In this document: one piece after another, positions 1 to 64,000 of the stretch
Layout: every line of letters begins with the position of its first letter
Numbering within the stretch: the stretch's first letter is position 1
DNA from: Minisyncoccota bacterium
Lineage (GTDB): Bacteria; Patescibacteriota; Minisyncoccia; JBAYJV01
Length of the DNA stretch: 64,000 nt
Assembly (NCBI GenBank): GCA_041664925.1
Contig: JBAYJV010000002.1
Location: 72,302 to 136,301, forward strand
Direction: 5' to 3'
The notes under the pieces: generated by a model
Told to the model about the DNA's origin: nothing
Databases searched by the model: none
The model's input: the letters and a program-made list of their open reading frames with translations, nothing else
Program-made: the position numbers and the translations under genes

Positions 1-351
1 TATTTCCGCATCTCGAATGCTTTGGCGAGCATCTTTGGTATCAATACTTGCTAAAGTAGCGCCCTTTTTGACTTGTTGGCCATTTTTAATTCCCAAAAAC
101 GTAATATCGCCAGAAGCTTTTGCTTTTAAATCAACCTGACTGGAAACTTCAATTTGGCCAGAGCCAGAAACGGATGAAACAATGCTGCCTTTTTCCGCAG
201 CTTCGGTAGTGTATTGAGTTGTTGCTTTAGCAGTTCCGCCTAGTCCCTTAATAAGAAAAAAAACGCCAATGAAAATAACAATTAAACTAATTGACGAAAT
301 AATTTTATGTTTTTTAAATGGCTTTGAGAATATAGAAAATATTTTTTTCAT
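1..351 (-). CDS. efflux-transporter periplasmic adaptor (membrane-fusion, HlyD/RND-MFP family), N-terminal part; C-terminus lies beyond the window start
   Basis: minus-strand ORF runs off coordinate 1; start ATG at 351-349; translation MKKIFSIFSKPFKKHKIISSISLIVIFIGVFFLIKG...GSGQIEVSSQVDLKAKASGDITFLGIKNGQQVKKGATLASIDTKDA shows signal-anchor plus lipoyl-like hairpin typical of MFP adaptors. Confidence 0.45.
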   Translation of the reverse strand, partial: MKKIFSIFSKPFKKHKIISSISLIVIFIGVFFLIKGLGGTAKATTQYTTEAAEKGSIVSSVSGSGQIEVSSQVDLKAKASGDITFLGIKNGQQVKKGATLASIDTKDARQSIRDAEI

Positions 352-488
352 GTAAATGGATACGATTTAAAATAAGGAGGCCTGAATTATCCTCCATTTA
401 TATATTACAAACTTGATTGACAATTTATTTCAAAAAAACAGAAATTTTTACAATATTTCTGTTTTCCACATTTTTATGCTATTTATTT

Positions 489-1268
489 TTAAAAATCCAT
501 TGGTCTATCTTTTTGAAAAGGCATTAACTTATCTTTCTCAGGAGGGATTGGTGGAATAGGTAATCTATCACCGCCAATATCAATTCCTTTGGCAATAAAT
601 TCTTTTCCCTGCCATTGACCGATTATTCTTACTTGCTGATCTTCTGTAAAATCGGATCCAAAAGGAAAAAGAGTATCTTCACCCCACCTGACAATGATTT
701 TCTTTTCAAAAGGCGTCAATAAAGTCAATTGGCGTTCTGATACTTGAATAATTTTTCCAGCCAGCCAGTCTGGACCAACAGATTCTCTGTGATACATTTC
801 TCTCATTGGAGGAAACTTTGAAGCAGGCTCATTAAAACCGGTCTTATCAATAATAATTCCAAAAATTATAGCAAAAACAATCAAGCCAATAGCGATACCC
901 CAGAAACTTTTTTTATAAGAAATATCATATTTTCTAATAATTACTATGCCGATAACAATACTAGCAATTGCCAAAATTAACATAGGCCAAGGAAAAACGT
1001 GAAGAAAAGGAAGATAGCCAGGCCTTCCGAATCTGAGGTATTGAAAAGGAGCATGAATGCGGAGCCTAAATGATATTAAATTGACCAAAAACGAAGCTAG
1101 CGCAATACTCAAAAACAAACCAAAACTTAAAAATAATGAGCTAATAATGAAAAAGATTCTTGGTTTCATTCGTATGCTTTTTTTATCAATTTCTTTCATG
1201 ACTTTTTGAGCCATTTCTATTTTCTTACCTTCTGCGTTATTTATTTTTATTGATTTAGATTTTGGCAT
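489..1268 (-). CDS. membrane protein directly downstream of ECF sigma factor, putative anti-sigma factor-like (3 TM segments, Pro-rich C-terminus)
   Basis: 259 aa ORF 20 nt after the sigma-factor stop, same strand; hydrophobic stretches (FFIISSLFLSFGLFLSIALASFLV; LILAIASIVIGIVII; IAIGLIVFAIIFGIII); function inferred from gene position only. Confidence 0.4.
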   Translation of the reverse strand: MPKSKSIKINNAEGKKIEMAQKVMKEIDKKSIRMKPRIFFIISSLFLSFGLFLSIALASFLVNLISFRLRIHAPFQYLRFGRPGYLPFLHVFPWPMLILAIASIVIGIVIIRKYDISYKKSFWGIAIGLIVFAIIFGIIIDKTGFNEPASKFPPMREMYHRESVGPDWLAGKIIQVSERQLTLLTPFEKKIIVRWGEDTLFPFGSDFTEDQQVRIIGQWQGKEFIAKGIDIGGDRLPIPPIPPEKDKLMPFQKDRPMDF

Positions 1269-1287
1269 TTATTTTAAATTTAATCGC

Positions 1288-1839
1288 TTATATTTTTATA
1301 TTTTTTTGAAGCATTATTTTAGCTCGATTGATTCTTGCGCCAACACCGCCAATAGAAATTCTTAAAATATCGCTAATTTCCTTATAGGATTTTTCTTCTA
1401 AATAGAACAATGTAATCGGTTCTCGGTATTTCAAGGGCAGAAGGCTTAAATATCTCTTAATTTGCTCTTTCGTTTCTTTGTCCGATACCTGTTTGTAAAT
1501 GTGTCTATCTTCTAATAATTGATGATGATCCCAGCCATCTTTATCCAATAATATCTCTTTTCTATGTTTCTTTATGATATTGATTGCCTCGTTGTGCGCA
1601 ATGCGATAAATCCAGCTAGAAAACTTTTGTTTAGTGCTAAACCCCATAAGATTTATGAACGCTTTTATAAAAGTATTTTGAACCGCATCTTCGGCTTTTT
1701 GCCTATTTTTTATCAAATACAAAACATATCGGAGCAATCGATCCTGATATCGTTTAACAATTTCTGCGTAAAGTTCTTGATCTTTTGTTCGCACCAACTC
1801 TACGAGTTTTTCATCACTCAATTTTTCTATATTTTCCAT
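1288..1839 (-). CDS. ECF-type sigma-70 family RNA polymerase sigma factor
   Basis: 183 aa; region-2 like QDRLLRYVLYLIKNRQKAEDAVQNTFIKAF...FSSWIYRIAHNEAINIIKK and region-4 HTH LPLKYREPITLFYLEEKSYKEISDILRISIGGVGARINRAKIML. Confidence 0.8.
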   Translation of the reverse strand: MENIEKLSDEKLVELVRTKDQELYAEIVKRYQDRLLRYVLYLIKNRQKAEDAVQNTFIKAFINLMGFSTKQKFSSWIYRIAHNEAINIIKKHRKEILLDKDGWDHHQLLEDRHIYKQVSDKETKEQIKRYLSLLPLKYREPITLFYLEEKSYKEISDILRISIGGVGARINRAKIMLQKNIKI

Positions 1840-1938
1840 ATTATATCCACAATCATACTACATCTTCATTATTCAATTTCTTTCACAAATATGCAAGACT
1901 TAAAACAAAAACCCCATATTCTCTATGGGGTTTTCCTA

Positions 1939-2571
1939 TTATGCTCCTAGAATAGCCATAATGTCTTGGAAGACTTTTTCGATCGGCTGTTCTCCATTAA
2001 CTCTCGAGATCAAACCGATGCCCTGATAACAATCTATCATTGGAACTGTAGACAGGACATAGGTGTCAAAGCGACCCTCTACGACTTTTCTATCTAATTC
2101 ATCATCTCTTTGAAATAATCGTCCACCGCACAAAGGACAGGTTTTTGCATCTTGACCAAGAATTAGTTTACTATGAATGGCGCCACATTTTTCACAATTT
2201 AGACGATTCAGTAGTCGCCTGACCGATTCTTTTCTGGAAATATCAATCACGATCACTCTATTTAATGAAGTAATTCGAGCTAACATTTCTATTTGTGACA
2301 CGGTGCGCGGAATTCCGTCAAGAACAAATCCGCCATTTTTAGCCGACTCTATTCTCTTGCGCATCATGGCAAAAATCAATTTATCGGAAACATATTTACC
2401 GGCGTCAATCTTGATTCCAATCTCTTTTCCTAAATCTGATCCTGATTTTCTTTCGTCACGCAGAGCATCTCCGCTGGACAAATGAACAAGCGTTGTACTT
2501 TTGGCGATTTTCTTCGCTTGCGTTCCTTTTCCAGCACCTGGCGCTCCAAGGAACAATATGCGAGATAACAT
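1939..2571 (-). CDS. adk: adenylate kinase with zinc-ribbon LID domain
   Basis: start moved to internal M (MLSRILFLGAPGAGKGTQA, P-loop) because GGAGGAA lies 7 nt upstream; LID CEKCG...CPLCGG; ORF-track start at 2610 would run through the terminator. Confidence 0.9.
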   Translation of the reverse strand: MLSRILFLGAPGAGKGTQAKKIAKSTTLVHLSSGDALRDERKSGSDLGKEIGIKIDAGKYVSDKLIFAMMRKRIESAKNGGFVLDGIPRTVSQIEMLARITSLNRVIVIDISRKESVRRLLNRLNCEKCGAIHSKLILGQDAKTCPLCGGRLFQRDDELDRKVVEGRFDTYVLSTVPMIDCYQGIGLISRVNGEQPIEKVFQDIMAILGA

Positions 2572-2589
2572 TCTATTCCTCCTTTGTTT

Positions 2590-2616
2590 AAAAATCCCAC
2601 ATGCTTTCATGTGGGA
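2590..2616 (-). terminator. intrinsic terminator between tRNA and adk (minus sense CCCACATGaaagcATGTGGG + T5)
   Basis: perfect 8-bp GC-rich stem followed by TTTTT on minus strand. Confidence 0.55.
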
Positions 2617-2620
2617 TTAC

Positions 2621-2697
2621 TGGGCATTGATACAGGATTTGAACCCGTGTCTCCGAGCGGAAAACTCGGTATCCTCGACCGCTAGACGAACCAACGC
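2621..2697 (-). tRNA. tRNA, probably tRNA-Glu (anticodon UUC), encoded CCA; one extra nucleotide between T-stem and acceptor stem
   Basis: minus sense GCGTTGG TT CGTC..GGAT A CCGAG TTTTCCG CTCGG AGAC ACGGG TTCAAAT CCTGT A TCAATGC CCA; strongly parallels bacterial tRNA-Glu (UUCGUCUAG..GGACACC..CUUUC); acceptor pairs only if an A is bulged. Confidence 0.55.
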
Positions 2698-2704
2698 TAA
2701 GAAT

Positions 2705-2733
2705 ATCTTAATCTATAACTGTTTTCTTGTCAA
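2705..2733 (-). promoter_or_regulatory. sigma-70-like promoter for tRNA-Glu (TTGACA-17-TAAGAT)
   Basis: minus sense TTGACAagaaaacagttatagatTAAGAT, 7 nt before tRNA 5' end. Confidence 0.5.
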
Positions 2734-2945
2734 GAACTAGAACTTGCCTCTATTTCTTCATAGCGCCTCATTGGCCATCCAATCATGCTAATAGTCATGC
2801 TTGTTCCCAGAAATTGACTAGGGCTGAAGATGCCGACAATAACGAGAGTTGAACCTGCAGTATAAAGAGCAATGAGAATGACCGCCATACCTCTTAACGA
2901 CCAAAAGAAAAATCTTTTGACGACCATAGAACACCTCCCCTTCAT
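2730..2945 (-). CDS. small hydrophobic hypothetical protein (71 aa)
   Basis: ORF with two hydrophobic stretches (MAVILIALYTAGSTLVIVGIF); no recognisable motif; may be spurious. Confidence 0.25.
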   Translation of the reverse strand: MKGRCSMVVKRFFFWSLRGMAVILIALYTAGSTLVIVGIFSPSQFLGTSMTISMIGWPMRRYEEIEASSSS

Positions 2946-3046
2946 TCATAATTTAATAGATATAGCTCAGGAAGTCAAGGAAACCTCTTTTCGTTGCATT
3001 TTTTTATGTTTTTTGTATAATAATGACATAGTTGTAAATTAACTAT

Positions 3047-3301
3047 ATGGCCGAAAAATTAGTCGGCAAAATTACTCACTACTTTGGAAACATTGGAGTG
3101 GGGATTGTAAAATTGGAAAAAGGGGAAATAAAAATAGGAAGCAAGATAAAAATAAAAACTCACGAAGGCGAGTTTGAGCAGGAAGTAGTGTCAATGCAAG
3201 CTGACCACAAGGACATTACATCTGCCAAAGGCGGCGAAGAATTTGGTACGAAACTAGAACAAAAAGCCCACGAAGGCAACGAAGTCTTTCTAATGGAATA
3301 A
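3047..3301 (+). CDS. small hypothetical protein with EF-Tu/IF2 domain-II-like beta-barrel signature
   Basis: 84 aa; VGKITHYFGNIGVGIVKLEKGEIKIGSKIKIK...VVSMQADHKDITSAKGGEEFGTKL; preceded by TTGCAT-16-TGTATAAT promoter (2994-3023). Confidence 0.45.
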   Translation: MAEKLVGKITHYFGNIGVGIVKLEKGEIKIGSKIKIKTHEGEFEQEVVSMQADHKDITSAKGGEEFGTKLEQKAHEGNEVFLME

Positions 3302-3368
3302 CAAAAATCCTTGTTTCTGGTTTTAACCCTGTTTTTTTGTTGTAGTATGATGTTTTGTTTCCAAAATT

Positions 3369-3402
3369 TTTCACTTTTCACTTTAAATTTTAAACTTTCT
3401 AT
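3369..3402 (+). promoter_or_regulatory. class-II conserved promoter motif TTTTCACTTTAAATTTTAAACTTTCTAT abutting tRNA-His
   Basis: same roughly 30-nt motif recurs at 12668-12700, 12963-12998 and 22568-22600, each ending 0-2 nt before a tRNA 5' end or a start codon. Confidence 0.45.
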
Positions 3403-3481
3403 GGTGGCTGTAGCTCAATTTGGTTAGAGCACTGGGTTGTGGTCCCAGCGGTTGCGCGTTCAAGTCGCGTCAGCCACCCCA
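3403..3481 (+). tRNA. tRNA-His (anticodon GUG) with G-1:C73 and encoded CCA
   Basis: G-1 GTGGCTG TA GCTC AATTTGGTTA GAGC A CTGGG TTGTGGT CCCAG CGGTT GCGCG TTCAAGT CGCGT CAGCCAC C CCA; cloverleaf closes; extra 5' G paired to C73 is the His signature. Confidence 0.85.
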
Positions 3482-3561
3482 TGAACCGCGTTGGGTTCAT
3501 GGTTGTGTACCCTACGCGGTACATAACTCAGCGATACCCGACGGACTGATTTTGAAAACTT

Positions 3562-3822
3562 ATGTGTTACTATGTATATGTTTTGCGCAGCCTAAAAGAC
3601 GGCTGTTTTTATATTGGTTTTACCAATAATCTAAAAAGAAGATTTTCTCAACACAATTCTGGTCAAGTTAAGAGTACAAAAAGCAGGAGACCATTTAAGA
3701 TAATGTATTACGAGGCTCATACTTCAAAAAAAGATGCGAAAAGAAGGGAGCAATATTTCAAATCTACTAAAGGGAAAAGTACCTTAAGGCAAATGCTCAG
3801 AAATGCACTAGATCAAAAGTAA
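3562..3822 (+). CDS. GIY-YIG nuclease superfamily protein (YhbQ-like small endonuclease)
   Basis: YVYVLRSLKDGCFYIGFTNNLKRRFSQHNSG matches GIY-x10-YIG...R...H/N motif; sits directly 3' of tRNA-His. Confidence 0.6.
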   Translation: MCYYVYVLRSLKDGCFYIGFTNNLKRRFSQHNSGQVKSTKSRRPFKIMYYEAHTSKKDAKRREQYFKSTKGKSTLRQMLRNALDQK

Positions 3823-3887
3823 GGCGCGTTTTAGAATATATTGATCCTGAGGAGCGCAAGCGACGAATGGACAACAATAACTTAAAG

Positions 3888-3910
3888 TCACGCCTGGCGT
3901 GGCTTTTTGT
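3888..3910 (+). terminator. intrinsic terminator after GIY-YIG gene (CACGCCtGGCGTG + T-run)
   Basis: hairpin followed by CTTTTTGTT. Confidence 0.45.
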
Positions 3911-3962
3911 TGTACATGGTATCATATATTTTTAGTTTGTTGCGTATAAATTTGTAGGGGTA

Positions 3963-3990
3963 TTGACAAGGTTTATAATTTTGATAGTAT
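3963..3990 (+). promoter_or_regulatory. promoter TTGACA-16-TAGTAT driving an ORF-less GC-rich transcript
   Basis: consensus -35 at 3963-3968, -10 at 3985-3990. Confidence 0.45.
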
Positions 3991-3996
3991 GGTGAT

Positions 3997-4238
3997 ACGG
4001 TTTCGCTAGGGACCCTAGGGAGGTAAGGGGACATTAACTGGAGACAGCAGGTGCTGCTGGTAGATCGAAGGAGGAGGTCCCGGGCAGGGACCGAACGCCC
4101 ACGATCCCTTCGTGAGCATACAGGCCAGATACTCTATTGCCTTAGGGGAATGAGCTGTCATCAGGCGAGTTAACTAACCAAACCTGGCAACTCTAGCGAA
4201 CACCAATGACCGAGGAAAGACTCCTCGGTCATTTTTTA
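3997..4238 (+). ncRNA. candidate structured small RNA (about 240 nt), identity unresolved
   Basis: GC-rich, no ORF, own promoter and terminator (GACCGAGGAaagacTCCTCGGTC+T6 at 4207-4238); 5' GGTTTCGCTAG can pair 3' CTAGCGAAC-ACC; internal hairpins CAGCAGgtgCTGCTG and GGTCCCgggcaGGGACC. Confidence 0.4.
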
Positions 4239-4320
4239 TATAATAAGTTCCAACTAAATCGCATAGCCATCCCATACAAAAAAAGCAAGGAGATTAATCC
4301 TTGCTTTTTATTTTTTAATT

Positions 4321-4677
4321 TTATTTTTCCTCAATTATATTTCTCATTCTTTCTTTAAACGCCCTTATTTGTGTTGCGTATTCTCCTACTTGATTTCTTT
4401 CTCTTTCAGCAGTAGCAGTAGCAGCAATTCTTTCTTTTTTTTTCAGAACATCTGCATAAACTTCATCAAGCCAATCGAGGTAATATTCTCTCTGATTGAC
4501 TTCGTCGTCTGAGTCCATAAATTCTCCCATTTTTTCTATTTCAGTTTCAAGTCTTTTTCTTTTACTTTCGTACTCTTTAATTCTTCTCTCGTCCTCTGGT
4601 GTCCACGTTTCTTCTGCATGTCCTTCTGTTTTATCTTGTTCAATATTTTCTCCAGGCATAAATTTAAAATAAATCAC
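4321..4677 (-). CDS. hypothetical charged coiled-coil protein
   Basis: 118 aa, Glu/Lys/Arg-rich (RRIKEYESKRKRLETEIEKMGEF...); no motif. Confidence 0.35.
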   Translation of the reverse strand: MIYFKFMPGENIEQDKTEGHAEETWTPEDERRIKEYESKRKRLETEIEKMGEFMDSDDEVNQREYYLDWLDEVYADVLKKKERIAATATAERERNQVGEYATQIRAFKERMRNIIEEK

Positions 4678-4805
4678 ATTTAAAAAATCTATTTAATTAT
4701 ATAGTAACAAATTCAACTTCATTAAACAAGAGATATAATCTCTTAAAAGTTCAATAATCATTTAATCAGAAAAGATATAATCCGTAATAAAATAAGTTCT
4801 TATTG

Positions 4806-4876
4806 ACGGGACTTTTTTGCTGTGCCCGTCCGAAGTCCTGCCTGACGCCTGCCTGATGGAGTCAGGGTAGGCAGGT
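4806..4876. repeat. GC-rich palindromic intergenic element (CCTGCCTGA...TCAGGGTAGGCAGG family)
   Basis: locally GC-rich inverted repeats in AT-rich spacer; related cores at 17895-17925, 24089-24135, 48776-48815, 50166-50228. Confidence 0.45.
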
Positions 4877-4910
4877 TTAAACGAAGAAGGGGTTCCAGTC
4901 TTGACTTTGA

Positions 4911-4939
4911 ATATTCTTTGTGATAGAATGCATATAGAA
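4911..4939 (+). promoter_or_regulatory. promoter TTGACT-17-TAGAAT for two-gene small-protein operon
   Basis: consensus hexamers; RBS AAAAGGAGG 5 nt before ATG 4956. Confidence 0.5.
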
Positions 4940-4955
4940 ATCAAAAGGAGGAACC

Positions 4956-5246
4956 ATGTCAGATCTGCAACTAGCGATGATGGAGGAAAATCGTCGTAAT
5001 TTGAAAGTGACTGTCCTACATCGACCTGGCGGGAAATGGACCAATATTGAGGTTGGTAGGCTGATTAACGGTCTTATGACTGAAGCAGTTCAGTGTCGTG
5101 ACCATCCTGAGTACGTTGTGCTTTATGGTCATTACACCAAAGAACAAACACTAGAGGCTCTCGGCGGTGTAATGGCTTATACAGCTATTCAGGTTACGGG
5201 AGCGGATGATCCGAGAATTCCATTTCCGACTGGTTTTTGCTTGTAG
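4956..5246 (+). CDS. hypothetical protein (96 aa)
   Basis: strong RBS AAAGGAGGAACC; no recognisable domain. Confidence 0.55.
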   Translation: MSDLQLAMMEENRRNLKVTVLHRPGGKWTNIEVGRLINGLMTEAVQCRDHPEYVVLYGHYTKEQTLEALGGVMAYTAIQVTGADDPRIPFPTGFCL

Positions 5247-5270
5247 AAAAAACGAACAAGGAGGCAAAAG

Positions 5271-5459
5271 GTGGGCAAGGAGCTTACGCAACTCATCGGA
5301 CAAATCGTGGATATCGTCATGTCTGATGGCGCAACAACGAGACTTGGAAGAAAACTTGAAAAGATTGATGGGAATAGGATTTACTTCTCTTTTAAAGGAC
5401 AAGAGGAGGTTCTTACGCTTGAAGAAATAGATGGAATTTATCCATCAGACGATGATTAA
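5271..5459 (+). CDS. hypothetical small protein (62 aa), possibly Sm-like fold; GTG start
   Basis: GGAGG 7 nt upstream of GTG; IGQIVDIVMSDGATTRLGRKLEKIDGNRIYF; terminator GGGACTGGaaagCCAGTCCC+T8 at 5474-5501. Confidence 0.5.
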   Translation: MGKELTQLIGQIVDIVMSDGATTRLGRKLEKIDGNRIYFSFKGQEEVLTLEEIDGIYPSDDD

Positions 5460-5555
5460 GCAACAGAAGTCATGGGACTGGAAAGCCAGTCCCTCTTTTT
5501 TATACATTTTTATTATGATTGATTTTTTGTTTAACTTGTTATATAATTGTTAGCA

Positions 5556-5786
5556 ATGAAAAAAATAGACGAGGCATATGAATTTAGTAAAACCCAGACT
5601 ACTGTTTCTGTATTTTTGGAAACTTATAATCAAAGCATTCCTGATGTTTTCCCGCATGCCTCCATTGAAAATTTAGGAGAATTTCAGAATTTCCATCCAG
5701 CATTATTCAAAGATAGAAATTTATGGTCTATTGCTCAGCACCGAAAAAAACTTATTGATTGGCTTTTCGAAAATAGTTTTGTTTAA
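5556..5786 (+). CDS. hypothetical protein (76 aa), probably leaderless
   Basis: ATG 5556 lies 7 nt after TATATAAT (-10) with TTGATT -35; ORF-track TTG start 5547 would sit inside the -10 box. Confidence 0.4.
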   Translation: MKKIDEAYEFSKTQTTVSVFLETYNQSIPDVFPHASIENLGEFQNFHPALFKDRNLWSIAQHRKKLIDWLFENSFV

Positions 5787-5903
5787 TAATCGGTTTATTA
5801 TAATCACATAAAAAAAGTCCCTATTAATGGGGCTTTTTACTTTGCCCTTCTGTAACCCTGAGCTTGCTGAAGACCAAAGGAGAGTGTTACCATAATCCTA
5901 CTG

Positions 5904-5932
5904 TTGACATTAAAATATTTAAGTGATAGGAT
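5904..5932 (+). promoter_or_regulatory. class-I promoter TTGACA-17-TAGGAT followed by AGTTCTCAAAA leader
   Basis: near-identical to promoter at 8138-8166. Confidence 0.5.
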
Positions 5933-5968
5933 GTGGTCAGTTCTCAAAAGCCAAGAGGAGGAAACAAA

Positions 5969-6415
5969 ATGGCAAAGAGTTTGCAGGAAATTGCAGATGA
6001 ATTTGGTTATAGTGTGGTTCATGATTTTCACGAGGGCTTAGCCTGTGCAAAAAAGGACGGAAAGTGGTTCCATATCCGTCCCGACGGTACTCCTGCTTAC
6101 GACTATAGATATGACGAAATTGAAGATTTTCACGAGGGCTTAGCCTGCGCAAGAAAAGGCAATGAGTGGTTCCATATTCGTCACGATGGCGTTCCTGCCT
6201 ATGAACAGAGATATGAAGAGACTGGACTTTTTTCTGAAGGCTTAGCCTATGCAATGAAAAATGGTAAAAAGTTCCATATTTGTCATGACGGTACTCCAGC
6301 CTATCAAAGAAGATTTACCAGTCTTGGGGATTTTTCAAATGGTTCAGCATATGCTGCATCAGATGAAGAACCGAGATCATTCCGCATTAATCATGCTGGT
6401 GAAAAAGTAAGCTAG
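5969..6415 (+). CDS. small protein made of four roughly 35-aa WG-like beta repeats (FHEGLAxAxKxGxWFHIRxDGTPAY)
   Basis: start moved to MAKSLQEIADEF after AAGAGGAGGAAAC; four tandem repeats resembling the WG-containing repeat family; paralog at 8207-8446; terminator 6423-6457. Confidence 0.6.
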   Translation: MAKSLQEIADEFGYSVVHDFHEGLACAKKDGKWFHIRPDGTPAYDYRYDEIEDFHEGLACARKGNEWFHIRHDGVPAYEQRYEETGLFSEGLAYAMKNGKKFHICHDGTPAYQRRFTSLGDFSNGSAYAASDEEPRSFRINHAGEKVS

Positions 6416-6496
6416 CATACAGCCCATAGATAAATTATTGTCTATGGGTATTTTTTTATGCTTTCATAGAACTTTTATAGTATAATAATTACTAAC

Positions 6497-6865
6497 ATGA
6501 AAAAAGAATTAATAGCGCCATGTGGAATGAATTGCGGTGTTTGTCTTCATTATCTGCGGGAACATAATAAGTGTCCCGGTTGTTTTACTGGCAGAAAAGT
6601 CAATCAAGCGTGCATAAAATGTGGCATTAAACTTTGCAAAGACAGGCGAGGAGAGTATTGTTTTGATTGTGATAAATTTCCTTGCGAACGGCTTAAGCGC
6701 TTGGATAAAAGATATTGCAATAGACATGGAATGAGCGAAATAGAAAATCTAAAAACCATCAAAACAAAAGGAATAAAATACTTTTTAACTCAGGAAGAAA
6801 AGAGATGGGTAAATCCAGATGGCACATATTGTGTTCATGATAAAAAACGATATTTAATTAAATGA
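6497..6865 (+). CDS. cysteine-rich DUF3795-like protein
   Basis: CGMNCGVCLHY...CPGC...CIKCGIKLC...CFDCDKFPC pattern. Confidence 0.5.
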   Translation: MKKELIAPCGMNCGVCLHYLREHNKCPGCFTGRKVNQACIKCGIKLCKDRRGEYCFDCDKFPCERLKRLDKRYCNRHGMSEIENLKTIKTKGIKYFLTQEEKRWVNPDGTYCVHDKKRYLIK

Positions 6866-6888
6866 TTTTTTTGGTATAATTAAAAAAC

Positions 6889-7404
6889 ATGGAACAACAA
6901 AAATGTTACGAAAACTATCCTTTTTGGATGGTAATAGTTTCAAACATCATTTCATTTGCCATTTATATTATAGGAGGATTTCTTGTTTATCAGGTTGGCT
7001 TATTGTGGTTATTGCTTTATATCTGCTATATCTTGATTTTGGAAATAAAGTTGTTAAAAGGACATTGTGTGAATTGTTATTATTTTGGAAAAACCTGTTT
7101 TTCTGGGAAAGGAAGGCTGAGCAGTCTATTTTTCAAAAGAGGTAAGCCAACAAAATTCATTGATATAAAAATAACTTGGAAAGATATTGTTCCAGACTTT
7201 TTGATTTCAGTCATTCCTATTCTTGTCGGAATTGTTGTCCTTGTGAGAAATTTTAATTGGATAATTCTTTTATTCACAGTAGCGCTCTTTTTCCTAGGAT
7301 TTTTAGGAAATGCATTAGTAAGAGGTCATTTGGCCTGTAAATACTGCAAACAGCGAGAGCTTGGATGTCCGGCTCAAAAATTATTTAATAAAACTAAGCA
7401 ATAA
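6889..7404 (+). CDS. hypothetical 4-TM membrane protein with CxxC pairs
   Basis: hydrophobic helices; HCVNCYYFGKTC and CKYCKQRELGC motifs. Confidence 0.5.
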   Translation: MEQQKCYENYPFWMVIVSNIISFAIYIIGGFLVYQVGLLWLLLYICYILILEIKLLKGHCVNCYYFGKTCFSGKGRLSSLFFKRGKPTKFIDIKITWKDIVPDFLISVIPILVGIVVLVRNFNWIILLFTVALFFLGFLGNALVRGHLACKYCKQRELGCPAQKLFNKTKQ

Positions 7405-7407
7405 AAT

Positions 7408-8121
7408 ATGAAAAAAAATATCATTCCCATCATCTTGATCGTAGTTATCATAATTGCAGGTTTATTTATATGGTATGCCAATACTAAATCAAGCAAAAAA
7501 CTATCCCTGATAACTCAAGTTACTTACACTTGCAACGGCGACAAAACCATAAACGCTACTTTCTATAAAGGAGAATCAAAGCAAGTTGAGCCTGGACAGC
7601 CGCCGATTCCTTCGGGAAGCGTGAAAATTATCTTAAGCGATGGACGAAGTCTTGACCTACTCCAAACAATTTCTGCAGACGGAGCGCGTTATGCCGATAG
7701 TGACGAATCTTTTATCTTTTGGAGCAAGGGAGATAGTGCGCTTGTATTGGAAAACAATGTCGAAAAAGATTATGTAGGATGTATTTTGCCCATAGAAGGA
7801 ATAAAAGTTCTTTCACCGAACGGCGGAGAGACTTGGTCAAAAGGGGAAAAGGTTGAAATATTGTGGAGTACAGCGAAAGAAATAAAATCTGTAAATATAA
7901 GATTGGCAATTTCCGGAAATGAAGATAGTCAAAGTTTTAATGCCGCTATTGTTTCTAATATTCCGAACTCCGGTAGCTACGAGTGGATTGTTCAGGATTT
8001 ATACGCAGAGGTATTGGGTATCAAAGATTTACCTGTATCAGATAAATATCTTATTACAATAGAGGATAGCGAACATAACAATGTGTACGATACGAGCGAT
8101 GCAATATTCAGCATCAAATGA
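7408..8121 (+). CDS. secreted/membrane-anchored protein with MliC-like (C-type lysozyme inhibitor) domain plus C-terminal beta domain
   Basis: N-terminal anchor IIPIILIVVIIIAGLFIWY; YTCNGDKTINATF...ILSDGRSLDLLQTISADGARYADSDESFIFWSKGDSALV resembles MliC fold signature. Confidence 0.45.
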   Translation: MKKNIIPIILIVVIIIAGLFIWYANTKSSKKLSLITQVTYTCNGDKTINATFYKGESKQVEPGQPPIPSGSVKIILSDGRSLDLLQTISADGARYADSDESFIFWSKGDSALVLENNVEKDYVGCILPIEGIKVLSPNGGETWSKGEKVEILWSTAKEIKSVNIRLAISGNEDSQSFNAAIVSNIPNSGSYEWIVQDLYAEVLGIKDLPVSDKYLITIEDSEHNNVYDTSDAIFSIK

Positions 8122-8137
8122 ACTGCTTCTCGTTATA

Positions 8138-8166
8138 TTGACATTAAGATACAAGAGTGATAAGAT
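8138..8166 (+). promoter_or_regulatory. class-I promoter TTGACA-17-TAAGAT followed by AGTTCTCG leader
   Basis: paralogous to 5904-5932. Confidence 0.5.
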
Positions 8167-8206
8167 GTAGGAAGTTCTCGGGGGAAATAAAAGGAGGGCG
8201 AGTAAA

Positions 8207-8446
8207 ATGCCAATGAGTACCCAGGAAGCTAGAAGAAAGTTTAGGTATGATTTTATCGGGCCGTTTGTCGAAGGATTAGCTTGTGTAAAGAAAGGAAATG
8301 AATGGTTCCATGTCCGTCTCGATGATCATATGCCTGCCTATGACCAGCGGTTTGATGATGTTGGGAACTTCCACAATGGAATTGCAACAGTAAAGAAAGA
8401 TGGCAGAGAATTCCAGATTCGTCCGGATGGCACAAGAGTAGGCTAG
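8207..8446 (+). CDS. small WG-like beta-repeat protein (two repeats), paralog of 5969-6415
   Basis: FVEGLACVKKGNEWFHVRLDDHMPAY...FHNGIATVKKDGREFQIRPDGT; RBS AAAAGGAGGG; terminator 8456-8487 near-identical to 6423-6457. Confidence 0.6.
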   Translation: MPMSTQEARRKFRYDFIGPFVEGLACVKKGNEWFHVRLDDHMPAYDQRFDDVGNFHNGIATVKKDGREFQIRPDGTRVG

Positions 8447-8507
8447 TGCGAGTAGCCCATAGATAGGTTATCTATGGGTCTTTTTTTATGGTAAAATATA
8501 AATCAAT

Positions 8508-9098
8508 ATGGATATAAAAATTATTTTTGCAACACTTGCGACTGCAATAGCGGTTTTGGGTTCTTCAATTCCTTATTTTAGAGATATAATATCAAAAAAA
8601 ACACATCCGCATTCATTCACTTGGTTGATTTGGGCTATTACTCAAGGAACTGCAACTGCTGCTTTATGGTGTGGAAAAGGTGGTTTTGGGGTGATTAGTC
8701 CGACAATAGGAACTTGTTCAATTATATTTATATTTCTTTTGTCTCTGCGTTATGGTGAAAAGAATATAACTCGCAGTGACATAATCTGCCTGACCGTAGC
8801 TATTCTTGCAATTCTGGTTTGGTGGCTATTGAATAATCCATTAATATCAGTAATTTTAGTTTGCCTTATTGACGCAATTGCATTTATCCCAACGTTTAGA
8901 AAATCATACAATCATCCTTGGTCAGAGAAACTTTCTGCTTGGGAAGTAGGGGTCATCGCTAGTATTTTTGGAATATTGGCAATTAGTAATTACAATGCAT
9001 TAACCCTACCATATCTCCTTATGACTTTGTTGTCGTCAATAATATTTTCGTTATTTCTCATTATTCGAAGGAGAAAAATTCCAATGGTTGTTAAATAG
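8508..9098 (+). CDS. hypothetical integral membrane protein (6 TM)
   Basis: 196 aa, six hydrophobic segments. Confidence 0.5.
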   Translation: MDIKIIFATLATAIAVLGSSIPYFRDIISKKTHPHSFTWLIWAITQGTATAALWCGKGGFGVISPTIGTCSIIFIFLLSLRYGEKNITRSDIICLTVAILAILVWWLLNNPLISVILVCLIDAIAFIPTFRKSYNHPWSEKLSAWEVGVIASIFGILAISNYNALTLPYLLMTLLSSIIFSLFLIIRRRKIPMVVK

Positions 9099-9169
9099 AA
9101 AAAAATAATTTAGAATTATGTAATAACCCTCAAAGGTCGATTTAATTTATTAACTCAAAAAATAATATT

Positions 9170-9811
9170 ATGAATAAAATATACATAGGCATAGGAGTTG
9201 TAGTGGTCGCAGGTGCAATCGTAGCCGGTGTTCTTTTAAAAAAACCAAGCGATCAAGCTGCTAACACAAATAAAGAAGAAACTAATAGCCAAACAGACGA
9301 AACGGTAAATCCCAACGGTTCGTATTCAATCAATGATTTATTTACTATGAATAGACCATTGAAGTGTACTTGGGTAGAAAGCGCAACGGGAGATAAGGAT
9401 GTAACCAATGTCTTGTACATCAACGGCAAGAAGTTTTATCAAGATGTAACTATGGGCGATATCGGACATGCTTTCACAATAAGCGATGGCGAATATCTTT
9501 ACATTTGGAATGATTTTAATGATACGGCTTCAAAAATGAAGGTCACAGAGACTGAAACTGGCATTAAACAAGAACAGGGAGCTACCGCAACCGATCAGAA
9601 AAAAGATTTTGTTTGCGAAAAATGGTCAGTTGATGCTTCTGTTTTCAATCCACCCCAAGATAAAAACTTTCAAGATGTAACCGAAGAAATGAATCAAGCA
9701 ATGCAAAGTGTGGATTTAGAAAAAACAAAACAGCAAGTCTGTGACTTATGCGAAGGAGCGCCAACTCAAGAATTAAAAGACCAATGCTTAGCAAATTCAC
9801 AGTGTGATTAA
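9170..9811 (+). CDS. hypothetical secreted protein, Cys-rich C-terminus
   Basis: signal anchor IYIGIGVVVVAGAIVAGVLL; C-terminal CDLCEG...CLANSQCD; terminator about 9825-9858. Confidence 0.5.
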   Translation: MNKIYIGIGVVVVAGAIVAGVLLKKPSDQAANTNKEETNSQTDETVNPNGSYSINDLFTMNRPLKCTWVESATGDKDVTNVLYINGKKFYQDVTMGDIGHAFTISDGEYLYIWNDFNDTASKMKVTETETGIKQEQGATATDQKKDFVCEKWSVDASVFNPPQDKNFQDVTEEMNQAMQSVDLEKTKQQVCDLCEGAPTQELKDQCLANSQCD

Positions 9812-9923
9812 TGGTTAAAAAAAACTGCTTTAGATTAAATCAAGGGCAGTTTTTTTAATTTTTAGCTTTTTCTTGACATTTAAATGGTGTTATGATAGGA
9901 TAGTTGCAGCTAAAGGGGGAACT

Positions 9924-11338
9924 ATGAACGGAGATAAAGAAGTTAGTGGTGTAGTTGAGTTAATAACGGCTGCGGCAGAGCATAGGGACGATCAAGGCTA
10001 CAATTATTGTCTCAGTGGAGATCTTGGTCAAATGTCAGTTCAGAAAGAGTTTCTGATGAGCAGAGGAATGGACGTTGGGCAGCGAGATGTCTATCCTGCT
10101 TTAAGAAATGAGGATGACTTTAGAAGAGCCCTTGGGCTTATATGGGGAAATAAGATTGAGGGATGGTGGAATTACTCAAAAAATATTCTTATGGAGTATG
10201 AAATTTGTACCGAAGATGAATTCATGCAAGCCCTTGAAATTGCATGTGCAAGGGAAAATCCAAAAGGAGGTCGAATGGTAACTAGTAGACCATGGTACGA
10301 TTCAAAGGATGGAATTGCGGCATCTCTCGTTTCTCTGGAGAAATTTCTTGAATTAGTTCAGGCGCGACACGAAGCAGGTTATAGTAGGGGCGAAAGGCTT
10401 AGACAATGGGTTGTTTTAGGGCGTTATTGGCTTGACACATGTGGGAATTGCTGGAAAGCAAAAAAGGATGCTCCTTGGAATGTTATTCCAAAGGAAGCGT
10501 TTCCTGATATTCCAGATGTTGTGTCGGAATTTGAAGCAGAATGGGGGCCTGCAATGAAGGACACAATATTCTCTGCGGGTGGTGGCTTGCCTCATCCTCA
10601 TCTTCTTTGTCCTCATTGCCATAAAGGATGGACAATTAGAAATTGCCACGACACGATTGTTCTGCGTAATTTCAAGAGTTTTTCTCTTGTAAACTTCGTA
10701 GGAAAAACTCTTGGAGAAGTTAGAAAAGCTTTTTCTAAAAGACGGGATGCCATTTACGTTCTGCAACCAGACACTATGATTCGCAATGATAGATTTATCG
10801 ATCATTCTCCCGAATATCCCGGAGCCACCGAGGATTGGGAGAAGAATGAGGAAAAAATCGCTATGGGTGGGTTGGTATTGAAGACGGTATTGACGATAAC
10901 TATGTTATTCAGAAGGGCGATGAAGGACTTTTTACCGTTTGGACGTATGAACATACAGATTGCCATAAAGAGCGAATTGCCAGGAAGAAACAGTATCGCT
11001 TTATGGCGATTTTCAAGAGTGCAGGGTTTAAGGTTGTCAGAACAAAACGAATTCCTAACGAATATTGTCCTTGTGATTACTGTGCGCCATGGTTTTTGAT
11101 GGAAACGGAATTCGGAACCATCAAGATTGGTTGGCGCAAGCGAGTTATTAATATAAACTGGAGCGATGTCGCCAAGAAACTTGAAGAACGCGGATACGAG
11201 AATGCTAGTCAGAAAATCTTGGCGCTTTTTGAAAGCGAGGATGTTACAAAAGACGGATCAAACATTCACGCTTGGGGATATGAAAAAGCCAAGGGTTATC
11301 TACGGCAAATCCGCAAATACTTGAAATCTTTGGAATAA
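9924..11338 (+). pseudogene. hypothetical protein gene interrupted by a frameshift at an A6 run (10852-10857); frames 0 and 2 together encode about 470 aa
   Basis: frame-0 ORF (true start ATG 9924 after AAAGGGGGAACT) turns into low-complexity read-through after ...EDWEKNEEK, while frame 2 is open from 10850 and continues as ...YGWVGIEDGIDDNYVIQKGDEGLFTVWTYEHTDCHKE...MAIFKSAGFKVV to 11338; could instead be an assembly indel. Confidence 0.5.
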
Positions 11339-11378
11339 GTATACAAGAGTGGGCAACCTAGTATGGTTGCCCATTTTC

Positions 11379-11407
11379 TTGACATTTGAATATTTACTTG
11401 CTACGAT
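11379..11407 (+). promoter_or_regulatory. class-I promoter TTGACA-17-TACGAT followed by AGTTATTAAAAAAGCCAAGGAGG
   Basis: consensus spacing; leader motif variant. Confidence 0.5.
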
Positions 11408-11440
11408 ATTAGCAGTTATTAAAAAAGCCAAGGAGGAGCA

Positions 11441-11902
11441 ATGGCAGCAGGCGATACTGAAAGAGGACGAAATAGTGCATACGTTGTTGCTATTAGAATA
11501 TTGGCGGTAATAATATTGACTTCAGGAATTTTCTATTTTGGATCTTTGTGTCAAAGTAACAGATTTGCTCGAGATCGAGAGGATCTTGCTTACTATCAGA
11601 AAACTTATCTGCACAAGTCAGGATACATGGAAGGTTATGGAAATTATCTTCTTCGTTCTTTTGATGGTGGAAAAAATTGGTTTGCTATTGACCTTGAACG
11701 AGCCAAAAACCATGAAGTTGTAATTCTGGGTCCAGTCGAAGATATTTATTCTGGACTGATGGCCAAGATTCAAGGATTCGATGATTTGAGCACCTATGTA
11801 AGAGAACATGGACCGATTACTTTGAGTGGCGAGAATGCAGCTCAAGAAAAAGCGATTCTTGAAAAAGCAGGATTTACTGTGACCGAAACAGTCAAGCCAT
11901 AG
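11441..11902 (+). CDS. hypothetical membrane-anchored protein
   Basis: 153 aa; TM VVAIRILAVIILTSGIFYF; terminator GAGGCACTagcaaAGTGCCTC+T7 (11912-11939). Confidence 0.5.
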   Translation: MAAGDTERGRNSAYVVAIRILAVIILTSGIFYFGSLCQSNRFARDREDLAYYQKTYLHKSGYMEGYGNYLLRSFDGGKNWFAIDLERAKNHEVVILGPVEDIYSGLMAKIQGFDDLSTYVREHGPITLSGENAAQEKAILEKAGFTVTETVKP

Positions 11903-11940
11903 ATATGATTCGAGGCACTAGCAAAGTGCCTCTTTTTTTA

Positions 11941-11969
11941 TTGACATACTTTAATGATAAAGGTAGAAT
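11941..11969 (+). promoter_or_regulatory. class-I promoter TTGACA-17-TAGAAT followed by AGTTCTTAAAAAAA
   Basis: consensus. Confidence 0.5.
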
Positions 11970-12016
11970 GCAGATAGTTCTTAAAAAAATCTGATTAAAA
12001 GAGAGAAGGAGAGAAA

Positions 12017-12493
12017 ATGAAAAAAAGAGGAATGAAGTGTTTGGGATGTAGCAAGGCGATAACAACAAAAACAAGATGGACTATTTTTAATTACGATGGT
12101 TTCAGATTTAGAATTGACAGAGGTACCGATATTTGTCCAAAATGTGCAAAGGCTGAAGCAATTAGAACGTTTGAAAAAGTAAGAAAAGGATTCGTGTGGC
12201 TTCGTAACGGTGAAGTTGTTGTTAATTGGAGAGCTTTTGTAGATAATAGAGAAAGAGGCGTTGGAAGAAACATGATAGAAACATTAGAAAATTTAAATAT
12301 TCTATCTCTATACGCTAAAGGACGTTGGAGTCTTGTAGGTATTGGTCCTGTGGAGATTAATCCTCGATCAAGTCTTCTGCCTCATTATTTCACGCGCTTA
12401 AGTGACGCACGTGCCTATGGGAGGGCAAAATTTGGGAGAAGCGGACGTATAGAAATTCGTCATATAGACAGGGTTACCAGTATAGGAGTATAA
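12017..12493 (+). CDS. hypothetical protein with N-terminal zinc-ribbon (CxxC...CxxC)
   Basis: KCLGCSKAI...ICPKCAKAEA; terminator TCCCCGAA...TTCGGGGA+T8 (12501-12538). Confidence 0.5.
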   Translation: MKKRGMKCLGCSKAITTKTRWTIFNYDGFRFRIDRGTDICPKCAKAEAIRTFEKVRKGFVWLRNGEVVVNWRAFVDNRERGVGRNMIETLENLNILSLYAKGRWSLVGIGPVEINPRSSLLPHYFTRLSDARAYGRAKFGRSGRIEIRHIDRVTSIGV

Positions 12494-12667
12494 AAGTTAG
12501 TCCCCGAACTGCACTAGTCTGTTTCGGGGATTTTTTTTATTGTCTTTTATTTCATTATGAATTAAAATAGTATCATGAAATGCAAAATATAAAACGAAAA
12601 CTAGAAACGACGATTTAAGATTTTTAATTTTGCATTGTAATTTTCCACTTCTTGTGGTGAGCTTGTC

Positions 12668-12700
12668 GAACCATTCACTTTAAATTTTTAATTTTCTATT
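12668..12700 (+). promoter_or_regulatory. class-II motif (TTCACTTTAAATTTTTAATTTTCTATT) directly before GTG start
   Basis: see 3369-3402. Confidence 0.4.
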
Positions 12701-12949
12701 GTGCTGGGATATTTAATGCTCGTTTTATTAATCGTGGTTCTCGTCGTATATTTTTTGCTGACGTGGTCGGTAGTTTTTCATTTGAAATCATACGATCTTT
12801 CGCCTAGAGTGACACGCACAATTTTGAGTGTATTTTTAATAGTTGTCTTAATATTATTCATTTTGAATATCATTTTTTATGCCCGAATTCCTTGGAATAA
12901 TATTTCTCAAAATATCGGCAATTTCTTTCAAAACAAATTTCCACAATAA
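12701..12949 (+). CDS. small 2-TM membrane protein, apparently leaderless (GTG start)
   Basis: 82 aa, LMLVLLIVVLVVYFLL and ILSVFLIVVLILFILNIIF. Confidence 0.4.
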   Translation: MLGYLMLVLLIVVLVVYFLLTWSVVFHLKSYDLSPRVTRTILSVFLIVVLILFILNIIFYARIPWNNISQNIGNFFQNKFPQ

Positions 12950-12962
12950 TCTTAATAATTTG

Positions 12963-12998
12963 TAGTTTTCACTTTGCATTTTAAACTTTTAACTTTCT
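12963..12998 (+). promoter_or_regulatory. class-II motif (TTTTCACTTTGCATTTTAAACTTTTAACTTTCT) directly before ATG
   Basis: motif ends at the start codon, implying a leaderless mRNA. Confidence 0.4.
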
Positions 12999-13568
12999 AT
13001 GATTCGCCTAAACCCCAACGAAACAATTTTAGCAGTTTACCACCGACATTGGTTTATTCTTTTCTTGAATCTTTTTTTGATTAGTTTTGTTGGAATTGTT
13101 GCGATTGTCGCGGTTTTTCTTTTAAGAAACTATGTGCCTGTTTTTACTACTTATCCTCTGAGCAATATCTTTCTTTGGGTTGGTGTTGTTGCGCTTCAAG
13201 GCGCTTGGATCGCAGCTTTTGTAAAAATAACTGATTATTGGCTTGACACTTGGGTTGTAACCAATGAACGCATTATTGATATTGAACAAAAAGGTCTTTT
13301 TAAAAGAGATATTGTTGAATTTAAACTAAACAGAATCCAAGATGTTTCTTTTGAGATTAAAGGCATTATTCCAACGCTTCTGGTTTACGGAAATCTTCGT
13401 ATTGATACTGCAGGATTTGATCGCAATTTCATCTTCTGGACAGTACCTAATCCTCAGCAAATAAAAAATGTGATTTTAAAAGCTTGTGATGAATATGTTG
13501 CTATGGAAAAAGCGGAAGCCAAAACGACAACCGCAACCACAATAGAGACACCAACAGAAAACATTTAA
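12999..13568 (+). CDS. bacterial PH-domain (bPH_2/DUF304, YdbS/YdbT-like) membrane protein
   Basis: ILAVYHRHWFILF, two TM helices, then TDYWLDTWVVTNERIIDIEQKGLFKRDIVEFKLNRIQDVSFEIKGII...YGNLRIDTAG. Confidence 0.6.
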   Translation: MIRLNPNETILAVYHRHWFILFLNLFLISFVGIVAIVAVFLLRNYVPVFTTYPLSNIFLWVGVVALQGAWIAAFVKITDYWLDTWVVTNERIIDIEQKGLFKRDIVEFKLNRIQDVSFEIKGIIPTLLVYGNLRIDTAGFDRNFIFWTVPNPQQIKNVILKACDEYVAMEKAEAKTTTATTIETPTENI

Positions 13569-13626
13569 AAATAAAAAAATCGGCTGTATTGCCGATACCT
13601 AACTTCCAACTTCTAGCTTCTGAATT

Positions 13627-14667
13627 CTAGCTATCCTTCGTGGGTAGTTTTTTTGTTTTCTCAGAAGACTCAATGGCAATTAAATTATCATTGAACTTTT
13701 CTAACCTTTTTTGACCGGATTCGTAAGTTGAATTAGCATGATTTAAATGTTTTCCCAAAAGATCAAAATCTTCGGCGAATTTTCCAAAATCATTTTTTAA
13801 GCGGGACAAATTTATAAGAATTTCTTTAGCGCCTTTTTCAATTTGAAGTCCCTTGAGACCGATCAAAATTGCCTGAAGATAAGCATAAAAGCTATTTGGG
13901 GAAACAGGAACGACTTTCTTTGATAGGGCATAACTGGTAATATTTGACGATTCTTTTTCTTTTAGAATAATTTCATAATAGACATTTTCGGCAGGTACAT
14001 ACATCAGAGCAAAATCAGAAGTTCCTTCAGCGGGTCTAATGTATTTTTCAGCGATACTATCAACATGTTTTTTTACATCACGCATAAACTGTTTTTTTGT
14101 GCTGATTTTTTCTTCGTGAGTTTTCGAAGCGATAATTTGTTTGAAATTTTCCAGAGGAAATTTTGAATCAACAGGAATCATCATATCGCGCAATCTCACG
14201 ATGGCATCAACCGTTTCACCATCGCGAAAACTATATTGAAGACTATAGTTTTCTCGCGGAAGAATTTGCTCTAAAATATCTGCTAAAAAATATTCTCCTA
14301 AACCGCCGCGCAATTTCGGCGCTTTTAAAATATCATGAAGCGAAGAAATATCTTTGCCGACTTCAAAAATTTTCTTTGATGATTCCTCAAGTCCAGTAAG
14401 TTTATTGGTTACTGACTGAACGACCCTTTGAGTATTGTCAAGGCGTGAATTTAGGTCTTGTCCTTGGCGTTGCATCATTTCCAAATTTTCTCTAAGCCTC
14501 AGATTAACCTGGCTAGTCACTTCATTTAATTGACCCAACATTTTTTCCGATAAGCCAGTTAAATCATTGGTATTTTTGGCAAAATGTTTTTTTGTAAAAT
14601 AAAAAACCAACCAAGAAAAAAAACCAAGAACAGCGATTAAAATAATAATTAATGAAATATTTTCCAT
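13627..14667 (-). CDS. rmuC: DNA recombination protein RmuC family
   Basis: N-terminal TM, coiled coil, KLRGGLGEYFLADILEQILP...DAIVRL...PVDSKFPLENF matches RmuC core. Confidence 0.75.
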   Translation of the reverse strand: MENISLIIILIAVLGFFSWLVFYFTKKHFAKNTNDLTGLSEKMLGQLNEVTSQVNLRLRENLEMMQRQGQDLNSRLDNTQRVVQSVTNKLTGLEESSKKIFEVGKDISSLHDILKAPKLRGGLGEYFLADILEQILPRENYSLQYSFRDGETVDAIVRLRDMMIPVDSKFPLENFKQIIASKTHEEKISTKKQFMRDVKKHVDSIAEKYIRPAEGTSDFALMYVPAENVYYEIILKEKESSNITSYALSKKVVPVSPNSFYAYLQAILIGLKGLQIEKGAKEILINLSRLKNDFGKFAEDFDLLGKHLNHANSTYESGQKRLEKFNDNLIAIESSEKTKKLPTKDS

Positions 14668-14766
14668 ACAATGATTTTACACGATTTTAATAAGGAGATA
14701 AAGAGGACAACTAACAATTTTTAATTTCTAATTTCTAATTTATAAACAATAAAAAATTTACTAGTA

Positions 14767-14794
14767 TTGACAACACAGAGATTTATAGTAGAAT
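14767..14794 (+). promoter_or_regulatory. class-I promoter TTGACA-16-TAGAAT followed by AGTTCTTAAAAAAGGAGG
   Basis: consensus. Confidence 0.5.
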
Positions 14795-14823
14795 AACAGT
14801 AGTTCTTAAAAAAGGAGGTTTAT

Positions 14824-15480
14824 ATGCTCAGCGAAGAATCGGCGCGAAGATTGGTCAGTAAAGTATCCGAAGGTTCTTTCTGTGTCACCCAGGATAGCAC
14901 TGTAAGAGCTTGTAGTTTTTTGATTAATTCTCGAACAGTTCTTCGAAAAATGATTGCACTAAGAGATTGCGCTCGCGAAGGATTCCCTTTAATATATGAA
15001 TTATTTGACGCTGGTATTCTTGATGTCCGTATTGACAGAAGAACTGCTCCTGAATTTCTTGAAGAATGTGAAAAAGAAGATCCGGAAGCAAGTTTAGTTA
15101 TTGCCGAACTTGATGTTTTTACTCTCTTTCTTGGATTGCTTCTTCCTCTTTATGATGAAGCAAAAGAGCGTTGGATTTTTTCTGACGAGGATGTTGCAAT
15201 AACTCTTCGTGAGAGATTCAAAGAAAGAAGCATTCCCGCTAGAACTGATTTAAGCGAAGATCTCCTTGTTCTTCTTGAGGAAAAACTTGGAGAATATGGA
15301 GAATTCATCAGAAAAGGAAATGACGATCTTTGTGCTGGTGTTGACCCTTGCATTATTGGACTTATTAATGTCGTTTTGACGGCTATCTACGAGTCGGTTA
15401 GTGTTTGGGGATGTGACGTAGACGATGTTCAGGGAGAGGTTAACAAAATTGGAAAGCATGAAAGCAGCGAGGCGCCATAG
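14824..15480 (+). CDS. hypothetical acidic protein (218 aa)
   Basis: no motif recognised; terminator GAGGCGCCatagGGCGCCTC+T6 at about 15463-15495. Confidence 0.5.
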   Translation: MLSEESARRLVSKVSEGSFCVTQDSTVRACSFLINSRTVLRKMIALRDCAREGFPLIYELFDAGILDVRIDRRTAPEFLEECEKEDPEASLVIAELDVFTLFLGLLLPLYDEAKERWIFSDEDVAITLRERFKERSIPARTDLSEDLLVLLEEKLGEYGEFIRKGNDDLCAGVDPCIIGLINVVLTAIYESVSVWGCDVDDVQGEVNKIGKHESSEAP

Positions 15481-15638
15481 GGCGCCTCTTTTTTGTGCAA
15501 AAAACTCGAGAAAATATCTCGAGCATCCGAAGTAATTTATTGAAGTCCGATTTATTCTGAAGAATTGAAGGACTTCAATAAAATTAAATATTTAAATTCC
15601 AAATTCCATATTCCATATTCCAACTTCTACATTCTTAA

Positions 15639-17015
15639 TTAAAACGTGAATCCTTTGTCTCCAGTAATTGTTTCTTTGAAATTCTTTTGAGTTTTGTCAG
15701 GAAAGGTAACGCTAATTTCTACTGGTAGCTCGTCAATACCAGGTTGTTTTTGAATCAGGAGGCCATATTCATTTGTTTTTATATTTTGAGGCAAATCATA
15801 TTCCAAAACAACCGCGTGATCTGAGGAAAGAGGCACTTTTACTAAACCAGCCATAAAAGTTTTTCCAAATTCTTTTCCATACTGCGGATCTGTTGAAAGA
15901 CCGCTGATATTCGTAAACCACGAGCCTTCTGGAGTATAAACCCTAAGCCAGCTTTGATAATCTCTTACCAACCAGCTTTTTTGTTCGGCGCCATGAGAAT
16001 AATTAATCGTTAATCTTGCTTTAGGCGTGGCGCTTGATAAATCAACATCGTATCTGAGGCTTCTTTCAATAAAATAATCAGCTTTAAAAGCATTGACATT
16101 AGCATCAACGACAAAAACATAGTCAGAACTGATTTGTTTTATTTCTCCAGACCAGCCCAATCTTTGAACATCTTTTTGAATTTCTGGATTAGTAAAATAT
16201 AGTAAAATGTCTTTATTTTCTAAGTGTTCGCTGCCAATTGAAATCAATTTTAATGATTTTAAAGGATTCATGGCAATGGTTTTATCTATCAGAATCTGCG
16301 CTAAATCTTTTAGAATATTTTTTCTGTCTGTGCGAGCAATGCCCTGATCTTTGAAATCAATTTCAACTTGTTTTTCCAAAGTGAGCAAGAAATTATCTTT
16401 ATTCACTGTGAGACCGTAGTCTGGTAATTCAACAGGACCATGAAGTTCGAGTAATGCGCCAAGCACTTCAGGCGTAATCGCAATAACGCCATCGAATTGT
16501 TCTTGGCCGCCCTGAGCATGATAAAATTCAATCATTTTCTGCGCAGCAGTAGGGAAGTCAGGAGACCAATTGCCATCCCGAAATTGCCAATTCTTAACGA
16601 ATAAGTATTTATTTATCGGTTCAGGCGGTTCTATCTGAGTTGGCGTTGAAAGTTTTATATCAAAAACAGCGGTGTCGTAAAATTGAAAATCTTTCGGCTT
16701 AGCGCTTTCTATTTTGGCAGTCGCAAAACTAGAAACGAATCCGCCAGTCGGACGAAGTTCTAGATTGTTTTGGAAAAGCATCAAGTAGCTCATTTCCTTT
16801 TCAAATCCCGCTGCTTTTTTTATTAAAGAAAAAACGCTTGGCTGTTCTTCGGGGGCGACCGTTTTTATTTCAGGATTTTCCAAGTAATAAGTTTTTAGTT
16901 CTTTTGCCTTATATTCCTTAGAATTGTTGCTTGTGCTCAAGACAAAAAGAGCTAACCCGATTAGAGCAACAATAAAGGAAAAAGTTGTAACAAATTGTAT
17001 TTTCAGTTTTGACAT
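15639..17015 (-). CDS. DUF4012-domain membrane-anchored protein
   Basis: N-terminal TM then LMLFQNNLELRPTGGFVSSFA...GVIAITPEVLGALLELHGPVELP resembling the DUF4012 signature. Confidence 0.55.
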   Translation of the reverse strand: MSKLKIQFVTTFSFIVALIGLALFVLSTSNNSKEYKAKELKTYYLENPEIKTVAPEEQPSVFSLIKKAAGFEKEMSYLMLFQNNLELRPTGGFVSSFATAKIESAKPKDFQFYDTAVFDIKLSTPTQIEPPEPINKYLFVKNWQFRDGNWSPDFPTAAQKMIEFYHAQGGQEQFDGVIAITPEVLGALLELHGPVELPDYGLTVNKDNFLLTLEKQVEIDFKDQGIARTDRKNILKDLAQILIDKTIAMNPLKSLKLISIGSEHLENKDILLYFTNPEIQKDVQRLGWSGEIKQISSDYVFVVDANVNAFKADYFIERSLRYDVDLSSATPKARLTINYSHGAEQKSWLVRDYQSWLRVYTPEGSWFTNISGLSTDPQYGKEFGKTFMAGLVKVPLSSDHAVVLEYDLPQNIKTNEYGLLIQKQPGIDELPVEISVTFPDKTQKNFKETITGDKGFTF

Positions 17016-17140
17016 TTCTGTAATATAATTCTATAACAAAATATTCATTTGTCAATAGTTCGACCAGCTCACCACAAGTATTCTTGGTATGGCCACTTTT
17101 CTTGAGAATGAAAATTTGTTATACTGGAATTAATTAATTT

Positions 17141-17689
17141 TTGTATAACATCATGATCAGAAATATTATTTTCATTATTATCGGTTTTCTCTTGGGCGTA
17201 TTTTTGACATCCAGTCTTTCTTGGCGCGATATTGATTTTGATAATTTACGCCAGCATCCTTGGCAAGAAGTTGTAAGATTAAGAGGAATTGTTACGGAAC
17301 GACCTCAAATCAGTTCTAATTCGGCAGTTGTAACTAAGATTTTGGACGGTGATTCTGTTTTAATTGAAGGCGGAGACGAAGTGATTCTCCTCGGAATTAT
17401 TGCCGATGAGGTAGGGGAGCCGTGTTATCAGGTAGCGAAAGATAAATTATCAGAATTAACGCTGGGCAAAAAAGCGACTTTAGTAAAAGATGTTAGTGAC
17501 AAAGACGAAGCTGGGCATTTATTGCGATATTTAAAAATTGACGACACGAATATCAATGTTGAATTAGCAAAACTTGGCTTAGTATCGCTTAAAATCAACA
17601 ATAATGTGACAATGTACAAGAATGACCTTATCTTCGCAGAACAAATAGCAAAGAATGGAAAAACAGGGTGCAAGTGGACAGTCAAATAG
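17141..17689 (+). CDS. thermonuclease (SNase-like) family protein, membrane anchored
   Basis: VTKILDGDSVLIEGGDEVILLGIIADE...KATLVKDVSDKDEAGHLLRYL...VELAKLGLV pattern of staphylococcal-nuclease homologs. Confidence 0.55.
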   Translation: MYNIMIRNIIFIIIGFLLGVFLTSSLSWRDIDFDNLRQHPWQEVVRLRGIVTERPQISSNSAVVTKILDGDSVLIEGGDEVILLGIIADEVGEPCYQVAKDKLSELTLGKKATLVKDVSDKDEAGHLLRYLKIDDTNINVELAKLGLVSLKINNNVTMYKNDLIFAEQIAKNGKTGCKWTVK

Positions 17690-17699
17690 CTCAAAGTTC

Positions 17700-17865
17700 A
17701 ACCCCGCAAAATTCTTAGTGAACAATAGTGAACTTAGAATTTAGGGAGTCCCGTGAACTTTCATGTTATTTCCAAGAAATATTAAGAATTCACGGGGTCC
17801 TCGCAAAACTATTTCTTCGTATATACTCAAAAAGTTTTGCGGGAAGTTTAAAATTTAAAACCAAA
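17700..17865. repeat. nested inverted-repeat structure (about 160 nt) 3' of nuclease gene
   Basis: outer CCCCGCAAAA ... TTTTGCGGG, inner GAGTCCCGTGAA ... TTCACGGGGTCCTC, plus CGCAAAACT...AGTTTTGCG; no ORF. Confidence 0.4.
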
Positions 17866-17967
17866 TCTTAAATCTTAAAGTTTTTCAGCCCACACTTTTA
17901 AGTTATCCTGTCTGCCGACAGGCAGAGGTTTTGAGCTTTACGTTTTGAGCTTTAAGTTGGTAATGTA

Positions 17968-18173
17968 TTGACATTTATTCTTTTAAGAATATAATTGATT
18001 TATCAATTGAATACTTCCCAAGACCGTTAGGGTTCCGGCATGCCGGAATTAAACATCCTACGCAGGAAAACACATAGATTTATTTCAATCTGTTTTGCGG
18101 TCTTTGGATCGCAATTTTTAATTGTATAAAACATCAAAGGTCGAAAGTTCGGATTTGTGTAAAATCCAATCAT
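17968..18173 (+). promoter_or_regulatory. rplJ promoter (TTGACA-16-TATAAT) and roughly 170-nt structured 5' UTR (L10-leader-like)
   Basis: consensus promoter 17968-17995; long untranslated leader with palindrome TTCCGGCATGCCGGAA before rplJ, position typical of L10(L12)4 autoregulatory leader. Confidence 0.45.
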
Positions 18174-18692
18174 ATGAAACTAAAAAAGAACGATAAAATA
18201 AAGCTAGTTAAAGAATTAGCTGAAAAAGCGAAACAGGAACAGACTTTTATAATTACAAATTATCACGGTCTTACATCTCAAGATTGCAATGATTTCAGAT
18301 TAAAGCTTTTTGAAAAAGGGATGATGTGCAAGGCAGCCAAGAAAAAGCTTATTGACATCATCTTAAAAAATGCAAAGCTTGAAGATATTGACATAAGGTC
18401 AATCGAAGGACAATTAGCGCTTTCATGGGGCGAGGATGGCGCCGAATTGGCAAAAACCATTAGTCAGTTTGGAAAACAAAAAAGCAAAGACATGATTATT
18501 GCTGGCTTTCTTGACGGCAAATTTCTTTCGAAAGAAAGCGTCATTGCTCTTTCAAATCTTCCAAGTCTTGCAATATTGCGAGCTCAATTCGTTGGTGCTC
18601 TAAAATCAACAATGTTTGGATTAGTTAATGTCTTAAATGGCAATCAAAGAAAACTTGTCTTGACTCTCAATGCAATTGCTAAATCAAGATAG
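18174..18692 (+). CDS. rplJ: 50S ribosomal protein L10
   Basis: 172 aa; gene order L10-L7/L12; typical L10 length and basic N-terminus. Confidence 0.8.
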   Translation: MKLKKNDKIKLVKELAEKAKQEQTFIITNYHGLTSQDCNDFRLKLFEKGMMCKAAKKKLIDIILKNAKLEDIDIRSIEGQLALSWGEDGAELAKTISQFGKQKSKDMIIAGFLDGKFLSKESVIALSNLPSLAILRAQFVGALKSTMFGLVNVLNGNQRKLVLTLNAIAKSR

Positions 18693-18727
18693 TTTAATCT
18701 ACTAAATTGAATTTAATTTATAAAAAC

Positions 18728-19177
18728 ATGACAGATAAAAAAGATATCAAACCAGACGAAACAACAACAAAGTCAGATGACAAAAAAGAAGTTGTTGTTC
18801 CAGAAAAATTCAAGAAATTAGTTGAAGAAATTGAGAAAATGTCAGTTCTCGAATTATCAGAACTCGTTAAGGTCCTAGAAGAAAAATTTGGCGTTTCAGG
18901 CGCGATGGCTTTTGCTGCTGCTCCAGCTGCTGTTGCTGGTGGTGATGCAGGCGCTGCCGCTGAAAAATCAACCGTTGATGTTATGTTAACCAATGCTGGT
19001 CAATCAAAGATCCAAGTTATTAAGGTTGTAAAAGATCTTACCGGAAAAGGCCTTAAAGAAGCTAAGGATTTAGTTGATGCTGCTCCAAAAGCAGTTGCTA
19101 CTGGTATTGGCATGGCTGAAGCTGAAGAAATGAAAAAGAAACTAGAAGAAGCCGGCGCAACAATAGAACTTAAATAA
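18728..19177 (+). CDS. rplL: 50S ribosomal protein L7/L12 (with N-terminal extension)
   Basis: [20 protein letters not shown] ... Ala/Gly hinge ... [31 protein letters not shown]...EAGATIELK; exact start uncertain (18707 or 18728). Confidence 0.8.
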
Positions 19178-19204
19178 TAGAATATGGAATTTAGAAGATA
19201 GAAG

Positions 19205-19250
19205 TTAGAATATAGAAATGGAATAAAAAATTACGGGAGTTCAACTTCCG
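19205..19250. terminator. bidirectional intrinsic terminator between rplL and convergent gene
   Basis: ATTACGGGAGttcaaCTTCCGTAAT flanked by A-run and TTTTGTTTT. Confidence 0.5.
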
Positions 19251-19271
19251 TAATTTTGTTTTATATAAAAA

Positions 19272-21155
19272 TTAGAGATCTATCTTATATACCTTCAATC
19301 CGTCGAGAAGATAAATCGTTTTTTCGTCGGGCGTAATGGAAATGTTTTTTAGCTCTTTCCAATCAGTATTTTCTATAACTCTTGTTTGGATGCGCGACTC
19401 TTTGTTAAAAACAATGATCTTGTTTTGACTCTTGGACATCAAATAAAGATTTTTAAAATCTGCTCTCGTGACAATCTTGTCTCCGCTTTCAGCCATCCCC
19501 TGAACTGTTATTAAATAATCTACATCCATTTCTCCTAAAGTATATTTATGAATAATACCTGCTTTTTCTAAGACATAAACCGATCCGTCAATCGCCAAAG
19601 AAAGAAAATTAACACCAAAGTCGCTGCCCTTATTCATCCATGTTGATGTTTTTGAAAAATCAAGATTAATGTATTTAAGCACTTTTCCTGAGCCTGTAAG
19701 CATGTAAACATTATTACCAAAACCAGCCGTGTCTAAAATAATTTCATCGCCAAGACCACTCGCCTTTTTTACTTCAAGAGATAGAAGATCCTTATCGGCA
19801 ACCAAAGCCTCTCCCTGAGAAGACAAATATACTAAATTGTTATCAGTTTCGGTCTGAAATGCCAGACGATAACCTGGGGTCAGTTCTGGAAAGATAAAAT
19901 CGCCCTTTTGCGTATTTAAATTAAAGACGTAAAGAGAACTTTCGTCAAAAGTCACTATGTTGCTATTTTTTGAAAAAACACCCAATGCATTTGATGAAAG
20001 AGTCTGTTTTGAAATATCAACGAGAAGTTGAATGCCATTAACGCTTTCTTGGGTAGTTTTTTTATTTACAGGTTTATGAGGCAAAGCATAAGTAATCACA
20101 ACAAAAGAGATAATAATCAAAAGAACAATAAAAAGCGCACTATAAATATATTTTTTATCAATTTTTGCCAAAGATATCTTCGTTTTTGGTACTTTTATGT
20201 GTAGTTTTGTAAGAAGTTTTTCTAAATGAAAGCCCTTTAAGCATTTTAAGATGAATGATTTTAATTTTGGCGCATGTTTTTTAGCGAATACTAATCCATT
20301 TTTTGACATTAAAACCAAAAATGCAGCAACAACCAATAAATACTTTTTAGTAATGATCTTTTTTACCGGAGGTTTTTCCTGCGCAACTTGAACTTTTTCA
20401 ATTTCTTCTTTGTCAATTATTACTACTGGCAGTGGTGTTGTCTTTATTTTTTCTGGCTCAGGAGCTTTTGTTAAATCTACAATCAACAGAGCAAGATTAT
20501 CATCCTGATTTAGACTCAGAATTTCTTTAATATGCCCCATTCCAATATAGCGTGATTGATCAATAGCGCTTTTAAGATCTTTAAGGGGAATTTTTTTTTC
20601 TAATTCAGGGGCGCTGAAAATAATCTTATCATCTTGGACAATTTTTCCACTGGCAATTGTTCTGAAGATTTTTATAGTTTCCTGAGAGGTACTTCCACCT
20701 ATTTGTCTGGCGATATCGATTATTTGTCCCTTTCTCCAAAGAAGTCCTTGGATATTGCCATTAAAAACAAAACACAAATCGCCAGTATTTGGGTGCAGGA
20801 GAACAACTGCAATATTAAATTCCTGAATCCACCCTAACTTTCCTGAAGTAATATCATTTTCCAAAATCTGATTCATCTCAGCTAACGTTTTCTCGAGAGC
20901 TTCCTTTGGCGAAAATCCAGTTTTTTTGAAAAAAGCGCGAGATATTTGAGAAGCAACAAAACTCAAAAGGGAAGTGCTTTGTTTGCGCGAGTTTTCTTCG
21001 CCAGTAATCTGTCCTACAACATAAAGATAACCCAATTTCTCTTCCTCAATGTTTTCCGGTTCATAAACAAAAGTCTCGCAAAAACTTTCTGTGTTTTTGG
21101 CGGCATTTAAAACTATTTCACTAGCTTTTGGATAAAATTCTGACATATTTCCCAT
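19272..21155 (-). CDS. membrane protein with N-terminal cytoplasmic PP2C-like phosphatase domain, two TM segments and C-terminal beta-propeller-like repeat domain
   Basis: N-term LGYLYVVGQITGEENSRKQSTSLLSFVAS...NIAVVLLHPNTGDLCFVFNGNIQGLL resembles PPM/SpoIIE fold; TM LLVVAAFLVLM and ALFIVLLIIISFVVI; C-terminal repeated beta-strand segments. Confidence 0.45.
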   Translation of the reverse strand: MGNMSEFYPKASEIVLNAAKNTESFCETFVYEPENIEEEKLGYLYVVGQITGEENSRKQSTSLLSFVASQISRAFFKKTGFSPKEALEKTLAEMNQILENDITSGKLGWIQEFNIAVVLLHPNTGDLCFVFNGNIQGLLWRKGQIIDIARQIGGSTSQETIKIFRTIASGKIVQDDKIIFSAPELEKKIPLKDLKSAIDQSRYIGMGHIKEILSLNQDDNLALLIVDLTKAPEPEKIKTTPLPVVIIDKEEIEKVQVAQEKPPVKKIITKKYLLVVAAFLVLMSKNGLVFAKKHAPKLKSFILKCLKGFHLEKLLTKLHIKVPKTKISLAKIDKKYIYSALFIVLLIIISFVVITYALPHKPVNKKTTQESVNGIQLLVDISKQTLSSNALGVFSKNSNIVTFDESSLYVFNLNTQKGDFIFPELTPGYRLAFQTETDNNLVYLSSQGEALVADKDLLSLEVKKASGLGDEIILDTAGFGNNVYMLTGSGKVLKYINLDFSKTSTWMNKGSDFGVNFLSLAIDGSVYVLEKAGIIHKYTLGEMDVDYLITVQGMAESGDKIVTRADFKNLYLMSKSQNKIIVFNKESRIQTRVIENTDWKELKNISITPDEKTIYLLDGLKVYKIDL

Positions 21156-21310
21156 TATACTAATAAAAGATAAAAAATAAAAGACAATTGGCGGAATGTC
21201 ATTCTGAGTTATTTATAGTGAACCTATCGAACCAAACGAAGAATCTTGAGATTTTTTTGACAAACGAAACGGAATAGTAATGCTTAATTGATGATTTACG
21301 ACGAATTCTC

Positions 21311-21339
21311 TTGACATTTGCGTGATTATGACTTAGGAT
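21311..21339 (+). promoter_or_regulatory. class-I promoter TTGACA-17-TAGGAT followed by AGTTCCTAAAAAC
   Basis: consensus. Confidence 0.5.
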
Positions 21340-21379
21340 ACTATCAGTTCCTAAAAACTTAGCACAAAGGAGAAGAGTT

Positions 21380-21751
21380 ATGGAAGAGGCAAGAATTACG
21401 GGGTTAGTGGTTGAGGATTTCGATCCGGAAAAAGTACAACTAGGAGACTTATTTTTGGTAGCTGGAGGAGGTCTGAACAGTGGCGATAGTTTATATTTAA
21501 CAAGAATGATTGAAAGAACCGGAGATATTCTTAGACTTGAAGTATTGAGCCCAGGAGTGGAAAGATCCGATTCCTCAAGGTTGACTGGAATAATCACTTT
21601 AGCGATTGATCTAACGCAAAAAAGATTCACAAGAGAATTTATTCACATTACTATGGATAGCGACGGAAAAATCGTTTTACGACCCGGTGGACCTGTTCAT
21701 AGTCACATAGAAGGACTTAAGCTTCTTCTGAGTTATTTAGCTAGTCCCTAA
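21380..21751 (+). CDS. hypothetical protein (123 aa)
   Basis: RBS AAAGGAGAAG; terminator ACTCCGCAggtaaTGCGGAGT+T7. Confidence 0.5.
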   Translation: MEEARITGLVVEDFDPEKVQLGDLFLVAGGGLNSGDSLYLTRMIERTGDILRLEVLSPGVERSDSSRLTGIITLAIDLTQKRFTREFIHITMDSDGKIVLRPGGPVHSHIEGLKLLLSYLASP

Positions 21752-21861
21752 TAAGAATTGACTCCGCAGGTAATGCGGAGTTTTTTTATTCTTTTGACAA
21801 AGAAAATTTATGGGTGTAGAATGGTTTTAGGTGAAAAATTGACTTGTAAAATTTTAAAAAT

Positions 21862-22491
21862 ATGAGCGATGTAATTTTGGAGGGGTTATTCGATTCGACA
21901 ATAAAGGTAAGACTTTTGCGTCTCTTTTTTAGAAATGCTCAATCAGAATACACGCTAGACGAGGTTATTGAAAAAATCCACTCTGATCCAAGCTCAACTC
22001 GCTATCAACTAAGGAAATTAAGAGAAATCGGTCTTTTAAAATCAAAGATTATGCGCTTTGAGCCGGGTGAAGAAGAAAAAGAACATACTAAGAAAATTGG
22101 TCGTGAAAGACGCGTTTATCAAGTCAATGTCGCTTTTCAATTCTACGAAGAACTTAAATCGCTCATTCTAAAATCAACTCCAGAAGTTAGAACTTTATTA
22201 GTGGAAGAACTTCAAAAAATTGGAAAAATCAAACTTGCATTAATAACAGGAGTTTTCTTGAATGTTGATAGTACAAAGATAGATTTATTAATAATTTCTG
22301 ATGATATTCAGCGCTTAAAATTAGTTAAAGTCATAAAATTAATCGAATCGGAAATGGGACATGAGATCAGATATGCCGTGATGAATCAAAGAGAATATGA
22401 ATATCGCTTGGATATGTTTGATAATTTCGTAAGAGGGTTAACTCTGATTCCTCACGAAAAACTGATTGATAAAATGAAAGCCGGAAGCTAA
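21862..22491 (+). CDS. winged-helix DNA-binding domain protein with C-terminal alpha/beta domain (putative transcription regulator)
   Basis: TLDEVIEKIHSDPSSTRYQLRKLREIGLLKSK resembles ArsR/MarR-type wHTH; promoter TTGACA-17-TAGAAT at 21794-21822. Confidence 0.4.
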   Translation: MSDVILEGLFDSTIKVRLLRLFFRNAQSEYTLDEVIEKIHSDPSSTRYQLRKLREIGLLKSKIMRFEPGEEEKEHTKKIGRERRVYQVNVAFQFYEELKSLILKSTPEVRTLLVEELQKIGKIKLALITGVFLNVDSTKIDLLIISDDIQRLKLVKVIKLIESEMGHEIRYAVMNQREYEYRLDMFDNFVRGLTLIPHEKLIDKMKAGS

Positions 22492-22512
22492 TTGTTTCAT
22501 TATAAAACATAA

Positions 22513-22556
22513 GTCATCCTGAGTGAAGCGAAGGATCTCATTTGGTCTTTTTTCTG
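22513..22556. repeat. left half of MITE-like element (GTCATCCTGAGTGAAGCGAAGGATCTC...)
   Basis: matches left ends of 27766, 35281 and 62567 copies; truncated by the promoter motif and tRNA. Confidence 0.4.
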
Positions 22557-22567
22557 TTTCATTTTGC

Positions 22568-22600
22568 ACTTTTCACTTTTAATTTTAAACTTTTTTGCAT
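22568..22600 (+). promoter_or_regulatory. class-II motif (CACTTTTCACTTTTAATTTTAAACTTTTTTGCAT) abutting tRNA-Gln
   Basis: see 3369-3402. Confidence 0.4.
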
Positions 22601-22674
22601 TGCGGGGTCGTCTAACGGTAGGACCGCAGACTCTGAATCTGTGTATCCAGGTTCGAATCCTGGCCCCGCAGCAC
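22601..22674 (+). tRNA. tRNA-Gln (anticodon CUG), U1-A72, G73
   Basis: TGCGGGG TC GTCT AACGGTA GGAC C GCAGA CTCTGAA TCTGT GTAT CCAGG TTCGAAT CCTGG CCCCGCA G; anticodon loop CUCUGAA; U1:A72 and G73 typical of tRNA-Gln. Confidence 0.8.
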
Positions 22675-22712
22675 TTCGGCAAGCTCAGTGCAACTTACCT
22701 TTAATTACCCAC

Positions 22713-23195
22713 ATGACAACAATCCTTCTATTTACTATCGCTTTAGTTCTAATGCTTATTGGTTTGATCGGAGTGATTTTGCCTTTTTTGCCCGGAGTAT
22801 CATTGGCGTGGTTGGGACTTTTTATTTACGCGGCTTTTACTCATTTTAAAGATATTTCACTATTAGCAATCTTAGTTTTTCTTGGACTAGCAATTATATC
22901 TACTATTCTAGATCTTATTATTCCTTCTTTGGGTGCCAAGAAATACAAAGCAAGCAAATGGGGAATAATCGGCGCATTCCTGGGTTCTTTATTGGGAGTG
23001 GCCTTCTTTAATTTGCCAGGAGCGATTATTGGCCCATTTCTTGGCGCGCTTATAGGAGAATTACTTGCCCAAAGAACACTTAAACAGGCAACTCAATCAG
23101 CTTTTGGCGCATTTTTGGGATTTATAACAGGAGTCTTAATTAAAACAATTTTGATTTTTATAATGATTGGTTTTTTAATCGCTTCTTTGTTTTAA
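22713..23195 (+). CDS. DUF456-family membrane protein
   Basis: start moved to ATG 22713 (MTTILLFTIALVLMLIGLIGVILPFLPGVSLAWLGLFIYA) because the longer ORF-track start overlaps tRNA-Gln. Confidence 0.6.
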   Translation: MTTILLFTIALVLMLIGLIGVILPFLPGVSLAWLGLFIYAAFTHFKDISLLAILVFLGLAIISTILDLIIPSLGAKKYKASKWGIIGAFLGSLLGVAFFNLPGAIIGPFLGALIGELLAQRTLKQATQSAFGAFLGFITGVLIKTILIFIMIGFLIASLF

Positions 23196-23266
23196 TATTG
23201 GCAGAATAGTGTAAAATACACAAAATAATGCTAAAATGTTTATAGATTAAATTAATTTAAATTATT

Positions 23267-23332
23267 ATGGCAAAAGGAAATAACGCCAGAAGAAAAGAAA
23301 CAAAAAAACCAAAAAAAGATAAGAAGAAATAG
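23267..23332 (+). CDS. possible 21-aa lysine/arginine-rich peptide (MAKGNNARRKETKKPKKDKKK), speculative ribosomal bTHX-like
   Basis: not in ORF track (too short); extended -10 TGCTAAAAT about 30 nt upstream; composition and N-terminus resemble small basic ribosomal peptides. Confidence 0.2.
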   Translation: MAKGNNARRKETKKPKKDKKK

Positions 23333-23395
23333 TTTGGTTCTTTTATGATTAATTAACAATAATGGATACAAGAAGAGTATCTAATTTTTGTTATT

Positions 23396-23983
23396 ATGCG
23401 GATGAATATGAAAATAACGTCAGCTCAATTTATAAAAAGTGTTCGTGGTAGCAACGATATATTTGAAAATGGTATTCCTCAGGTTGCTTTTATTGGTCGG
23501 TCAAATGTAGGAAAGTCTAGTGTTATTAACTCTTTGGTTGACCAAAAAAATCTAGCCAGAACAAGCTCTTTCCCGGGGCGTACCAAAGAAATTAACATAT
23601 TTTTAATCAATGATTCTTTGTATTTTATTGACCTACCGGGTTATGGTTATGCTAGGGTTCCAAATAAATTGAGAGATAGCCTTAGGGCTATGGTAAATTG
23701 GTATTTTTTCGTTTCTAACTACAAACAAAAGAAAGTGATTTTGATAATTGATGCCAGCATTGGCCCGACCAAAGACGACCTAGAGATGCTTTATGCTTTA
23801 GAGGAATATGAAAAAAATATCATCGTCTTGGCGAACAAAATAGATAAAATAAAACAGAAAGAATACAAAAAGCAATTTAAAATGATTAGCGACCTTATTG
23901 GAATTCATCAAATTATCCCTTATTCAGCGAAAAGGAAGATAGGAGTAAGCGAATTATTGAATGTAATATTGTGTACAGAATAG
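23396..23983 (+). CDS. engB: ribosome-biogenesis GTP-binding protein EngB/YsxC
   Basis: G1 GRSNVGKSS, G3 DLPGYG, G4 ANKIDK. Confidence 0.8.
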   Translation: MRMNMKITSAQFIKSVRGSNDIFENGIPQVAFIGRSNVGKSSVINSLVDQKNLARTSSFPGRTKEINIFLINDSLYFIDLPGYGYARVPNKLRDSLRAMVNWYFFVSNYKQKKVILIIDASIGPTKDDLEMLYALEEYEKNIIVLANKIDKIKQKEYKKQFKMISDLIGIHQIIPYSAKRKIGVSELLNVILCTE

Positions 23984-24088
23984 AGAGAAAGAAGATTGTG
24001 AAAAAAATTTGATTTATTTCAAAAAATATTATATCTTTTTGGTAGTTCTTGGAAGAAAAATAAATGTAGTCCTTCGACTAAATCCTTA

Positions 24089-24135
24089 TGTCATTCCTGT
24101 GCCTGCCTACCGTCAGGCAGGAAAACAGGAATCCA
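24089..24135. repeat. GC-rich long hairpin element TGTCATTCCTGTGCCTGCCTaccgtcAGGCAGGaaaACAGGAATCCA
   Basis: nested inverted repeat; homologous copy at 50166-50228. Confidence 0.45.
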
Positions 24136-24258
24136 TAAAGATTTTGTGTATATTTTTCGATGTTATCCTCCTTCACCCGGTCATACCGGGTTACGGACGG
24201 ACGTAAGAATCTTCATTTCTCGTAAACTCGAAAGAATCTTCTAACGGAGGTGAGAAAA

Positions 24259-24657
24259 ATGTTTTGGTGGTTGAATGGCAGTGGCTTAACCGAGATCTAT
24301 GTTAGCGGATTGTCGGCAATCATTGTTGCGATGGCATGGTATATAATCGCAAAATCACAATGGTTAGTCCAAGAAGAAACGATTAAAGGACAAGCGCTAA
24401 TAAGAAGATTGGTTTTTTGGGGAATGTTTTTTTGGACATTTGGCGGACCAGATATCGTTAAAATCTTCCACTTAAAACAAGTAAATTTACATTCACCCGA
24501 ACTATTCTATGTTTCTTTAATTGGGATGAGTTTACTTGCTTCTTATTTGGCGATAATTCATTGGCAAAAGACAAAAATCTTTGGAATGTATCTTGTTCTA
24601 TTTATGTTCTTTATGGGTTGGGCAACGCATCTAATCGTGGATAGTTTTTTCCATTAG
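24259..24657 (+). CDS. hypothetical membrane protein (4 TM)
   Basis: GGAGGTGAGAAAA ATG; terminator GCAGGTCTG...CAGACCTG+T8. Confidence 0.5.
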   Translation: MFWWLNGSGLTEIYVSGLSAIIVAMAWYIIAKSQWLVQEETIKGQALIRRLVFWGMFFWTFGGPDIVKIFHLKQVNLHSPELFYVSLIGMSLLASYLAIIHWQKTKIFGMYLVLFMFFMGWATHLIVDSFFH

Positions 24658-24741
24658 CGCAGGTCTGTCAAAAACGCAGACCTGTTTTTTTTGTACATTG
24701 CTTTTAATTTTAAAAGAGTTAATCTAATAATAGGGGTTAAT

Positions 24742-25239
24742 ATGAAAAAAGAAGAACAAGCGCAATTTATAAGTCCATCGAGAGGACCAATAACGCTCGA
24801 TGGTTCGGTCTACGATATTATTGATTTCATGAGAGCAAATCCTGATGATCAATATGTCGTAGGTGTCGGAACTGACTCAAAACTTTATTCCGACCATTGT
24901 TTGTTCGTGAATGCGATTTTTGTGCATCGCGTAGGTCATGGAGGTCGTTATTACTATAGAAAAGTCTACAAAACGACACACTATGTTCTAAGAACAAGAA
25001 TTCACGAAGAAGCTTGGATGTCTCTTGAGTTAGCGACGAAACTTTTAGAAATGATGCAAAGCGCTTTGTCTCAGACCAGTTTCAATTACAATCTCGAAAT
25101 CCATGTTGATATCGGAGAAAGGGGTAAAACTAGAAGCATTATTAAGGAAATTGTTGGCATGATCCAAGGATCAGGCTTCTTGGTTAGGATCAAGCCAGAC
25201 GCGGTTTGCGCAACCACGGTTGCCGACAAACACACATAA
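24742..25239 (+). CDS. YkuK/DUF458-like RNase H-fold protein
   Basis: start at MKKEEQ after AGGGGT; YVVGVGTDSKLYSDHCLFVNAIFVHRVGHGGRYYY resembles DUF458 core. Confidence 0.45.
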   Translation: MKKEEQAQFISPSRGPITLDGSVYDIIDFMRANPDDQYVVGVGTDSKLYSDHCLFVNAIFVHRVGHGGRYYYRKVYKTTHYVLRTRIHEEAWMSLELATKLLEMMQSALSQTSFNYNLEIHVDIGERGKTRSIIKEIVGMIQGSGFLVRIKPDAVCATTVADKHT

Positions 25240-25293
25240 GCTTTCGGTTTAACTATAAGCAAAGAGAAGAATAGAATTTCTTCTCTTTTTTTC

Positions 25294-25322
25294 TTGACAA
25301 ATAAATATATTTGATATAAGAT
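25294..25322 (+). promoter_or_regulatory. class-I promoter TTGACA-17-TAAGAT with downstream AGTTCTTCAAAAATCAAGGAGG
   Basis: consensus. Confidence 0.5.
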
Positions 25323-25364
25323 AAAAAAGAATCAATTAGTTCTTCAAAAATCAAGGAGGAAAAA

Positions 25365-25901
25365 ATGACAACAGGGGTCGCTCAAGGAGTTTCTGATAGA
25401 GAAATGACATTTGTTGAACTTTGTATTAAGCTTACTCATGATCCCAATATTCCGGAAATCGCCAAGAAGGCAGCTATCTACCTGATTCGTCATACCAATA
25501 ATTTTTCTCATCCGGTCTTTATGCGTGTTCCAAAAACCCACGACAAGCTTTGTCAAGATATTGTTTGGGGTGTGGGCAATATAAGTGATAAATCTTGCAA
25601 TACTCGGATTCACGAGATTTTTAAAAGAATTGGAGTTGAAGGTGTTTTAAGGGGTTATCTTAAATCCCATTCGTATGGCGATAATGTGATTGCTTATGAC
25701 AAAAATCCTGGAGAAGGCACAGAAATTCCTTTTAATGAAGAAGCAATCGAAAAAATTTCTTTGGATGGCACGATTGATCTAGACAAGCTACAAGAAAAAA
25801 TAGAAAGACTTGCGATGTTATTGCGCGATCGGCAAGGAACGATAGCTTGGAATGATTTTGTGCGTGACAGAATCAAAGAATTGCAACAACTTTTGTTCTA
25901 G
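25365..25901 (+). CDS. hypothetical protein (178 aa)
   Basis: RBS CAAGGAGGAAAAA; terminator GCTCCGGTAgttACCGGAGC+T6. Confidence 0.5.
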   Translation: MTTGVAQGVSDREMTFVELCIKLTHDPNIPEIAKKAAIYLIRHTNNFSHPVFMRVPKTHDKLCQDIVWGVGNISDKSCNTRIHEIFKRIGVEGVLRGYLKSHSYGDNVIAYDKNPGEGTEIPFNEEAIEKISLDGTIDLDKLQEKIERLAMLLRDRQGTIAWNDFVRDRIKELQQLLF

Positions 25902-26069
25902 AAGTATTGCTCCGGTAGTTACCGGAGCTTTTTTAATACAATCCTTTACAATTAAAACAAATTATGAAATAATTAAAAGGAAGTGAAAAGTTGAAAGTGA
26001 AAAGTGCAAAATCACAGTTAAAAATTTAAATTATAATTCTTCTAAATTCTAACTTCTATCTTCTACTTA

Positions 26070-27326
26070 ATGTCTGACTTGTTTGAAGAAAAATTTAAAG
26101 AACAATTAACAAAAGAAGCGCCCTTAGCTGATCGCATGAGGCCTTCTGATTTTGATAATTTTTTTGGCCAAGATGATTTGGTTGGTGAGGATAGTCCCTT
26201 GAAGCGTTCTATTCAATCCGATAATTTAGCGTCTTTAATTCTTTGGGGGCCGCCCGGATCAGGAAAAACCACTCTCGCTAGAATTATTGCCAAAAAAACC
26301 AAAGCATATTTTTCTAAATTTTCTGCCGTTACTTCTGGTGTCAAAGATATTCGCTCAGCGATTGCCGATGCCAGAGACAGGCGCAAATTTACTGGACAAA
26401 AAACGATTCTTTTTATTGACGAAATTCATCGCTTCAATAAAGCTCAGCAAGATGCCCTTTTGCCTCATGTTGAAGACGGAACAATTGTTTTAATCGGCGC
26501 AACTACAGAAAACCCATCGTTTTCCGTCATCTCGCCTTTGCTTTCTCGCTCTGCGGTTTATATTTTAAAATCACTCGACAAAGAAGCAATGAAAAAGATT
26601 TTAAAAGTTGCTCTAAAAGATAAAACCAAAGGATTTGGATTATTAAAACTAAAAATTGAAGAAAAAGCGCTTGATCGTTTAGCAAACTACGCTGACGGCG
26701 ATGCAAGAGTTGGTCTTAATGGTCTTGAATTTGCTACCAATTATTTTATAGAAAAAGAGCAAAAGACGATTAAAGACAAAGAACTTTCCTTAATATTAGA
26801 AAAACACGCTTTGCGTTACGATAAGCAAGGCGAAGAACATTACAATGTTATTTCCGCTTTCATCAAATCAATGCGCGACTCTGATCCCGATGGCGCGCTT
26901 TACTGGTTGGCGCGAATGATTGAGTCAGGAGAAGATCCAAGGTTTATCGTCAGGCGCATGGTGATTTTTGCTTCAGAAGATATTGGCAATGCCGATTTCC
27001 GGGCGCTTTTGATTGCCAACGCGGTTGCGCAAGCGGTTGAATTTGTGGGACTTCCTGAAGCGCAAATCAATTTAGCCCACGGCGTAACCTACTTAGCGAC
27101 TGCCAAGAAATCCAACGCTTCTTATGCCGCGCTTCTTGAGGCAAAAGAAGACGCAAAAAAAGGCGCTTTTGGCGTGCCTTTGCATTTAAGAAACGCTACA
27201 ACAAATTTAATGAAAGAATGGGGATATGGCAAAGATTACAAATATGCGCATAATTTTCAAGATTCAAAAGTGAAGCAATCTCATTTTCCTAAAGAAATCG
27301 GCGAAAAGAAATACTATAAATATTAG
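26070..27326 (+). CDS. rarA: replication-associated recombination protein A (AAA+ ATPase RarA/MgsA)
   Basis: Walker A LWGPPGSGKTTLARIIA, Walker B ILFIDEIHRFNKAQQDALLPHVEDGTIVLIGATTENP, RarA C-terminal domain. Confidence 0.85.
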   Translation: MSDLFEEKFKEQLTKEAPLADRMRPSDFDNFFGQDDLVGEDSPLKRSIQSDNLASLILWGPPGSGKTTLARIIAKKTKAYFSKFSAVTSGVKDIRSAIADARDRRKFTGQKTILFIDEIHRFNKAQQDALLPHVEDGTIVLIGATTENPSFSVISPLLSRSAVYILKSLDKEAMKKILKVALKDKTKGFGLLKLKIEEKALDRLANYADGDARVGLNGLEFATNYFIEKEQKTIKDKELSLILEKHALRYDKQGEEHYNVISAFIKSMRDSDPDGALYWLARMIESGEDPRFIVRRMVIFASEDIGNADFRALLIANAVAQAVEFVGLPEAQINLAHGVTYLATAKKSNASYAALLEAKEDAKKGAFGVPLHLRNATTNLMKEWGYGKDYKYAHNFQDSKVKQSHFPKEIGEKKYYKY

Positions 27327-27430
27327 AAACTCTTATTAGTATTACTAATTAGAGTTTCTTTTACCCTGCACCGTATTTATACTGGTACAGGACCGTAAAC
27401 CATAAACTTTATTAGACCTGAATGTCATTA

Positions 27431-27477
27431 AACCCTGAAGTACAATAAATTGACTTCAGGGTTATTGATTGCGTAAT
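27431..27477. repeat. hairpin repeat AACCCTGAAGT-N11-ACTTCAGGGTT + ATTGATTGCGTAAT
   Basis: near-identical inverted copy at 49988-50063. Confidence 0.5.
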
Positions 27478-27505
27478 TTTTCATAAATTCAAAAACACAA
27501 TCAAT

Positions 27506-27643
27506 AAAAAAAGAGGGGGTCCGACCTACTCGTCAGACCCCCCTGGCAAGAGACCTTTGCCGCAGCGCCGGATCATCGGCAAGCAGACTGGCAAAGGAGG
27601 TATGAGAGATACGGCAGGCTCTCGTAAAGTCTCCGCACTCTCA
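27506..27643 (-). ncRNA. candidate small RNA (about 135 nt) with perfect-consensus promoter and intrinsic terminator
   Basis: minus sense TTGACA(27677-27672)-16-TATAAT(27655-27650); GC-rich body with CCUCCUUUGCC anti-SD-like stretch; terminator GGGGGGTCTGacgagtagGTCGGACCCCC+T7; no ORF. Confidence 0.45.
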
Positions 27644-27702
27644 CTATCCATTATACTCCTATTTTAAGTTTTGTCAAGAGTTTTTTGAGAAAAAACGACC
27701 TT

Positions 27703-27731
27703 TTGACATGATATGTTTTTTTTGATAAGAT
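27703..27731 (+). promoter_or_regulatory. class-I promoter TTGACA-17-TAAGAT with AGAACTTAAAAT leader, separated from its gene by a MITE-like insertion
   Basis: consensus. Confidence 0.45.
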
Positions 27732-27765
27732 GAGATAAATAGAACTTAAAATAATATATTAATAT

Positions 27766-27836
27766 GTCATCCTGAACGCAGTGAAGGATCCCGTGTTTAT
27801 GATTATCACGAGATTCTTCGTTTCACTCAGAATGAC
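27766..27836. mobile_element. MITE-like 71-bp element with inverted ends TGTCATCCTGAACG ... CACTCAGAATGAC, in the 5' UTR of the dsbA-like gene
   Basis: full-length related copies at 35281-35355 and 62567-62635; shared core GTCATCCTGAGCGCAGCGAAGGATC. Confidence 0.5.
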
Positions 27837-27846
27837 GGTGAACTTT

Positions 27847-28599
27847 ATGGAATCACAAAAAAATATTTTCGTTATCGCGATTTCAATTATTGTCGCTGGC
27901 TTAGTGATTGGCGGAGCAGTCCTTTACAATGGCTCGCAAGTTGCTAAAGAACAAAAAGCTGATTTAACCGACACTCTTCCTTTGCCACCAGATGAAGTAA
28001 ATGTCCCTACTACCATCACCATAGACACAAAAGGACATCCTTTTATTGGCAAAGAAGATGCGCCTGTAACAATTATTGAGGTCAGTGATTTTGAGTGTCC
28101 ATTTTGTAAGACTTTTGCGGCAGAAACGATGCCGAAACTCAAAGAAACTTACATTGATACTGGCAAGGTGAAATTTTTCTTTGTTGATTTTCCTTTGCCC
28201 TATCATCCTAACGCCCAGAAAGCCGCTGAAGCAGCGTTATGTTATGTTGATCAGGGAAAGGATTACTATGACATTTATAAAAAATTATATGAAAAATCAG
28301 ATGCCCTTGAAGTGGAAAATCTGAAAATCTATGCAAAAGATTTAAAAGTTGATACCAAGAAATTCAATGCTTGTTTAGATGATGGGAAATTTGCTGATCA
28401 AGTTAAGGCAAGCTTTGAGAATATTAATAAAGTTGTTCAGGAATCAAATTTGACTAACTTTGGAACGCCGGCATTTTTTGTCAATGGCAAACCCCTTATC
28501 GGCGCTCAAAAATTTGATGCATTTCAGGGAATGATTGACGATGAATTAGAAACAACAACTACCACAACAAGCACAACAGCCACAAGCACGACAAAGTAA
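27847..28599 (+). CDS. DsbA-family thiol:disulfide oxidoreductase, membrane anchored, Thr/Ser-rich tail
   Basis: start at MESQKN (the longer ORF N-terminus is MITE sequence); TM, then CPFC active site in VTIIEVSDFECPFCKTF and DsbA-like alpha domain. Confidence 0.75.
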   Translation: MESQKNIFVIAISIIVAGLVIGGAVLYNGSQVAKEQKADLTDTLPLPPDEVNVPTTITIDTKGHPFIGKEDAPVTIIEVSDFECPFCKTFAAETMPKLKETYIDTGKVKFFFVDFPLPYHPNAQKAAEAALCYVDQGKDYYDIYKKLYEKSDALEVENLKIYAKDLKVDTKKFNACLDDGKFADQVKASFENINKVVQESNLTNFGTPAFFVNGKPLIGAQKFDAFQGMIDDELETTTTTTSTTATSTTK

Positions 28600-28642
28600 T
28601 TTAAAGATATAAAGATCGGTTCTTACGAACCGGTATTTTTTA

Positions 28643-28671
28643 TTGACTTTTTAATATTAATATGGTAGACT
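28643..28671 (+). promoter_or_regulatory. class-I promoter TTGACT-17-TAGACT followed by AGTTCTTAAACAAA
   Basis: duplicated at 29603-29631. Confidence 0.5.
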
Positions 28672-28708
28672 GACGACAGTTCTTAAACAAATACATAAGG
28701 AGAAGAAA

Positions 28709-29569
28709 ATGACAGGAATAAGAGCAATTGGCATCGATTTTGAGGGTTGTATCTCAGAGGCTGGCGGAGGAAGAGTTTCCTGGCCGACAAGAAACATCTT
28801 GAGACTTGGAGTTCTTCTTAGGGTTCTTTATCAAGAAACTGGTATCTGCGCGTTTCTTGTGACTGGACGCCAGGCACCATACGCAGAAGCAGCTCTTCAA
28901 GCCTTGGGAATTGTGACTGACATTCCAAGCATTGTCGAGAATGGATCAATTCTTTATTATCCAAAGACTAAAAAGTTTAATTTAAATCCTGCTATTACAG
29001 AAAGTGCTCTTTCTCGATTTATTGGAGTAAGACAACAGATCATTGATACAACTAAAATGTATCCATGTGTCAGAGAGCTAGGTAAGGAATTTATGCTTTC
29101 TTTCAGTGTTCAGCATGGGGCTATTGAAGCAAGCGAATTGGCACAAAACATTATTGAAGAAGTAGATGATCTGATCAAACTAGGTATTATTGAAGTAACA
29201 CATTCAAAGTCAGCTGTTGATGTGACTATTCGTGGTGTGAATAAGGGATCGGGTCTTGATTACTGGTCTTCAGAATGTAATATTGCCATAGAAAATTTGG
29301 CAGGTATTGGCGATTCTGAGGGAGATTTGCCAACGCTTGATAGGGTTAAAATGCCAATGTCTCCTGCAAATGTCACGCAGGGAGCCAAGAAAGTTGTTCT
29401 TAATCGTGATGGATATGTATCGCCATATCCTACAACGCAAGGAGTTATTGATTGCGTAACGCGGGTTACGGATAATTCTAGAGTACATCTATTGGCAGCA
29501 AGATTCATTGAAGAGATCACTATTGAGCGACCAACAGAAGATACGCATAAACTAGTTTTTGAAAGATAA
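28709..29569 (+). CDS. HAD-superfamily hydrolase, subfamily IIB (Cof-like phosphatase)
   Basis: motif I IGIDFEG, cap insertion, motif IV GIGDSEGDL. Confidence 0.65.
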   Translation: MTGIRAIGIDFEGCISEAGGGRVSWPTRNILRLGVLLRVLYQETGICAFLVTGRQAPYAEAALQALGIVTDIPSIVENGSILYYPKTKKFNLNPAITESALSRFIGVRQQIIDTTKMYPCVRELGKEFMLSFSVQHGAIEASELAQNIIEEVDDLIKLGIIEVTHSKSAVDVTIRGVNKGSGLDYWSSECNIAIENLAGIGDSEGDLPTLDRVKMPMSPANVTQGAKKVVLNRDGYVSPYPTTQGVIDCVTRVTDNSRVHLLAARFIEEITIERPTEDTHKLVFER

Positions 29570-29602
29570 AGTGAATGCCTGAGTAATATCAGGCATTTTT
29601 TA

Positions 29603-29631
29603 TTGACTTTTTAATATTAATATGGTAAGAT
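29603..29631 (+). promoter_or_regulatory. class-I promoter TTGACT-17-TAAGAT followed by AGTTCTTATACAA
   Basis: 35 bp around the -35 identical to 28630-28665. Confidence 0.5.
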
Positions 29632-29667
29632 AGGAGAGTTCTTATACAATGGATACGAGGAGGGAAG

Positions 29668-30528
29668 ATGGAACGAACAACGATCAAAGGGATCTTGTTT
29701 GATTGGGATGGATCAATGGTTCCGCAGGGCGGTTCAATTGATCCGAAAGTCGCTCAATTTCTCAGATTTCTTCATGAATTAGGAATCAAGATGGGGCCTG
29801 CGACAGGCAAGAATGCTGATTACATGCGAGGCGTCGCCTCTGGTGTCGGCATCTCCATGTGGGACTATGTCGTAGGAGAGAGTGGCGCTTTCTTGCTTCG
29901 ATTGATTGATGCGGGACCTCCGCCAGCCTTTGAAACGACCTGTCTTAGTGGTGATGGCCAAGAGAGTCTTTCTCTCTTTCGCTATCATGCCCGGATAGAC
30001 CAGATCAGAAGAACTCTCTGGGTTCGTGGACGACAAGTATCATACCGTCCAGAACTCAAGGAAATGATCATTACCCTCTTTCCTCCTGACAAAGATATAT
30101 CTGTCACCGAGGAATGGGTTTTGTATTTCGAAGAAATCATCCGAACGCACAGACTCAATCTCAAAGTTCAACGGCATCCTGATGGATGCATTGATATCGT
30201 TCCAATCGGAATCAGTAAGGGGAATGGCGTGTTGATGGTTTGCAAGCTTTTGGAGTGCAAACCGAAAAACATTCTTACGGTAGTTAATGGTTCAAATGAC
30301 AGAGAGCTTGCCGACGGAACAACAGCCATTGCTGTTGGTAATGCAAATCAGGACCTTAAGGAATTAGTGACACAACAAGGAGGTTATGTCGCTGAGCATC
30401 TTGATGGTCTCGGATTTATGGAGGGAGTCTTCTGGTTTGCAACAAAAGAAGCTTTTGGTGAGCTCTCGGGAAAGATCATCGATTATTTCAAAGATCCCGA
30501 GAACGTTCCGCTTTCCATGCGCCAGTAA
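29668..30528 (+). CDS. HAD-superfamily hydrolase, subfamily IIB paralog
   Basis: motif I LFDWDGS, motif IV VVNGSNDRELA; tandem paralog of 28709-29569. Confidence 0.65.
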   Translation: MERTTIKGILFDWDGSMVPQGGSIDPKVAQFLRFLHELGIKMGPATGKNADYMRGVASGVGISMWDYVVGESGAFLLRLIDAGPPPAFETTCLSGDGQESLSLFRYHARIDQIRRTLWVRGRQVSYRPELKEMIITLFPPDKDISVTEEWVLYFEEIIRTHRLNLKVQRHPDGCIDIVPIGISKGNGVLMVCKLLECKPKNILTVVNGSNDRELADGTTAIAVGNANQDLKELVTQQGGYVAEHLDGLGFMEGVFWFATKEAFGELSGKIIDYFKDPENVPLSMRQ

Positions 30529-30656
30529 GAAGCACAATGCCGACCTAACCCGTCGGCATTTTTAATATTAACAAAAAACACGCAAGTCATTGCGTATTTA
30601 ATAAGTTACATTAAATATGTTGAAAGTTGATGGTTGAAAATTTAAAATTATTCAAA

Positions 30657-31529
30657 TTACAATTTGAATAAAGAAGCTGCGCCGATTGCGCCGGCATCTA
30701 AATTGAGTTTGGCTCTAAGAATTTTTGTTTTTTGCTGAGCGATGGGCGAGAAGACATTTTCTTTAAAAGTTTTTAACATGTCTTTTTCAAAAAATTCCCA
30801 AGCTTGGGTGATGCCACCGCCAATAATAATTGCTTCCGGCTCAAACATATTACTAATGTCAGCCAATCCCAATCCTAACCAATAACCATACATTTTCCAA
30901 ACTCGAAGCGCTAACTCATGGCCACTTTGGGCTTTCTCGTAGAGAGTCTTGGGGTTATTGCCAGTTTGCCTTAAAATGAATTGAGAAGAGGCATATTGTT
31001 CCCAACAACCACGATTGCCACAGTTGCATTTTTCACCACCAGCTCGAACGATATTATGTCCCATTTCTGGCGCTGTCCCAAATGATCCTGTCCAAAGCTT
31101 GCCATCGAAAACAAAACCGCTGCCAAGTCCAGTTCCAAGAGTAATCACTACAACCGACTTAAATTTGCTTCCCTCTCCATAAAGATATTCTCCCCAAGCA
31201 AAACAATTAGCATCATTTTCTAGACGAATTTCTGTTGCGAATTCTTTTTCTAAAATTTTCTTAAAATTAATCCCAACGATATTTTTCAAATTTGGCGTTG
31301 CTAAAAGCGCTTCTTTTTTTTCATCTAATACTCCGGGAATGCCAATGCCAATTCCGGAAATTTCATGATCTCCTTTTAATTTCTTTATTAAATCTATTAA
31401 AAAAGTGTCCCAATGATCAGTCGGGGATTTTTCTTTTAACTTTTCTATGATTTTGCCATCACGGAAAACAATGCCAAAAGTTTTTGACCCGCCAATGTCT
31501 ACACCAATATAAGTTTTTATATTTTTCAT
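30657..31529 (-). CDS. ROK-family glucokinase/sugar kinase
   Basis: IGVDIGGSKT N-terminus, EMGH, zinc motif CNCGNRGCWE. Confidence 0.8.
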   Translation of the reverse strand: MKNIKTYIGVDIGGSKTFGIVFRDGKIIEKLKEKSPTDHWDTFLIDLIKKLKGDHEISGIGIGIPGVLDEKKEALLATPNLKNIVGINFKKILEKEFATEIRLENDANCFAWGEYLYGEGSKFKSVVVITLGTGLGSGFVFDGKLWTGSFGTAPEMGHNIVRAGGEKCNCGNRGCWEQYASSQFILRQTGNNPKTLYEKAQSGHELALRVWKMYGYWLGLGLADISNMFEPEAIIIGGGITQAWEFFEKDMLKTFKENVFSPIAQQKTKILRAKLNLDAGAIGAASLFKL

Positions 31530-31579
31530 TTATTTGAAGTGAGCTTTTATCTAAAATAAATTTTATTTAAAATGAGCCT

Positions 31580-32350
31580 TCATTTGAAGTAAAAAAAGCT
31601 TTGAGGAACAAGCTGAACCAAGTATTCTTCAGGATTACTGAGCCAAAAAAACTTTTCGGGATTTTCTTGAAACTGAAATAAAAGCCTAGAAGCATCTATT
31701 TCAAACAACATCAAATCCCGCGGACGAGCCATTCTAGGAATGGTCTTTTTGGGATAATTAGGATTTGGCACTACTTTAAACGAATCTTTGTCTTCTATTA
31801 TATAGGAAATTCCACCTTTGTGGATTTTATAAAAATCATATCCTGACTCAAAAGAAGCATCAAGAAGATTAGCCATGACTAGAGGTCTTTCGTCGAGATT
31901 AATCGTCACATGTCCATAGCCCGGAGGAATGACAACTTTTTCACCTTCAAATGCCTCAACCAAAATCGCATCTTTTAAATTATTTTTTTGTAAAAGATAT
32001 AAGGCGTGACCAGAAACCACTTCATAAATTTCTGGATATGCTACTTTTGTTTTAGGTTTATTTGGGTGATAATGCCCGACAGTTTTATTGAATTCATTGC
32101 CAATCTTTCTTGGAGGCAAAATCGTAATGTCATATCTTAAATTGCTTGACTCAAAAATGCCACGATACATAAGATAAAAGGGTTCTGAATCTTTGATCTC
32201 AGTAAATTTTTTACCATCATTAATAAATTTTTTTAATTCTTTGAATGTGCGAATATCCGGCTCAATCGGTGCAAAATTATTATAAAAATAAAGCTCGCCA
32301 TTGTCTTTGAGTTTTATGGGAATTCCAGATTGTTTTCTTAAATCAAGCAT
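31580..32350 (-). CDS. cupin-type glucose-6-phosphate isomerase (archaeal-type cPGI)
   Basis: TVGHYHPNKPKTKVAYPEIYEVVSGHA matches the TxGHxH...ExY cupin PGI signature; adjacent to glucokinase. Confidence 0.6.
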   Translation of the reverse strand: MLDLRKQSGIPIKLKDNGELYFYNNFAPIEPDIRTFKELKKFINDGKKFTEIKDSEPFYLMYRGIFESSNLRYDITILPPRKIGNEFNKTVGHYHPNKPKTKVAYPEIYEVVSGHALYLLQKNNLKDAILVEAFEGEKVVIPPGYGHVTINLDERPLVMANLLDASFESGYDFYKIHKGGISYIIEDKDSFKVVPNPNYPKKTIPRMARPRDLMLFEIDASRLLFQFQENPEKFFWLSNPEEYLVQLVPQSFFYFK

Positions 32351-32402
32351 GAAGATTAGAATTTGGAAGTTAGAAGTTGGAAGTTAGAATTATTAATTCA
32401 TT

Positions 32403-33884
32403 TTAATCGTTTGGACCAAAAGGACCAGTGGGATTGTTGGGATAAATTCTGTATGGTTTTATGTTTTCAGTTTTTCGCGTACTCGTATCCATAATATTGT
32501 ACCCTTTTGCTTCTATTTTATCTCTAATTTTATCAGCTTCGTTATATTTTTTTTGTTCTTTTAGTTTATATCGTTCTTCTGCAAGTTTTTTTATGTCTTC
32601 AGGGCTATTATTTGTTCTTTTTATTATTCTTTTCAAATCAATTCCAATAATTTGATTAATATCCATAATAAAATCTTCAATTTTTACTGCATCGTTCTTA
32701 GATATTTTACCCTCGTCAATTAGATTATTAACCTTTTCTATAAATTCAAGAACCACAGATAGTGCATTTGGAGCATCAAGATCATTTTTAATAAATTCCA
32801 AAAAATTGGTTTTAGTTGTAAGTATTTTAGAATTCATAGTTTCTTTTTCTGTTTCATGAATATCTTCTCTCAGTCGATCTAAAAAGAATACTATAGTTTC
32901 TAGATTAGCTTTTGCTTGATCCAGCGCTTTCCAGGAAAAATCAAGAGGGGAGCGATAATGCGTTGAAAAGACCAGTAGGCGAAAAACGGAAGCGCCATAA
33001 CCTTTATCCAATATATTTTTTAGAATATAGAAATTGCCTTTTGATTTCGCCATTTTCTCACCATCAACCAAAAGGTGTCTTGGGTGGAACCAGAAATTTG
33101 CAAAAGGCTTGCCAGTTAGATTTTCTGATTGAGCAATTTCGTTTTCATGATGAGGGAAAATATTATCTTCGCCGCCCGTATGAATATCCAAAGTATCCAC
33201 GCCTAAGAATTTTCTGCTCATGACCGAACATTCAATATGCCAACCGGGATAACCTTTTCCCCAAGGAGAATCCCATTGCATCAGATGATCTTTTTCAGCT
33301 GGTCGCCACAAGTAAAAATCGAAAGGATTCTTTTTTCTTGGATCCGGTTTAATGCGACTGCCGGTTTCTAATTTTTCTAGAGTGTTGCCAGAAAGTTTTC
33401 CGTAATCCTTAAATTTAGTAACATCAAAAAAAACAGCACCGTCATTTTCATAAGCAAACTCCTTATCTATCAAGGTCTTTACCGCTTCGATCATTTCTGG
33501 AATATTTTCTGTTGCCCTGGGATAAAATTCTGCCGGTTCAATATTGAGGGTTTTTTCATCACTGCGAAAAGCATCTTCGTAATGCTTGGCAATGTCTTTG
33601 GGACTCAATTTTTCTTTTTTAGCTTTTTCTTCGATTTTATCTGCGCCCTCATCAATATCATCTTGGGTTAAATGACCAACATCAGTAATATTTTTTACTT
33701 GAATAACCTTATAACCTAAATATTCTAAAGTGCGTCTTAAAAAATCAGTTACGATGTAACTTCTAAAATTACCGATATGGGCATAATCATAAACCGTCGG
33801 TCCGCAAGTGTACATGAGCACTTCATTGCTAGATATTGGCCTAAACTCTTCTTTTTGCTTAGTTAAGGTATTGTACAATAACAT
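32403..33884 (-). CDS. cysS: cysteine--tRNA ligase
   Basis: YTCGPTVYDYAHIGNFRSY (HIGH), KMAKSKGNF (KMSKS), Zn-binding Cys/His; C-terminal extension. Confidence 0.9.
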   Translation of the reverse strand: MLLYNTLTKQKEEFRPISSNEVLMYTCGPTVYDYAHIGNFRSYIVTDFLRRTLEYLGYKVIQVKNITDVGHLTQDDIDEGADKIEEKAKKEKLSPKDIAKHYEDAFRSDEKTLNIEPAEFYPRATENIPEMIEAVKTLIDKEFAYENDGAVFFDVTKFKDYGKLSGNTLEKLETGSRIKPDPRKKNPFDFYLWRPAEKDHLMQWDSPWGKGYPGWHIECSVMSRKFLGVDTLDIHTGGEDNIFPHHENEIAQSENLTGKPFANFWFHPRHLLVDGEKMAKSKGNFYILKNILDKGYGASVFRLLVFSTHYRSPLDFSWKALDQAKANLETIVFFLDRLREDIHETEKETMNSKILTTKTNFLEFIKNDLDAPNALSVVLEFIEKVNNLIDEGKISKNDAVKIEDFIMDINQIIGIDLKRIIKRTNNSPEDIKKLAEERYKLKEQKKYNEADKIRDKIEAKGYNIMDTSTRKTENIKPYRIYPNNPTGPFGPND

Positions 33885-33902
33885 GAATTTAGAATTTGGA
33901 AG

Positions 33903-34289
33903 TTAGAATTTAGTAGAATTAAAACTTTTTGATTTCGAAATCAAGCCATTTAACAATTTACCAACACTTATTACTTGTAAATCTATATTATCAAAAACAT
34001 CACTCGAAATATAACTTAGATCCCTGGCAATTAGAATTTGATTTTTGACTTCAGATAAAGATCCTAGAGCTACATAATAAAATTGTATTTTCTCTTTTAA
34101 ACTTTTTCTACAAAATCCTTCTGCAATATTACTTGTTATTGAAATAGAAGCTCTTCTTAATTGATTAGTTAATCCATGAATTTCATTTTTGGGAAAATTA
34201 CTTGTAGTTTTATAAATTAACAAAACAAGTTTATGCCCCTCTTGCCAGACGATCAAATCGCTAAAACTTTTAATTTTTCCTTTATTCAT
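33903..34289 (-). CDS. four-helix-bundle protein (23S rRNA intervening-sequence protein family)
   Basis: FSDLIVWQEGHKLVLLIYKTTSNFPKNEIHGLTNQLRRASISITSNIAEGFCRKS matches the family signature. Confidence 0.75.
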   Translation of the reverse strand: MNKGKIKSFSDLIVWQEGHKLVLLIYKTTSNFPKNEIHGLTNQLRRASISITSNIAEGFCRKSLKEKIQFYYVALGSLSEVKNQILIARDLSYISSDVFDNIDLQVISVGKLLNGLISKSKSFNSTKF

Positions 34290-34347
34290 ATTCTATATTC
34301 CAACTTCTAAAATCTATCTTCTAACTTCCATATTCCATATTCTAATC

Positions 34348-35262
34348 CTAGAGCCACTTTCTCTTTCTAAAATAAGCGTACATCAAAAGGGATAGTATCG
34401 CAAATATTCCGATTAAAATCCAAAAATCATTATCCATGCCGATAATCGGCAAAACCTTAGTATCCCAAGCAAAAATCGCTGCCAGAAGCGATAGGGGAAA
34501 AGTAAAAGCAGAGATTACGGTCAAAACTTTGATTGCCTCATTGGTTTTGGCTGAGAAGAGGGTTTGATTGGTATCGTGAAGCATTTTAGCCGATTCATGA
34601 TAAGTTTCCAGAACATCGGCCACTTGTCTTGCCTGACCGCACAAGCTCTCTAAATAAGGTCTATATTTTGTTCCAAAAAGTTTAGTAATTTCCTTTTGGA
34701 GAGATTCCAAAATTTCATGATGGAATTTTATCATGCGCTTGAAGTTTGAAACATCGCGCATTAAATAGGCGATTTCTTCCAGCATCTGCCTTTCGTTGCC
34801 GCGATAAATTTCGCTTTCGCAGTGAAGAATATTTTTTCTAATATGTTCTAATTGCCTTTGGGAAAATTCAAAATTGGCGCTTAAAATATGATAAAGAAGC
34901 CTGACAGGATCTTTGAAATATTTTTTTTGAAGAATTGTGTCATTTTTCATAACTTCCTCCAATTCGTCCAGTGCCTGAATTTTTGTGTAATGAATCGTAG
35001 CAAGCGCTAAAGTGTTCTTAGTAATCAAAAAATCTAGCTCTCCGGGCTCAACGGTACGTTCTTTTTGATTATATATTGGAAAATGAATCACCATGTAAAT
35101 ATAATCTTTATAGCGCTCAACCTTAGCTCGCAAGGATGGTCTCTTTAGTTCTTCTAGGGTAATAGAATGGAATCCATAACTCTTTTTCAACTCTAACAAT
35201 TCATCCATTTTTGGAGATAAAAGTTGAAGCCAAGTTGTGTTATTGTTTTTTATTTTTTTCAT
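34348..35262 (-). CDS. CorA-like divalent-cation transporter family protein
   Basis: soluble N-domain, two C-terminal TM helices with GMDNDF in place of GMN, KRKWL tail. Confidence 0.55.
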   Translation of the reverse strand: MKKIKNNNTTWLQLLSPKMDELLELKKSYGFHSITLEELKRPSLRAKVERYKDYIYMVIHFPIYNQKERTVEPGELDFLITKNTLALATIHYTKIQALDELEEVMKNDTILQKKYFKDPVRLLYHILSANFEFSQRQLEHIRKNILHCESEIYRGNERQMLEEIAYLMRDVSNFKRMIKFHHEILESLQKEITKLFGTKYRPYLESLCGQARQVADVLETYHESAKMLHDTNQTLFSAKTNEAIKVLTVISAFTFPLSLLAAIFAWDTKVLPIIGMDNDFWILIGIFAILSLLMYAYFRKRKWL

Positions 35263-35280
35263 GATGACTTTGTTTTATGA

Positions 35281-35355
35281 TGTCATCCTGAGCGCAGCGA
35301 AGGATCTCTCTTTTTTACTTGCTATGGGATTCTTTGTCTTCGCCTCAGAATGACA
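35281..35355. mobile_element. MITE-like 75-bp element TGTCATCCTGAGCGCAGCGAAGGATCTC...TTCGCCTCAGAATGACA
   Basis: perfect 12-bp inverted ends; related to 27766 and 62567 copies. Confidence 0.5.
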
Positions 35356-35446
35356 ACAAAATTGTGAATAGCTTAGTGCTTCCCATTTTATCAAAAAATC
35401 TTCAAAAAAACAAAAGCGGAGAAAAACATTCTCCGCTAATCGTTCT

Positions 35447-35614
35447 CTAAAGTGACGCTACTAATCCGTGACAAGCAAGAGCAAAAGAACAAGCGCTAAA
35501 GAAGTATATCGTTCTCTTCGAAGGACCCTCTTGTAATGATAAGAATCTAACAGCAAGACACAGAATTGTTACCGCAATAAGAAAACCGAGCAAAAACAGA
35601 ATTGACTCTTTCAT
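35447..35614 (-). CDS. small membrane peptide (55 aa)
   Basis: internal ATG preceded by AAGGAGGAG (4-nt spacer); MKESILFLLGFLIAVTILCLAV. Confidence 0.45.
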   Translation of the reverse strand: MKESILFLLGFLIAVTILCLAVRFLSLQEGPSKRTIYFFSACSFALACHGLVASL

Positions 35615-35624
35615 TTGCTCCTCC

Positions 35625-35900
35625 TTAATGCGCAATTCCGGAAGATTCTTGCTTGAAACCCTCTGCGTATCTTTTTCTAAGGCGCTCACATTGTTCTGGT
35701 GTTAGACGTTTGTCCATTTTTTTCAACAAATCAGGACTAATGTCTCTCAATGGATTACCATGTAAAGCATCATATCTACCGCAACCATGATAAATAGTTT
35801 CAAGACATTCCATAAATGGCTTTCTACATGTGAATACAACAAACACTAGACCAAAAACCGCACCTAGAATTATTGGAAGATACGCCACGAAAAATTTCAT
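35625..35900 (-). CDS. small membrane-anchored protein (91 aa) with Cys/His-rich soluble part
   Basis: RBS AGGAGGGATT; TM FVAYLPIILGAVFGLVFVVF; CRKPFMECLETIYHGCGRYDALHG. Confidence 0.5.
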   Translation of the reverse strand: MKFFVAYLPIILGAVFGLVFVVFTCRKPFMECLETIYHGCGRYDALHGNPLRDISPDLLKKMDKRLTPEQCERLRKRYAEGFKQESSGIAH

Positions 35901-36061
35901 AATCCCTCCTTTTCTATTTAAAGAACTATAAGTTTATTGTATCAAATATTATTCAAAAATCAATCATATCTTTGTAATATAAATAAAAAAAGAGGCTAGT
36001 CTTCTGCGACTAGCCCTCTTAGTTCTGTCAGCGGCATGCCTGAGATGCCACGCAAGAACTC

Positions 36062-36463
36062 TTAGTCCTTTTCAAAGCGCAATCGAAGACTAAGCCATGC
36101 CAACTTCGGCAATGGCTCCTTGCTGTAAAGCGCCTTGTTTCTGATGTCGATCTTTCCCTTGGGAAAAACCTCCCGCTTAATGACCCGAAGGACCTGCGGA
36201 ATGATTTCGTGCCAAGAGAAAGCCGATCCGATCGTAACTTCTAGTTCGTATGGACGAATCCCTACTTCGGTCACGCCATTGATAGCCATCAAGGCGCGAA
36301 CAACCCTTGCTCCCTGTTCGCCAATCCTTTTAAGATAGGGATCAGAGGTTGGTCTAAGGGGTCCAAAGAATTCATTAAGAGAGTCGTCCGAGATTCGTTC
36401 TGAAACACCAAAAGACATCTTGCCTGGGGTTCCTTCCTCCAATACAACGATCTGCTTCTTCAT
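36062..36463 (-). CDS. hypothetical protein (133 aa), locally GC-rich gene
   Basis: RBS AAAAAGGAGCAACGCA; no confident motif. Confidence 0.45.
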   Translation of the reverse strand: MKKQIVVLEEGTPGKMSFGVSERISDDSLNEFFGPLRPTSDPYLKRIGEQGARVVRALMAINGVTEVGIRPYELEVTIGSAFSWHEIIPQVLRVIKREVFPKGKIDIRNKALYSKEPLPKLAWLSLRLRFEKD

Positions 36464-36677
36464 TGCGTTGCTCCTTTTTCTTCCTCGTCTTCGTCTTCGT
36501 CTTCATCGTCGTCTTGTAGCTTGAGTTCTCAGGCAACTCTCACTACATCTCTATTATAGCATATTCCATTAAAAAAATCAAGCTTTTTAGTGTTTTTTAA
36601 CTAAATTAAAATTACGGAGGACGGACCTCCGTAAAATTAATAAGTTGATATTATTTGTAATTAATGAAATTAATTAT

Positions 36678-38912
36678 TCATTTCTCTTCTAGTTTTGCGC
36701 ACAACTTTCCTGCTGAACAGAATTTCTTGCCTTTAATGTTTTCCACCATCAATGCTCCGCAATCAGAACATTTTTCTCCTGTCGGCTTATTCCACAGCGC
36801 AAATTTACAATCAGGATATTTGTCGCAAGCATAAAAAATGCGTCCTTTTTTAGTGCGTTTTTGGATTATTTCTCCAGAAGAGCAAGCCGGGCAATCAACG
36901 CCAGTTTTTTGAGTTTTGCCGCTTTCAATGTGTTTGCATTTTGGATAATTTTCACACCCTATGAATTCACCAAATCTTCCTTTTTTAAAAACTAATCTTC
37001 CTTGGCAATCAGGACATTTTTTGTCGCTATACTTCGGTTCATTATTTTCTTTGCCGTCAGGCGATTCAATATATTTACAAGCAGGGTAGTTTGAACAAGC
37101 GATAAACTTTCCATAGCGAGAGAATTTTTCAACCATACCACTGCCGCATTTAGGACATTTTTTATCAACCGCTTTTCCATTCTGTGTCTTTACTTTATCA
37201 TAAGTTTCTTTAAGGGTTTTAGAAAATGGTCCATAAAACTCCCTAATGACTGGTACCCATTCTTTTTTGCCTGACGCTATATCATCCAAACTTTCTTCCA
37301 TTGAAGCGGTAAAATCATAATCAACAATAGAATTAAAATGTTTTACTAACAGATCATTCACCATAGAGCCGATCTCAGTTGGCACGAATCTTTTTTCTTC
37401 GTTTTTTTCTACATAACCTCGGGTCTGAATAGTGGTAATCGTTGGAGCATAGGTTGATGGACGGCCAATGCCATATTTTTCAAGAGTTTTTATAAGCATT
37501 GCTTCCGAATAGCGAGCAGGCGGTTGAGTAGATTTCTGTTCTGAGATAATTTCTTTAAGATTTAAAACATCGCCTTGATTCAATTCTGGAAGGATTTTTT
37601 CTTTTGAATTTGATTTATATATTTTAAGAAATCCTTCAAATTTAATAACTTCGCCCTTGGTTTCAAGTTCGTATGTTTTGCTACCATTTGCTTCAATTGT
37701 AATTTTTGTTGTTTCAATTTGAGCAGGTGCCATTTGAGAAGCGATTGCCCGTTTCCAAATAAGCCCATAAAGTCTTGCTTCGTCATTTGAAAGATGCAAT
37801 TTTATACTTTCTGGGTCACGAAAAGCGCTTGTCGGCCTGATCGCTTCGTGAGCTTCTTGGGCCGACTTTGATTTAGTCTTAAAATGGCGCACTCCTTCTG
37901 TAAAATCAGCGCCGATTTTTTCTTTGAGATATTTTTGAGTTTCAAATAAAAACGATTCTGCTAAATTAACAGAATCGGTACGCATGTAAGTTATTAAACC
38001 AGTCGGAGCTCCCTTTTCTAGTTTTATACCTTCATAAAGTTTTTGAGCAACAAACATTGTTTTTTTGGAAGAAAAATGCAACCTGATCGCAGCATCTTGT
38101 TGAAGTGTGCTAGTCGTATAAGGACCAAGGGGATATTTTAAATTCTTTTTTCTTTCGACAGATAAGATTTTATAATTTGCCTTACTTAAATCATTCTTAA
38201 TACTCTGAGCTTCTTTTTCGTTCTTTACGGTAAGTTTATCTAATTTTTTATCGTCGATTTTAGTTAAAATAGCTTCTATCTCTTTATCTTTATTTTTAAA
38301 TAAGATGGCAATAATACTCCAAAATTCTTCCTTTATAAATTTCTTTATTTCTTCTTCTCTCTCGCAAATCAATTTTACAGCAACAGATTGAACTCTTCCT
38401 GCCGATAATCCTCTGGCTATTTTTTTCCATAAAAAGGGCGATAATTTATAACCAACTAGTCGATCGAGAACTCGCCTTGCTTGTTGGGCGTTGACCATTT
38501 TCATGTCAATCTCGCGAGGATTCTTTAGCGCTTCATTGATTGCCTCTTTTGTAATTTCGTGAAATACAATTCTCTCAATTTGTTTTGCGTTTTGCGCTTT
38601 ACGTTTTGAGCTCGAGAGCCCAAGGGCTCTCGTGATATGCCAAGCAATCGCTTCTCCTTCGCGATCCTCGTCAGTTGCTAAAGTAATTGTATCCGCGTTA
38701 CTTGCTTCTTTTTTAAGAAGAGACAGGTTCTTTTTCGCTTTGGTTGGAATGATATATTCAGGCGCAAAATCTTTGGCCTCATCAATGCCAAGTCTTGATT
38801 TTGGTAAATCTCTAACATGACCAAAAGAAGACAGAACTTTATAGTTTTTATCCAAAAATTTGCTAATTGTTCTGGCTTTTGTAGGAGATTCGACTATTAC
38901 AAGATTTTTCAT
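36678..38912 (-). CDS. topA: DNA topoisomerase I with C-terminal zinc ribbons
   Basis: TOPRIM N-terminus (MKNLVIVESPTKARTISKFL, DEDREGE), active-site region, multiple CxxC...CxxC C-terminal repeats. Confidence 0.9.
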   Translation of the reverse strand: MKNLVIVESPTKARTISKFLDKNYKVLSSFGHVRDLPKSRLGIDEAKDFAPEYIIPTKAKKNLSLLKKEASNADTITLATDEDREGEAIAWHITRALGLSSSKRKAQNAKQIERIVFHEITKEAINEALKNPREIDMKMVNAQQARRVLDRLVGYKLSPFLWKKIARGLSAGRVQSVAVKLICEREEEIKKFIKEEFWSIIAILFKNKDKEIEAILTKIDDKKLDKLTVKNEKEAQSIKNDLSKANYKILSVERKKNLKYPLGPYTTSTLQQDAAIRLHFSSKKTMFVAQKLYEGIKLEKGAPTGLITYMRTDSVNLAESFLFETQKYLKEKIGADFTEGVRHFKTKSKSAQEAHEAIRPTSAFRDPESIKLHLSNDEARLYGLIWKRAIASQMAPAQIETTKITIEANGSKTYELETKGEVIKFEGFLKIYKSNSKEKILPELNQGDVLNLKEIISEQKSTQPPARYSEAMLIKTLEKYGIGRPSTYAPTITTIQTRGYVEKNEEKRFVPTEIGSMVNDLLVKHFNSIVDYDFTASMEESLDDIASGKKEWVPVIREFYGPFSKTLKETYDKVKTQNGKAVDKKCPKCGSGMVEKFSRYGKFIACSNYPACKYIESPDGKENNEPKYSDKKCPDCQGRLVFKKGRFGEFIGCENYPKCKHIESGKTQKTGVDCPACSSGEIIQKRTKKGRIFYACDKYPDCKFALWNKPTGEKCSDCGALMVENIKGKKFCSAGKLCAKLEEK

Positions 38913-38923
38913 GTTTATGGTAT

Positions 38924-40012
38924 TTATCTTTTTAATGAATATAATCCGCCACCAAGATTCTTTATTTTTCCTTTCATTTCCATTATGGTTAACAAGGAAT
39001 TGATTTGAGCTACGGGCAATTTGAGTTCTTTAATAATTTTATTAATTTCTTGAGGCACCTCTTCTAAAAGCTTAATGATTTTTTCTTCTTCGGGACTATC
39101 AGCAACTATTTTCTTTGTTTCTTTATAACTTTTAATATTCTTAATTTCAAGCTCAGTAATGATATCTTCTGGTTTAGTGACTAATTTTGCGCCTTGTTTT
39201 AGTAGCTGATGTGTTCCCTCAGAACGAATAGAAAAAATATTTCCTGGAATAGCAAAAACTTCTCGATTTTGTTCAACGGCGTGATTGGCTGTCAGAAGCG
39301 ATCCGCTCTTTTCATTGGCTTCAATGACTAAAACTCCTAGAGAAAGTCCGCTAATAATCCTATTTCTGTTAGGAAAATGATGTTTCAATGGAGGAGAGCC
39401 CAGAGGGTACTCTGAGATAATCACGCCTCCTGATCGTAGAATATCCTGTCCCAATTTCCTATTCGAAGAAGGATAAATCTGATCCAACCCACACCCCAAG
39501 ACACCAACAGTTTTTCCTCCGGCCTCTACCGTTGCTCTATGAGCTAAGGCATCTATACCTAGAGCCAAGCCAGAGACAATTGTAAGCTGCATCTGGGCAA
39601 GTTCTGAAGCAAAATATTCAACAACCTCTTTGCCATAAGGAGTATAACGGCGCGTTCCAACAATTGCAAGAGAAAACTCAGAAAAAGCTTCGCTATTTCC
39701 TAAGTAATATAGTATTTCTGGTGGATCATAAATCTCTTTTAAGAGTTGAGGATAGGCCTTGTCTTGTTTTATTAGAATTTTAACCTTGTATTTTTCCAAG
39801 TGTTCCATTTCTTTTTCAGGATTAATGTTTTTTCTTTCTTTATCAAGATATTCAATAATCTTTCCTTTTAATCCGGCGCCTGTAAAAGATTGAGCAGACG
39901 ATTGCCAGGCTTTTTCGTAAGAACCAAAATATTTCTTTATTTTCTTTAAGGTCTGGGGTCCAATAAGCTCAAATTGATTAAAAGCGTTTAAATATTTTAT
40001 TTCATTGTTCAT
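38924..40012 (-). CDS. dprA: DNA processing protein DprA/Smf
   Basis: Rossmann-like core IVGTRRYTPYGKEVVEYFASELAQMQLTIVSGLALGIDALAHRA...GKTVGVLGCGLD. Confidence 0.85.
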   Translation of the reverse strand: MNNEIKYLNAFNQFELIGPQTLKKIKKYFGSYEKAWQSSAQSFTGAGLKGKIIEYLDKERKNINPEKEMEHLEKYKVKILIKQDKAYPQLLKEIYDPPEILYYLGNSEAFSEFSLAIVGTRRYTPYGKEVVEYFASELAQMQLTIVSGLALGIDALAHRATVEAGGKTVGVLGCGLDQIYPSSNRKLGQDILRSGGVIISEYPLGSPPLKHHFPNRNRIISGLSLGVLVIEANEKSGSLLTANHAVEQNREVFAIPGNIFSIRSEGTHQLLKQGAKLVTKPEDIITELEIKNIKSYKETKKIVADSPEEEKIIKLLEEVPQEINKIIKELKLPVAQINSLLTIMEMKGKIKNLGGGLYSLKR

Positions 40013-40157
40013 GATGCTTTATATGTATAAAAAAATTCACTTACGACTGAAACCATTTTAAGGATAAAATTAAAAAGAAGCAAATTTTTTAGAATATACC
40101 ATTTAAAAAACAACATATTAAAAAATGTCCTTCTATCTTTTTTGACAGAAGGACATA

Positions 40158-40514
40158 TTACGAAAACAGACCAACAATTAACTTAATGCCGATAATCTCA
40201 ATTGTTCCCCAAATAAAGAGCAAAACATATGCCACTTTTAGCCACGCAATATGTTTTCCATAACCAATAACGTAAATAGGAACAATTAGTGCGGCTAGGC
40301 GATTAATAACAATCAACGTTATGTCAACTGATGGATTTGAGTTAAGAAAATCAACGCCTCTTAGAGCAACAGTTACATATCTTGTTATTAGAGTAGAAAG
40401 CCAGAGCCAAAAGAAAATCTTAGAACTGATGTTGTGGCGCAGAGCGAACGCCCTTAGTTTAGACAATAATCTCTTAATAGATTCTTTTGCTTTATTCAGT
40501 AAAAACTTATGCAC
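40158..40514 (-). CDS. hypothetical 3-TM membrane protein
   Basis: 118 aa; terminator ATGTCCTTCTgtcaaaaaagatAGAAGGACAT on minus sense. Confidence 0.45.
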   Translation of the reverse strand: MHKFLLNKAKESIKRLLSKLRAFALRHNISSKIFFWLWLSTLITRYVTVALRGVDFLNSNPSVDITLIVINRLAALIVPIYVIGYGKHIAWLKVAYVLLFIWGTIEIIGIKLIVGLFS

Positions 40515-40742
40515 TTTTCCTCCTTTGTTAGTTTTGTAAAGAACTATAAATTGAATTGTATCAGCAAATGCACCCTAAGTCAATGTTTTTAGTTGCTTTT
40601 TTTAAGAAAGTATGCTAATAATATAATATATATGAGTTCTTTAAAAAATAGGCAGTGTCCGCCTTCATTAAAATTTCGGCGGACTTAAAATCTTCTACAG
40701 CCTCGTTTCACTCGGCAAGAAGCTTTAAAGGAGGAAGAGAAA

Positions 40743-41936
40743 ATGGACAGAGAAAGCGTACGCACTAGTCTAAGAGAACTTATTTCTAGCGACAAACTAA
40801 CTGCGGAAGATTTATTGTCGGCAACAGCAACGGAGAAAGATTTGTTATTACATCTTGCCTGTCAATCAGGAGCAACAAGAGATGAGCTGACTAGAATAAT
40901 CGGATTTGTTCCAGATGCAGTGATGCTGGTTCATCCGAGAAGCATGGAAGATGTTCTTAATCGCTGTTCATTTTTGAAAGAAATGGATCCTGTTCGCCGA
41001 ACTAAATTTCTTGAAGGATTGTGGCCATTAGTACTTGATAGGGCAACCTACGGAAAGCTGAATATTTTAATCTTGACTCTTCCGTTGCTTCCAGAATATT
41101 GGTTCCCTGATGTAAACGATAGAGAAAAACATCGACACAATACTCAAGTCAAAGAAAGAAGTTGGCAGGATGCCCTGGATATTCTTGAAAGAATAGAAAG
41201 AGAATTTGGTCTAATGCCGATTATTTTGGGTGCTCTTACGGGTCGCATGACGAAGTTTCTTAAACATGGTGGCATAAAGAGTCCTATTGTAACAGGAACA
41301 ATTCTGACACCGATTATTATTCAAGACATGATTGAAAAAATCGTTTTTCCTGTCCAGAAAGACTCTGATTTAAAGATTTCTCTAATTGGCGGAGCTGGTG
41401 TTATGGGGCGTGCTATTCTTCTTTGGTTTGCTCAAAAGAGGGTTACTGATAATCTTTTGGTCGTTGAGGCAAACGAACAAGAAGTTAGGCGTCTTAGGGA
41501 TTTGTTTCCAGAAGAAAGTGGTTTTCATTTTGCCTGTACGTGTGACCTGAAAAAGATTAAAGACAGCGATTTAGTAATCGTGGCAACAGCAGCGCCTAAT
41601 GCCATTATTACTCAGGACATGCTATCGCCAAATACTATCATTATTGACGATACTCATCCATCAAACGTAGCTAAGGATGTTACTAATATAGTACTTCGCG
41701 TTATGGCAGTTGTTCCAGGGCTTGAGTATAAGTTTCCCATGGATCAGCAGGAACCTGGAGAGGCCGTAACTTGTTTTGCCGAAGGAATCTTAATTGCTGG
41801 AGAAAAAGAAGCATTCAGGTTTTATGATGATGATCCGTCTACGCCTTGGTATAAACAAATAGGAGCTTTGGTATGGATAAATGAGAGAGTGCACCAACTT
41901 GGCAACGTAACTAGTTCATTTAGAAAATCAACATAA
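40743..41936 (+). CDS. hypothetical protein with C-terminal Rossmann-fold NAD(P)-binding-like domain
   Basis: KISLIGGAGVMGRAILLWFAQK...LVVEANEQEVRRL...SDLVIVATAAPNAII (GxGxxG then acidic residue); RBS AAAGGAGGAAGAG; relatively GC-rich. Confidence 0.4.
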   Translation: MDRESVRTSLRELISSDKLTAEDLLSATATEKDLLLHLACQSGATRDELTRIIGFVPDAVMLVHPRSMEDVLNRCSFLKEMDPVRRTKFLEGLWPLVLDRATYGKLNILILTLPLLPEYWFPDVNDREKHRHNTQVKERSWQDALDILERIEREFGLMPIILGALTGRMTKFLKHGGIKSPIVTGTILTPIIIQDMIEKIVFPVQKDSDLKISLIGGAGVMGRAILLWFAQKRVTDNLLVVEANEQEVRRLRDLFPEESGFHFACTCDLKKIKDSDLVIVATAAPNAIITQDMLSPNTIIIDDTHPSNVAKDVTNIVLRVMAVVPGLEYKFPMDQQEPGEAVTCFAEGILIAGEKEAFRFYDDDPSTPWYKQIGALVWINERVHQLGNVTSSFRKST

Positions 41937-42027
41937 GCAAACAACAGGGGATAAGTCGTCCCCTGTTTCTTTTTGCCTAATTTATCAAAAAAAGTTAAAA
42001 TGTTAAAAAGGAGGTATTTTTTGATTT

Positions 42028-43638
42028 ATGGATTCTGTTAATATATTACTGACGATATCGGCAACTTTCAACCTTGGATTAGGATTTTATATTTATATTC
42101 AACGAAAGAAAAATCCAGTCAATGTCGCTTTTAGTTTAATTACTTTAAGTATATTTTTTTGGACAATAGCCATGATCGCTTATCGGTGGAGTGGTAGTTA
42201 TTATTCGGCGCTTTGGTGGTGCCGAATTTTATATTTCTTTCCGGTCTTTATAGCGCCTAGCCTCTTATATTTTTCTTTAGTTTTTCAAAGAATTGAAGTT
42301 AAAATTAAAAAGTCAGAAATTTTTCTAATTTATCTTTTTCCTTTTATTATTGGTGCCTTATCGTTTGTTCCTAATTTTATTATTAATAATGTTGTTTTAA
42401 GGCATGGAGCGGAAAAAGAAATTTATTTCGGCGCAGGTTATCCTGTTTATTTTGTTTTTTATTTCGTTTATTTTAGCTGGACATTTTTTAACTTTCTAAA
42501 AAAACTCAATCAAGCGGACATTCTTGGCAAAAAACAGATGCGCTGGGTGATTTTAGCAACTTTTACTCCGGTTACTGCTGGTTTAGTAACTAATTTAATT
42601 TTGCCCTGGGGATTTATCTTTTCGTATAACTGGATAGCCCAGGTGAGTACAATCTTTTTTATTGCTGGCATTGCTTATGCAATTGTTAAATACCAGCTTT
42701 TAAATATAAAAATAATTGTTGCTCAAATTATATCTTTGTTTTTAATTTCTATTTTATTTATTAATATTTTTTCTTTTGATAGTTCTTGGAGGTTGATGAT
42801 AAACCTAGGTGTTTTTTTGTTAGGCTTGATCTTCAGCGCAACTCTTATTAGATCAGTTATCAACGAAATGAATCAAAAAGAAGAGATTCAAGATCTTGCA
42901 GGTAATCTTAAAAAAGCCAACGATGAGCTTAAAAAGTTAGATGAAATAAAATCGGAATTCATTTCTATAGCATCACATCAATTACGAACGCCCTTATCCG
43001 CAATTAAGGGTTATGCCGCAATGCTCCTAGACGATGTTCAGGATCCCGAAGAAAAAGAAGCTTTAAATAAAATTTATCTTTCAAATGAGCGGCTAATTAA
43101 GCTAGTTAATGATCTTTTAAATCTATCACGCATCGAGAGAGGAAAACTTGAATTTATCTTTAGACCTTGCCAGCTGGCTGATTTACTTGACTCTGTTGTC
43201 AGTGAATTTCAAATGATTGCCAAAAGACGTGGATTAAAACTTGCGTACGAAAAAGTCAATCTGCCCTTCATTACCGCAGATGAAGACAAATTGCGCCAAG
43301 TTTTTCTAAATATTATAGATAATGCGATAAAATATACACTCAAGGGTAGCGTGACGGTAAAAACTCTTCTCGACAATGATTCTATTGTGGTAGCGATTCA
43401 AGATACTGGCGTTGGCATGAAACCGGGAGATCAAAAGCCGGTATATGAAAAATTCCAAAGAGGCAAAACTAGCGCTGTTGTTAATCCTGATGGAACCGGT
43501 ATCGGTCTTTATATTGCCAATAAGATTATCGAAGCTCATCATGGAAGAATCTGGTTTGAAAGTCCAGGTATTAATTTGGGTACGACTTTTTATGTGAAGC
43601 TTTCTCTAACCAACGATAAATTATCTTCATGGGCATAG
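42028..43638 (+). CDS. sensor histidine kinase with polytopic N-terminal membrane domain
   Basis: H-box ISIASHQLRTPLSAIKGYAAML, N-box IIDNAIKYT, G-boxes DTGVGM and GTGIGLYIANKIIEAHHG. Confidence 0.8.
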   Translation: MDSVNILLTISATFNLGLGFYIYIQRKKNPVNVAFSLITLSIFFWTIAMIAYRWSGSYYSALWWCRILYFFPVFIAPSLLYFSLVFQRIEVKIKKSEIFLIYLFPFIIGALSFVPNFIINNVVLRHGAEKEIYFGAGYPVYFVFYFVYFSWTFFNFLKKLNQADILGKKQMRWVILATFTPVTAGLVTNLILPWGFIFSYNWIAQVSTIFFIAGIAYAIVKYQLLNIKIIVAQIISLFLISILFINIFSFDSSWRLMINLGVFLLGLIFSATLIRSVINEMNQKEEIQDLAGNLKKANDELKKLDEIKSEFISIASHQLRTPLSAIKGYAAMLLDDVQDPEEKEALNKIYLSNERLIKLVNDLLNLSRIERGKLEFIFRPCQLADLLDSVVSEFQMIAKRRGLKLAYEKVNLPFITADEDKLRQVFLNIIDNAIKYTLKGSVTVKTLLDNDSIVVAIQDTGVGMKPGDQKPVYEKFQRGKTSAVVNPDGTGIGLYIANKIIEAHHGRIWFESPGINLGTTFYVKLSLTNDKLSSWA

Positions 43639-45230
43639 CTTTTATTATCGCCATCATTATTCTCGTAGCAGTTTTTGCTTTGGCGCTTTTAGTTTTGGCA
43701 AATAATCGATCTTCTTCTGTTAATCAAAGTTTTTCCGCGCTTATCTTTTTTGTTGGATTTTGGCTAGCTTCTTCTTTGTTTATTGATCTTTCTTTATCTC
43801 TTTCGGGAATTTATTTTTGGGCGCAAATCTCGATAGTTTGGGCAGCTGCCATTCCTGCTATTTGGGTTTATTTTACCCATATTTTCCCAAAATATACAAA
43901 ACTTAATGTATTGAAACAATTAATTATCACCATTCCGCCGCTTGTTTTTTTGGTGCTTTCTCCAACGAATCTCAATATTTCTTCAGTAAGGGTTTTAGGA
44001 GATGGTTCTAGGGAAATTGTTCACGGTCCGCTTTATTTGATTTTAGCGTTTTATTTTATAATTTTTGCTCTTTGGGGTTCAATAAGATTGATGCTGTTTT
44101 ACAGAAAAAGCAGGGGAGTAATTAGAATTCAGTTAAGATATATGTTGATTGGTATAGTGTCATCAAGTCTTCTTGCTATTTCAGGATCAATTATTTTTCC
44201 TTTTCTTGGAGTTGACGCTGTTACTAATTTTTCCTCTTTAACAATTCTTTTCTTCCTAGTGTTTAGTGTTTATGCTGTTTTGAGACATCATCTAATGCAA
44301 ATTCGCGTCATGACAGCAGAGGTTTTTACGGGACTTTTGCTCTTGATCCTTCTTGTAAATGTTTTTACTTTTCGCACCAAAGAACAATTAATTTTAAATC
44401 TCGGTCTTTTCTTTGCCGCCATTATTTTTGGTATTTTCTTGGTTAAATCAGTTCTTCAGGAGGTTAATGCTAGACAAGAAATGGAAGATATGGCAAAAAA
44501 GTTGAAAAGAGCTAATTTTAGGCTTCAAAAATTAGATGAAGCAAAGTCCGAATTCATTTCTATTGCATCGCATCAGCTCCGCACTCCTTTGTCGGCAATC
44601 AAGGGCTATGTTTCAATGATTTTGGATGGAACTTACGGAAAGCTTGATAATGAAAAATCGGAAGTTTTAAGCCGAGTTTATGCATCAAACGAGCGTCTTA
44701 TCACCTTAGTTAACGATTTGCTTAATTTGTCGCGCATTGAAAGAGGCAAGCTTCAATTCGAATTTCAAGACGTCCATGATCTTTCTGATATTTTAGAGTC
44801 TGTTGTGAACGAATTTAAAGTTAATGCTGAAAAAAGAGGATTGTATCTTACTTATAAAACCGCACCGCTTCCAACGATCAGCGCTGATCCTTATAAACTT
44901 CGCCAGATATTTGTGAATATTATTGATAACGCCATTAAATACACAGAAAAAGGCGGTCTAAATATTTCTACAGAAACTACTTCTAAGAAAATTACGATAA
45001 TTTTTAAAGATACTGGCGTGGGCATGTCTCATGAAGAGATTGATTCAATGTACGAAAAATTCAGGAGAGGTCAGGCGGGAGAAAAGTTTCATGCTGGCGG
45101 TATGGGCATTGGACTATATATCTGCCATAAAATTATCGAAGCTCACAATGGTCGAATTTATGCAAAAAGCAAGGGAAAAGATGAAGGATCGACTTTCTAT
45201 GTTGAATTACCAATAAAATCTAAATTTTAA
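43629..45230 (+). CDS. sensor histidine kinase, tandem paralog of 42028-43638
   Basis: same H-box ISIASHQLRTPLSAIKGYVSMIL, IIDNAIKYTEKGG, DTGVGM, GGMGIGLYICHKIIEAHNG; overlaps upstream gene by 10 nt. Confidence 0.8.
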   Translation: MGIAFIIAIIILVAVFALALLVLANNRSSSVNQSFSALIFFVGFWLASSLFIDLSLSLSGIYFWAQISIVWAAAIPAIWVYFTHIFPKYTKLNVLKQLIITIPPLVFLVLSPTNLNISSVRVLGDGSREIVHGPLYLILAFYFIIFALWGSIRLMLFYRKSRGVIRIQLRYMLIGIVSSSLLAISGSIIFPFLGVDAVTNFSSLTILFFLVFSVYAVLRHHLMQIRVMTAEVFTGLLLLILLVNVFTFRTKEQLILNLGLFFAAIIFGIFLVKSVLQEVNARQEMEDMAKKLKRANFRLQKLDEAKSEFISIASHQLRTPLSAIKGYVSMILDGTYGKLDNEKSEVLSRVYASNERLITLVNDLLNLSRIERGKLQFEFQDVHDLSDILESVVNEFKVNAEKRGLYLTYKTAPLPTISADPYKLRQIFVNIIDNAIKYTEKGGLNISTETTSKKITIIFKDTGVGMSHEEIDSMYEKFRRGQAGEKFHAGGMGIGLYICHKIIEAHNGRIYAKSKGKDEGSTFYVELPIKSKF

Positions 45231-45296
45231 ATCTTTATTTATAGATTGGAACTAAAAAAAGACCTCATTTCTGTGAGGTCTTTTATCTTTAATCAA

Positions 45297-45824
45297 TTAG
45301 GCTTCAGTATCGCTACCATGAACAATAGCAAAGACATGTCCTGATGTTACAGGCATCGCTACAACCTTGATTGTTGTTATATTTCCGACGCTGCAATTTT
45401 CTCCAAAAAATCTTACGAGAAACAACCTATCACTAGGTTGAAAATCTAGATGTCTAATGGCTACCATCTTGCTATTTCCATCTTCTTGAACTGGCTCTGT
45501 CATTAATGCTATCCATTGATCATTAGCAACGAGGGTTATCAGTTGGAAAACTGGCTGTAATAATCCTCCTTCACGTTCATTAACATAATCACAAGGATCA
45601 ATGACTGGAATCCCACCTGGCGTTTTGCTGCTATATAGACAAATACACGCAAGTATTAACAAAAATAAAGTCAAGAATATTCCCAATATCAGCAAAAGAT
45701 TATCACTTTTAGGCGATAAATTTGTAATAGCAAACATTCCAAGCGCTATTATTCCACAACAAGCTAATATTCCCATTATTATACCGGCTCTAATCGGCCT
45801 TTTGACGTCCTTGCTCTCGAACAT
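45297..45824 (-). CDS. hypothetical 2-TM membrane protein with C-terminal soluble domain
   Basis: RBS CAGGAGGGAAAA; shares a bidirectional terminator AAAGACCTCAtttctgTGAGGTCTTT with the kinase gene. Confidence 0.5.
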   Translation of the reverse strand: MFESKDVKRPIRAGIIMGILACCGIIALGMFAITNLSPKSDNLLLILGIFLTLFLLILACICLYSSKTPGGIPVIDPCDYVNEREGGLLQPVFQLITLVANDQWIALMTEPVQEDGNSKMVAIRHLDFQPSDRLFLVRFFGENCSVGNITTIKVVAMPVTSGHVFAIVHGSDTEA

Positions 45825-46085
45825 TTTTCCCTCCTGTTAGTTTCTTCTTTTTGAGCCGTAGACGAAAAACAGAAAAACTTACATCCTGAACGAAGTCGAA
45901 GGATTACATTATGTACCAATTTTTAAAGAACCTCTTTTATTCTATAACTAAAATAATGAATGTCAACATTGTCAACAGTTTTACTTGGTTATTTCATTTT
46001 AAAATCAATTTATCTCTCAACTTCTTTTAAAAAATGAAAAATGTGATACAATATTCATAATAATCATCATGTTAAATATAAAGAA

Positions 46086-48746
46086 ATGTTTAATTTTGAA
46101 AACCTAACAACTAAATCTCGTGAAGCATTGATGAGAGCGCAAGAAATTGCCCAAAATTTAGGTCATCCGCAAATCGATTCTCTTCATATGTTGTCATCTT
46201 TGATGGAAGACAAAGAGGGGATTGTTTTAACAATTCTAACTCAACTTGGAATAGATGACAGAAGACTGAAGATTATTATTGGAAACGCCTTAAGGGTTCT
46301 TCCCAGAATGGTTTCTAATATGTCCGTTGGACAACTTTTTATGGGGCAAAATATGATGCGAGTTTTAGAACGTGCCCAAGAAGAAGCCGATCAGATGAAA
46401 GATGATTACGTTAGCGTTGAACATCTTTTTCTTGCTCTTATGAGTGAAGAAGGGATGATTACTGACGCCCTTAGAAGATCGCAGACGCTCGATATGAGTG
46501 ATGAATATAAAGAAATTAGTTATCAAAATGTTTTAAATATTCTAAAAGGAATTCGCGGATCTTCTCGAATCACGGACACAGAGCCAGAGTCGCAATATCA
46601 AGCACTCAAAAGCTATGGTCGTGATTTAACTCAGCTCGCTAAGGAAGAAAAACTTGATCCCATTATCGGCAGAGAAGATGAAATCAGGCGCGTGATGCAA
46701 GTTTTAACGAGACGAAAAAAGAATAATCCTGTTCTTATTGGCGAAGCTGGTGTTGGTAAAACCGCTATTGTAGAAGGATTAGCTCAAAGGATTGTGTCCG
46801 GAGATATTCCTGATAATCTCAAAAATAAAAGAGTTGTTGCTCTTGATTTAGGAGCAATGATTGCGGGAACTAAATTTAGAGGAGAATTTGAAAAACGTCT
46901 CAAGGCGCTTCTTCAGGAAGTCAAAGATGCTTCTGGGGAAGTGATTTTATTTATTGATGAAATGCACACCTTAGTCGGTGCCGGTCAGGCAGAAGGAGCG
47001 ATGGATGCTTCCAATATGCTTAAACCAGCGTTGGCTCGAGGAGAACTTCATGCCATTGGAGCAACTACTATAAAAGAATATCAAAAATATGTAGAAAAAG
47101 ATCCGGCCCTAGAGCGCCGTTTCCAGCAAATTTATGTAAAAGAGCCAAGTGTTGAAGATACGATCGCTATTTTAAGAGGCATAAAAGAAAAATATGAAGT
47201 TCATCATGGTGTCCACATTACCGACAAAGCTCTAGTCTTTGCGACTCAACTTTCTAATCGTTATATTTCTGACAGGTTTTTGCCAGACAAGGCAGTAGAT
47301 CTAATGGATGAGGCCGGTTCCTCTTTGCGTATGGAAATTGACAGTATGCCTGAAGAAATTGATATTTTAAAAAGATCTCTTATAAAACTGGAAATTGAAA
47401 AAAAAGCACTCGAAAAAGAACAAGACGATGACGCGAAAAAAAGACTCAAAAAAATTAAACAAGAAATCAGCGAAATTCAAGAACAAAATAACAAGCTCAT
47501 GGCTAAATGGAAAGCAGAAAAAGAATTAATCAGCAAGATGAATCAGGCAAAAAAAGAGATAGATGATCTAAAAACGAAAGCCGAAATAGCTGAAAGAGCT
47601 TCTAATCTTGAAAGAGTTGCTGAGATTAAATATAGCCAGATTCCTCAAAAAGAAAAAGAGCTTAAAAAGACAGAGGTTGAACTAAAGCGTACCCAAAAAG
47701 GCAATTCTATTTTAAATCGAGAAATAGGAGAGGAAGAAATCGCTAAAGTTGTTTCTCGTTGGACAGGAATTCCTGTTCAGAAAATGCTACAAAACGAAAA
47801 AGAAAAACTTTTAAATATGGAAGATGTTATTTCCGGACGAATTGTAAACCAAAAAAGAGCAATTAAGGCCGTATCGGATGCCATCAGAAGATCAAGAGCT
47901 GATGTTACTTCTCTAAATCGGCCAATTGGAACATTTATTTTCGTTGGACCAACAGGAGTAGGAAAAACTGAATTAGTGAAGGCTTTAGCAGACTTCATGT
48001 TTAATGATGAACACGCTATGGTTAGAATAGACATGTCAGAATACATGGAAAGACACTCAACAGCTCGTCTTATTGGTGCGCCTCCGGGATACGTTGGTTA
48101 TGATGAGGGCGGTCAATTAACAGATAAAATTCGCCGCCGCCCATATTCAGTAGTACTTTTTGATGAAATAGAAAAGGCTCATCCAGAAACATTCAATCTT
48201 TTTCTGCAAATTTTGGACGAAGGGCGCTTAACTGATGCAAAAGGACGTACTGTTAATTTTAACAACACAATTATTATCATGACATCGAATATTGGCAACG
48301 ATGTCATCAGAGACTACGCTCCTATTGGATTTGATAGCGGCAAAAAAGAAGAAAAAGCATCTGAAGATTACGAGGTGATGAAAACCAAAGTTTTGGAAGA
48401 AATTCGCAAGAAATTTAAACCAGAATTTTTAAATAGAATTGATGAAATTATTGTGTTTGAATATCTAAGAAAACAAGAACTTGAAAAAATTGTTGATCTT
48501 GAAATAAAGAAAACCACGAAACAATTATCAACCAAAGGAATTAAGCTTGAAATTACTAAAGACGCCAAACAATTTTTAGCCAATGAAGGTTTTGATCCAG
48601 ATTATGGCGCCAGACCCCTTAAAAGAGCAATTCAGACACATATTCTCAATAAAATTGCTGAACTGATTATTGCTGAAAATATCAAAAAAGGAGAAATAAT
48701 AAAAGTCGGAATTAAAGACAAGAAAATTGAAATTACAAAGACATAA
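46086..48746 (+). CDS. clpB: ATP-dependent chaperone ClpB
   Basis: Clp N-domain repeats, NBD1 Walker [16 protein letters not shown], long middle coiled coil, NBD2 [10 protein letters not shown], sensor-2 region. Confidence 0.9.
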
Positions 48747-48841
48747 TTGTTTAGAATTTTTAATTTAGAAAATTATAATTTGTTTCGAATTTCCCTGCCT
48801 GACGGCAGTCAGGGATATTCGAATTTCGGATTTGACCATCT

Positions 48842-49711
48842 ATGCAAAAAATTCTCATTCTTGGAGCAAAAGGAATGTTGGGACAAGCATTAGTAATAGA
48901 ATTTTCTGATAACAAAAATTATAATTTAATTGCTTGGGATCGAGAAAATTTAGATATTACAGATAGTGAAAAAGTTATAAAATCCATAACAGATATTAAG
49001 CCAGAAGTTATTATTAATGCGGCTGCCTATACTGACGTAGATGGTGCTGAAACCAATAAAGAATTATTGCTGAAAGTCAACACTCAAGCTGTCGGTTATT
49101 TGACAAAAGCGTCACGAATTGTGAACGCTCTTTTTATACACATTAGTACGGATTATATTTTTGATGGTAAAAATAAAAAAGGATACAAAGAAACAGATTT
49201 TTCTAAAAAATCACTAAATACTTACGGAGAATCAAAAAGACTTGGCGAAGAAGCTTTGATAAGAGAAGCTGGAGATAAATTAAAATATTATCTTATTCGT
49301 ACCTCATGGCTTTTTGGGTTAGGAGGAAAAAATTTCGTAAAAACAATGATAAATACTGCTTATCAAAGAAAAGATTTATCTATTGTTGATGACCAGCAAG
49401 GAAAACCAACCTACGCCAAAGATCTTGCTAATACCATAAAATATATGATAGAATCAGATATTGAATCAGGAATATATCATTTTACTAATGAACCGAAATT
49501 GACATGGTATAAATTCGCAAAAATCATCTTTGATACTAAAAAAGAAATTGATTCAAGTTTCCCGGTGCCGAAAGTTTTTCCTATAAGCTCAGAAGAATTT
49601 TCGAGACCGGCAAAACGACCAAAATATTCAGTTCTTTTAAATAAGAAGCTTCCAAAAGGAAGAAATATAAAAATGGCATTGAAAGATTATTTAAGAAATA
49701 CAGATTGTTAA
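48842..49711 (+). CDS. rmlD: dTDP-4-dehydrorhamnose reductase
   Basis: MQKILILGAKGMLGQAL, STDYIFDG, YGESK catalytic motif, RTSWLFG. Confidence 0.8.
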   Translation: MQKILILGAKGMLGQALVIEFSDNKNYNLIAWDRENLDITDSEKVIKSITDIKPEVIINAAAYTDVDGAETNKELLLKVNTQAVGYLTKASRIVNALFIHISTDYIFDGKNKKGYKETDFSKKSLNTYGESKRLGEEALIREAGDKLKYYLIRTSWLFGLGGKNFVKTMINTAYQRKDLSIVDDQQGKPTYAKDLANTIKYMIESDIESGIYHFTNEPKLTWYKFAKIIFDTKKEIDSSFPVPKVFPISSEEFSRPAKRPKYSVLLNKKLPKGRNIKMALKDYLRNTDC

Positions 49712-49737
49712 TATTGCCACAAGTAAAAGGGGGACAA

Positions 49738-49956
49738 GTGAAGGGTTGTGCAAAGATAGTTAAAACAGAAGGTGGTCGATACAAAATAGTTACTAAAAAA
49801 GGTCGAGTTCCTAGAAATTTTGAGAAAGATTCAATAGGAGGAGTAGTAAAAATAAGATCGCGCGAAGATGAACTTTCTTTAAAGCTTAAAGCAGCTACCC
49901 AGCAACATGCTATGCGCTTACATATTCCGTTAATGCAGATCGATGGAATATTGTAA
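49738..49956 (+). CDS. small basic hypothetical protein (72 aa, GTG start)
   Basis: AAAAGGGGGACAA GTG; KIVKTEGGRYKIVTKKGRVPRNFEKDSIGGVVKIRSRE; terminator GGGAGAAaagcacTTCTCCC+T7. Confidence 0.4.
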   Translation: MKGCAKIVKTEGGRYKIVTKKGRVPRNFEKDSIGGVVKIRSREDELSLKLKAATQQHAMRLHIPLMQIDGIL

Positions 49957-49987
49957 GTGGTGGGAGAAAAGCACTTCTCCCTTTTTT

Positions 49988-50063
49988 TATTGATTGCGTT
50001 TTTGAGCTAAGCGAAGATTACGCAATCAATAACCCTGAAGTCAATTCATTGTACTTCAGGGTT
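49988..50063. repeat. double-hairpin repeat (TTATTGATTGCGT..ACGCAATCAATAA then AACCCTGAAGT..ACTTCAGGGTT)
   Basis: inverted copy of 27431-27477. Confidence 0.5.
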
Positions 50064-50165
50064 GGCTACAAGCGTTTTGGCATAAATAGCTTTACGCGAA
50101 GGCGGATATCTATTATTGCATGACTTCTTAAAAGTATGATAAAATTGTGACATAATACATTATTT

Positions 50166-50228
50166 AAGATTTTACTGTCATTCTGATTTGTTTCTGGATT
50201 CTGCCCGCCTACCGGACACGCAGGAAAG
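50166..50228. repeat. GC-rich hairpin element TGTCATTCTG...GGATTCTGCCCGCCTACCGGACACGCAGGAAAGCAGGAATCCA
   Basis: homolog of 24089-24135. Confidence 0.45.
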
Positions 50229-50286
50229 CAGGAATCCAAAGGTTTTACTTTTGTAAATGGTTTAGAATGATATTAAAAACAATCAA

Positions 50287-51564
50287 ATGAAAAAAATAGT
50301 TTTTATTTTGAGTTTTATTGGATTCTTTTTATCGGCGATTGTTGTTTTTGCGGAAATGCCTCCGCCTCCGCCAAATGATGACAATGTTGTTGATACTCCA
50401 TCTTCTACCGCAACCCTAATGCGTGCTACTAACCAATCAAAGGTTTATGAAATAAAGAATGGCAAACGCCATTGGATTCCAACGGCTGGAGTTTTTAATG
50501 ATTACGGTTTTAAATGGAGCGAAATTCAGATAGTTTCCGAGAGCACGCTTAATGCTTATCCCCGAGCAAAGACATTGAGAGCTATTGGTAGTCAGACAGT
50601 TTATTATTTAACTGAATCAGGCATGACCCGTGGAATGCCTTCGTCAGAAGTTTTTCTCTCTTATGGCAATAAATGGGAAGATGTTTTTGAAATCTCTGCA
50701 AAAGAACTTAATGCGTATGAGCATAATAATTTAATCCGTGCCGAAGGCGATTTTAAGGTGTATTTAATAGAAGGTGGCAAAAAACGCTGGATAGAATCTG
50801 TTAAGGATTTTAATGATAGAAAACTTAATTGGTCAAAAATCGCGCCAGTCAATCAAACAGAACTTAATTCATATCCTAATACAAATACGAATAATGCGAA
50901 TACAAATACAACAGTATCGATCTTAGATTGTCAACAAGACCTTCAGTGCTTGATTCAAGCTTCAATAAATTGTAGACCTGCAAAAGTTATTTATACCACA
51001 ACGACTGATGTTTTTGGAATAAAACATACAAATACTTCATTTTTTGAAATTAAAGGCAGTGAAACTGATAAATGTAATTTTTATTTACGAACAGAAAAAA
51101 TAGATTTAACATTTCCGGCAAGCGTCTCTCAGGAAATTGTTAATCAGCAAAAAATACTATATCAAAAACTTGAAGGCCAAGATGGAACTTGCAAATTTAA
51201 AGCAAGTGATTTAACTGACGTGCTAACAAGATGGAGCAAGGGAACTTTTTCAACTGGTAATGTCCATTGCACATTAGGAGCTACTGGTAATGTATGTACA
51301 ACCGAAGGTGGTGATTTTGGCGTTGCAGAATGTCAGGGAACGTATTTTTCTTCATCTATAACAGAAAATTCTCAGACTCAAGCAACAAATTACGCAACAA
51401 CAATGCTGGCAATAATCCCATTAGGAACTTCAACAAATTCAACGGTTGACATGGGCAATTTCTACACACTTCGTACTGCTTATTTATTAAATGCCCAAGA
51501 TAGTAATCGAAATTTTGTGACCGAATTTTATCCTTCCACAAAATTGATACTAAAATACACATAA
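50287..51564 (+). CDS. secreted protein with three tandem roughly 60-aa repeats and a Cys-rich C-terminal domain
   Basis: signal peptide MKKIVFILSFIGFFLSAIVVFA, poly-Pro, repeats KVYEIKNGKRHWIPTAGVFNDYGFKWSEIQ / TVYYLTESGMTRGMPSSEVFLSYGNKWEDV / KVYLIEGGKKRWIESVKDFNDRKLNWSKI. Confidence 0.55.
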   Translation: MKKIVFILSFIGFFLSAIVVFAEMPPPPPNDDNVVDTPSSTATLMRATNQSKVYEIKNGKRHWIPTAGVFNDYGFKWSEIQIVSESTLNAYPRAKTLRAIGSQTVYYLTESGMTRGMPSSEVFLSYGNKWEDVFEISAKELNAYEHNNLIRAEGDFKVYLIEGGKKRWIESVKDFNDRKLNWSKIAPVNQTELNSYPNTNTNNANTNTTVSILDCQQDLQCLIQASINCRPAKVIYTTTTDVFGIKHTNTSFFEIKGSETDKCNFYLRTEKIDLTFPASVSQEIVNQQKILYQKLEGQDGTCKFKASDLTDVLTRWSKGTFSTGNVHCTLGATGNVCTTEGGDFGVAECQGTYFSSSITENSQTQATNYATTMLAIIPLGTSTNSTVDMGNFYTLRTAYLLNAQDSNRNFVTEFYPSTKLILKYT

Positions 51565-51905
51565 AACGAAGTAAGTCAAAGTAATCTTAATTACTCAAAA
51601 AGAGCTAACTTTAAAATATGTATATGGGTATTTCATGATAGCCAAAATAAAGGATGGGAAGAAATGGGCGGATTTAGTAATACCAATGATGATTCCGTCC
51701 AGTTATACGCAACCAAATCCGGTACTTATGTAGTCTGCCAAAACAAGACTCAGTAAATCAAAGATAAATATAAATATCTAGTTTTTAATTATTGGATAAT
51801 GTCTAGTGTGAATTTTTTAGATAATTGGTCATTTGGATTTGATTTGAAATTAGATATTGGAAATTAGAAATTATTTCTCGTAGCTTGTAATAATCATCTA
51901 GTCAG

Positions 51906-52907
51906 ATGTTAATAAAAAAACTCTTTTTTCTGCTTTTCGTTATTACTATTGTAGTTGCAAGTTATTTTTTTTACTTTCAAAAAAACGGATGGGGGATTAA
52001 GAATATTATTGACGGTCAAAAAGAACCAATAAAAATGAGCGATGAAAACAAGACGATTAATATGGTTTTTGTCGGCGACATTATGCTTTCTCGTGCTGTC
52101 GGAGATAAAATGGCAAAAGAAAATAATTGGTCATGGCCATTCTTAAAGATGGATAAATGGCTTGCTGATGCAGATTTAACTTTTGGAAATCTTGAAGGAC
52201 CAATTTCTGATAAGGGTATGAATGTTGGCTCAATTTATTCATTCAGAGCCGATCCCAGAGCCACAGAAGGCCTCAAATTAGCAGGATTTGATGTTTTATC
52301 AATCGCGAATAATCATATGGGTGATTGGTCAACTCCTGCGTTTGAAGATACGCTCAATCGTCTAACTGAAGCAGGTATAGATTATGTTGGTGGTGGTTTC
52401 AATCAGACAGAAGCCTATAGTCCATTAAAAAAGACTATTAAAGACACACTATTCTGTTTTTTTGCCTATACCGATTTAGGTCCTAGGTCATTTGAAGCAG
52501 GCGATGATAAATCCGGTATGGCATTTCTAGATATTGAATCCGCTCAAAATGATATTGAAAAAAATAAGAATTCATGTGATTTAATTATTGTTTCAATCCA
52601 CTTTGGAGAAGAATACAAAGAAAAAGCCGACTCTCGTCAAAAAACAATCACCAAAGCACTCGTTGATTCTGGAGCAAATCTGATCGTTGGACATCATTCC
52701 CACATTATTAGCGAAGTTGAAACGATAGATAATACCCAGGTCTTTTATAGTTTAGGAAATTTTATTTTTGATCAATTATTTTCAGACAAAACAAGAGAAG
52801 GAATGGTTCTTGTTGCTGAAATAAAGGATAAAAAAATTATAAATTTGATTCCTCATCTAACTCGTATTAATAATGATTTTCAGCCCGAACCGGTAATTAG
52901 CGAATAA
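51906..52907 (+). CDS. CapA-family (PGA_cap) metallophosphatase-like protein
   Basis: MVFVGDIMLSRAV, ADLTFGNLEGPIS, SIANNHMGDWS, IVGHHSH, LGNFIFDQ. Confidence 0.7.
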   Translation: MLIKKLFFLLFVITIVVASYFFYFQKNGWGIKNIIDGQKEPIKMSDENKTINMVFVGDIMLSRAVGDKMAKENNWSWPFLKMDKWLADADLTFGNLEGPISDKGMNVGSIYSFRADPRATEGLKLAGFDVLSIANNHMGDWSTPAFEDTLNRLTEAGIDYVGGGFNQTEAYSPLKKTIKDTLFCFFAYTDLGPRSFEAGDDKSGMAFLDIESAQNDIEKNKNSCDLIIVSIHFGEEYKEKADSRQKTITKALVDSGANLIVGHHSHIISEVETIDNTQVFYSLGNFIFDQLFSDKTREGMVLVAEIKDKKIINLIPHLTRINNDFQPEPVISE

Positions 52908-52928
52908 GTTATCAACAGGACTCATTTT

Positions 52929-53180
52929 TTGCTTTATGGTAAAATCAGGGAAAGGAAGTTTTTAAAGTCGTTTTTATTAATAACTATGAAAAGTTTCAAA
53001 GTTATAGTAAAAAAGCAATCTAGGGAGGAACAAAAAGCTAGTATTTTCTTTTGGTTTGTTTTTGTGGCAGCCACAATCATTGTTGCGGTTGTCATGTTTT
53101 TATACTACCAAAACACGGTTAGGGTTATAGACGCACAAGCTAGCTCAGGAGAAATTATTAATCATAACGTCCTTAGATAA
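52929..53180 (+). CDS. small membrane protein (start uncertain: 52929 or 52986)
   Basis: FFWFVFVAATIIVAVVMFLYY; terminator CCTCCGcttatataCGGAGG shared with convergent gene. Confidence 0.35.
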   Translation: MLYGKIRERKFLKSFLLITMKSFKVIVKKQSREEQKASIFFWFVFVAATIIVAVVMFLYYQNTVRVIDAQASSGEIINHNVLR

Positions 53181-53272
53181 ACTTTTAAAAAAACTCGAAG
53201 ATATTATTTTTCGGGTTTTTTGTTTATTAAAAAACCTCCGCTTATATACGGAGGCTATTGCTTATTTCTCTA

Positions 53273-53902
53273 TTAAAGATTCAGAATATCTCTCATTTGA
53301 TTTATGATTAAACGAGACCAATTTTCTATCACGACATCAGAAGATTGCATAAGTTGATCCAACTCTTCTAGGCTATAATATGATCCGCTTTCAACCTCAG
53401 GATCTTTGGGTTGGACTCTAGTTGCTTGCGTTTTTACCAAATAAACGACACCAAAATGAACCTTTCCAACATCATCAGAATCATCATTGATGAATCCAAT
53501 TGGCACGATTTCAGAAGAACCTTCTATAATAACTTCTTCTCCCAACTCTCTAGTGGCGCCTAATCTAATAGGGTTTCCTTCTTGAGTATCTTGTTGTTCT
53601 AGGTGTCCTCCAACTCCACAAGAAAGTTTTCCTTGCAATCTTTTTTCAGGATAACGATCATCGCGATTTGAGCGTCTGAAAACAAAAACTTTTCTGGTTA
53701 CTGGATTAACAATAACTATATATGCTATTGGTTGTTTAAATTTAGGATTTGATTCTGCCTCATCCCTAGCCATAAAAAGATGGTTTTTGAGAATAACATC
53801 CTCAAAATCGCCAGAAAATCTTTTTTGAACAAAACCATGGAAACATCCAGATTGAAAAAGAACTTCACGAGACACAACCATAATCACTTTTTTTGAAGGC
53901 AT
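53273..53902 (-). CDS. NUDIX-hydrolase-like family protein
   Basis: start at MPSKK after GGGAGGAAAT; GKLSCGVGGHLEQQDTQEGNPIRLGATRELGEEVII resembles Nudix box GX5EX7REUXEEXGU. Confidence 0.5.
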   Translation of the reverse strand: MPSKKVIMVVSREVLFQSGCFHGFVQKRFSGDFEDVILKNHLFMARDEAESNPKFKQPIAYIVIVNPVTRKVFVFRRSNRDDRYPEKRLQGKLSCGVGGHLEQQDTQEGNPIRLGATRELGEEVIIEGSSEIVPIGFINDDSDDVGKVHFGVVYLVKTQATRVQPKDPEVESGSYYSLEELDQLMQSSDVVIENWSRLIINQMRDILNL

Positions 53903-53977
53903 ATTTCCTCCCTTACGTAATTCCAATGTATCACATATAAATAAAACTTCAATATTGAATATTAAGATGAGAAACAG

Positions 53978-54006
53978 TTGACATAATCTTGGTTGTGTAA
54001 TAGAAT
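53978..54006 (+). promoter_or_regulatory. class-I promoter TTGACA-17-TAGAAT followed by AATCTTAGTTCTTCA leader
   Basis: leader nearly identical to that at 54595-54625. Confidence 0.5.
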
Positions 54007-54039
54007 AATCTTAGTTCTTCAGTTGACCAAGGAGGAAAG

Positions 54040-54549
54040 ATGAAAAGAACAATGGTTTTGTGGATTAGCGAAGGTGTGTATCATGAAGACTTAAGACTTG
54101 CTATACCACTTATTACTAATGTTGGTTTTGCTACTGACAGAGCTGAGAGTATAAAGGAAGCAATTCATGATCTTGAATTTAGCGAGCGTCCCGATGTAAT
54201 CGTGATTGGGCGTGTCGTTCTCTCAACGGAAAGATATCCGGAAAGAAAAAGAAAAAAGGATCGGACGGTTTGGGAAAAAGCTAATGAAAAAGGTAACCCT
54301 TTACGCATAGAGCTTGTTAAGTGGTTACTTGGCACTCCTGATGCTCTTGAGCAGATCGGAGAAGCTAAGAAATTTGATCCCAAACAAATTTTAGTTTATG
54401 GTTCTTTGAGAGACGATGAAGAAAAGATTTTAAGAAACATGGGAATTGAAAACGTCGTTATAATTGAAAGTAATGATTCTCTAGTTATTCTTAATGCTTT
54501 AAGAAAAATGGTCGCATCAAATCAAGAACAACCCTTGCCCGCAGAATAG
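54040..54549 (+). CDS. hypothetical protein (169 aa)
   Basis: RBS CAAGGAGGAAAG; terminator GCCCGCAGaataGCTGCGGGT+T. Confidence 0.5.
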   Translation: MKRTMVLWISEGVYHEDLRLAIPLITNVGFATDRAESIKEAIHDLEFSERPDVIVIGRVVLSTERYPERKRKKDRTVWEKANEKGNPLRIELVKWLLGTPDALEQIGEAKKFDPKQILVYGSLRDDEEKILRNMGIENVVIIESNDSLVILNALRKMVASNQEQPLPAE

Positions 54550-54571
54550 CTGCGGGTTTTTCTTTTTAGCA

Positions 54572-54600
54572 TTGACATAATGTCGCTTATGCAATAGGAT
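54572..54600 (+). promoter_or_regulatory. class-I promoter TTGACA-17-TAGGAT followed by AATCTTAGTTCTTCA leader
   Basis: paralogous to 53978-54006. Confidence 0.5.
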
Positions 54601-54636
54601 AATCTTAGTTCTTCACAATCAGCCTAAGGAGGCAAA

Positions 54637-55392
54637 ATGTTTCGTGAGGTGGCAAAACAGACGCTGGGAGTAATCGTCGGGGGAGTAATTGGCGGATTAA
54701 TTGCTTTCCTTATCGGAGGATCATTCTGGTGGATTGGCGTTCTTTCTGGAGGATTCATCGGCTATCTGGCCGGAGAACCAAAAGAACTTCTTCAGGGACT
54801 TAGAGCGGCAAGAAGATGCTTTGTGCACTTGAAGCCAATTGATCGACCGGGATATCGGTTTTTGCTCGGTATTCTTTCTAGTTCTTGGGTACTTGTTTGC
54901 GGAATTATCCTTTCAATCCATTTCTCCTCAACGATTTATCATTTTGGAGTAAATATTGCAATCATCACCATTGGAATACTTATGGGGATGGCCTATATTC
55001 TTCCGGCTTTATACATGAAAAATCTTGAAAAAGACTATCTTCCGCTGGTTTGCAAAGATATGGTTAAATTAGATTGGCTAAGCGCATTAATTCATTTTCC
55101 AATTTTCCTTCTGTTTAGTATATGTCTAATTTTTCAAGGTACTTGGAATGACTTCTTATTCCCATGCCTTAAAGCTTCTTGGCGTTTTTTCCGCTACATC
55201 CACTCCCGAAAGAGGGCGATTCGTCTCATTGACTCAATGATAGTCGCTTTCATCGCTTGGAGATTTGGTGGAAATATCCCTGAAATTGCGACTATCGGAA
55301 TTGTCGGTGGACTTGTGGTAGCGCCGATTCACTACTATCTTGTCTCAATCAAACTTCTTGGACTTGTGCCGAATGGCGGAACAAGTCATTAA
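54637..55392 (+). CDS. hypothetical polytopic membrane protein
   Basis: RBS CTAAGGAGGCAAA; multiple TM helices. Confidence 0.5.
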   Translation: MFREVAKQTLGVIVGGVIGGLIAFLIGGSFWWIGVLSGGFIGYLAGEPKELLQGLRAARRCFVHLKPIDRPGYRFLLGILSSSWVLVCGIILSIHFSSTIYHFGVNIAIITIGILMGMAYILPALYMKNLEKDYLPLVCKDMVKLDWLSALIHFPIFLLFSICLIFQGTWNDFLFPCLKASWRFFRYIHSRKRAIRLIDSMIVAFIAWRFGGNIPEIATIGIVGGLVVAPIHYYLVSIKLLGLVPNGGTSH

Positions 55393-55518
55393 CAGCAAGG
55401 GCGTAATAGTAAATTACGCCCATTTTTAATTTGTCATTCTCATTCTGAATTCAATATTCTAAATTCTAGTATGAACCCGATTTGCGATTAGTAAATTTTT
55501 GCGTTAAGATAAAGAGTC

Positions 55519-56598
55519 ATGAAGAAAAATATTTTAAAATTTTTTGATTTTATAAAAAAGCTTGGCAAGAAACCAAAGTGGCTTGAAAAGTTTAGCCCTA
55601 TTATTGGCATTGATTTAGGTACAGTTAATAGCTTGGTCTATGTTTCGGGCAAGGGAATTGTTATTAATGAACCATCGGTCATTGCCATTAATAAAAAAAC
55701 TGGAAAAATTTTGGCTGTTGGAAAAGATGCAAAACAAATGTTAGGAAAAACACCACCGCACATTTCGGCTGTTGAACCATTGGTTGATGGCGTGATTTCA
55801 GATTTTGAGGCAACCGAGCAGATGATCAAATATTTTATTAATTTAGTAAATGATCAAGTTTTCCGTTTTCTTTCTCGCCCTAGAGTAGTTGTCGCCATTC
55901 CCATGTCAGCCACTCCAGTTGAACAAAAATCAGCCCAAGATGCTGTTAAAAGCGCTGGCGCAAGCGAAGTTTATCTTGTCTACGAGCCGGTTGCTGCCAC
56001 TATTGGCGCCAGACTTCCCATAAAAAAAGCTTCAGGCCAATTTGTTGTAGATATTGGCGGTGGCACTACTGAAATTGCAGTTATCTCTTTAGGAGGAGTC
56101 ATTGCGCAAAAAAGCATCCGTATTGCCGGAAACAGGCTCAATAAAGACATTATCCAATTTGCCAGGGAAAAATTGAATCTTCTTGTTGGTGAACAGTCTG
56201 CAGAAAAAATAAAAATAAGCCTTGGATCAACCATAAAGCTTGATGAACATCTTGAGGGTTTTTTGAGAGGACGAGACTTAATAGACGGTCTCCCCAGAGA
56301 AGTTCTTGTGAGCGATGATCATATAAGAAAGGCAATAGAACGATCAGTAACAACTATTATCGCAACTATTCGGATGGTTTTAGAGGAAGTTCCGCCTGAG
56401 CTTTTGCCAGACATTATGAAACAGGGGATTGTGCTAACGGGAGGAGGAGCGCTTCTCCGCGGATTAGATAAATCTATTGGGGAAGCAACTCAAGTCAATG
56501 TAAAAATAGCTGAAGACCCCTTAACGGCAGTAGTTCGTGGAGCCGGTCTTATTTTAGAAAACTTTGATCAGTACAAAGATCTTTTAATTGAACCTTGA
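55519..56598 (+). CDS. mreB: rod-shape-determining protein MreB (actin homolog) with short N-terminal extension
   Basis: IGIDLGTVNSLVYV, VVVAIPMSATPVEQKSAQDAVKSAGA, FVVDIGGGTTEIAVISLGG. Confidence 0.9.
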   Translation: MKKNILKFFDFIKKLGKKPKWLEKFSPIIGIDLGTVNSLVYVSGKGIVINEPSVIAINKKTGKILAVGKDAKQMLGKTPPHISAVEPLVDGVISDFEATEQMIKYFINLVNDQVFRFLSRPRVVVAIPMSATPVEQKSAQDAVKSAGASEVYLVYEPVAATIGARLPIKKASGQFVVDIGGGTTEIAVISLGGVIAQKSIRIAGNRLNKDIIQFAREKLNLLVGEQSAEKIKISLGSTIKLDEHLEGFLRGRDLIDGLPREVLVSDDHIRKAIERSVTTIIATIRMVLEEVPPELLPDIMKQGIVLTGGGALLRGLDKSIGEATQVNVKIAEDPLTAVVRGAGLILENFDQYKDLLIEP

Positions 56599-57401
56599 TG
56601 ATTCAAAAAATTAGCCAGAAAAAGAATTTTTTTGTCTTTTTGTCATTAATTATTATTTCGATTTTAATATTTGCGCTTGACCAGAGCGCTTTTTTGAATT
56701 CTTTTAAATCTTTCTTGTTCTCTGGAGCAAAACCAATTCTTAGCCTATCAGATAAAAATCTCTATATTTTAACTAAGCCGTTTGAGATACTAATTAATTA
56801 TCAGAAAAATAAAGATGAATTGACTAGCTTAATGCAAAAGAAATTAGATTTAACCAGTATACAGGTAGAAATTGACGAAATCAGAAGAGAAAATGATTTT
56901 CTAAGAAAAGCTCTTGGCCTTAAAGAACAGAAAAAACAAGATTTCTTTATAGCAAAAGTAATCGGAAGATCTTCTGAGGCAAATCAATCTGTCATTGTTA
57001 ATGTAGGAAAAGGAGATGGTTTGACTGGTAGTGAAACCATGATTCTTCCTGATAAATTTTTAATAGGAAAAGTTACCGACACTTATGAAAGCATATCGCA
57101 GGCTAAGTTGTTGAATAGTTCTGATTTTTCTGTATCTGTTATGGGAGAAAAAACTAGAACTGATGCCTTGTGTACTGGCGCCGGAGATTCTTTGGAGATC
57201 GAGATTATTAATTATCAAGATCAGCCAGAAATAGGAGAAATTTTTATTACATCAGGCATTGATGGTTATTCCCCTGGATTAATTGTTGGCCAACTGGAAA
57301 AAATTATTGTAAAACCTTCCGCAGTCTCAAGAATCGGCGTATTAAAACCATTGGTTAATTTAAATCAATTTGAACAAGTTTTACTTTTAAAGAATGATTA
57401 A
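56595..57401 (+). CDS. mreC: rod-shape-determining protein MreC
   Basis: TM, coiled coil (EIDEIRRENDFLRKAL), beta domain VIGRSSEANQSVIVNVGKGDGL; overlaps mreB stop. Confidence 0.75.
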   Translation: MMIQKISQKKNFFVFLSLIIISILIFALDQSAFLNSFKSFLFSGAKPILSLSDKNLYILTKPFEILINYQKNKDELTSLMQKKLDLTSIQVEIDEIRRENDFLRKALGLKEQKKQDFFIAKVIGRSSEANQSVIVNVGKGDGLTGSETMILPDKFLIGKVTDTYESISQAKLLNSSDFSVSVMGEKTRTDALCTGAGDSLEIEIINYQDQPEIGEIFITSGIDGYSPGLIVGQLEKIIVKPSAVSRIGVLKPLVNLNQFEQVLLLKND

Positions 57402-57870
57402 GAGCTTTTTTCTAAAATTAATTATTGTTTTTTTGGCAATATTTATTCAATTTTCTGTATTGTCACGTTTTGGTATTGATAAATATTTTGATCCACTTTT
57501 TTTGATTATTTTTATATGGATCATTTTGGAAAACTATGATTTTATTTTTCTTTTAACATTTATTGGTGGTTTGCTTTTTGATCTTTTTTCTGCAATTCCT
57601 TTGGGATCAAAAACAATTATTTATTTAATTTTTTGTTTTGCATTAATATTAATTCGTCAAAACTTTTTAAGATCGCTGACATTTTTAACATTACTAGGAT
57701 TATCTTTTGTTAGTACCTGTCTGTATTTTATTGTAAAAAATATTTTTTTCGTAATTCTTTCCATAGATGGTCGTTTTGGAATATTAATTCTTATTCAAAT
57801 TTTACTAACAAATCTAGTTATTATTTTATTGGCTCTGTTGTTTAAGAAAAAACTGTTCGTTAATGATTAA
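57394..57870 (+). CDS. mreD: rod-shape-determining protein MreD-like polytopic membrane protein
   Basis: 158 aa all-hydrophobic protein between mreC and mrdA. Confidence 0.55.
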   Translation: MIKSFFLKLIIVFLAIFIQFSVLSRFGIDKYFDPLFLIIFIWIILENYDFIFLLTFIGGLLFDLFSAIPLGSKTIIYLIFCFALILIRQNFLRSLTFLTLLGLSFVSTCLYFIVKNIFFVILSIDGRFGILILIQILLTNLVIILLALLFKKKLFVND

Positions 57871-57872
57871 TT

Positions 57873-59804
57873 ATGCGATTTTTTAAAAATAAAATTAAAA
57901 AAAGCTTAGAGAATATCGACTTAGAAGATGTCTTTATTGAAGGTTCTTCGTCAAATAAGCGAAACGAACACATTCCCGAAAGAATGCCTGTTTTAATAAA
58001 AAAATCAGCTATCAGCTTACCGTTTATTTTAATTGCTTTTTTGTTCGGAACTATTATTATCAGAGTGGCTTTTTTACAACTCAGAGGATCGTCTTATTAT
58101 GAAATATTGGCAGAAAAAAATCGTTCTCAAATTGAATTGATAACGCCTCGTCGCGGTATTATTTATGATCGCAATCATAAACAAATTGCTTATAATATTC
58201 CGGCATACGACCTCATTTGGAACAAAAAAAATGCTCCGAAGAATGATTCGGAAATTGAGCAGGCACTAGAAAAAATTTCTTCCATCGTAAAAACTAGTAC
58301 AGATGAACTTAAAAAAACAATTAATGATTCGTCAGACAGCATTGTAAGGCTTGTTACCGATATTAGCTCAGAAGAAGTTTTTACATTAAAAAGTCTTAAG
58401 GATAATTGGTCGCCTAGCATAGAGATCAAACAACGCAATAGAAGGGATTATCCTTATTCCTATAGCCTTTCTCACGTCTTAGGTTATGTCGGAAAAATAA
58501 CAGATCAAGAATATCAAATAAAAAAAGACAACTATTCTGTAGATGATTATATTGGAAAAAGTGGGATAGAACTTCAATATGAGGATTTATTGCGAGGAAA
58601 AATTGGAATCAAAAGCACCGAAGTTTCTCCGTTAAGAAATGAAGTTAGACCGATATCAGAAATGGAACCTAAAGACGGTTTTGATATTTCTCTTACGATA
58701 GACAGTGATCTTCAAAATAAAATTTATGAAACTTTAACAGATACTCTCAAAAAAAATAATCTCAAAGCAGGCGCTGCAGTTGCTCTTGATCCAAGAAACG
58801 GAGATATTCTAAGTTTAGTCAGTATCCCAAGTTTTAATAATAGCGAATTGAGCCAAGGAATGGATCAAGAAAAATTTACAAGTCTTATTGAATCACCAAA
58901 TAGACCGTTTTTTAATCGTACTATTTCTGGCACCTATCCTCCCGGTTCGACTTTTAAACCTGTTATTGCTATTGGAGCGCTTGAAGAAAAAATAATCTCA
59001 CCAGAAAAAGGTTTTAATTGCGAAGGTTTTCTTCGTGTCGCTAATGTTTATAATCAAAATGTTTCTTATGTTTTTCGCGATTGGAAAATTCATGGATGGG
59101 TTACGCTTAAAAAAGCAATTTCTCAGTCTTGTAATGTTTATTTTTATATGATTGGTGGAGGATACGAAGATTTTAAAGGACTAGGAATTGGCAAAATCAA
59201 ATATTATGCAAAAAAAATCGGCATGATGGAAAAAACCGGAATCGATCTTCCCGGAGAAGTTTCAGGCTTTGTGCCTGACAGTGATTGGAAAAAATCCGTC
59301 AAAAATGAAGCTTGGTATATAGGAGATACTTATCATGCCTCAATTGGACAAGGAGACGTAGCTCTAACCCCTCTTGAAGTGGCTCAACTCTACGCATTTT
59401 TTGCTAATGGTGGCAAAATTTACAAGCCCCGATTACTTTCTTCCGTAGAGGAAACTTCAGGTGGAATTTTTAATCAGATTGAACCAGAAATTTTAATCAA
59501 TGATATTTTTAATAAGAAAAATATTGACTACATCAGAGATGGATTGAAGGAAACTGTGATTTCTGGTTCAGCTCAAATTCTGCAAGGATTGCCAGTATCA
59601 TCAGCTGCCAAAACAGGAACTGCTCAATTCGGTGATGGAACAAAATCTCATGCTTGGTTTGCTGCTTTCGCTCCTTATGAAAATCCTGAAATCGTTCTGG
59701 TAATCTTGGCTGAAGAGGGTGGGGGCGGATCAACAACTGCGGCACCTATAGCTTACGATGTTTTAAAATGGTACTTCGAACAAAAACTTAAAGTTCAAAA
59801 CTAA
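57873..59804 (+). CDS. mrdA: penicillin-binding protein 2 (peptidoglycan D,D-transpeptidase)
   Basis: TM anchor, dimerisation domain, transpeptidase motifs STFKP, SQSCN, KTGTAQ. Confidence 0.85.
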   Translation: MRFFKNKIKKSLENIDLEDVFIEGSSSNKRNEHIPERMPVLIKKSAISLPFILIAFLFGTIIIRVAFLQLRGSSYYEILAEKNRSQIELITPRRGIIYDRNHKQIAYNIPAYDLIWNKKNAPKNDSEIEQALEKISSIVKTSTDELKKTINDSSDSIVRLVTDISSEEVFTLKSLKDNWSPSIEIKQRNRRDYPYSYSLSHVLGYVGKITDQEYQIKKDNYSVDDYIGKSGIELQYEDLLRGKIGIKSTEVSPLRNEVRPISEMEPKDGFDISLTIDSDLQNKIYETLTDTLKKNNLKAGAAVALDPRNGDILSLVSIPSFNNSELSQGMDQEKFTSLIESPNRPFFNRTISGTYPPGSTFKPVIAIGALEEKIISPEKGFNCEGFLRVANVYNQNVSYVFRDWKIHGWVTLKKAISQSCNVYFYMIGGGYEDFKGLGIGKIKYYAKKIGMMEKTGIDLPGEVSGFVPDSDWKKSVKNEAWYIGDTYHASIGQGDVALTPLEVAQLYAFFANGGKIYKPRLLSSVEETSGGIFNQIEPEILINDIFNKKNIDYIRDGLKETVISGSAQILQGLPVSSAAKTGTAQFGDGTKSHAWFAAFAPYENPEIVLVILAEEGGGGSTTAAPIAYDVLKWYFEQKLKVQN

Positions 59805-59941
59805 AAGCTTAGAATTATAACTTAAAATTCAAAACTTGGAATTTCAAATATACAAAAGTAATTTTAAAAATGAATTGTTTTATAGTTTTAAGTTTTAAAT
59901 TATTGTTTTGAGTTTTAACTTTTACGTTTTGACTTATCTTT

Positions 59942-61717
59942 ATGGATAAAGTGTGGGAAATTAAAAAAGAAGTTCCAAAAAAGTTTTTAGAAAAATACAA
60001 AAACTATCCGTCTTTGCTTTTGCGGTTATTATACGATCGAGACATAAAAACTAAGAAAGAAATAGATGATTTTCTCTCGATTGACTACAAAAAAGATGTT
60101 TATGACCCTTTTTTGTTATCTGGCATAAAAAAAGCAGTCAATCGAATAAAAGAGGCAATGTTGAATAATGAAAAAATCGCTATTTTTGGTGATTATGATG
60201 CCGACGGAATTTGCGCTTCTACTGTTCTTTATCAAACGCTTAAAAAAATAGGTACGGATCCATTAATTTATATTCCTGACAGGAAAAAGGGTTATGGTTT
60301 AAATAATAGCGCCATAAGAGAACTTTCGGAAAAAAATATAAAATTAATTATTACTGTTGATTGCGGTATTTCAGATAAAGAAGAAACTGATTTGGCTAAT
60401 TTTCTTGGTCTTGATGTCATCATAACCGATCATCATCTAATTCCAGATATTTTGCCAAAAGCATATGTCATTATTAATCCTAAAAAGAAAGGAGAAAAAT
60501 ATCCAAACAAAGATTTATCTGGCGCCGGAGTGGCGTTTAAATTAGCGACTGCGATTATTAAAACTTATAACAATATTTTCCAAGAAGAAGAAGAGAAATG
60601 GCTTCTTGATTTGGTTGCTATTGCAACAGTCGCCGACATGATGAATCTTAAAGGAGAAAACCGCACTTTGGTAAAATATGGTCTTTTGGTACTCGCCAAA
60701 ACCCGCCGATTAGGACTGAAAGCTCTATTGAAAGAAGCTGGCGTTAAAGATATAAAAGTAAAATGGATTGATAAAAAAAGTAATCGTTTTCGCGTTCAGA
60801 ATGTTGATGCTTATACGATTGGTTTTGTGATTGGACCTCGATTAAATGCTGCTGGTCGAATGGATCACGCCAACAAAGCTTTTTTCTTAGTTAACACTGA
60901 TACCGAAAAAGAAGCAACTGAGATTGCTAAAGAATTAAGCTTAAAAAATCAAGCTCGCCAGCGACTTCAACTTAAAATTTTTAAAGAAATTCAATCAACT
61001 GTCTTTCAAGAAGAAATTGATGATAAAAAAGTTATTATTAGAGGACATAAAAATTATCCGAAAGGAATAGTGGGGTTAATTTCAGGAAAAGTAACAGATA
61101 AATACTATCGCCCAAGTTTTATATACCAAGAGGAAGAAGAAATCTCTAAAGGATCTTGTCGTGGTATCCCAGAAGTAAATATTGTTGAAGTTTTAAGCGA
61201 ATGCAAATCCTACCTCAAGGAATTTGGAGGACACAAGGCAGCCGCAGGCTTTTCCTTCAAAACTACTGAAGCAAAGAAGCTAACCGAATGTCTTTGTAGC
61301 ACAATTAAAAAAGTTCTGCGTGGTAAAAAATTATTAAAAAAAGTTAAAATTGATGCAATTCTAAATTTCTCTGATATTGATTATGACCTAAAGAAAACCC
61401 TTGAAGAACTAGAGCCATTTGGACAAGGAAATCCCGAGCCAATCTTCGCGATTGAGAATGTCCAAATAATGGATATAAAGAAAATTGGCGCCAAAGAACA
61501 GCACCTTTTATTAAATATCAGAAAAAATGAAGAAGGAAAAGAATATTATTTGCGAGCGATTCTTTTCGAAAATGCCATTAGCTTTGAAGGCATCAATAAA
61601 GAAGATGCTTACGATTTTGCCTTCACGCCAATGTTTGATGAGTGGCAAGGAGAGAAGAGAATTACGCTGAAAATAATAGATTGGAAATTATCTTTCGACA
61701 AAAGAAAAAAGGCTTAA
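59942..61717 (+). CDS. recJ: single-stranded-DNA-specific exonuclease RecJ
   Basis: DHH motifs IFGDYDADGI, DCGI, ITDHH; DHHA1 GGHKAAAG. Confidence 0.85.
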   Translation: MDKVWEIKKEVPKKFLEKYKNYPSLLLRLLYDRDIKTKKEIDDFLSIDYKKDVYDPFLLSGIKKAVNRIKEAMLNNEKIAIFGDYDADGICASTVLYQTLKKIGTDPLIYIPDRKKGYGLNNSAIRELSEKNIKLIITVDCGISDKEETDLANFLGLDVIITDHHLIPDILPKAYVIINPKKKGEKYPNKDLSGAGVAFKLATAIIKTYNNIFQEEEEKWLLDLVAIATVADMMNLKGENRTLVKYGLLVLAKTRRLGLKALLKEAGVKDIKVKWIDKKSNRFRVQNVDAYTIGFVIGPRLNAAGRMDHANKAFFLVNTDTEKEATEIAKELSLKNQARQRLQLKIFKEIQSTVFQEEIDDKKVIIRGHKNYPKGIVGLISGKVTDKYYRPSFIYQEEEEISKGSCRGIPEVNIVEVLSECKSYLKEFGGHKAAAGFSFKTTEAKKLTECLCSTIKKVLRGKKLLKKVKIDAILNFSDIDYDLKKTLEELEPFGQGNPEPIFAIENVQIMDIKKIGAKEQHLLLNIRKNEEGKEYYLRAILFENAISFEGINKEDAYDFAFTPMFDEWQGEKRITLKIIDWKLSFDKRKKA

Positions 61718-61725
61718 CAACTTTG

Positions 61726-61983
61726 TTAAGCCCCACTGTTATCAGTTCCTACTAAACGTTTGAGAAAATGATCTGGCCAATAGATAAATAATCGCCAAAG
61801 AAAGTGACATGGCCAATATATCCACCAAAAAAAAGAAAAACCAGTCAATGATGAATCTCCTTCATATGCGTGCCAATTTTCTTTACTATGTTTGTCAATC
61901 CATAGATATGTAAATCGCCATACATATCCATAAACGACAAAACTTCCAATACTGATCAACAGCCATATAGACGATGGAAACAT
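61726..61983 (-). CDS. small Trp-rich hydrophobic protein (85 aa)
   Basis: RBS AAAAGGAGGAACT; 10 Trp in 85 aa, one TM. Confidence 0.45.
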   Translation of the reverse strand: MFPSSIWLLISIGSFVVYGYVWRFTYLWIDKHSKENWHAYEGDSSLTGFSFFWWIYWPCHFLWRLFIYWPDHFLKRLVGTDNSGA

Positions 61984-62139
61984 AGTTCCTCCTTTTGGAA
62001 TTCCTTTGTAAGTATCAACACACCTAGAAAAGAACTATTTATTTTTAATTAACCTTTATTATTATTATTGTAGTATTTTTACATTAAAAATCAATAATTT
62101 TAACACATTTTATTTAAAATCGTTATAATCTGTAATAAC

Positions 62140-62556
62140 ATGAAACTATTAAAAGTATATACCGACGGAGCTTCTCGTGGTAATCCCGGACCAGCTTCAA
62201 TTGGGATTGTTTTTAAAGACGAATCAAATAAGATTATTTGGCAGGAACATAAAGAAATTGGCGAAACAACCAATAATGAAGCTGAATATCAGGCGCTTAT
62301 TTTTGCCATGAAACATGTTAATTGCCATCATCCTGAAAAAATTATTTTTCATTCCGATTCAGAGCTTATGATTCGCCAAATGAGAGGGGAGTACAAAATA
62401 AAAGAGCCGAATATCCAGAAGCTCTTTCTTGAAGCCTGGAATCGCAAAATTGATTTTGCCAGACCAATTGAGTTTGTGATTATTCCCAGAGAAGAAAATC
62501 AAGAAGCCGATAGAATGGCAAACAAAGCACTGGACCAAGGAAAGCTGGAAATATGA
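62140..62556 (+). CDS. rnhA: ribonuclease HI
   Basis: YTDGASRGNPGPASIGIV, TNNEAEYQALIFAM, HSDSELMIRQM (DEDD catalytic residues). Confidence 0.85.
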   Translation: MKLLKVYTDGASRGNPGPASIGIVFKDESNKIIWQEHKEIGETTNNEAEYQALIFAMKHVNCHHPEKIIFHSDSELMIRQMRGEYKIKEPNIQKLFLEAWNRKIDFARPIEFVIIPREENQEADRMANKALDQGKLEI

Positions 62557-62566
62557 CACTTCAAAG

Positions 62567-62635
62567 TGTCATCCTGAATAAAATGAAGGATCCCGTATGT
62601 TCCCTGAGATTCTTCGGCTCCACCTCAGAATGACA
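62567..62635. mobile_element. MITE-like 69-bp element TGTCATCCTGAATAAAATGAAGGATCCCG...CCACCTCAGAATGACA, followed by a second truncated copy (62649-62685)
   Basis: same family as 27766 and 35281. Confidence 0.5.
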
Positions 62636-62748
62636 AGTTTTAGTTTATTGTCATCTTGAGCAAAGCGAAAGATCTCGTTTCTTTGTTAAAATTTATTCAC
62701 AAAAAAAATGAGAGGACTTCTTGTCCTCTCTTGCTTTATACCACTAAC

Positions 62749-62952
62749 CTATCTAAGAACTTGGGATCTTTGAGATCCTTGTTCAATACATACGTTTTCA
62801 AAATAAGCATCGAGGCCTTCTGTTACAAAATCTGTGAGTGTTTTCCTTTCAATAGCTGCTCTTATTTTAAAAGCAGTAACATGACAAGGAAAAAAATAGG
62901 TCGTAGACCGAACTCCTTTTCTCTTACGATCCCTTTTCTTTAGGCCAAACAT
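62749..62952 (-). CDS. small basic protein, possible ribbon-helix-helix (CopG/Arc-type) DNA-binding protein
   Basis: RBS AAAAGGAGGAAAG; KGVRSTTYFFPCHVTAFKIRAAIERKTLTDFVTEGLDAYFE (beta-strand then two helices); terminator GAGAGGACaagaaGTCCTCTC+T8 on minus sense. Confidence 0.4.
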   Translation of the reverse strand: MFGLKKRDRKRKGVRSTTYFFPCHVTAFKIRAAIERKTLTDFVTEGLDAYFENVCIEQGSQRSQVLR

Positions 62953-63014
62953 CTTTCCTCCTTTTAAAGAACCATTATTAGTTTATCTTAAAATCCACAA
63001 AAGTCAAAAAAAAG

Positions 63015-63566
63015 AAGATTAAAAAAGGACTCAGCTGACCTGAGTCCTTGTTGTTCCGAAGAGAAGATAGAGAACTAGTAAGGGATTGCCCTTTGGCGTT
63101 CCCTCGACAAGGGTCTGTTTCCATTTTAGGCTGGACTCGCCTAAAATTCACCTTGTTCAACTTTCTGACTCCGACCAGGAGACAGAATGATATCCCCGAT
63201 GGGATATTGTCCTAGCTACCAATTCTCGAGGTTTCCGGAAACTGGGAATCCTCACGTCCCTTCTCTTCGAGATCGCGAGATGCTTCGTCTCGCGCCTTTC
63301 CACGAAAAAGCAAGAAACGATCGTGCCTAAACCCCTTTGAGCGTAGAGCACATACTCGTGCCTTCTCTGTTATATCCAAGTTGCGCCTTAGATACAACGG
63401 CACTTTCTTGATCCTTATAGCGCCAGCGCAACAGTAGGATCAGACGTTTCCTCTAGGGTTTTGAGAAAAACCCAGCTTCTTCGTGTACCGAGTCATCCCG
63501 AGATGATCAGCTTCCGCCGCATCAAATCGGTATCGGATCTTCGAATATTATTTAGGAACTAATTAT
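63015..63566 (-). ncRNA. candidate large (about 550 nt) GC-rich structured RNA or long structured leader, identity unresolved
   Basis: minus-sense promoter TTGACA(63600-63595)-16-TAGAAT(63578-63573); GC-rich body with only short overlapping low-complexity ORFs; many local GC hairpins; ends at AAGGACTCAGgtcagcTGAGTCCTT + T6 (63048-63016). Confidence 0.4.
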
Positions 63567-63605
63567 ATAACCATTCTAGTCAATAAATATTTTTTGTCAA
63601 TACCT

Positions 63606-63636
63606 AAAACAAAACCCCGGAATACCGGGGTTTTTA
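63606..63636. terminator. bidirectional terminator AAAACCCCGGaataCCGGGGTTTT
   Basis: perfect GC stem flanked by A/T runs on both strands. Confidence 0.55.
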
Positions 63637-63684
63637 TTGAATAATTTTATTTAAATTATTGAAGTCCGACTTCAATAATTTTTA

Positions 63685-63966
63685 TTACTTTCTAACTGTA
63701 TCGCTCAAGATTTTTAAGTGATCTTCGCTTTTTCTCAAGATATCGTGAATACTAAACAATACTATCCAAAGCTCACAGATAACTCGCCAAATGAGATTTC
63801 CAAAGATTAAAACCAAAAAACCGGCAACAATGCTAATTCCATTACCTTTTATAAAAAAATCTATTGCCCAGATGATTAAAGCCGCAATTCCCACAAGATA
63901 AACAAATCTCAAAAGAAAAGAGCTTACCATCTTCTTGAATGTTAAATAGTTTATTAATTTTTCCAT
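63685..63966 (-). CDS. DUF4282-like small membrane protein
   Basis: two TM helices (LVGIAALIIWAIDFFI; IVAGFLVLIFGNLIWRVICELWIVLF) in the arrangement of DUF4282 proteins. Confidence 0.45.
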   Translation of the reverse strand: MEKLINYLTFKKMVSSFLLRFVYLVGIAALIIWAIDFFIKGNGISIVAGFLVLIFGNLIWRVICELWIVLFSIHDILRKSEDHLKILSDTVRK

Positions 63967-64000
63967 AGTATATAAAATTACATTTATAATTCAATTATAC

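Follow-up and report, generated by a model that had tools for sequence, protein, structure and literature searches.

We have identified a candidate gene for a small non-coding RNA (ncRNA) in a stretch of 64,000 nucleotides, hereafter the window, from a Candidatus Paceibacterota bacterium of the candidate phyla radiation (CPR). Our preferred reading, to which we give roughly even chances, is that this is an accessory, lineage-specific and independently transcribed gene. We do not take its product for a universal housekeeping RNA, nor for a cis-regulator or an mRNA. The candidate is framed by promoter and terminator signals, its two ends form a long rod, its GC content is an outlier, it lacks coding potential, it matches no Rfam family and it is absent from the syntenic slot in relatives. 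Its transcription, stability and mode of action we infer from the sequence.

A candidate for an isolated, rod-closed transcription unit

An initial annotation of this region had proposed that it holds a non-coding unit which is transcribed on its own and closed end to end by a helix. The sequence bears out this appearance, and all of the sequence features that had been listed were confirmed in place (Table 1). These include the TTGACA-16-TAGTAT promoter and the terminator with its T run, which as DNA has the stem AATGACCGAGGA/TCCTCGGTCATT (4205-4233) and directly adjoins the RNA body. Transcription is predicted to start at about 3997-3999, 1-2 nt ahead of the 206-nt body. The gap between promoter and body is 8 nt; the closing rod starts 8 nt past the -10 element, and the terminator stem follows on it without a gap.

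Table 1. The candidate RNA gene and its immediate surroundings, in window coordinates
Feature	Position	Strand	Remarks
Terminator-like hairpin ahead of the RNA promoter	3884-3906	+	Ends the upstream unit (tRNA-His and GIY-YIG gene)
Strain-unique cassette	3891-4273		383 nt: hairpin, promoter, RNA, terminator and a further 35 nt or so
Sigma-70-type promoter	3963-3990	+	TTGACA-N16-(TGA)TAGTAT; extended -10 (TG); 10 of 12 consensus matches
Candidate RNA body	3999-4204	+	206 nt; 55.8% GC; without a credible ORF
5' arm of closing rod	3999-4048	+	RNA nt 1-50; pairs with 4154-4204
Central domain	4049-4153	+	RNA nt 51-155; 105 nt; purine-rich; predicted structure uncertain
Shine-Dalgarno-like AAGGAGGAGG	4068-4077	+	In the central domain
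Hairpin GGUCCC-GGGCA-GGGACC	4076-4092	+	Apex of a longer imperfect hairpin (4063-4106); pair probability 0.84
3' arm of closing rod	4154-4204	+	RNA nt 156-206; pairs with 3999-4048
Intrinsic terminator	4205-4237	+	Stem AAUGACCGAGGA/UCCUCGGUCAUU, 12 bp, perfect; loop AAGAC; then a U run

The promoter belongs to the genome's own class. Counting every perfect TTGACA followed by a spacer of N16-18 and a TAnnnT -10 element, we found 23 sites over the 64-kb window against 5.3 +/- 2.3 in shuffles, a 4-fold excess. The majority of these sites lie immediately upstream of ORFs or of tRNA-Glu, and the class is also represented in four repeat families of the window (D1, D6, D12 and D16). The RNA unit stands alone, because the upstream hairpin closes the preceding unit and the next gene downstream (4321-4659, 112 aa) is convergent and has its own terminator. 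Nor is the cassette an assembly artefact, since it lies within 2.2 kb of sequence that three assemblies made independently of each other (JGI 3300037810, Logan SRR6484324 and Logan SRR18595301) have at 100% identity. When the 64 kb were tiled for GC content the 206-nt body was the top tile, at 55.8% against a mean of 35.7% (z = 3.6).

The gene arrangement bears directly on whether the element could be a cis-regulatory leader or riboswitch, with the terminator as its expression platform. A GC-rich, structured element directly before an intrinsic terminator is what such a regulator would look like, but there is no + strand gene downstream, only the convergent gene with its own terminator. Furthermore, no Rfam riboswitch or leader model matches, and the predicted fold shows no competition between terminator stem and rod. 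This explanation is hardly credible, and is effectively refuted by the gene arrangement.

The pairing of the two ends had been claimed for GGTTTCGCTAG (3999-4009) and CTAGCGAAC-ACC (4193-4204). Both are present, and the closing helix proved to be far longer than the 11 nt first read: RNA nt 1-50 and nt 156-206 are predicted to form a 38-bp imperfect rod, with pair probabilities mostly of 0.9-1.0. The two arms are predicted to form a duplex of -47.4 kcal/mol, where arms with shuffled dinucleotides reach -22.1 +/- 3.6 (z = -7.0), and none of 2000 shuffles was as stable. It is composed of 33 Watson-Crick and 5 G.U pairs, 2 A.C and 9 transversion mismatches, and 3 gaps. The 5:2 ratio of G.U to A.C leans in the direction of a + strand RNA, a tendency that is statistically not significant.

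The central domain carries GGAGG/AAGGAGG-type motifs. It folds with a z-score of -0.1 (419 of 1000 shuffles were equally stable), and its pair probabilities are mostly 0.3-0.67, except for the hairpin at 4076-4092. This hairpin, GGTCCC-gggca-GGGACC, is the one among the internal hairpins of the initial annotation that the predicted fold retains. The sequences CAGCAGgtgCTGCTG and CCCTAGGG are both present in the segment, but the CAGCAG/CTGCTG hairpin and the CCCTAGGG palindrome (CAGCAG/CUGCUG and CCCUAGGG in the RNA) have a probability of about zero in the ensemble, because the rod takes up those bases.

The unit as a whole folds with z = -6.7, a value inflated by the terminator. The body alone reaches -80.6 kcal/mol (z = -3.5) on the + strand versus -70.8 kcal/mol (z = -2.4) on the - strand, and against the background of 206-nt tiles across the window (z of -0.62 +/- 1.59) its -3.5 is only about 1.8 standard deviations off the mean. 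The excess in predicted folding stability is confined to the end-to-end rod, with none in the central domain. The label 'structured RNA' draws on three things only: the rod, a high GC content and the signals on either side.

The main sceptical alternative is that the feature belongs to the DNA, as a diverged inverted repeat, a MITE-like element or a recombination scar with no function as RNA, and that any transcript would be a by-product. The excess structure does amount to a roughly collinear inverted repeat of 50 nt, with mostly symmetric mismatches around an unremarkable centre; the - strand folds too, and gains and losses cluster in the slot that follows tRNA-His. Yet promoter and terminator flank the repeat with single-nucleotide precision, Watson-Crick pairing of the arms as DNA amounts to only 66% and G.U pairs are needed, and a GC content of 55.8% in a 36% GC genome is typical of a selected RNA. 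The repeat also has no second copy, either in the window or across some 300 kb of retrieved loci, and its ends carry no target-site duplication, two observations on which a MITE or other repeated palindromic element was rejected. Altogether, we judge an origin at the DNA level to be unlikely.

Coding potential and known RNA families

The longest same-strand ORF in the RNA is an Arg-rich frame of 40 aa with a GTG start (4051-4173). Its codon log-odds are -0.84 per codon versus +0.25 for real genes, its GC3 is 54% versus 28% in the genome, and AGA is used at none of its 9 Arg codons. A phmmer search with this frame against 1.84 billion protein representatives returned no homologue, a six-frame concatenate of the RNA found nothing among 5.8 billion clusters, and an exact look-up of a 48-aa antisense ORF also found nothing. 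By codon usage and homologue searches no ORF is credible, and the segment appears to be free of coding signal, as the initial annotation had it.

These results also weigh on a small, highly structured mRNA akin to those of type I toxins, in which the 5'-3' pairing would silence a short ORF. In hok- and AapA1-type mRNAs a long-distance 5'-3' interaction locks the RNA, and the end-to-end helix and the buried Shine-Dalgarno-like sequences of our candidate recall this architecture. Like those mRNAs, the candidate comes as a strain-specific, self-contained cassette with a strong promoter and terminator, and it sits in a variable intergenic slot. The ORF in question would be the 40-aa GTG frame or one of 46 aa, read from an AUU with GGGAGGU as its Shine-Dalgarno sequence. 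However, the toxin mRNAs have a short, usually hydrophobic ORF with a Shine-Dalgarno sequence, and an antisense partner, and for the candidate neither a credible ORF of this kind nor such a partner was found: the peptide is Arg-rich, its codon usage is anti-genomic, neither the 1.84 billion representatives nor the six-frame search yielded a homologue, and there is no antisense promoter to be found inside the unit. An open frame of 48 codons is, moreover, expected by chance at such GC. A toxin mRNA is thus very unlikely, and we consider this reading and the cis-regulatory one largely refuted.

Searching the whole 64-kb window with Rfam 15 at the gathering score gave three tRNAs and nothing else. 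An Rfam search was among the checks that the initial annotation had proposed, and even at E <= 10 it identified no family: there was only noise (terminator-like matches) on a 501-nt region, and again only noise when the RNA was searched by itself under the laxest filters. At this threshold the models of 6S, SRP, RNase P, tmRNA and Y RNA were all absent, as were those of riboswitches and ribozymes. ARAGORN found the same number of tRNAs in the window, no tmRNA, and no tRNA-like domain in the RNA. With neither program producing a match, the claim that motifs diagnostic of known families are absent stands.

A divergent housekeeping rod RNA that lies beyond the Rfam models is, in our estimate, quite unlikely. 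Its most plausible form would be 6S-like, or else it would be Y-RNA- or SRP-like. 6S RNA (SsrS) binds the sigma-70 RNA polymerase holoenzyme and templates a product RNA. At 206 nt the candidate resembles it in size (about 200 nt), in being its own transcription unit and in its rod-dominated shape, with a long irregular stem of the 5' and 3' ends closing around a poorly paired middle. The strong, constitutive-type promoter and a GC content as high as in the genome's tRNAs would fit too. Our literature search returned nothing relevant on these sequence strings or on 6S RNA and ncRNAs in CPR bacteria; as we found no paper that mentions 6S together with the candidate phyla radiation, a divergent CPR 6S RNA could escape recognition.

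Several observations stand against this. The candidate shows no covariance-model similarity: RF00013 and the related 6S models gave no match at E <= 10, either on 501 nt or on the RNA alone, and with the laxest filters the SRP, RNase P and Y RNA models did no better. The middle of 6S RNA is a two-sided, open-promoter-like bubble with a terminal stem, whereas the middle predicted here from a single sequence is branched and very asymmetric, with 2-14 nt on its 5' side, 34-47 nt on its 3' side and extra hairpins. Finally, 6S is a core gene, and the candidate is not kept at the syntenic site in relatives of 75-90% nt identity, which would be unusual for a core RNA, although it could lie at another place in their genomes.

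The remaining housekeeping RNAs fare no better. Domain IV of SRP RNA has a GNRA-type tetraloop, a symmetric loop with a 3' AGCA and an asymmetric loop. It was ruled out, as the apex of the candidate is a GGGCA pentaloop, its 3' internal loop is GAAC and no SRP model matches at E <= 10. In RNase P RNA, CR-I (GAGGAAAGUCC) and CR-V (ACAGAA..GGCUUA) form the P4 helix. The candidate's GGAGGAGGUCC has a loose likeness to CR-I only; it is without a complementary 3' strand because the rod uses up the 3' region, no P4 partner was seen by inspection, and no model matches at E <= 10. A further RNase P reading, by way of UAGNNGAAUGANCUGUC, which resembles J18/2-P2 of E. coli M1 RNA, was rejected with no P4 and no covariance-model support. 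A tmRNA, which would have a tRNA-like domain and a tag reading frame, was dismissed as well, ARAGORN and Rfam both being without a match.

Bacterial Y RNAs combine a Ro-binding stem with a tRNA-like module, with an rsr gene in the genome. These RNAs (YrlA/Yrn1, the partners of Rsr/Ro) share with the candidate the pairing of the ends into a long stem, a less structured effector module and an accessory, patchy distribution. Unlike them, the candidate has no tRNA-like module and no Rfam Y RNA or YrlA match; among the annotated neighbours of the RNA there is no rsr, rtcB or TROVE protein.

Some other classes were considered and set aside. Retron msr-msd RNAs have an a1/a2 closing helix and a reverse-transcriptase gene immediately downstream; here a closing helix is present, but it is followed by the terminator and the convergent 112-aa gene, with no reverse transcriptase adjoining. 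An omega, bridge or tracr RNA was rejected with no TnpB/IscB, IS110 or Cas gene beside the RNA. The internal loop at 4070-4100 departs from the K-turn consensus, and the core sites of an integron attC do not fit.

As for homologues, nhmmer, blastn and a single-sequence covariance model (R1) detected no other copy of the RNA, be it in the window or among some 300 kb of retrieved loci that include the syntenic contigs of relatives, and blastn against phages and plasmids gave no match to it. A scan of genome contigs with the pattern GGAGGAGGTCCCN{4,6}GGGACC had random GC-rich genomes among the matches listed, and nhmmer over 119 loci from those matches listed found no homologue; this pattern is too GC-rich and so makes a weak homologue search. 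The pattern GAAGGAGGAGN6GGGCAN6GAACG had 8 random GC-rich matches in metagenome contigs; the source contig was not one of them, so this collection does not hold the source organism. Pattern scans of viral contigs gave nothing real, 4 matches being rejected by the covariance model. The RNA is an orphan within the collections searched. Because no homologue was found, it has no covariation and no evidence of purifying selection.

In this respect the RNA can be compared with the GC-rich intergenic candidates that come from screens of GC content and intergenic regions (IGRs) in single genomes, with which it shares a GC-rich IGR in an AT-rich genome and the lack of an ORF. Such screens accept a candidate only if its homologues give covariation (PMC8632094, PMC11109978), whereas the present RNA, for which no homologue was found, would rank as an unconfirmed singleton.

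The variable slot downstream of tRNA-His

Syntenic contigs were obtained via homologues of the neighbouring 84-aa and 96-aa proteins, and three syntenic relatives (L121, L122 and L128-131) have 75-90% nt identity to the window. L121, whose flanks are 84% identical in nucleotides, retains Adk, tRNA-Glu, the 84-aa gene and tRNA-His, and also a 70-nt piece (window 3820-3890); homology ends at 3890 and unrelated DNA follows. In L122, window position 3869 is joined to 5461, and the RNA and three small genes are missing with the rest of 3870-5460. In L128-131, whose nt identity is 80-90%, tRNA-His, the GIY-YIG gene and both the 112-aa and 96-aa genes are present, and a DUF4116 gene and a short 'element X' lie between the GIY-YIG and 112-aa genes. 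The homology of L128 to the window stops at 3843 and resumes at 4274.

On these comparisons, this lineage has probably gained the cassette, in an intergenic slot that is hypervariable: each of the GIY-YIG gene, the DUF4116 gene, element X and the cassette itself occurs in only some of the relatives. A gain that replaced element X would be the most parsimonious scenario, because element X is common to L121 and L128. As the cassette is a probable lineage-specific gain, a housekeeping role is disfavoured. The initial annotation had implied a likeness to core RNAs (SRP, 6S and RNase P). This analogy is not supported: the cassette is missing from the same slot in three syntenic relatives, and the failure to find a homologue and the lack of excess structure in the internal domain speak further against it. 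Overall, the earlier interpretation is partly supported, and the orphan is a plausible candidate for an accessory small RNA and not for a core RNA such as these.

The slot has further occupants. Element X itself (TAGCTTGCCCTGC[CT]TGTCCTGAGTTTAT[TC]GAAGGAAGTGAAATCGAAGGGTG followed by a T run) takes the place of the RNA cassette at 1838-1890 in L121 and 4722-4780 in L128. It was rejected as a functional analogue of the RNA, since it is not structured (z = -0.7 and +1.1). The GIY-YIG nuclease gene (3562-3822, 86 aa; region 3482-3843) is an insertion between tRNA-His and the downstream conserved piece: L121 and L122 have an intact hairpin (acacgcc...ggcgtgt) directly after tRNA-His and no GIY-YIG gene, and L128-131 share the insertion. 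Such a pattern is typical of a homing-type mobile nuclease. At 1900-2205 of L121, after a TTGACA promoter of their own, there are two G-rich stretches, made of GGCNNGG-type units at a spacing of about 8 nt (ggcaaggccgggcaaggttcggcgaggtctggcgtggcatggcagggtg); the gene downstream of them begins MTEFEYQEVTIEGLSPLLMHRFG, and they may be a leader RNA.

The genes beyond the slot also vary. The 5' region of the 96-aa gene (window 4800-4955) has a GC-rich, hairpin-like CCTGCCTGACGCCTGCCTGATGGAGTCAGGGTAGGCAGG upstream of a TTGACT-17-TAGAAT promoter, and in L128 a MerR-like gene is inserted there. A 62-aa ORF (window 5271-5459, + strand), co-transcribed with the 96-aa gene, seemed Sm/Hfq-like on visual inspection; L128 lacks it and has a non-homologous gene of 106 aa in its place, and Pfam returned nothing. 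As a putative Sm-like RNA partner it has a weak AlphaFold model (pLDDT 62.7) of one helix and three strands, for which Foldseek listed only non-significant small-barrel matches (Tudor, Hfq; E >= 0.4).

Elsewhere in the window we noticed a second stand-alone, sRNA-like cassette at 27505-27680 on the - strand. Its promoter, TTGACA-16-TATAAT, is perfect (-35 at 27677-27672), and the candidate of about 125 nt has two hairpins and a 12-bp terminator hairpin (GGGGGGUCUGAC/GUCGGACCCCCC) that is followed by U7. A single-stranded UACCUCCUUUG, which is anti-SD-like, is situated between the first and the second hairpin. The candidate folds with z = -5.0 and has no Rfam match. Beside it, the 83 nt at 27431-27513 recur as an inverted repeat at 49981-50063 (I1, 89% identity; 78% in L001).

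Dispersed repeats are a further feature of the window. The repeat D8 (GTCATCCTGAGCGCAGCGAAGGATCTC, about 27 nt) has 5 copies of 81-93% identity at 22513, 27766, 35282, 62568 and 62650, and a related TTGATCCTGAGGAGCGCAAGCGACGAATGG is found at 3848-3877, within the 70-nt post-tRNA-His piece that is conserved in L121 and L122. A 33-nt leader, ATTTT(T/G)CACTTTTCACTTT(A/T)AATTTTAAACTTT, precedes both tRNA-His (3366-3398) and tRNA-Gln (22561-22593) with 94% identity, and related copies of it (D11) lie at 12663 and 12964. Finally, the stretch 62950-63560 is GC-rich (about 51%) and matches no Rfam family; its only ORFs, none of them good, are short, overlap and lie on the - strand. It may be a decayed gene.

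Proposed role and significance

If the unit is an accessory ncRNA gene, as we favour, we envisage the following. The strong native-type promoter would start transcription and the intrinsic terminator would end the transcript at about 235-240 nt. Nucleotides 1-50 and the last 51 nt of the body would zip into the 38-bp imperfect rod, guarding both ends of the molecule. The rod would then present the purine-rich central domain of about 105 nt, with its GGAGG/AAGGAGG-type motifs and a GC-clamped hairpin. The most likely mode of action would be in trans, with the stable RNA binding its partner, a protein or another RNA, or sequestering it as a decoy. Predicted base-pairing of the RNA with the three tRNAs and with the second sRNA candidate was not better than with shuffles.

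A bolder hypothesis, which we regard as a long shot, is that CPR bacteria have an as yet unrecognised class of structured RNAs, closed by a rod and acquired horizontally, of which this RNA is the first to be seen. Such RNAs could, for example, be decoys that sequester proteins or ribosomes in phage or host conflict, or alternatively CPR-specific functional analogues of 6S or Y RNA. The relatives of the RNA would in this case lie outside the collections and the exact-pattern searches that we used.

A candidate from a single genome has its value as a lead for RNA-seq and is not a finding in itself. The comparison of relatives does point to the slot downstream of tRNA-His as a hot spot where close strains swap whole small cassettes. 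The CPR bacteria have tiny genomes and, to our knowledge, almost no characterised regulatory RNAs. If the RNA described here is highly expressed and stable, it would offer a rare handle on the post-transcriptional or conflict biology of these organisms.

Follow-up and report, generated by a model that had tools for sequence, protein, structure and literature searches.

The window analysed here, a stretch of 64,000 nucleotides, belongs to an uncultivated bacterium of the Paceibacteria (candidate phyla radiation; 'Candidatus Paceibacterota' MAG, genome GC content 36%). About a dozen strain-variable genes without assigned function share a promoter block of ~46 bases that ends in the first-transcribed AGTTCTTAAAA. 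The block consists of a near-consensus -35 hexamer, a spacer of 16-17 nt, a TAGRAT -10 hexamer, six variable bases, and RGTTCTYWAAAA from the expected +1 onward. Units with a -35 hexamer, a 16-17-nt spacer, TAnnnT, N5-6, and RGTT[C/A][T/C] were defined as canonical, which resulted in 12 canonical units and five displaced copies (Table 1). Most units listed in the initial annotation hold, but two (45966(-) and 63007(-)) had been missed, and the listed promoter at 27703 lacks the motif on the sense strand and has just an inverted AGAACT. The single unit placed at about 40580 is in fact two divergent units, 40583(-) and 40635(+), and the 4901 promoter, with which the series had been made to start, begins with AGAAAT instead of AGTTCT.

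Table 1. Promoter blocks, genes, and terminators of the motif units (window coordinates)
Class	Block (strand)	Promoter and motif	Leader	Gene	Terminator
Canonical	5904..5950 (+)	TTGACA-17-TAGGAT-N6-AGTTCTCAAAAG		WG-repeat gene 5969-6415	6422-6449
Canonical	8138..8184 (+)	TTGACA-17-TAAGAT-N6-AGTTCTC		WG-repeat paralogue 8207-8446	8455-8479
Canonical	11379..11425 (+)	TTGACA-17-TACGAT-N6-AGTTATTAAAAA		11441-11902	11912-11932
Canonical	11941..11987 (+)	TTGACA-17-TAGAAT-N6-AGTTCTTAAAAA		12017-12493	T-run only
Canonical	14767..14812 (+)	TTGACA-16-TAGAAT-N6-AGTTCTTAAAAA	Shine-Dalgarno from +13	14824-15480	15469-15488
Canonical	21311..21357 (+)	TTGACA-17-TAGGAT-N6-AGTTCCTAAAAA		21380-21751	21760-21782
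Canonical	28643..28689 (+)	TTGACT-17-TAGACT-N6-AGTTCTTAAACA		HAD/Cof-type hydrolase 28709-29569	29573-29598
Canonical	29603..29648 (+)	TTGACT-17-TAAGAT-N5-AGTTCTTATACA		second HAD hydrolase 29668-30528	30536-30560
Canonical	45921..45966 (-)	TTGACA-16-TAGAAT-N6-GGTTCTTTAAAA	108 nt	transmembrane protein 45297-45824	45284-45257
Canonical	53978..54024 (+)	TTGACA-17-TAGAAT-N6-AGTTCTTCAGTT		54040-54549	54537-54557
Canonical	54572..54618 (+)	TTGACA-17-TAGGAT-N6-AGTTCTTCACAA		multi-pass membrane protein 54637-55392	55399-55421
Canonical	62962..63007 (-)	TTGACT-16-TAAACT-N6-GGTTCTTTAAAAGGAGG		67-aa orphan 62749-62952	62730-62710
Displaced	25294..25349 (+)	TTGACA-17-TAAGAT, AGTTCTTCAAAA 16 nt past -10 (about +11)		25365-25901	25909-25928
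Displaced	35916..35963 (-)	TTGATT-16-TACAAT-N8-AGTTCTTTAAAT		small membrane proteins 35625-35900, 35447-35614	35437-35415
Displaced	40534..40583 (-)	TTGACT-17-TACAAT-N9-AGTTCTTTACAA		transmembrane protein 40158-40514	40156-40125
Displaced	40600..40646 (+), 40635(+), divergent from 40583(-)	weak -35, TATAAT-N7-AGTTCTTTAAAA	108 nt, structured	Rossmann-fold dehydrogenase-like protein 40743-41936 (+)	41943-41967
Displaced	63549..63600 (-)	TTGACA-16-TAGAAT, AGTTCCTAAATA at about +7			63049-63025

The units are built from one promoter, a short leader (21-41 nt for most), a strong Shine-Dalgarno sequence (AGGAG-type in every protein-gene unit), mostly one gene, and a terminator of their own; two small ORFs occur in one unit only. 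A hairpin with T-run was detected in 15 of the 16 protein-gene units, the exception being 12017-12493, and this agrees with the original description of independently transcribed cassettes. Almost all products lack a family match, and the others give generic matches only. The product of 11441-11902 has an N-terminal transmembrane segment, that of 12017-12493 is a CxxC...CxxC protein, both without family match, and the 67-aa orphan was modelled as strand-helix-helix with low confidence (pLDDT 63). The 8138 unit is a duplicate of the 5904 unit, since their WG-repeat proteins are 54% identical and their terminators alike. At 63600(-), the promoter is followed by roughly 520 nt without a credible ORF and then by the terminator, which makes this unit a candidate for a non-coding RNA.

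The shared promoter-leader module proposed in the initial annotation is real and its sequences are as described. [AG]GTT[CA][TC] was found exactly 6 nt past the -10 hexamer in 9 of 19 TTGACA-N16-18-TAnnnT sites (binomial p = 5e-20 at a background of 0.002 per position for this hexamer class). The loose full module was seen 13 times in the window; 200 second-order Markov simulations yielded 0.065 on average and never more than 1. AGTTCTTAAAA with at most one mismatch gave 15 matches versus 6.5 +/- 2.45 in shuffles, and this excess is entirely promoter-linked. At 84 promoter-like sites from 78 loci of other phyla (1.28 Mb), the motif did not occur. The site is single and non-palindromic, is oriented in the direction of transcription in all copies, and lies at N5-6 in 12 of 17. 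Displaced positions include +4, +7, and +11, and a further displaced copy was found at 4953 of L097. The motif is confined to a subset of promoters: those of tRNA-Glu, L10/L12, DUF4012, and three candidate non-coding RNAs have no motif or a displaced one, and tRNA-Glu, L10/L12, DUF4012, and a 209-aa HTH-like gene have other transcription starts.

Comparison of the copies shows that the blocks have been copied ahead of strain-variable accessory genes in this Paceibacteria lineage. Within the window, promoter pairs share 86-88% identity from -35 to about +9 ahead of unrelated or 20%-identical proteins. The 53978 and 54572 blocks are 86% identical over exactly -35 to +9, and blastp gave no hit between their proteins; 28643 and 29603 have 32 identical nt (-43 to -10), with proteins only 20% identical. 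The 5904 block (-65 to +11) matches positions 6534-6609 of the relative L356 with 84% identity over 76 nt, and this copy (site 6564) drives an unrelated 168-aa gene. The motif units sit in insertions/deletions when compared with a relative of about 85% nucleotide identity. Window positions 5840-12530 are missing from L356, which has specific cassettes at 10703-12241 and 13667-14651. The units are strain-variable accessory cassettes, and because their promoters are partly related by copying, the '13 units' represent fewer than 13 independent events.

Similar promoter stretches upstream of non-homologous genes have been described as putative mobile promoters (promoter propagation; Matus-Garcia et al. 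2012; PMC3488235). As with those, copies are found both inside one genome and across related ones, small families are frequent, and members mostly form close pairs. Our blocks differ in being shorter (44-58 nt inside this genome), in ending sharply at -35 and about +9 to +11, in fronting terminator-closed accessory genes of a candidate phyla radiation bacterium, and in carrying a first-transcribed heptamer conserved across otherwise diverged subfamilies. The rows of small, strain-variable, mostly orphan genes also resemble integron gene-cassette arrays, but integron cassettes are promoterless, attC-bearing, and integrase-dependent, whereas each unit here has its own promoter (and terminator), and neither an attC site nor an integrase was seen.

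The motif could lack any role in expression, either as the junction or anchor of cassette swapping by recombination or gene conversion between copies, or as a hitch-hiker in recent copies. The position of the units in insertions/deletions, the closeness of those promoter pairs that resemble each other most (0.6 to 2.2 kb apart), and the break of homology directly past +11 in two lineages would fit this explanation. But the upstream breakpoints vary; neither a recombinase nor inverted repeats or target duplications were seen; and the motif does not resemble the integron core site, which is GTTRRRY. Moreover, AGTTCT was kept while subfamily spacers diverged to near background, which excludes pure hitch-hiking. 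Overall, we regard a motif without expression role as quite improbable.

Between subfamilies, the spacers are ~41% identical and the six bases from -10 to +1 are scrambled, whereas +1 to +7 are fixed, with G+2 and C+5 among the specific bases kept despite the low GC content. In the promoters orthologous to 14767 in L356 (9945) and L359 (1600), AGTTCTT is likewise retained, whereas N6 and the 5' half of the spacer differ. Because spacers and N6 diverged and the motif did not, we infer that +1 to about +7 have been kept constant by selection; the earlier suggestion that conservation past the hexamers reflects function thus stands. For the element that would define such a regulon, the initial annotation offered a regulator-binding site, an initiating sequence, and an RNA-stability element; none of these is clearly ahead of the others here.

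Selection could act at the level of RNA polymerase. The region from -35 to +11 would then be a complete strong promoter, in which the initial transcribed sequence sets the start at A and places G+2 in the core-recognition-element pocket, the A/U-rich first 11 nt give fast promoter escape, and the stereotyped look stems from the promoters' descent from one another. This fits the rigid N6, the purine at +1, and G+2 (AG starts are also seen at non-motif promoters of the same genome), as well as the presence of the motif at near-consensus hexamers only. Homology among copies extends from -35 to a point between +7 and +13, which is close to the stretch transcribed before promoter escape. A near-identical family (46-51 nt) of its own is present in an unrelated organism, and it likewise ends at AGTTCTTAAAA. 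In strong phage promoters of the T5 N25 type, the initial transcribed/downstream sequence belongs to the functional promoter, and the core recognition element of RNA polymerase has a G at +2. Purine start, G+2, and an A/U-rich early transcript are shared with our units, but the effects in those systems are largely compositional or restricted to +2, while our units retain one specific heptamer, C+5 included, at a subset of one lineage's promoters. Furthermore, equally strong promoters of the same genome lack the motif, and no RNA polymerase contact reading T+3, T+4, C+5, and T+6 is known to us. Since many different A/U-rich starts should serve equally well, one heptamer should not outlast the scrambling of the spacer. 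Phage contigs also speak against this explanation: AGTTCT after TATAAT-N6 was no commoner than in scrambled controls (74 vs at least 120 and 21).

From the sequences of relatives, the motif is limited to a narrow lineage. Its frequency drops with phylogenetic distance (13/31, 3/10, 2/11, 1/13, 0/7, 0/5), and it is gone in relatives with 59% and 45% DUF4012 identity. This argues against a general property of RNA polymerase or ribosome, and the motif fades inside a clade of family rank, the members of which should share one RNA polymerase. A core-promoter element seems rather unlikely to us, but we keep it as a live alternative. The blocks are thus a lineage-limited family of copied promoters.

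Alternatively, the element could be read as RNA at the 5' end of mRNAs starting with pppAGUUCUU(A)n. Either a protein or RNase at this end would set stability, with RppH of Bacillus, which requires a G at position 2, as an example, or UUCUU would pair with the purine-rich ribosome-binding region, resulting in 5'-end protection or translation tuning. The motif is always sense and at the expected +1 in most copies, and it marks a gene subset with short leaders and strong Shine-Dalgarno sequences. In 12 of 16 leaders, positions 3-7 were predicted to pair, frequently with early codons or the Shine-Dalgarno region, and in folding the native heptamer is slightly ahead of its own permutations (mean rank 0.33 vs 0.5 expected). 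However, this signal is weak, and any purine-rich ribosome-binding region will find a partner in a pyrimidine run. The Shine-Dalgarno sequence follows at a variable distance (13 to about 95 nt), the copies at +4, +7, and +11 are non-terminal, and the copy at 63600 precedes a non-coding region. The motif has disappeared in the relatives with 59% and 45% DUF4012 identity, although RNases and ribosomes are conserved widely, and the window holds no homologue of RppH, Csp, or Hfq. We regard a 5'-terminal RNA function as doubtful, about as probable as the core-promoter element, and likewise keep it as a live alternative.

We tentatively prefer, well short of confidence, another explanation: the conserved block may be the operator of a putative lineage-specific DNA-binding repressor. 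The motif is real, occurs only at promoters, and is confined to a subset of them, and its blocks were copied ahead of unrelated genes, all of which we count in favour of an operator. The retention of specific bases next to variable spacers and N6 calls for a sequence-specific reader and not for a mere A/U-rich start. The displaced copies favour DNA binding, which tolerates them, over a strictly 5'-terminal function, which would not, and fading with phylogenetic distance is regulon-like behaviour, unlike that of RNA polymerase or the ribosome. Finally, the motif promoters are near-consensus, often with a TG-extended -10, and near-consensus promoters are typical of repressor-controlled, not activator-dependent, regulation.

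In CIRCE/HrcA, a 9-N9-9 inverted repeat of heat-shock genes serves as an operator at the start and also acts in the mRNA leader. As there, a defined set of genes has a conserved element between -10 and start codon that is present in DNA as well as in RNA, but our motif is without dyad symmetry and its genes are lineage-specific and function-unassigned. The SinR operator heptad of Bacillus subtilis, GTTCTYT, is located at promoters and usable as a single site, and SinR represses a surface and matrix gene set (PMC5733473; PMC3163267). The same pyrimidine-rich heptamer is present here (GTTCTTT, 7/7; GTTCTTA and GTTCTCA, 6/7), which we count for an operator, although our promoters, in a different phylum, have one heptad each at a fixed position (+2 to +8) and orientation; this likeness may serve as a lead, not as a test.

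Some observations weigh against a repressor. No SinR/Xre, LexA, or AbrB homologue was found in 84 kb of the genome, the sole DNA-binding-looking candidate is the 67-aa orphan with its low-confidence model, and a single non-palindromic site is not in favour of an operator. The full module was also found in distantly related metagenome contigs; for an operator, such copies would have to stem from a regulator that is widely shared, from horizontal transfer, or from chance. Constant sense orientation and the predominance of N5-6 placement fit a role at the level of RNA polymerase or 5' RNA as well or better, unless they were inherited by copying. Under the preferred operator explanation, promoters that are strong in themselves would have their transcription start occupied by the repressor, much as at a single-heptad SinR site. 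Accessory cassettes would be held off together and released on a signal, and new genes would join the same regulon whenever promoter and operator are copied together.

We read the sites proposed in the initial annotation one by one and could confirm the promoter-leader module, which had been suggested to be shared by at least 13 transcription units. The window holds 12 canonical and five displaced units, the latter with the motif further from the -10 box (see the table). Most of the listed sites stood, but the one at 27703 has no motif on its sense strand and the minus-strand units 45966 and 63007 had been overlooked. The full arrangement, found in 12 units, consists of a -35 box, a spacer of 16-17 nt, a TAnnnT box, five or six further nucleotides (N5-6) and RGTT[C/A][T/C]. 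By their hexamers and spacing, the promoters of all 12 canonical units are of the sigma-70 (sigma-A) type. The -35 box is TTGACA in nine of them and TTGACT in three, and the -10 box is TAGAAT, TAGGAT, TAAGAT, TACGAT, TAGACT or TAAACT. The motif (AGTTCTTAAAAA; consensus R-G-T-T-C-T-Y-W-A-A-A-A) has its A or G at the predicted transcription start, about 7 nt past the -10 box in the 12 units. G+2, T+3 and T+4 never vary, and only one unit lacks C+5. The organism's -10 boxes follow the consensus TAGAAT/TAGGAT/TAAGAT (TAGRAT, not TATAAT), with or without the +1 motif: the third position is T in only 10% of the 31 promoter-like sites of the whole window. Distant metagenome matches have TATAAT-like boxes. 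One further match, TTGACT-18-TAAGAT-N5-GGTTCTG, lies antisense within the GPI gene and may be due to chance or represent an antisense promoter.

Motif units (named by the position of the -35 box) and other features discussed in the text
Feature	Position (strand)	Remark
Canonical unit	5904 (+)	
Canonical unit	8138 (+)	
Canonical unit	11379 (+)	
Canonical unit	11941 (+)	
Canonical unit	14767 (+)	
Canonical unit	21311 (+)	
Canonical unit	28643 (+)	
Canonical unit	29603 (+)	
Canonical unit	53978 (+)	
Canonical unit	54572 (+)	
Canonical unit	45966 (-)	GGTTCTTTAAAA
Canonical unit	63007 (-)	GGTTCTTTAAAA
Displaced motif	40635 (+)	N7
Displaced motif	35963 (-)	N8
Displaced motif	40583 (-)	N9
Displaced motif	63600 (-)	about +7
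Displaced motif	25294 (+)	about +11
Match within GPI gene	32146-32175 (+)	GPI: 31580-32350 (-)
Strain-specific island	5840-12530	four motif units and the 9873 promoter; about 120 nt in L356 instead
Strain-specific island of L356	10703-12241	L356-only motif cassette
Strain-specific island of L356	13667-14651	L356-only motif cassette
67-aa orphan	62749-62952 (-)	behind a motif promoter
ECF-type sigma factor	1288-1839 (-)	Sigma70_r2 + r4_2
Domainless 259-aa protein	489-1268 (-)	adjoins the sigma factor gene
tRNA-Glu	2621-2696 (-)	consensus promoter
tRNA-Gln	22601-22672	within longest ORF called at 22542-23195
Candidate non-coding RNA	3963-4245 (+)	about 250 nt
Candidate non-coding RNA	27677-27514 (-)	about 130 nt
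Candidate non-coding RNA	63600-63025 (-)	about 520 nt
Leader box GTTTCACTCGGCAAGAAGCT	40705-40724; L362 about 18720 (-)	L362: same contig
20-mer TTCTAACTTCCAAATTCTAA and G-poor relatives	33908 (-), 32375 (-), 19210 (-), 34291 (+), 34319 (+)	exact 20-mer twice
24-nt repeat TCATCCTGAGYGMAGCGAAGGATC	22514 (+), 35283 (+), 62651 (+), 27835 (-)	intergenic
Hairpin-like insert	about 45880 (-); L097 3075; L359 1650	within leaders

The feature is genuine, and its statistical support in this genome is overwhelming. Of the 19 perfect TTGACA sites with TAnnnT at 16-18 nt, nine show the hexamer class at a distance of exactly 6 nt from the -10 box (p = 5e-20, with a background of 0.002 per position). The loose full module occurs in 13 copies, compared to a mean of 0.065 in 200 second-order Markov simulations. 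For the 11-mer with at most one mismatch, 15 copies were counted and 6.5 expected, and the nine promoter-linked copies make up the entire excess. A general property of strong promoters can be ruled out, since the 84 promoter-like sites counted in 1.28 Mb from other phyla (78 loci) all lack the motif and AGTTCT at +1 was not enriched in phage contigs relative to scrambled hexamers.

The 64-kb window (36% GC) lies inside the 186-kb metagenome contig Ga0376277_0000593, and the MAG deposited with this sequence bears the name 'Candidatus Paceibacterota bacterium'. A phage or plasmid origin was rejected. Housekeeping genes occur throughout (ClpB, TopA, CysS, PBP2, MreBCD, RecJ, RarA, L10/L12). A DUF4012 gene and a gene for a 23S-IVS four-helix-bundle protein are also present. 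Megablast gave no match of the window to phage records, and the module genes have no match in PHROGs. By comparison of RarA, the nearest species-level genome is a Nealsonbacteria MAG (71%). RarA is mostly common to other phyla, and the genome scan based on it yielded one useful relative (L003) and a negative-control set. A tRNA-Gln gene lies within the longest ORF called at its locus; the start of that ORF is therefore probably wrong. Near one end of the window, an ECF-type sigma factor gene adjoins the gene for a domainless 259-aa protein; beyond the window this pair is followed by a MacB-type ABC exporter, and the arrangement is kept in the relative L356.

The leaders are mostly 21-41 nt long and end in AAGGAGG-type Shine-Dalgarno sequences. 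Each unit has its own promoter, and a hairpin with a T-run follows the gene in 15 of the 16 protein-coding units, so the earlier view of independent cassettes is correct. Gene 12017-12493 is followed by a T-run only, and in the 35963(-) unit the terminator comes after the second of two small ORFs. Unlike integron cassettes, which are promoterless, carry attC and lie beside an integrase, every unit here has its own promoter and terminator, and neither the Pfam results nor the called genes include an integrase. The products include two WG-repeat proteins, two HAD/Cof-type hydrolases and one Rossmann-fold dehydrogenase-like protein; the others are small, soluble or membrane proteins without a match in Pfam, NCBIfam or PHROGs. 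Strong promoters with other starts precede tRNA-Glu, L10/L12, the DUF4012 gene and a conserved gene for a 209-aa HTH-like protein, and two promoters of non-coding stretches also start differently. At tRNA-Glu, the predicted start is only 1-2 nt upstream of the tRNA 5' end.

The distribution of the motif is narrow. We ranked relatives by DUF4012 identity and counted how many of the TTGAC[AT]-type promoters carry the motif at N5-7. It is present at 13 of 31 promoters in the window (100%), 3 of 10 in L356 (~92%), 2 of 11 in L364 (64%; plus degenerate variants, e.g. AGTTGTTCA and AGATCTTAA), 1 of 13 in L365 (64%), and none of seven in L366 (59%) or five in L367 (45%). The motif promoters of the relatives likewise precede genes without Pfam matches. 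When metagenomes were scanned for the complete 11-mer module, 56 loci emerged; by a rough calculation, on the order of ten of them may be due to chance, and the only close relative among them is L101, from the same relative as L356 (Ga0247841_10001766). Therefore, we do not claim a wide distribution. Other promoters in these loci carry the motif in only 4 of 74 cases; together with the zero counts in L366 and L367, this rules out a property of all Patescibacteria. In the same samples, an unrelated organism (L095, L097, L134, L137) clearly has a family of its own, consisting of near-identical 46-51-nt promoters that end at AGTTCTTAAAA and precede different sequences.

Ga0247841_10001766 shares ~85% nucleotide identity with the window in common genes and is syntenic with positions 450-18150. 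Strain-specific promoter-gene-terminator islands lie between the conserved genes in both organisms, and an island of L356 contains a HicAB toxin-antitoxin pair. Orthologues of the 14767 promoter in two relatives retain AGTTCTT, but motif-free promoters are just as well conserved between orthologues over this distance, and the conservation is therefore not specific to the motif.

Comparison of the promoters with each other showed that they are in part copies. Promoters 53978 and 54572 are 86% identical over 44 nt, exactly from -35 to +9, and the proteins behind them (54040 and 54637) gave no blastp match to each other. Promoters 28643 and 29603 share 32 identical nucleotides (-43 to -10) and align over 58 nt (88%); the corresponding proteins 28709 and 29668 are paralogues (20% identity, E = 8e-6). 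Promoters 11941 and 28643 are 84% identical over 55 nt, and 5904 and 8138 were duplicated along with their WG-repeat genes and terminators (proteins 5969 and 8207 are paralogous, 54% identity). Between genomes, positions 5875-5949 match L356 6534-6609 (about -65 to +11) with 84% over 76 nt, and the 168-aa gene behind this 5904-type block in L356 has no homologue in the window by tblastn. Putative mobile promoters (PMPs) were defined by a length above 50 nt, at least 80% identity and non-homologous downstream genes (PMC3488235). The length and identity of 5904/L356, 28643/29603 and 11941/28643 fall within this definition, whereas 53978/54572 is short. The downstream genes are non-homologous for the L356 pair and for 54040/54637, but partly not so for the paralogues 28709/29668 and 5969/8207. 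The likeness to PMPs (PMC3488235) is the copying, with the between-genome pair and some within-genome pairs conforming. Unlike PMPs, the block described here is short and sharp-ended, has a heptamer common to its subfamilies, and resides in cassettes of a candidate phyla radiation bacterium that vary between strains.

Between subfamilies, the spacers are only ~41% similar, which is near background, and the N6 stretch varies, yet RGTTCT is retained. This indicates that positions +1 to +7 are under selection and did not merely hitch-hike; the diverged spacers exclude hitch-hiking in its pure form. That the motif is a hitch-hiker or an anchor for recombination seems quite improbable: breakpoints just past +11 in two lineages would fit, but there is neither recombination machinery nor a repeat structure. 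The most fitting description of the module is a lineage-limited family of portable promoter-leader blocks whose initial transcribed bases serve as a control element under selection.

Of the readings weighed, we tentatively favour the motif as a possible operator for a lineage-specific repressor, although we would not call this probable. It is conserved base by base, including C+5, despite the AT-rich context, marks only a subset of genes, accompanies near-consensus promoters, occurs in displaced copies and has a narrow phylogenetic range. Copying of promoter and operator together would explain the fixed spacing and orientation. Moreover, the motif core is identical or almost identical to the SinR heptad GTTCTYT, which is able to act as a single site (PMC5733473, PMC3163267). 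The heptad is matched at 7/7 positions in 35963(-), 40583(-), 40635(+), 45966(-) and 63007(-) and at 6/7 in most others, but agreement over seven bases is by itself weak evidence. Against an operator, no regulator was found in the ~84 kb of genome covered by our search, and the site lacks dyad symmetry: there is only a partial 4-bp dyad, AGAA-N9-TTCT, with TAGAAT-type -10 boxes. Membership in a SinR system is not supported. Most SinR operators have paired heptads, inverted or tandem; such pairs do not occur here, each promoter having one copy, and phmmer searches with SinR and 434 Cro against all ORFs of the window, L356, L359 and L003 gave no SinR/Xre HTH repressor below E = 0.08. Homologues of SinR, Cro, LexA, AbrB, Csp, Hfq and RppH are absent from the window. 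One motif promoter precedes a 67-aa orphan, which matched only itself among 5.8 billion sequences. Its low-confidence model (pLDDT 63) suggests a strand-helix-helix order that recalls ribbon-helix-helix DNA binders.

A role of the motif as a 5'-terminal RNA element appears unlikely to us. Its orientation and position at +1 agree with such a role, and UUCUU is often predicted to pair with the purine-rich ribosome-binding region. But permuted heptamers pair almost as well (mean rank 0.33 for the native one), the spacing between motif and Shine-Dalgarno sequence varies, and some copies lie inside the leader. Anti-Shine-Dalgarno-like pairing of the 5' end was rejected for its weak signal, and a translational enhancer because no constant distance separates the motif from the Shine-Dalgarno sequence. 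A target of a trans-acting antisense RNA was also discarded, as no anti-motif occurs in three candidate non-coding RNAs or the rest of the window. The lack of an Rfam covariance-model match rules out a described RNA leader or riboswitch family: the whole window gave three tRNAs only at the gathering score, and three sub-regions searched at E up to 1 gave sub-threshold noise.

An initial transcribed element acting at the level of RNA polymerase is likewise unlikely in our view. It would account for the rigid N6 spacing, for the start with AG and for homology ending near +11, but it leaves unexplained the unique heptamer, the promoters without a motif and the loss in near relatives. More speculative still, and very unlikely, is a 5'-terminal mRNA tag, pppAGUUCUU..., which would mark a mobile accessory-gene pool of a candidate phyla radiation episymbiont for joint post-transcriptional control, with the block as a built-in landing pad for cassette exchange. 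As the tag forms the exact end of the block, any gene placed behind it would then join the regulon; the eukaryotic 5'TOP motif is loosely comparable.

Other leaders and repeats were seen in the same genome. Two different motif promoters, both with long leaders, have the leader box GTTTCACTCGGCAAGAAGCT downstream. G-poor relatives of TTCTAACTTCCAAATTCTAA are located directly upstream of housekeeping genes without Shine-Dalgarno sequences (GPI, CysS, 23S-IVS protein) and constitute a second, contrasting leader class. Hairpin-like inserts (CCTTCG...CGGAYGGATGTAAG) akin to the intergenic repeat TCATCCTGAGYGMAGCGAAGGATC occur within leaders. The three candidate lineage-specific non-coding RNAs have near-consensus promoters, are closed by terminators, contain no credible ORF and match no Rfam family, even with hits up to E = 1 allowed; in the longest, GAGGAAACGUC and ACAGAGAAGGCAC faintly recall RNase P RNA.

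Our literature search found no paper that describes the motif or deals with promoters in these bacteria. Patescibacteria combine tiny genomes and a small number of regulators with many lineage-specific genes without assigned function, and to our knowledge almost nothing is known about gene control in these bacteria of the candidate phyla radiation. The signature of promoter plus start provides a direct computational handle on a co-controlled set of accessory genes, which may play a role in the episymbiotic lifestyle. For genetic tools in these organisms it supplies a strong promoter with leader that can be used as it stands, and it also shows how new genes get wired for expression.

Follow-up and report, generated by a model that had tools for sequence, protein, structure and literature searches.

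The known RNAs closest to our locus are the small RNAs (sRNAs) with C/U-rich seeds found in low-GC and Gram-positive bacteria, namely RsaE/RoxS, LhrC, FsrA and the actinobacterial 6C RNA. The locus resembles them in being a gene on its own, equipped with a sigma-70 promoter and an intrinsic terminator, in its size (100-150 nt) and few hairpins, in its C/U-rich stretch complementary to Shine-Dalgarno (SD) sequences, and in combining a fast-evolving scaffold with short conserved motifs. It differs from them in that it has no sequence or structure match to their Rfam families, and in that the CU-rich element, found in several loops in those RNAs, is present only once and is partly or wholly base-paired. 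It also adds an invariant loop, UACGAGAGC, for which they offer no counterpart, and its host is a CPR bacterium. A second point of comparison comes from enterobacteria, where OmrA/B act on ompR-envZ and MicA acts on phoPQ, repressing these two-component systems at the ribosome-binding site. Here too an sRNA would pair with a sensor-kinase mRNA around its start, and the sRNA is encoded beside an envelope-related gene, dsbA. The likeness stops at this point, given that homology and Hfq evidence are both absent and that the target rests on complementarity in two lineages.

CPR bacteria have tiny genomes and few recognisable regulators. Our literature searches returned no described regulatory sRNAs for them, and searching for the motif string gave nothing relevant. 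The locus lies in a stretch of 64,000 nucleotides (hereafter the window) from a metagenome-assembled genome of Candidatus Paceibacterota, one of the CPR bacteria; identical contigs are present in the JGI, ENA and SRA assemblies. Judging from its sequence and that of its relatives, it is very likely a real gene for a noncoding RNA, and the family is very probably previously uncatalogued and limited to one lineage of Candidatus Paceibacterota. Our preferred reading, to which we would give about an even chance, is that of a lineage-restricted, highly structured sRNA that would act in trans, imitating the 16S anti-SD, with a kinase mRNA as its best candidate target. A conserved and strongly promoted sRNA family would provide a first handle on post-transcriptional control in CPR bacteria; for this one the structure is defined, two motifs are conserved, and a 7TM sensor kinase stands as a candidate target that can be tested.

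A predicted transcription unit between rarA and dsbA

The unit is flanked on one side by rarA (MgsA_C/AAA; 26070-27326, plus strand) and on the other by a gene for a DsbA-like thioredoxin (ATG at 27847, plus strand). It lies on the minus strand, convergent with rarA, and has its own terminator before that gene is reached. The first-pass annotation had described a promoter with two perfect hexamers, a GC-rich body and a terminator made of a hairpin and a T/U-run, and we found each of them as described. The promoter spans 27677-27650 on the minus strand, with TTGACA as the -35 hexamer (27672..27677), TATAAT as the -10 hexamer (27650..27655) and a 16-nt spacer in between. With a score of 12/12 it is the sole such site within 24000-31000; the whole 64 kb holds 2 perfect sites against 0.08 expected, a number reached in 0/100 shuffles. 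In sigma-70 promoters the spacing rule places the start 5-8 nt after the -10, which predicts transcription to begin at 27642..27645 and an RNA body at about 27644-27506, of about 135-139 nt. The G+C content of this body is 57%, compared with 35.7% in the window and 36% in the genome. The predicted intrinsic terminator (27506..27543, minus strand) has a 12-bp stem and a 6-nt loop followed by CUUUUUUU; its hairpin, GGGGGGTCTGAC-gagtag-GTCGGACCCCCT, occupies 27543-27514 and has 8 G-C among its 12 pairs, and CTTTTTTT comes after it at 27513-27506.

We searched for homologues on the contigs of RarA relatives (74-82% identity) and through one pattern scan of a metagenome collection. The same unit is present in the rarA-dsbA spacer of six further lineages (L129, L004, L008/L009, L200, L103/L104 and L091, the contig of the last ending inside the RNA, so that only its 3' part is available), always with a near-identical promoter directed away from dsbA, behind which come a structured, GC-rich RNA and a strong terminator. 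An intergenic unit with its own promoter and its own intrinsic terminator, kept in six other lineages, is what can be expected of an sRNA gene, and the compact, independently transcribed noncoding unit convergent with rarA that had been proposed is well supported by this recurrence. The extended -35, TTGACAAA in the window, is kept in L129, L004, L008, L103 and L200; the -10 is TATAAT in the first four of these and TACAAT in L200. The terminators, strong in all homologues, have unrelated sequences. L129 is a clear homologue and the closest one (its DsbA is about 95% identical to that of the window), and the two share about 92% identity over the promoter and 5' domain, with a terminator and remaining spacer that are unalignable. 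RNA length, ~135 nt in the window, is roughly 100-160 nt in the relatives, and architecture varies greatly. Together, the seven sequences offer a seed alignment for a new RNA family.

Not all relatives have the unit. In L005 the gene neighbourhood is the same and the spacer holds tandem repeats instead of the RNA; in L090 another gene takes the place of the RNA; and in L010, L092, L105 and L108 the neighbourhood is different and the RNA is absent at the locus. Since there are several relatives that lack the RNA within the same gene neighbourhood, as in L005, it appears to be dispensable. In a RarA-based genome scan, the matches listed were mostly non-CPR, and the relevant ones among them, L010 and L030, were without the element. 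The pattern scan (TTGACA-N16-18-TATAAT-N12-42-TACGAGAGC) gave 9 matches in viral contigs, all of them due to chance, and 89 in metagenomes, mostly chance or coding (for instance the start of a protein beginning MYES), with L129 as the only clear homologue; BLAST against phage genomes yielded chance matches of 26-37 nt only. L128 is a possible distant homologue from the metagenome scan. An arrangement of '-10, GATAGT, hairpin loop ...UACGAGAG' is seen in L131/L136/L141 and in a soil-derived group (L113, L115, L133, L142, L148 and others). We considered a wider family including this group and rejected it: its 3' strand varies (UAUG, CAUG, AAUG, CAGG), changes that the 5' strand does not compensate, and in the soil-derived group the element is the 5' leader of different genes.

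Fold, CU-rich element and candidate target

In its minimum free energy (MFE) fold the RNA forms three hairpins, P1, P2 and the terminator, with -65.5 kcal/mol against -47.1 +/- 3.8 in 200 dinucleotide shuffles (z = -4.88), 0 of which were equally stable. All homologues also beat their shuffles significantly, with z from -3.1 to -6.6. P1 (27602..27644, minus strand) consists of an outer stem, GUGAGAG/CUCUCAU, an inner stem, UGCGGAG/CUGCCGUA, and a 13-nt apical loop; L129 keeps it, with G-C replaced by A-U and G-U by G-C. P2 (27554..27597, minus strand) extends from CCUUUGCC to GGCAAAGG with a variable apical part; in L129 the base of its stem is kept by a change from GCC/GGC to GUC/GAC, and its apex is shortened. 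The first-pass annotation had also proposed mutually exclusive pairings within the body. All the segments involved exist on the minus strand (CCTTTGCC at 27597-27590, GGCAAAGG at 27561-27554, TTGCCG at 27582-27577 and CGGCAA at 27562-27557), but the switch between CCUUUGCC/GGCAAAGG and UUGCCG/CGGCAA is not conserved, its inner segment being lost in the closest homologue, L129.

The CU-rich element, AUACCUCCUUU, lies at 27593..27603 on the minus strand; its ACCU is left unpaired, and its CCUUU supplies the 5' arm of P2. The anti-SD-like stretch to which attention had first been drawn, ACCTCCTTT, is indeed present at 27601-27593 on the minus strand. The element reads AUACCUCCUUUG in the window, ACUACCUCCUUUG in L129, GACCUCCUUACC in L008, UUACCUCCUACC in L091 and UUCCCUCCUUGC in L103; L004 has CACCUCC inside the terminator arm and L200 only UUUUCCUUGU. 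The importance of CCUCC gains support from its being the sole 5-mer other than poly-T common to five homologues, something matched by 0/5000 dinucleotide shuffles. On the other hand, this stretch is largely base-paired in most homologues: fully so in L103 and L129, and as part of the terminator arm in L004, with UCCUU in its place in L200. For a seed, such a state is unfavourable, and freeing the CU-rich stretch of the window costs about 6.4 kcal/mol. The element is complementary to the AAGGAGG Shine-Dalgarno, and SDs of this kind precede ~19/56 of the window's genes, about a third; many of the remaining genes look leaderless.

Autonomous promoter and terminator, fast-evolving scaffold and short conserved motifs give this RNA the anatomy of a trans-acting sRNA, and we infer that it would work by base-pairing. 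The CU-rich AUACCUCCUUU would imitate the 16S anti-Shine-Dalgarno and pair with the SD region of selected mRNAs, blocking ribosome loading. Hairpin P2 ties up part of the element, so the exposed ACCU would make the first contact and P2 would then be opened, at a cost of about 6 kcal/mol. We put forward SD-pairing as the mechanism tentatively, with a confidence that stays somewhat short of even. If the RNA were only an SD-pairing sRNA, it would be a regulator of an ordinary kind in an unusual host.

The best candidate target of such an sRNA would be the mRNA of a 7TM-receptor histidine kinase (domains HisKA_7TM/HisKA/HATPase_c). Among the 56 start regions of the window, it is this mRNA that carries the longest perfect complement of the sRNA, an 11-nt site, AAAGGAGGUAU (42007..42017, plus strand, upstream of the kinase ATG at 42028), which stands opposite 27593-27603. 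In L008 the longest among 21 start regions belongs to the orthologous kinase, with 10 nt (UAAGGAGGUC opposite GACCUCCUUA). The flanks of the 8-nt core shared by both sites differ between the window and L008, and in either lineage sRNA and mRNA match on the two sides of the core. There the kinase mRNAs deviate from the usual complement of the 16S tail, so that the extra pairing would be specific to the sRNA. The kinase Shine-Dalgarno is found at an unusual distance from the ATG, 13-15 nt. When the CU-rich region is paired with every start region, the duplex energies do no more than rank strong Shine-Dalgarno sequences; because any RNA with CCUCC pairs with every strong SD, target scores of this sort do not discriminate. 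We take the 7TM-kinase mRNA as a candidate target and a lead only, for the match was noticed post hoc in two lineages, with a rough p of about 0.005-0.01.

The invariant loop and its likeness to ribosomal RNA

The most strongly conserved element of the RNA, which the first-pass annotation overlooked, is the loop motif UACGAGAGC (27618..27626, minus strand). It fills the apical loop of P1 on its 3' side, has a C-GAGA-G tetraloop core and occurs in one copy in the window. The motif is identical in five lineages (window, L129, L004, L008 and L200), preceded by 2-4 variable loop nucleotides and carried on four different stems: UGCGGAG/CUGCCGUA, UGUAGGG/CCCUACA, AGCGACU/GGUCGUU and GGCGG/CCGCC. In an alignment fitted by hand, 94% of the cells of this closing stem are paired across the five lineages and both sides have changed in 6/7 pairs, a level of covariation reached in 0/500 shuffles, with slid-register controls pairing at 29-50%. 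This compensatory maintenance of structure, seen as well in the changes of P1 and P2 between the window and L129, is a further mark of an sRNA gene. L103 has neither the motif nor its hairpin. A strict scan for the hairpin gave no further copies beyond the syntenic site in ~240 kb of CPR DNA, and 3 weak 5-bp cases in 1.08 Mb of unrelated genomes. The loop may be a second functional module, either a second seed or a protein-binding site.

Regarding a second seed, the complement of the loop, GCUCUCGUA, allowing <=1 mismatch, occurs in the window at the level of chance, with none near a start on the right strand, and we found no such site in the rarA or dsbA genes of five lineages. Regarding a protein, the loop has a possible model in the sarcin-ricin loop (SRL) of 23S helix 95, which is universally conserved and whose core in AGUACGAGAGGACC it copies. 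The 8-nt UACGAGAG is identical to the SRL, and like it presents a GAGA tetraloop closed by C-G at the apex of a hairpin; L004 shares 11 nt (UAGUACGAGAG), and in the 23S of a related CPR bacterium (L108) the SRL reads GAUAGUACGAGAGGACC. Such an invariant SRL-like loop is a concrete lead for a protein or RNA partner. As a true member of the SRL class it has to be rejected: unlike the SRL, it lies outside rRNA, has a 5' side of variable length (2-4 nt), and lacks the 3' GGACC and hence the bulged-G/loop-E module (5' AGUA opposite 3' GAA/GGACC). Another stretch that might be likened to the SRL, 'GGAUAGU..GAGAG' at the 5' end, occurs only in the three closest lineages.

This resemblance opens an alternative in which the RNA, rather than pairing with mRNAs, would bind protein as a decoy imitating rRNA, titrating a factor that recognises rRNA sites, be it a nuclease or toxin directed at ribosomes, a GTPase, or a factor of assembly or maturation. 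In favour of this idea, the loop is not the only likeness, as ACCUCCUU copies the 3' tail of 16S (ACCUCCUU(U/A) equals that tail). The motif sits at a hairpin apex as it does in the SRL and remains invariant on a stem that changes fully, which fits recognition by a conserved macromolecule, and a complement of the loop in mRNA was not found in the window start regions, rarA or dsbA. However, none of the five lineages has the 3' side of the SRL (GGACC), on which the bulged-G motif is built; in them the loop is followed by a C and then by the stem. Also, each RNA has a single copy of the motif, unlike typical sequestering RNAs; L103 does without it; a candidate partner protein is not linked to the locus; and the resemblance was spotted after the fact. 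We consider this alternative unlikely. Its more specific form, in which the RNA would be a dual rRNA mimic (C-GAGA-G for the SRL and ACCUCCUU for the 16S 3' tail) working as a decoy for, or a sensor of, some ribosome-attacking or ribosome-maturing factor, appears decidedly unlikely to us. Examples of such a factor would be an SRL-cleaving PIN/VapC-type or other ribotoxin, or a GTPase or nuclease binding the 16S 3' end. If true, the dual mimic would shield or adjust the small number of ribosomes that an ultra-small symbiotic cell contains.

Spacer effects, known RNA classes and coding potential

The constant position of the unit raises the question of whether it acts through its DNA context, in which case the RNA itself would be functionless. 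As a cis-acting element it could halt transcription of rarA or collide with it, make the rarA 3' end more stable, or tune the dsbA promoter. The unit is always in the same spacer. A promoter-like site for the DsbA-like gene (TTGACA-17-TAAGAT with TG; 27703..27731, plus strand) stands 25 bp from the -35 of the sRNA, and the two promoters are also back to back in L129, L004, L008 and L103. In L004, L008 and L200 the terminator hairpin abuts the rarA stop and is the sole hairpin downstream of this gene. This explanation, though, accounts neither for the invariant 9-nt loop on a covarying stem nor for the conservation of the 5' domain against an unalignable spacer. The rarA gene of the window is followed by a hairpin of its own (27433-27461), which lies 50 nt ahead of the sRNA terminator, and on the plus strand the sRNA terminator is without a U-run; a search for complements of the RNA in the rarA and dsbA mRNAs found none. 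We judge a purely cis-acting role improbable, to much the same degree as the rRNA decoy or a shade more.

The Rfam models could in turn have missed a housekeeping RNA (6S, SRP, tmRNA or RNase P type) that has diverged, since RNAs of CPR bacteria are often divergent. A consensus promoter in front of a GC-rich, strongly structured RNA, in a genome that is reduced, would agree with this, and so would the long rod into which the L200 RNA folds. Nevertheless, the scan with Rfam 15 (the window at the gathering threshold; the region and five homologous loci at E <= 10) returned no family match at the locus and only noise, its hits in the window being three tRNAs elsewhere, and RsaE/RoxS and the other sRNA families of Rfam 15 gave nothing at or near gathering score. 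ARAGORN found no tRNA or tmRNA; with the Rfam models, this leaves the RNA outside the tRNA, tmRNA, SRP RNA and RNase P RNA classes. The architecture differs among close relatives (three hairpins in the window, multibranch in L008, a rod in L200), and the RNA is absent at the locus in L005, L010, L092 and L105, too variable for an essential RNA. With 6S RNA it shares being small, abundant-looking and highly structured with a strong promoter, as far as sequence tells. It is not 6S, however, as its architecture is unconserved, it does not form an end-to-end rod with a central bubble, it has three local hairpins and no Rfam 6S match, and its 5' and 3' ends are unpaired in the window, whereas 6S requires their pairing. 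We find a housekeeping RNA very unlikely. We also rejected a riboswitch or attenuator: on the minus strand the unit is followed by nothing but the 3' end of rarA, a convergent gene, and the architecture of the body is unconserved.

The body had been described as lacking an ORF. Strictly this does not hold, since there is a 41-aa ORF (27651-27526) and a 23-aa GTG ORF, but neither is conserved in frame. That the locus is a small-protein gene, encoding the 41 aa behind an AGGAG placed four nucleotides upstream, is extremely unlikely. The ATG overlaps the -10 hexamer, so the ORF would start upstream of the predicted transcription start. In L129 an indel of 2 nt disrupts its frame; the motif falls in another frame in L008, an ATG is missing from L004, and L103 runs into a stop after 3 codons. 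Substitutions compensate RNA stems rather than being synonymous, the ORF has no Pfam match, and the JGI and ENA gene callers called nothing there.

Finally, AT-rich genomes are rich in promoter-like hexamers (26 weak sites in 7 kb here, against 17.7 expected), and the first-pass annotation had itself raised the option of a terminator with a fortuitous promoter not conserved in relatives; this is hardly credible for a 12/12 site expected 0.08 times in 64 kb, with the promoter, including TTGACAAA, and its spacer conserved in six further lineages together with the structured body.

Variability of the rarA-dsbA spacer

The spacer between rarA and dsbA, where the candidate sRNA lies, is a variable hot spot, even inside a species-level population. 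This is argued by two contigs, L090 and L091, which encode the same RarA (P0006) and yet diverge in sequence directly 3' of rarA, one of them continuing with the sRNA terminator and the other with a convergent protein-coding gene. In another relative, L005 (11300-11470, viewed on the minus strand), the sRNA is replaced by a ~47-nt unit (aaggttctcaggtaattctgaggttctt...) repeated three times in tandem, and in L202 the corresponding place downstream of rarA is occupied by ~1 kb of unusual C-run and G-run sequence.

On the other side of the spacer, the 5' UTR of dsbA consists of an imperfect inverted repeat, GTCATCCTGAACGCAGTGAAGGATCC ... GAGATTCTTCGTTTCACTCAGAATGAC (window 27766-27838, plus strand). 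It is also found in L129 (about 1500-1590), and one copy stands at window 22513-22540 (plus strand), ahead of the tRNA at 22601. It corresponds to the widespread repeat that gives rise to spurious 'SLRMT/FAQNDK' peptides. The long GTG-started ORF from 27781 extends across this repeat, so that the true start of dsbA is the ATG at 27847.

Translation initiation in the window and at the kinase gene

Strong AAGGAGG sites precede about 19 of the 56 genes in the window. Many window genes have no Shine-Dalgarno sequence and carry a -10-like TATAAT or TAAAAT box 6-10 nt 5' of the ATG (for example at 6497, 6889, 8508, 13626-14667 on the minus strand, 18174 and 62140), an arrangement that suggests leaderless mRNAs. 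Judging from these start regions, there seem to be two distinct initiation modes in this genome.

The sRNA is best matched at the HisKA_7TM kinase gene, by its Shine-Dalgarno-like AAGGAGGU (window 42007-42030, plus strand), a lead only; this site recurs in the orthologous kinase of L008 (20805-20833). In both lineages it lies 13-15 nt from the ATG, an uncommonly long distance for a Shine-Dalgarno site that functions. The two kinases share a conserved N-terminus, MD(S)VNI.

Other candidate units and possible relatives

Besides the sRNA promoter, the only perfect TTGACA-N16-TATAAT in the window is at 17968-17995 (plus strand). It is followed by ~110 nt without an ORF, for which a closed multibranch fold is predicted (z = -4.0) and whose 3' end is a terminator-like UUGCGGUCUUUGGAUCGCAAUUUUU (18095-18119, plus strand). 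The whole (17968-18119), which lies shortly upstream of the leaderless-looking gene at 18174, appears to be a further candidate sRNA unit.

A distant relative of the CPR sRNA family may exist in L128, a metagenome contig of 36% GC, packed with small same-strand ORFs, that looks phage- or plasmid-like. At about 1700-1900 on its minus strand, a promoter, a hairpin GCACCUACGAGAG-CGCUCCUUUAU-CUCGUAGGUGC and a terminator form a unit holding both family motifs, but here with UACGAGAGC in the stem and the CU-rich CUCCUUU in the loop.

Kinship was rejected, the structure being unrelated, for a near-identical promoter and leader cassette (TTGACAAAGATAGTATGGCAGCTTATAATATGGATAGATAGTAAGGCACCATAGCATATACGAGAGC.ATGAGAAGAGGGAATCG) common to a soil-metagenome group of 50-59% GC (L113, L115, L133, L142, L148, L149, L152, L162, L163, L166, L186 and L187). 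This cassette precedes different genes, and its repeated GATAGTA boxes look like operators.

Follow-up and report, generated by a model that had tools for sequence, protein, structure and literature searches.

A tagged hairpin repeat in a Minisyncoccota contig, probably a subfamily of the repeats linked to Ssn-type GIY-YIG nucleases

Results

Repeat copies in the window

The DNA analysed here (the window) comprises 64,000 nucleotides of a Minisyncoccota bacterium (contig JBAYJV010000002.1, positions 72,302 to 136,301). It harbours three full copies of a repeat of approximately 70 nt, at 27766-27836 (copy 1), 35281-35355 (copy 2) and 62567-62635 (copy 3), exactly where the original prediction had placed them (E values of 1e-21 to 1e-24 in nhmmer with a profile derived from these three copies). 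The 25-mer core matched the window three times at ≤3 mismatches, compared to none in 100 shuffles. Pairwise identity among the three full copies was 66-72%, indicating that they are not recent duplicates. Conservation was concentrated in both arms of the full copies and the sequence of the spacer was free. Every copy in the window was intergenic and non-coding, and no more full copies were found in the 10 kb added on either side of the window.

Each full copy consists of a left arm (A type, plus strand) and a right arm (B type, minus strand). The left arm of copy 1 (27765-27791) reads TGTC + ATCCT-GA-AC-GCA-GT-GA-AGGAT + CC, and its apical A-T/C-G is a compensatory variant of G-C/C-G. The right arm of this copy (27811-27837) reads CGTC-ATTCT-GA-GT-GAA-AC-GA-AGAAT-CT on the minus strand, with ATTCT/AGAAT as the compensatory C6-G22 to T6-A22 variant. 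In copy 2, the left arm (35281-35307) is identical to the pan-bacterial consensus TGTCATCCTGAGCGCAGCGAAGGATCT, and the right arm (35329-35355) has a slightly degenerate apex. Copy 3 carries the apex AT-AAA-AT in its left arm (62567-62593) and GGT-GGA-GCC in its right arm (62609-62635).

Further arms, all on the plus strand, lie outside the full copies. The half copies proposed near 22513 and 62649 were genuine (profile E values of 3e-7 and 4e-6 respectively) and correspond to solo arms. The arm at 22512-22538 starts 21 nt past the stop of ORF 21862-22491, upstream of tRNA-Gln. The arm at 62649-62675 is an ATCTT/AAGAT variant, compensatory at positions 7-21; together with the adjoining copy 3 it is located after an RNase H gene and before a bidirectional terminator. 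The pieces proposed at 21192-21250 and about 45875-45900 were also present, but in altered form, and both (21197 and ~45882) matched the full-copy profile weakly. The former is an arm with an enlarged AT-rich apex on the conserved base TGTCATTCTGA...CGAAGAATCT (21197-21247), and the latter is a degenerate variant, TTACATCCTGAACGAAGTCGAAGGATTACA, in which the tag TACA replaces TGTC (45878-45910). All other tags of the window arms are TGTC or CGTC, except for AGTC at 22512. The elements at 24089 and 50166/50176 share the start TGTCATTC... and the close ...GGAATCC, and their suggested kinship with the full copies holds at the level of a common superfamily. The arm at 24089-24135 belongs to a related subfamily (TGTC-ATTCCTG...CAGGAAT-CC, with a GC-rich inner hairpin), and the one at 50176-50238 is a composite related arm (TGTCATTCTGA... 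followed by ATTCTG...CAGGAATCC). Short ORFs running over arms (e.g. 22500-22682 and 62656-62943) are probably artefacts.

Copy 1 is located in a predicted 5' leader, as had been proposed. Upstream there is a promoter-like site on the plus strand (27703-27731; TTGACA-17-TAAGAT with an extended TG) whose sequence is conserved in the syntenic relative described below, and 10 nt past the copy is the ATG of a DsbA/thioredoxin-like gene of 250 aa (27847-28599, plus strand; PF13462 and PF01323). The GTG at 27781 gives exactly the 22-codon N-terminal extension that had been regarded as spurious, and the gene call of the source starts at the ATG at 27847; the gene start should be annotated at 27847 and not at GTG 27781. 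The statement that the gene has no SD was nearly right, apart from a weak GGTGA 6 nt upstream of this ATG. Lying between the promoter-like site and the ATG, copy 1 would be transcribed as a 73-nt hairpin, with a predicted RNA folding energy of -25 kcal/mol and an end 10 nt before the start codon. Such a stable hairpin near the start codon of the DsbA-like gene is a possible side effect of the repeat, and we infer that copy 1 may have a regulatory effect on this gene.

Folding of the arm

The repeating unit is the arm of 25-27 nt and not the 70-nt element. The arm can be written as TGTC-ATCCT-GA-GC-GNA-GC-GA-AGGAT-C (arms of the window subtype, TGTCATCCTGA). It begins with an unpaired (T/C)GTC tag, which is followed by a small hairpin of 5 bp (ATCCT/AGGAT), tandem G.A/A.G, 2 bp and a GNA triloop, and by a C tail. 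Full copies of ~70 nt are head-to-head arm dimers with the tags outward, and solo arms are singletons. Among 249 arm instances (205 loci), 113 had an inverted partner at a distance of 53-164 nt and the remainder were solo. GTCAT was preceded by T in 199 of the 249 instances and by C in 35.

Base-pair covariation was analysed in 64 distinct arms. Pairing was found in 97.3% of the cells, and four of the seven pairs were double-changed (43 cells), the remaining three being invariable as they are fixed by the search pattern; none of 500 shuffles matched this result and slid controls fell to 22-46% paired. In 60 by-catch arms, which the pattern of the collection scan could not select, positions 6-22 were TA (33), GC (13), CG (12) or TG (2), with no non-pairs. 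The window itself shows the same behaviour, with ATTCT...AGAAT in the right arms vs. ATCCT...AGGAT in the left arms, a compensatory change within each arm's own stem. A/B heterodimers were more frequent than homodimers (40 vs. ~28, about 60% of the dimers). In these heterodimers the pairing of each arm with itself is intact, and C.A and G.T are opposed in the long inter-arm hairpin. Covariation and heterodimers together indicate that the selected fold is the small intra-arm hairpin, whose G.A/GNA form exists on only one strand of each arm.

In DNA, unusual stability is a property of mini-hairpins of the d(GCGNAGC) type and of tandem sheared G.A pairs that stand in a Y-GA-R context. Nearest-neighbour folding of the single-arm DNA hairpin did not reflect this property and gave -2.7 kcal/mol (z ~0), no better than shuffles. 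A generic detector of GTCAT followed by any hairpin was uninformative (46 matches vs. 35 expected).

Comparison with published hairpin repeats

Two published descriptions resemble the arm. The Neisseria NTS, CGTCATTCCCGCGMAVGCGGGAATCYRG, and the related hairpins called SRM flank ssnA, a gene encoding a 94-aa single-domain GIY-YIG protein (cd10448; Chenal et al., Nat Commun 2025, PMC11893778). Hairpin binding was shown there for SsnA and three of its homologues, all of which cleave a single strand of ssDNA upstream of the hairpin and are inactive on dsDNA and RNA; the characterised enzymes come from Neisseria, N. elongata, N. wadsworthii and Wolbachia (PMC11893778). The same authors likened NTS-ssnA-NTS to an insertion sequence, reported a wide phylogenetic spread of Ssn/SRM and described the SRM as an imperfect palindrome of 20-50 nt that forms a hairpin. 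Window arms share with SRMs an HGTC tag that is unpaired and adjoins the hairpin on its 5' side, as well as the AT at the start of the stem, and the repeats of the window subtype are likewise directional, multi-copy, intergenic and present in many phyla. The hairpins differ in architecture: NTS has a stem of 8 bp and a 4-nt loop, whereas the window arm has 5 bp, tandem G.A, 2 bp and a GNA triloop. The published SRM string HGTCWYN(0-2)YYVSBRHN(0-5)WNVSBRGN(0-2)RNCYNB had 0 matches in the window. In our validation this regular expression recognised NTS and the arms of a pseudomonadotan locus (L201, see below) but none of the window arm types; in PMC11893778 the string is an operational search tool and not a biological definition.

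The second description is that of the CGTC-tagged REPs, in which the CGTC tag is 'changed to TGTC in many repeats' and which include Neisseria dRS3 and Rickettsia RPE-4/6 (Di Nocera et al., BMC Genomics 2013, PMC3733652). As in the window arms, their stems start with complementary A-T residues and are followed by a short unpaired tail. Most of them are head-to-head dimers, often heterodimers, and the window has three head-to-head heterodimers. Families CGTC-1 to -4 have 8-9 paired stem positions and 4-5-nt loops, so that the window arm, with 5 bp, two G.A mismatches, 2 bp and a 3-nt loop, falls outside all four. The pruning in that study dropped repeats with more than one stem mismatch, and the tandem-GA arm type was thus probably missed there. 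An ATTCC...GGAAT type that is closer to NTS is represented by the window elements at 24089 and 50176 and by the arms of the relative described below.

Distribution and turnover

The exact arm pattern was present in 85 viral-contig stretches of IMG/VR and, among the matches listed, in more than 120 species-genome stretches of GTDB. The GTDB records listed carry the labels of more than 12 bacterial phyla, Patescibacteria included, compared to the five phyla from which CGTC-tagged REPs were reported (PMC3733652). Among the listed hosts are Saccharibacteria, Patescibacteria/Parcubacteria, Acidobacteriota, Chloroflexota, Nitrospirales, Bacteroidota, Clostridia, Planctomycetota, Verrucomicrobiota, Gemmatimonadota, Omnitrophota and Calditrichota, as well as alpha-, beta-, gamma- and delta-proteobacterial classes. 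Isolates carrying the arm include Hymenobacter glaciei, Acidicapsa dinghuensis and Dysgonomonas termitidis, and the arm is also present in the complete chromosomes OZ251550.1, OZ271841.1 and OZ255826.1. Deposited plasmids gave four weak matches (cyanobacteria), and 50,697 deposited phage records gave none. Full-text literature searches with the arm sequence and its translated peptides retrieved nothing relevant.

Orthologous loci were compared, as the original prediction had suggested, with a syntenic relative (Ga0247842_10003947, L207; ~86% nucleotide identity), and element turnover was observed at orthologous sites. At the site of copy 1, both arms keep GTCATTCTGA...GAAGAATC and GATCCTTC...TCAGGATGAC, and the apical hairpins are different and longer. 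At the site of copy 2, only the CTCAGGATGACA end is common; other tagged hairpins, arranged as a mosaic, make up the remainder, and a piece of the composite arm at 50176 of the window matches the relative at this site. The counterpart of the 24089 arm reads TGTCATTCCTGCGAAGGCAGGAATCC, close to the Neisseria NTS. Moreover, the relative has an extra ~106-130 nt with TACA-tagged arm variants that is absent at the orthologous window site (~40520). These differences indicate that the elements change on a time scale comparable to that of species divergence. The TACA-tagged arm at 45878-45910 of the window is of the same type as this extra insertion.

Target-site duplications and a transposase, which the original prediction had proposed to look for, were not found at or within 1 kb of the arms. 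With all boundary offsets tried in 44 non-redundant dimers, there was no consistent target-site duplication, a direct repeat of at least 3 nt being present in at most 2 of them. Clustering of the 2038 ORFs located within 1 kb of arms revealed no recurrent transposase, of DDE type or other, and no recurrent family at all beyond related phage contigs. Gene-bearing units, being a small minority, escaped this clustering.

GIY-YIG genes between inverted arms

A profile search seeded with one GIY-YIG ORF returned four arm loci with a bracketed gene (L179, L091, L144 and L201). In each of them, a GIY-YIG ORF of 93-108 aa lies exactly between two inverted arms, and all four ORFs pass Pfam PF01541. The arms are of the window subtype in Chloroflexota (L179), Cyclobacteriaceae (L091) and Hymenobacter glaciei (L144), and are NTS-like, TGTCATTCCCGCGAAGGCGGGAATCC, in the pseudomonadotan locus (L201). 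The four proteins, that of L201 included, are 45-51% identical and have the C-terminal motif EKxIKGWxRxKKxxLIxxxNPxW in common.

A second search was begun from the proteins, to avoid ascertainment bias. There were many homologues of the Hymenobacter gene; a genome frequently had several of them, and they were frequently on very short contigs. All three Hymenobacter-type loci examined (L304, L305 and L307) had inverted arms of the window subtype on both sides; in Hymenobacter cellulosilyticus (L304, CP095046.1) the gene of this arm-ssn-arm unit is at 4864907-4865206. Homologues on viral contigs had NTS-type arms in three of three cases. L292 and L293 have them on both sides, and L291, whose contig ends 12 nt past the gene, has them only upstream. 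The arms of L201 and L293 are near-canonical NTS. Overall, the window arm subtype brackets a single-domain GIY-YIG gene of 93-99 aa in six unrelated genomes (L179, L091, L144, L304, L305 and L307), the same arrangement as that of SRMs around the ~94-aa ssn gene.

Of the source contig (186 kb), 83.5 kb were analysed (the window and 10 kb on each side), and no Ssn-type gene was found there. This stretch contains a single GIY-YIG ORF (3562-3822, in the window), which was considered as the cognate nuclease and rejected: it belongs to another subfamily, is 26-33% identical, lacks the KGWxRxKK...NPxW C-terminal motif, and its homologues are without flanking TGTC arms. This ORF has a hairpin pair of its own upstream.

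Discussion

We consider it likely that the window repeat belongs, as a subfamily, to the tagged hairpin repeats (the CGTC/TGTC-tagged REPs, equivalent to SRMs, of which NTS and dRS3 are typical) that are linked to Ssn nucleases. The kind of tagged hairpin and its link to Ssn are already known; what is new is a sequence subtype with a distinct hairpin architecture. As inverted arms of the window subtype bracket an Ssn-type gene elsewhere, the gene-less dimers are built as would be expected of non-autonomous forms derived from an IS-like arm-ssn-arm unit. The original description as MITE-like is thus partly right, in spirit (non-autonomous derivatives of a small gene-bearing unit), and wrong in kind. 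A dispersed, intergenic, non-coding family with the look of an ORF-less derivative was indeed found, but the 'inverted ends' are two self-contained hairpins that also occur singly.

A classical MITE would be a deletion derivative of an IS with a DDE transposase, mobilised in trans via its terminal inverted repeats in a cut-and-paste manner. The size of 70 nt, the inverted ends starting TG...CA, the multi-copy intergenic spread and the presence/absence differences between the window and its relative are all in agreement with such an element, and known MITEs (Correia/NEMIS, RUP, Nezha) are likewise small, non-coding and intergenic, have inverted ends, can sit in leaders and can alter expression. 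However, consistent target-site duplications were absent from the 44 dimers, neither a DDE parent nor a recurrent transposase was found among the ORFs within 1 kb of the arms, and solo arms make up over half of the total. In addition, the ends are self-folding hairpins with an internal covariation that terminal inverted repeats do not need. Furthermore, the gene-bearing relative encodes a GIY-YIG nuclease. The classical MITE reading is already largely refuted and we regard it as extremely improbable. A REP/REPIN of the RAYT type, in which hairpin repeats and inverted doublets are mobilised by a domesticated IS200-like Y1 (HUH) transposase, has the same anatomy (a 4-nt unpaired tag, a hairpin, singlets plus head-to-head doublets, intergenic position, and a small single-domain enzyme gene that is bracketed), and the analogy was also drawn in PMC11893778. 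Nevertheless, REP, BIME and REPIN elements have a GTAG tag and an HUH Y1 transposase, compared to the (T/C)GTC tag and the bracketed GIY-YIG gene found here, and no tyrosine transposase flanked by CGTC repeats was found by Di Nocera et al. (PMC3733652). Our phmmer searches with IS608 TnpA and with a RayT query, the latter of limited sensitivity, had a single IS200-like match in ~290 loci, to a non-adjacent ORF, and no match in the window. A RAYT origin is accordingly very unlikely.

The arms might also act primarily as a structured RNA in cis (translation control in leaders, mRNA stabilisation or attenuation), their character as a DNA repeat being secondary. Covariation of the kind seen in structured RNAs, combined with a lack of presence/absence polymorphism between strains, had been named as a sign of this. 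The outcome of this check was mixed, although the arms do co-vary like a structure. The predicted RNA hairpins are strong (-18 to -30 kcal/mol, z of -2.6 to -6.1), copy 1 is in a predicted leader 10 nt from an ATG, arms on viral contigs are often just upstream of an SD and ATG, and solo arms between co-directional genes are mildly sense-biased (48 vs. 28), which leaves room for selection at the RNA level. On the other hand, 37% of these solo arms are antisense, and a dedicated cis-RNA would be expected to have a more uniform orientation; the A arm of copy 2, which precedes a gene on the minus strand, is antisense to that gene, and copy 3 is located 3' of a gene. The covarying short hairpin is proper on only one strand per arm, so a dimer transcript always has one 'wrong-strand' arm. 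Ssn, the only partner family that has been characterised, is specific for ssDNA and does not bind RNA (PMC11893778). For this reason, and because orientation to transcription is mixed, a cis-regulatory RNA is not the better reading, and we judge it improbable. Rfam gave no family match, with only tRNAs and noise in the whole window at gathering thresholds and in the element region at E≤10. A hammerhead or k-turn reading of the CUGA...GAA core was rejected by sequence inspection.

If the repeat is an Ssn-linked tagged hairpin, as we favour, the behaviour of the characterised enzymes (PMC11893778) suggests how it might work. When DNA becomes single-stranded (replication, transformation, repair), a cognate Ssn would bind the strand that carries the tag and hairpin and would nick it a few nt upstream of the tag, without acting on the complementary strand, on dsDNA or on RNA. 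By the same analogy, a dimer would offer one cleavable hairpin per strand. For the window arms, a status as passengers or relics is most likely, and any Ssn gene that serves them would be located elsewhere in the genome.

A bolder version of this interpretation is that arm-GIY-YIG-arm is an autonomous element that moves via ssDNA by means of its GIY-YIG nuclease, with the 70-nt dimers as its non-autonomous 'MITEs'. We regard this as doubtful. To our knowledge, transposition through ssDNA by a GIY-YIG nuclease is a chemistry undemonstrated in bacteria. If this version were true, a near-invariant arm of 25 nt would have spread horizontally through over a dozen phyla, into Patescibacteria and into phage-like contigs, and its landings in leaders may rewire expression.

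With this interpretation the repeat gains a concrete identity, and it is a source of many spurious "hypothetical proteins" and of breaks in metagenome assemblies. The Ssn/SRM system would be extended to a hairpin architecture that the published pattern misses, to bacteria of the candidate phyla radiation and to viral contigs. If Ssn enzymes matching this arm were characterised, they may provide a new specificity for the ssDNA-nuclease toolbox, and one arm sequence with a very wide distribution makes a good case for studying how such elements spread.

Open reading frames and promoter-like sites within the arms

The repeat is built from arms, 25-27-nt units consisting of a (T/C)GTC tag and a small hairpin (ATCCT/AGGAT in the A type, ATTCT/AGAAT in the B type), which occur alone or as head-to-head dimers (copies 1, 2 and 3 at 27766-27836, 35281-35355 and 62567-62635). 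ORFs run through arms at 22500-22682 (minus strand), 62656-62943 (plus strand) and 27781-27846 (plus strand), and they encode recurring peptide fragments (...SFASLRMT... and ...SKAKDL...) that are translation artefacts of the repeat. The third of these ORFs lengthens the DsbA-like gene (27847-28599, plus strand) by 22 codons, an extension that the original prediction had called spurious; this was borne out, as the extension is an artefact like the other ORFs.

Read on the minus strand, the B-type arms contain a promoter-like TTGTCA-16-AAGAAT (9/12 matches; 35356-35329 in copy 2 and 62636-62609 in copy 3). The copy-2 site is placed between the terminator of the upstream gene (35437-35415) and the ATG at 35262, and no further promoter-like site was found in this interval. 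Because it is the only such site there, the copy-2 B arm might supply a promoter at this position.

TACA-tagged variants and occurrence in other replicons

The syntenic relative L207, approximately 86% identical to the window, carries an additional element of approximately 106-130 nt (L207 2960-3090) with TACA-tagged arm variants (TACATCCTGAGCTTGTCGAAGGAT). It sits between the SD and the promoter region of the ortholog of the window gene 40158-40514, and is absent at the corresponding site in the window (approximately 40515-40540), but the window does have one TACA-tagged arm elsewhere, at 45878-45910.

In IMG/VR viral contigs, an arm or dimer is frequently located directly 5' of an SD-ATG (L005, L013, L031, L009, L010, L066 and L085, among others), and the position of a solo arm is conserved among several related phage contigs. 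Despite these occurrences, the arm was absent from all 50,697 deposited phage genomes. The few plasmid matches, including H1/H2 in the Planktothrix agardhii plasmids NZ_LR882964.1 (15455-15486) and NZ_LR882951.1 (15417-15448), fall within genes annotated as MmeI-type restriction-modification and BREX PglX methyltransferase, and are possible intragenic copies. An arm adjoins uvrB in four unrelated genome loci (L092, L127, L183 and L189).

A GIY-YIG ORF beside tRNA-His

An 86-aa GIY-YIG ORF (3562-3822, plus strand), of which no more than 39 aa are included in the gene call of the source, lies immediately 3' of tRNA-His (3404-3481), in a region spanning 3478-3873. It belongs to a subfamily different from Ssn, the GIY-YIG ssDNA nucleases linked to tagged hairpins. 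Two hairpins 5' of the ORF (3483-3498, plus strand, and 3507-3522, minus strand) are mutual inverted copies (GAACCGCGTTGGGTTC and GTACCGCGTAGGGTAC), and an arm-like remnant, GATCCTGAGGAGCGCAAGCGACGAATGGACA, lies 3' of the stop codon (3843-3873). Homologues approximately 70% identical were found in Planctomycetota, Omnitrophota, Peribacteria and Dojkabacteria. A tRNA gene immediately precedes the homologue in L294 and L302, and in L295 and L301 it adjoins what appears, on visual inspection alone, to be the 3' part of a tRNA. The hairpin pair is common to four of the five GIY-YIG loci compared, its outer stems showing compensatory changes, and its motif was found only adjoining these genes. The locus looks like a second, distinct GIY-YIG-plus-hairpin module.

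Arm orientation

All five solo arms in the window (21197, 22512, 24089, 50176 and 62649) and all three A-type arms (27765, 35281 and 62567) are on the plus strand. The dimers are all A(left)/B(right) heterodimers in one orientation, regardless of which way the adjacent genes point. Cumulative GC skew climbs across most of the window, so that arm orientation, in this small sample, may track replication direction. Such tracking is the expectation for a target recognised in ssDNA.
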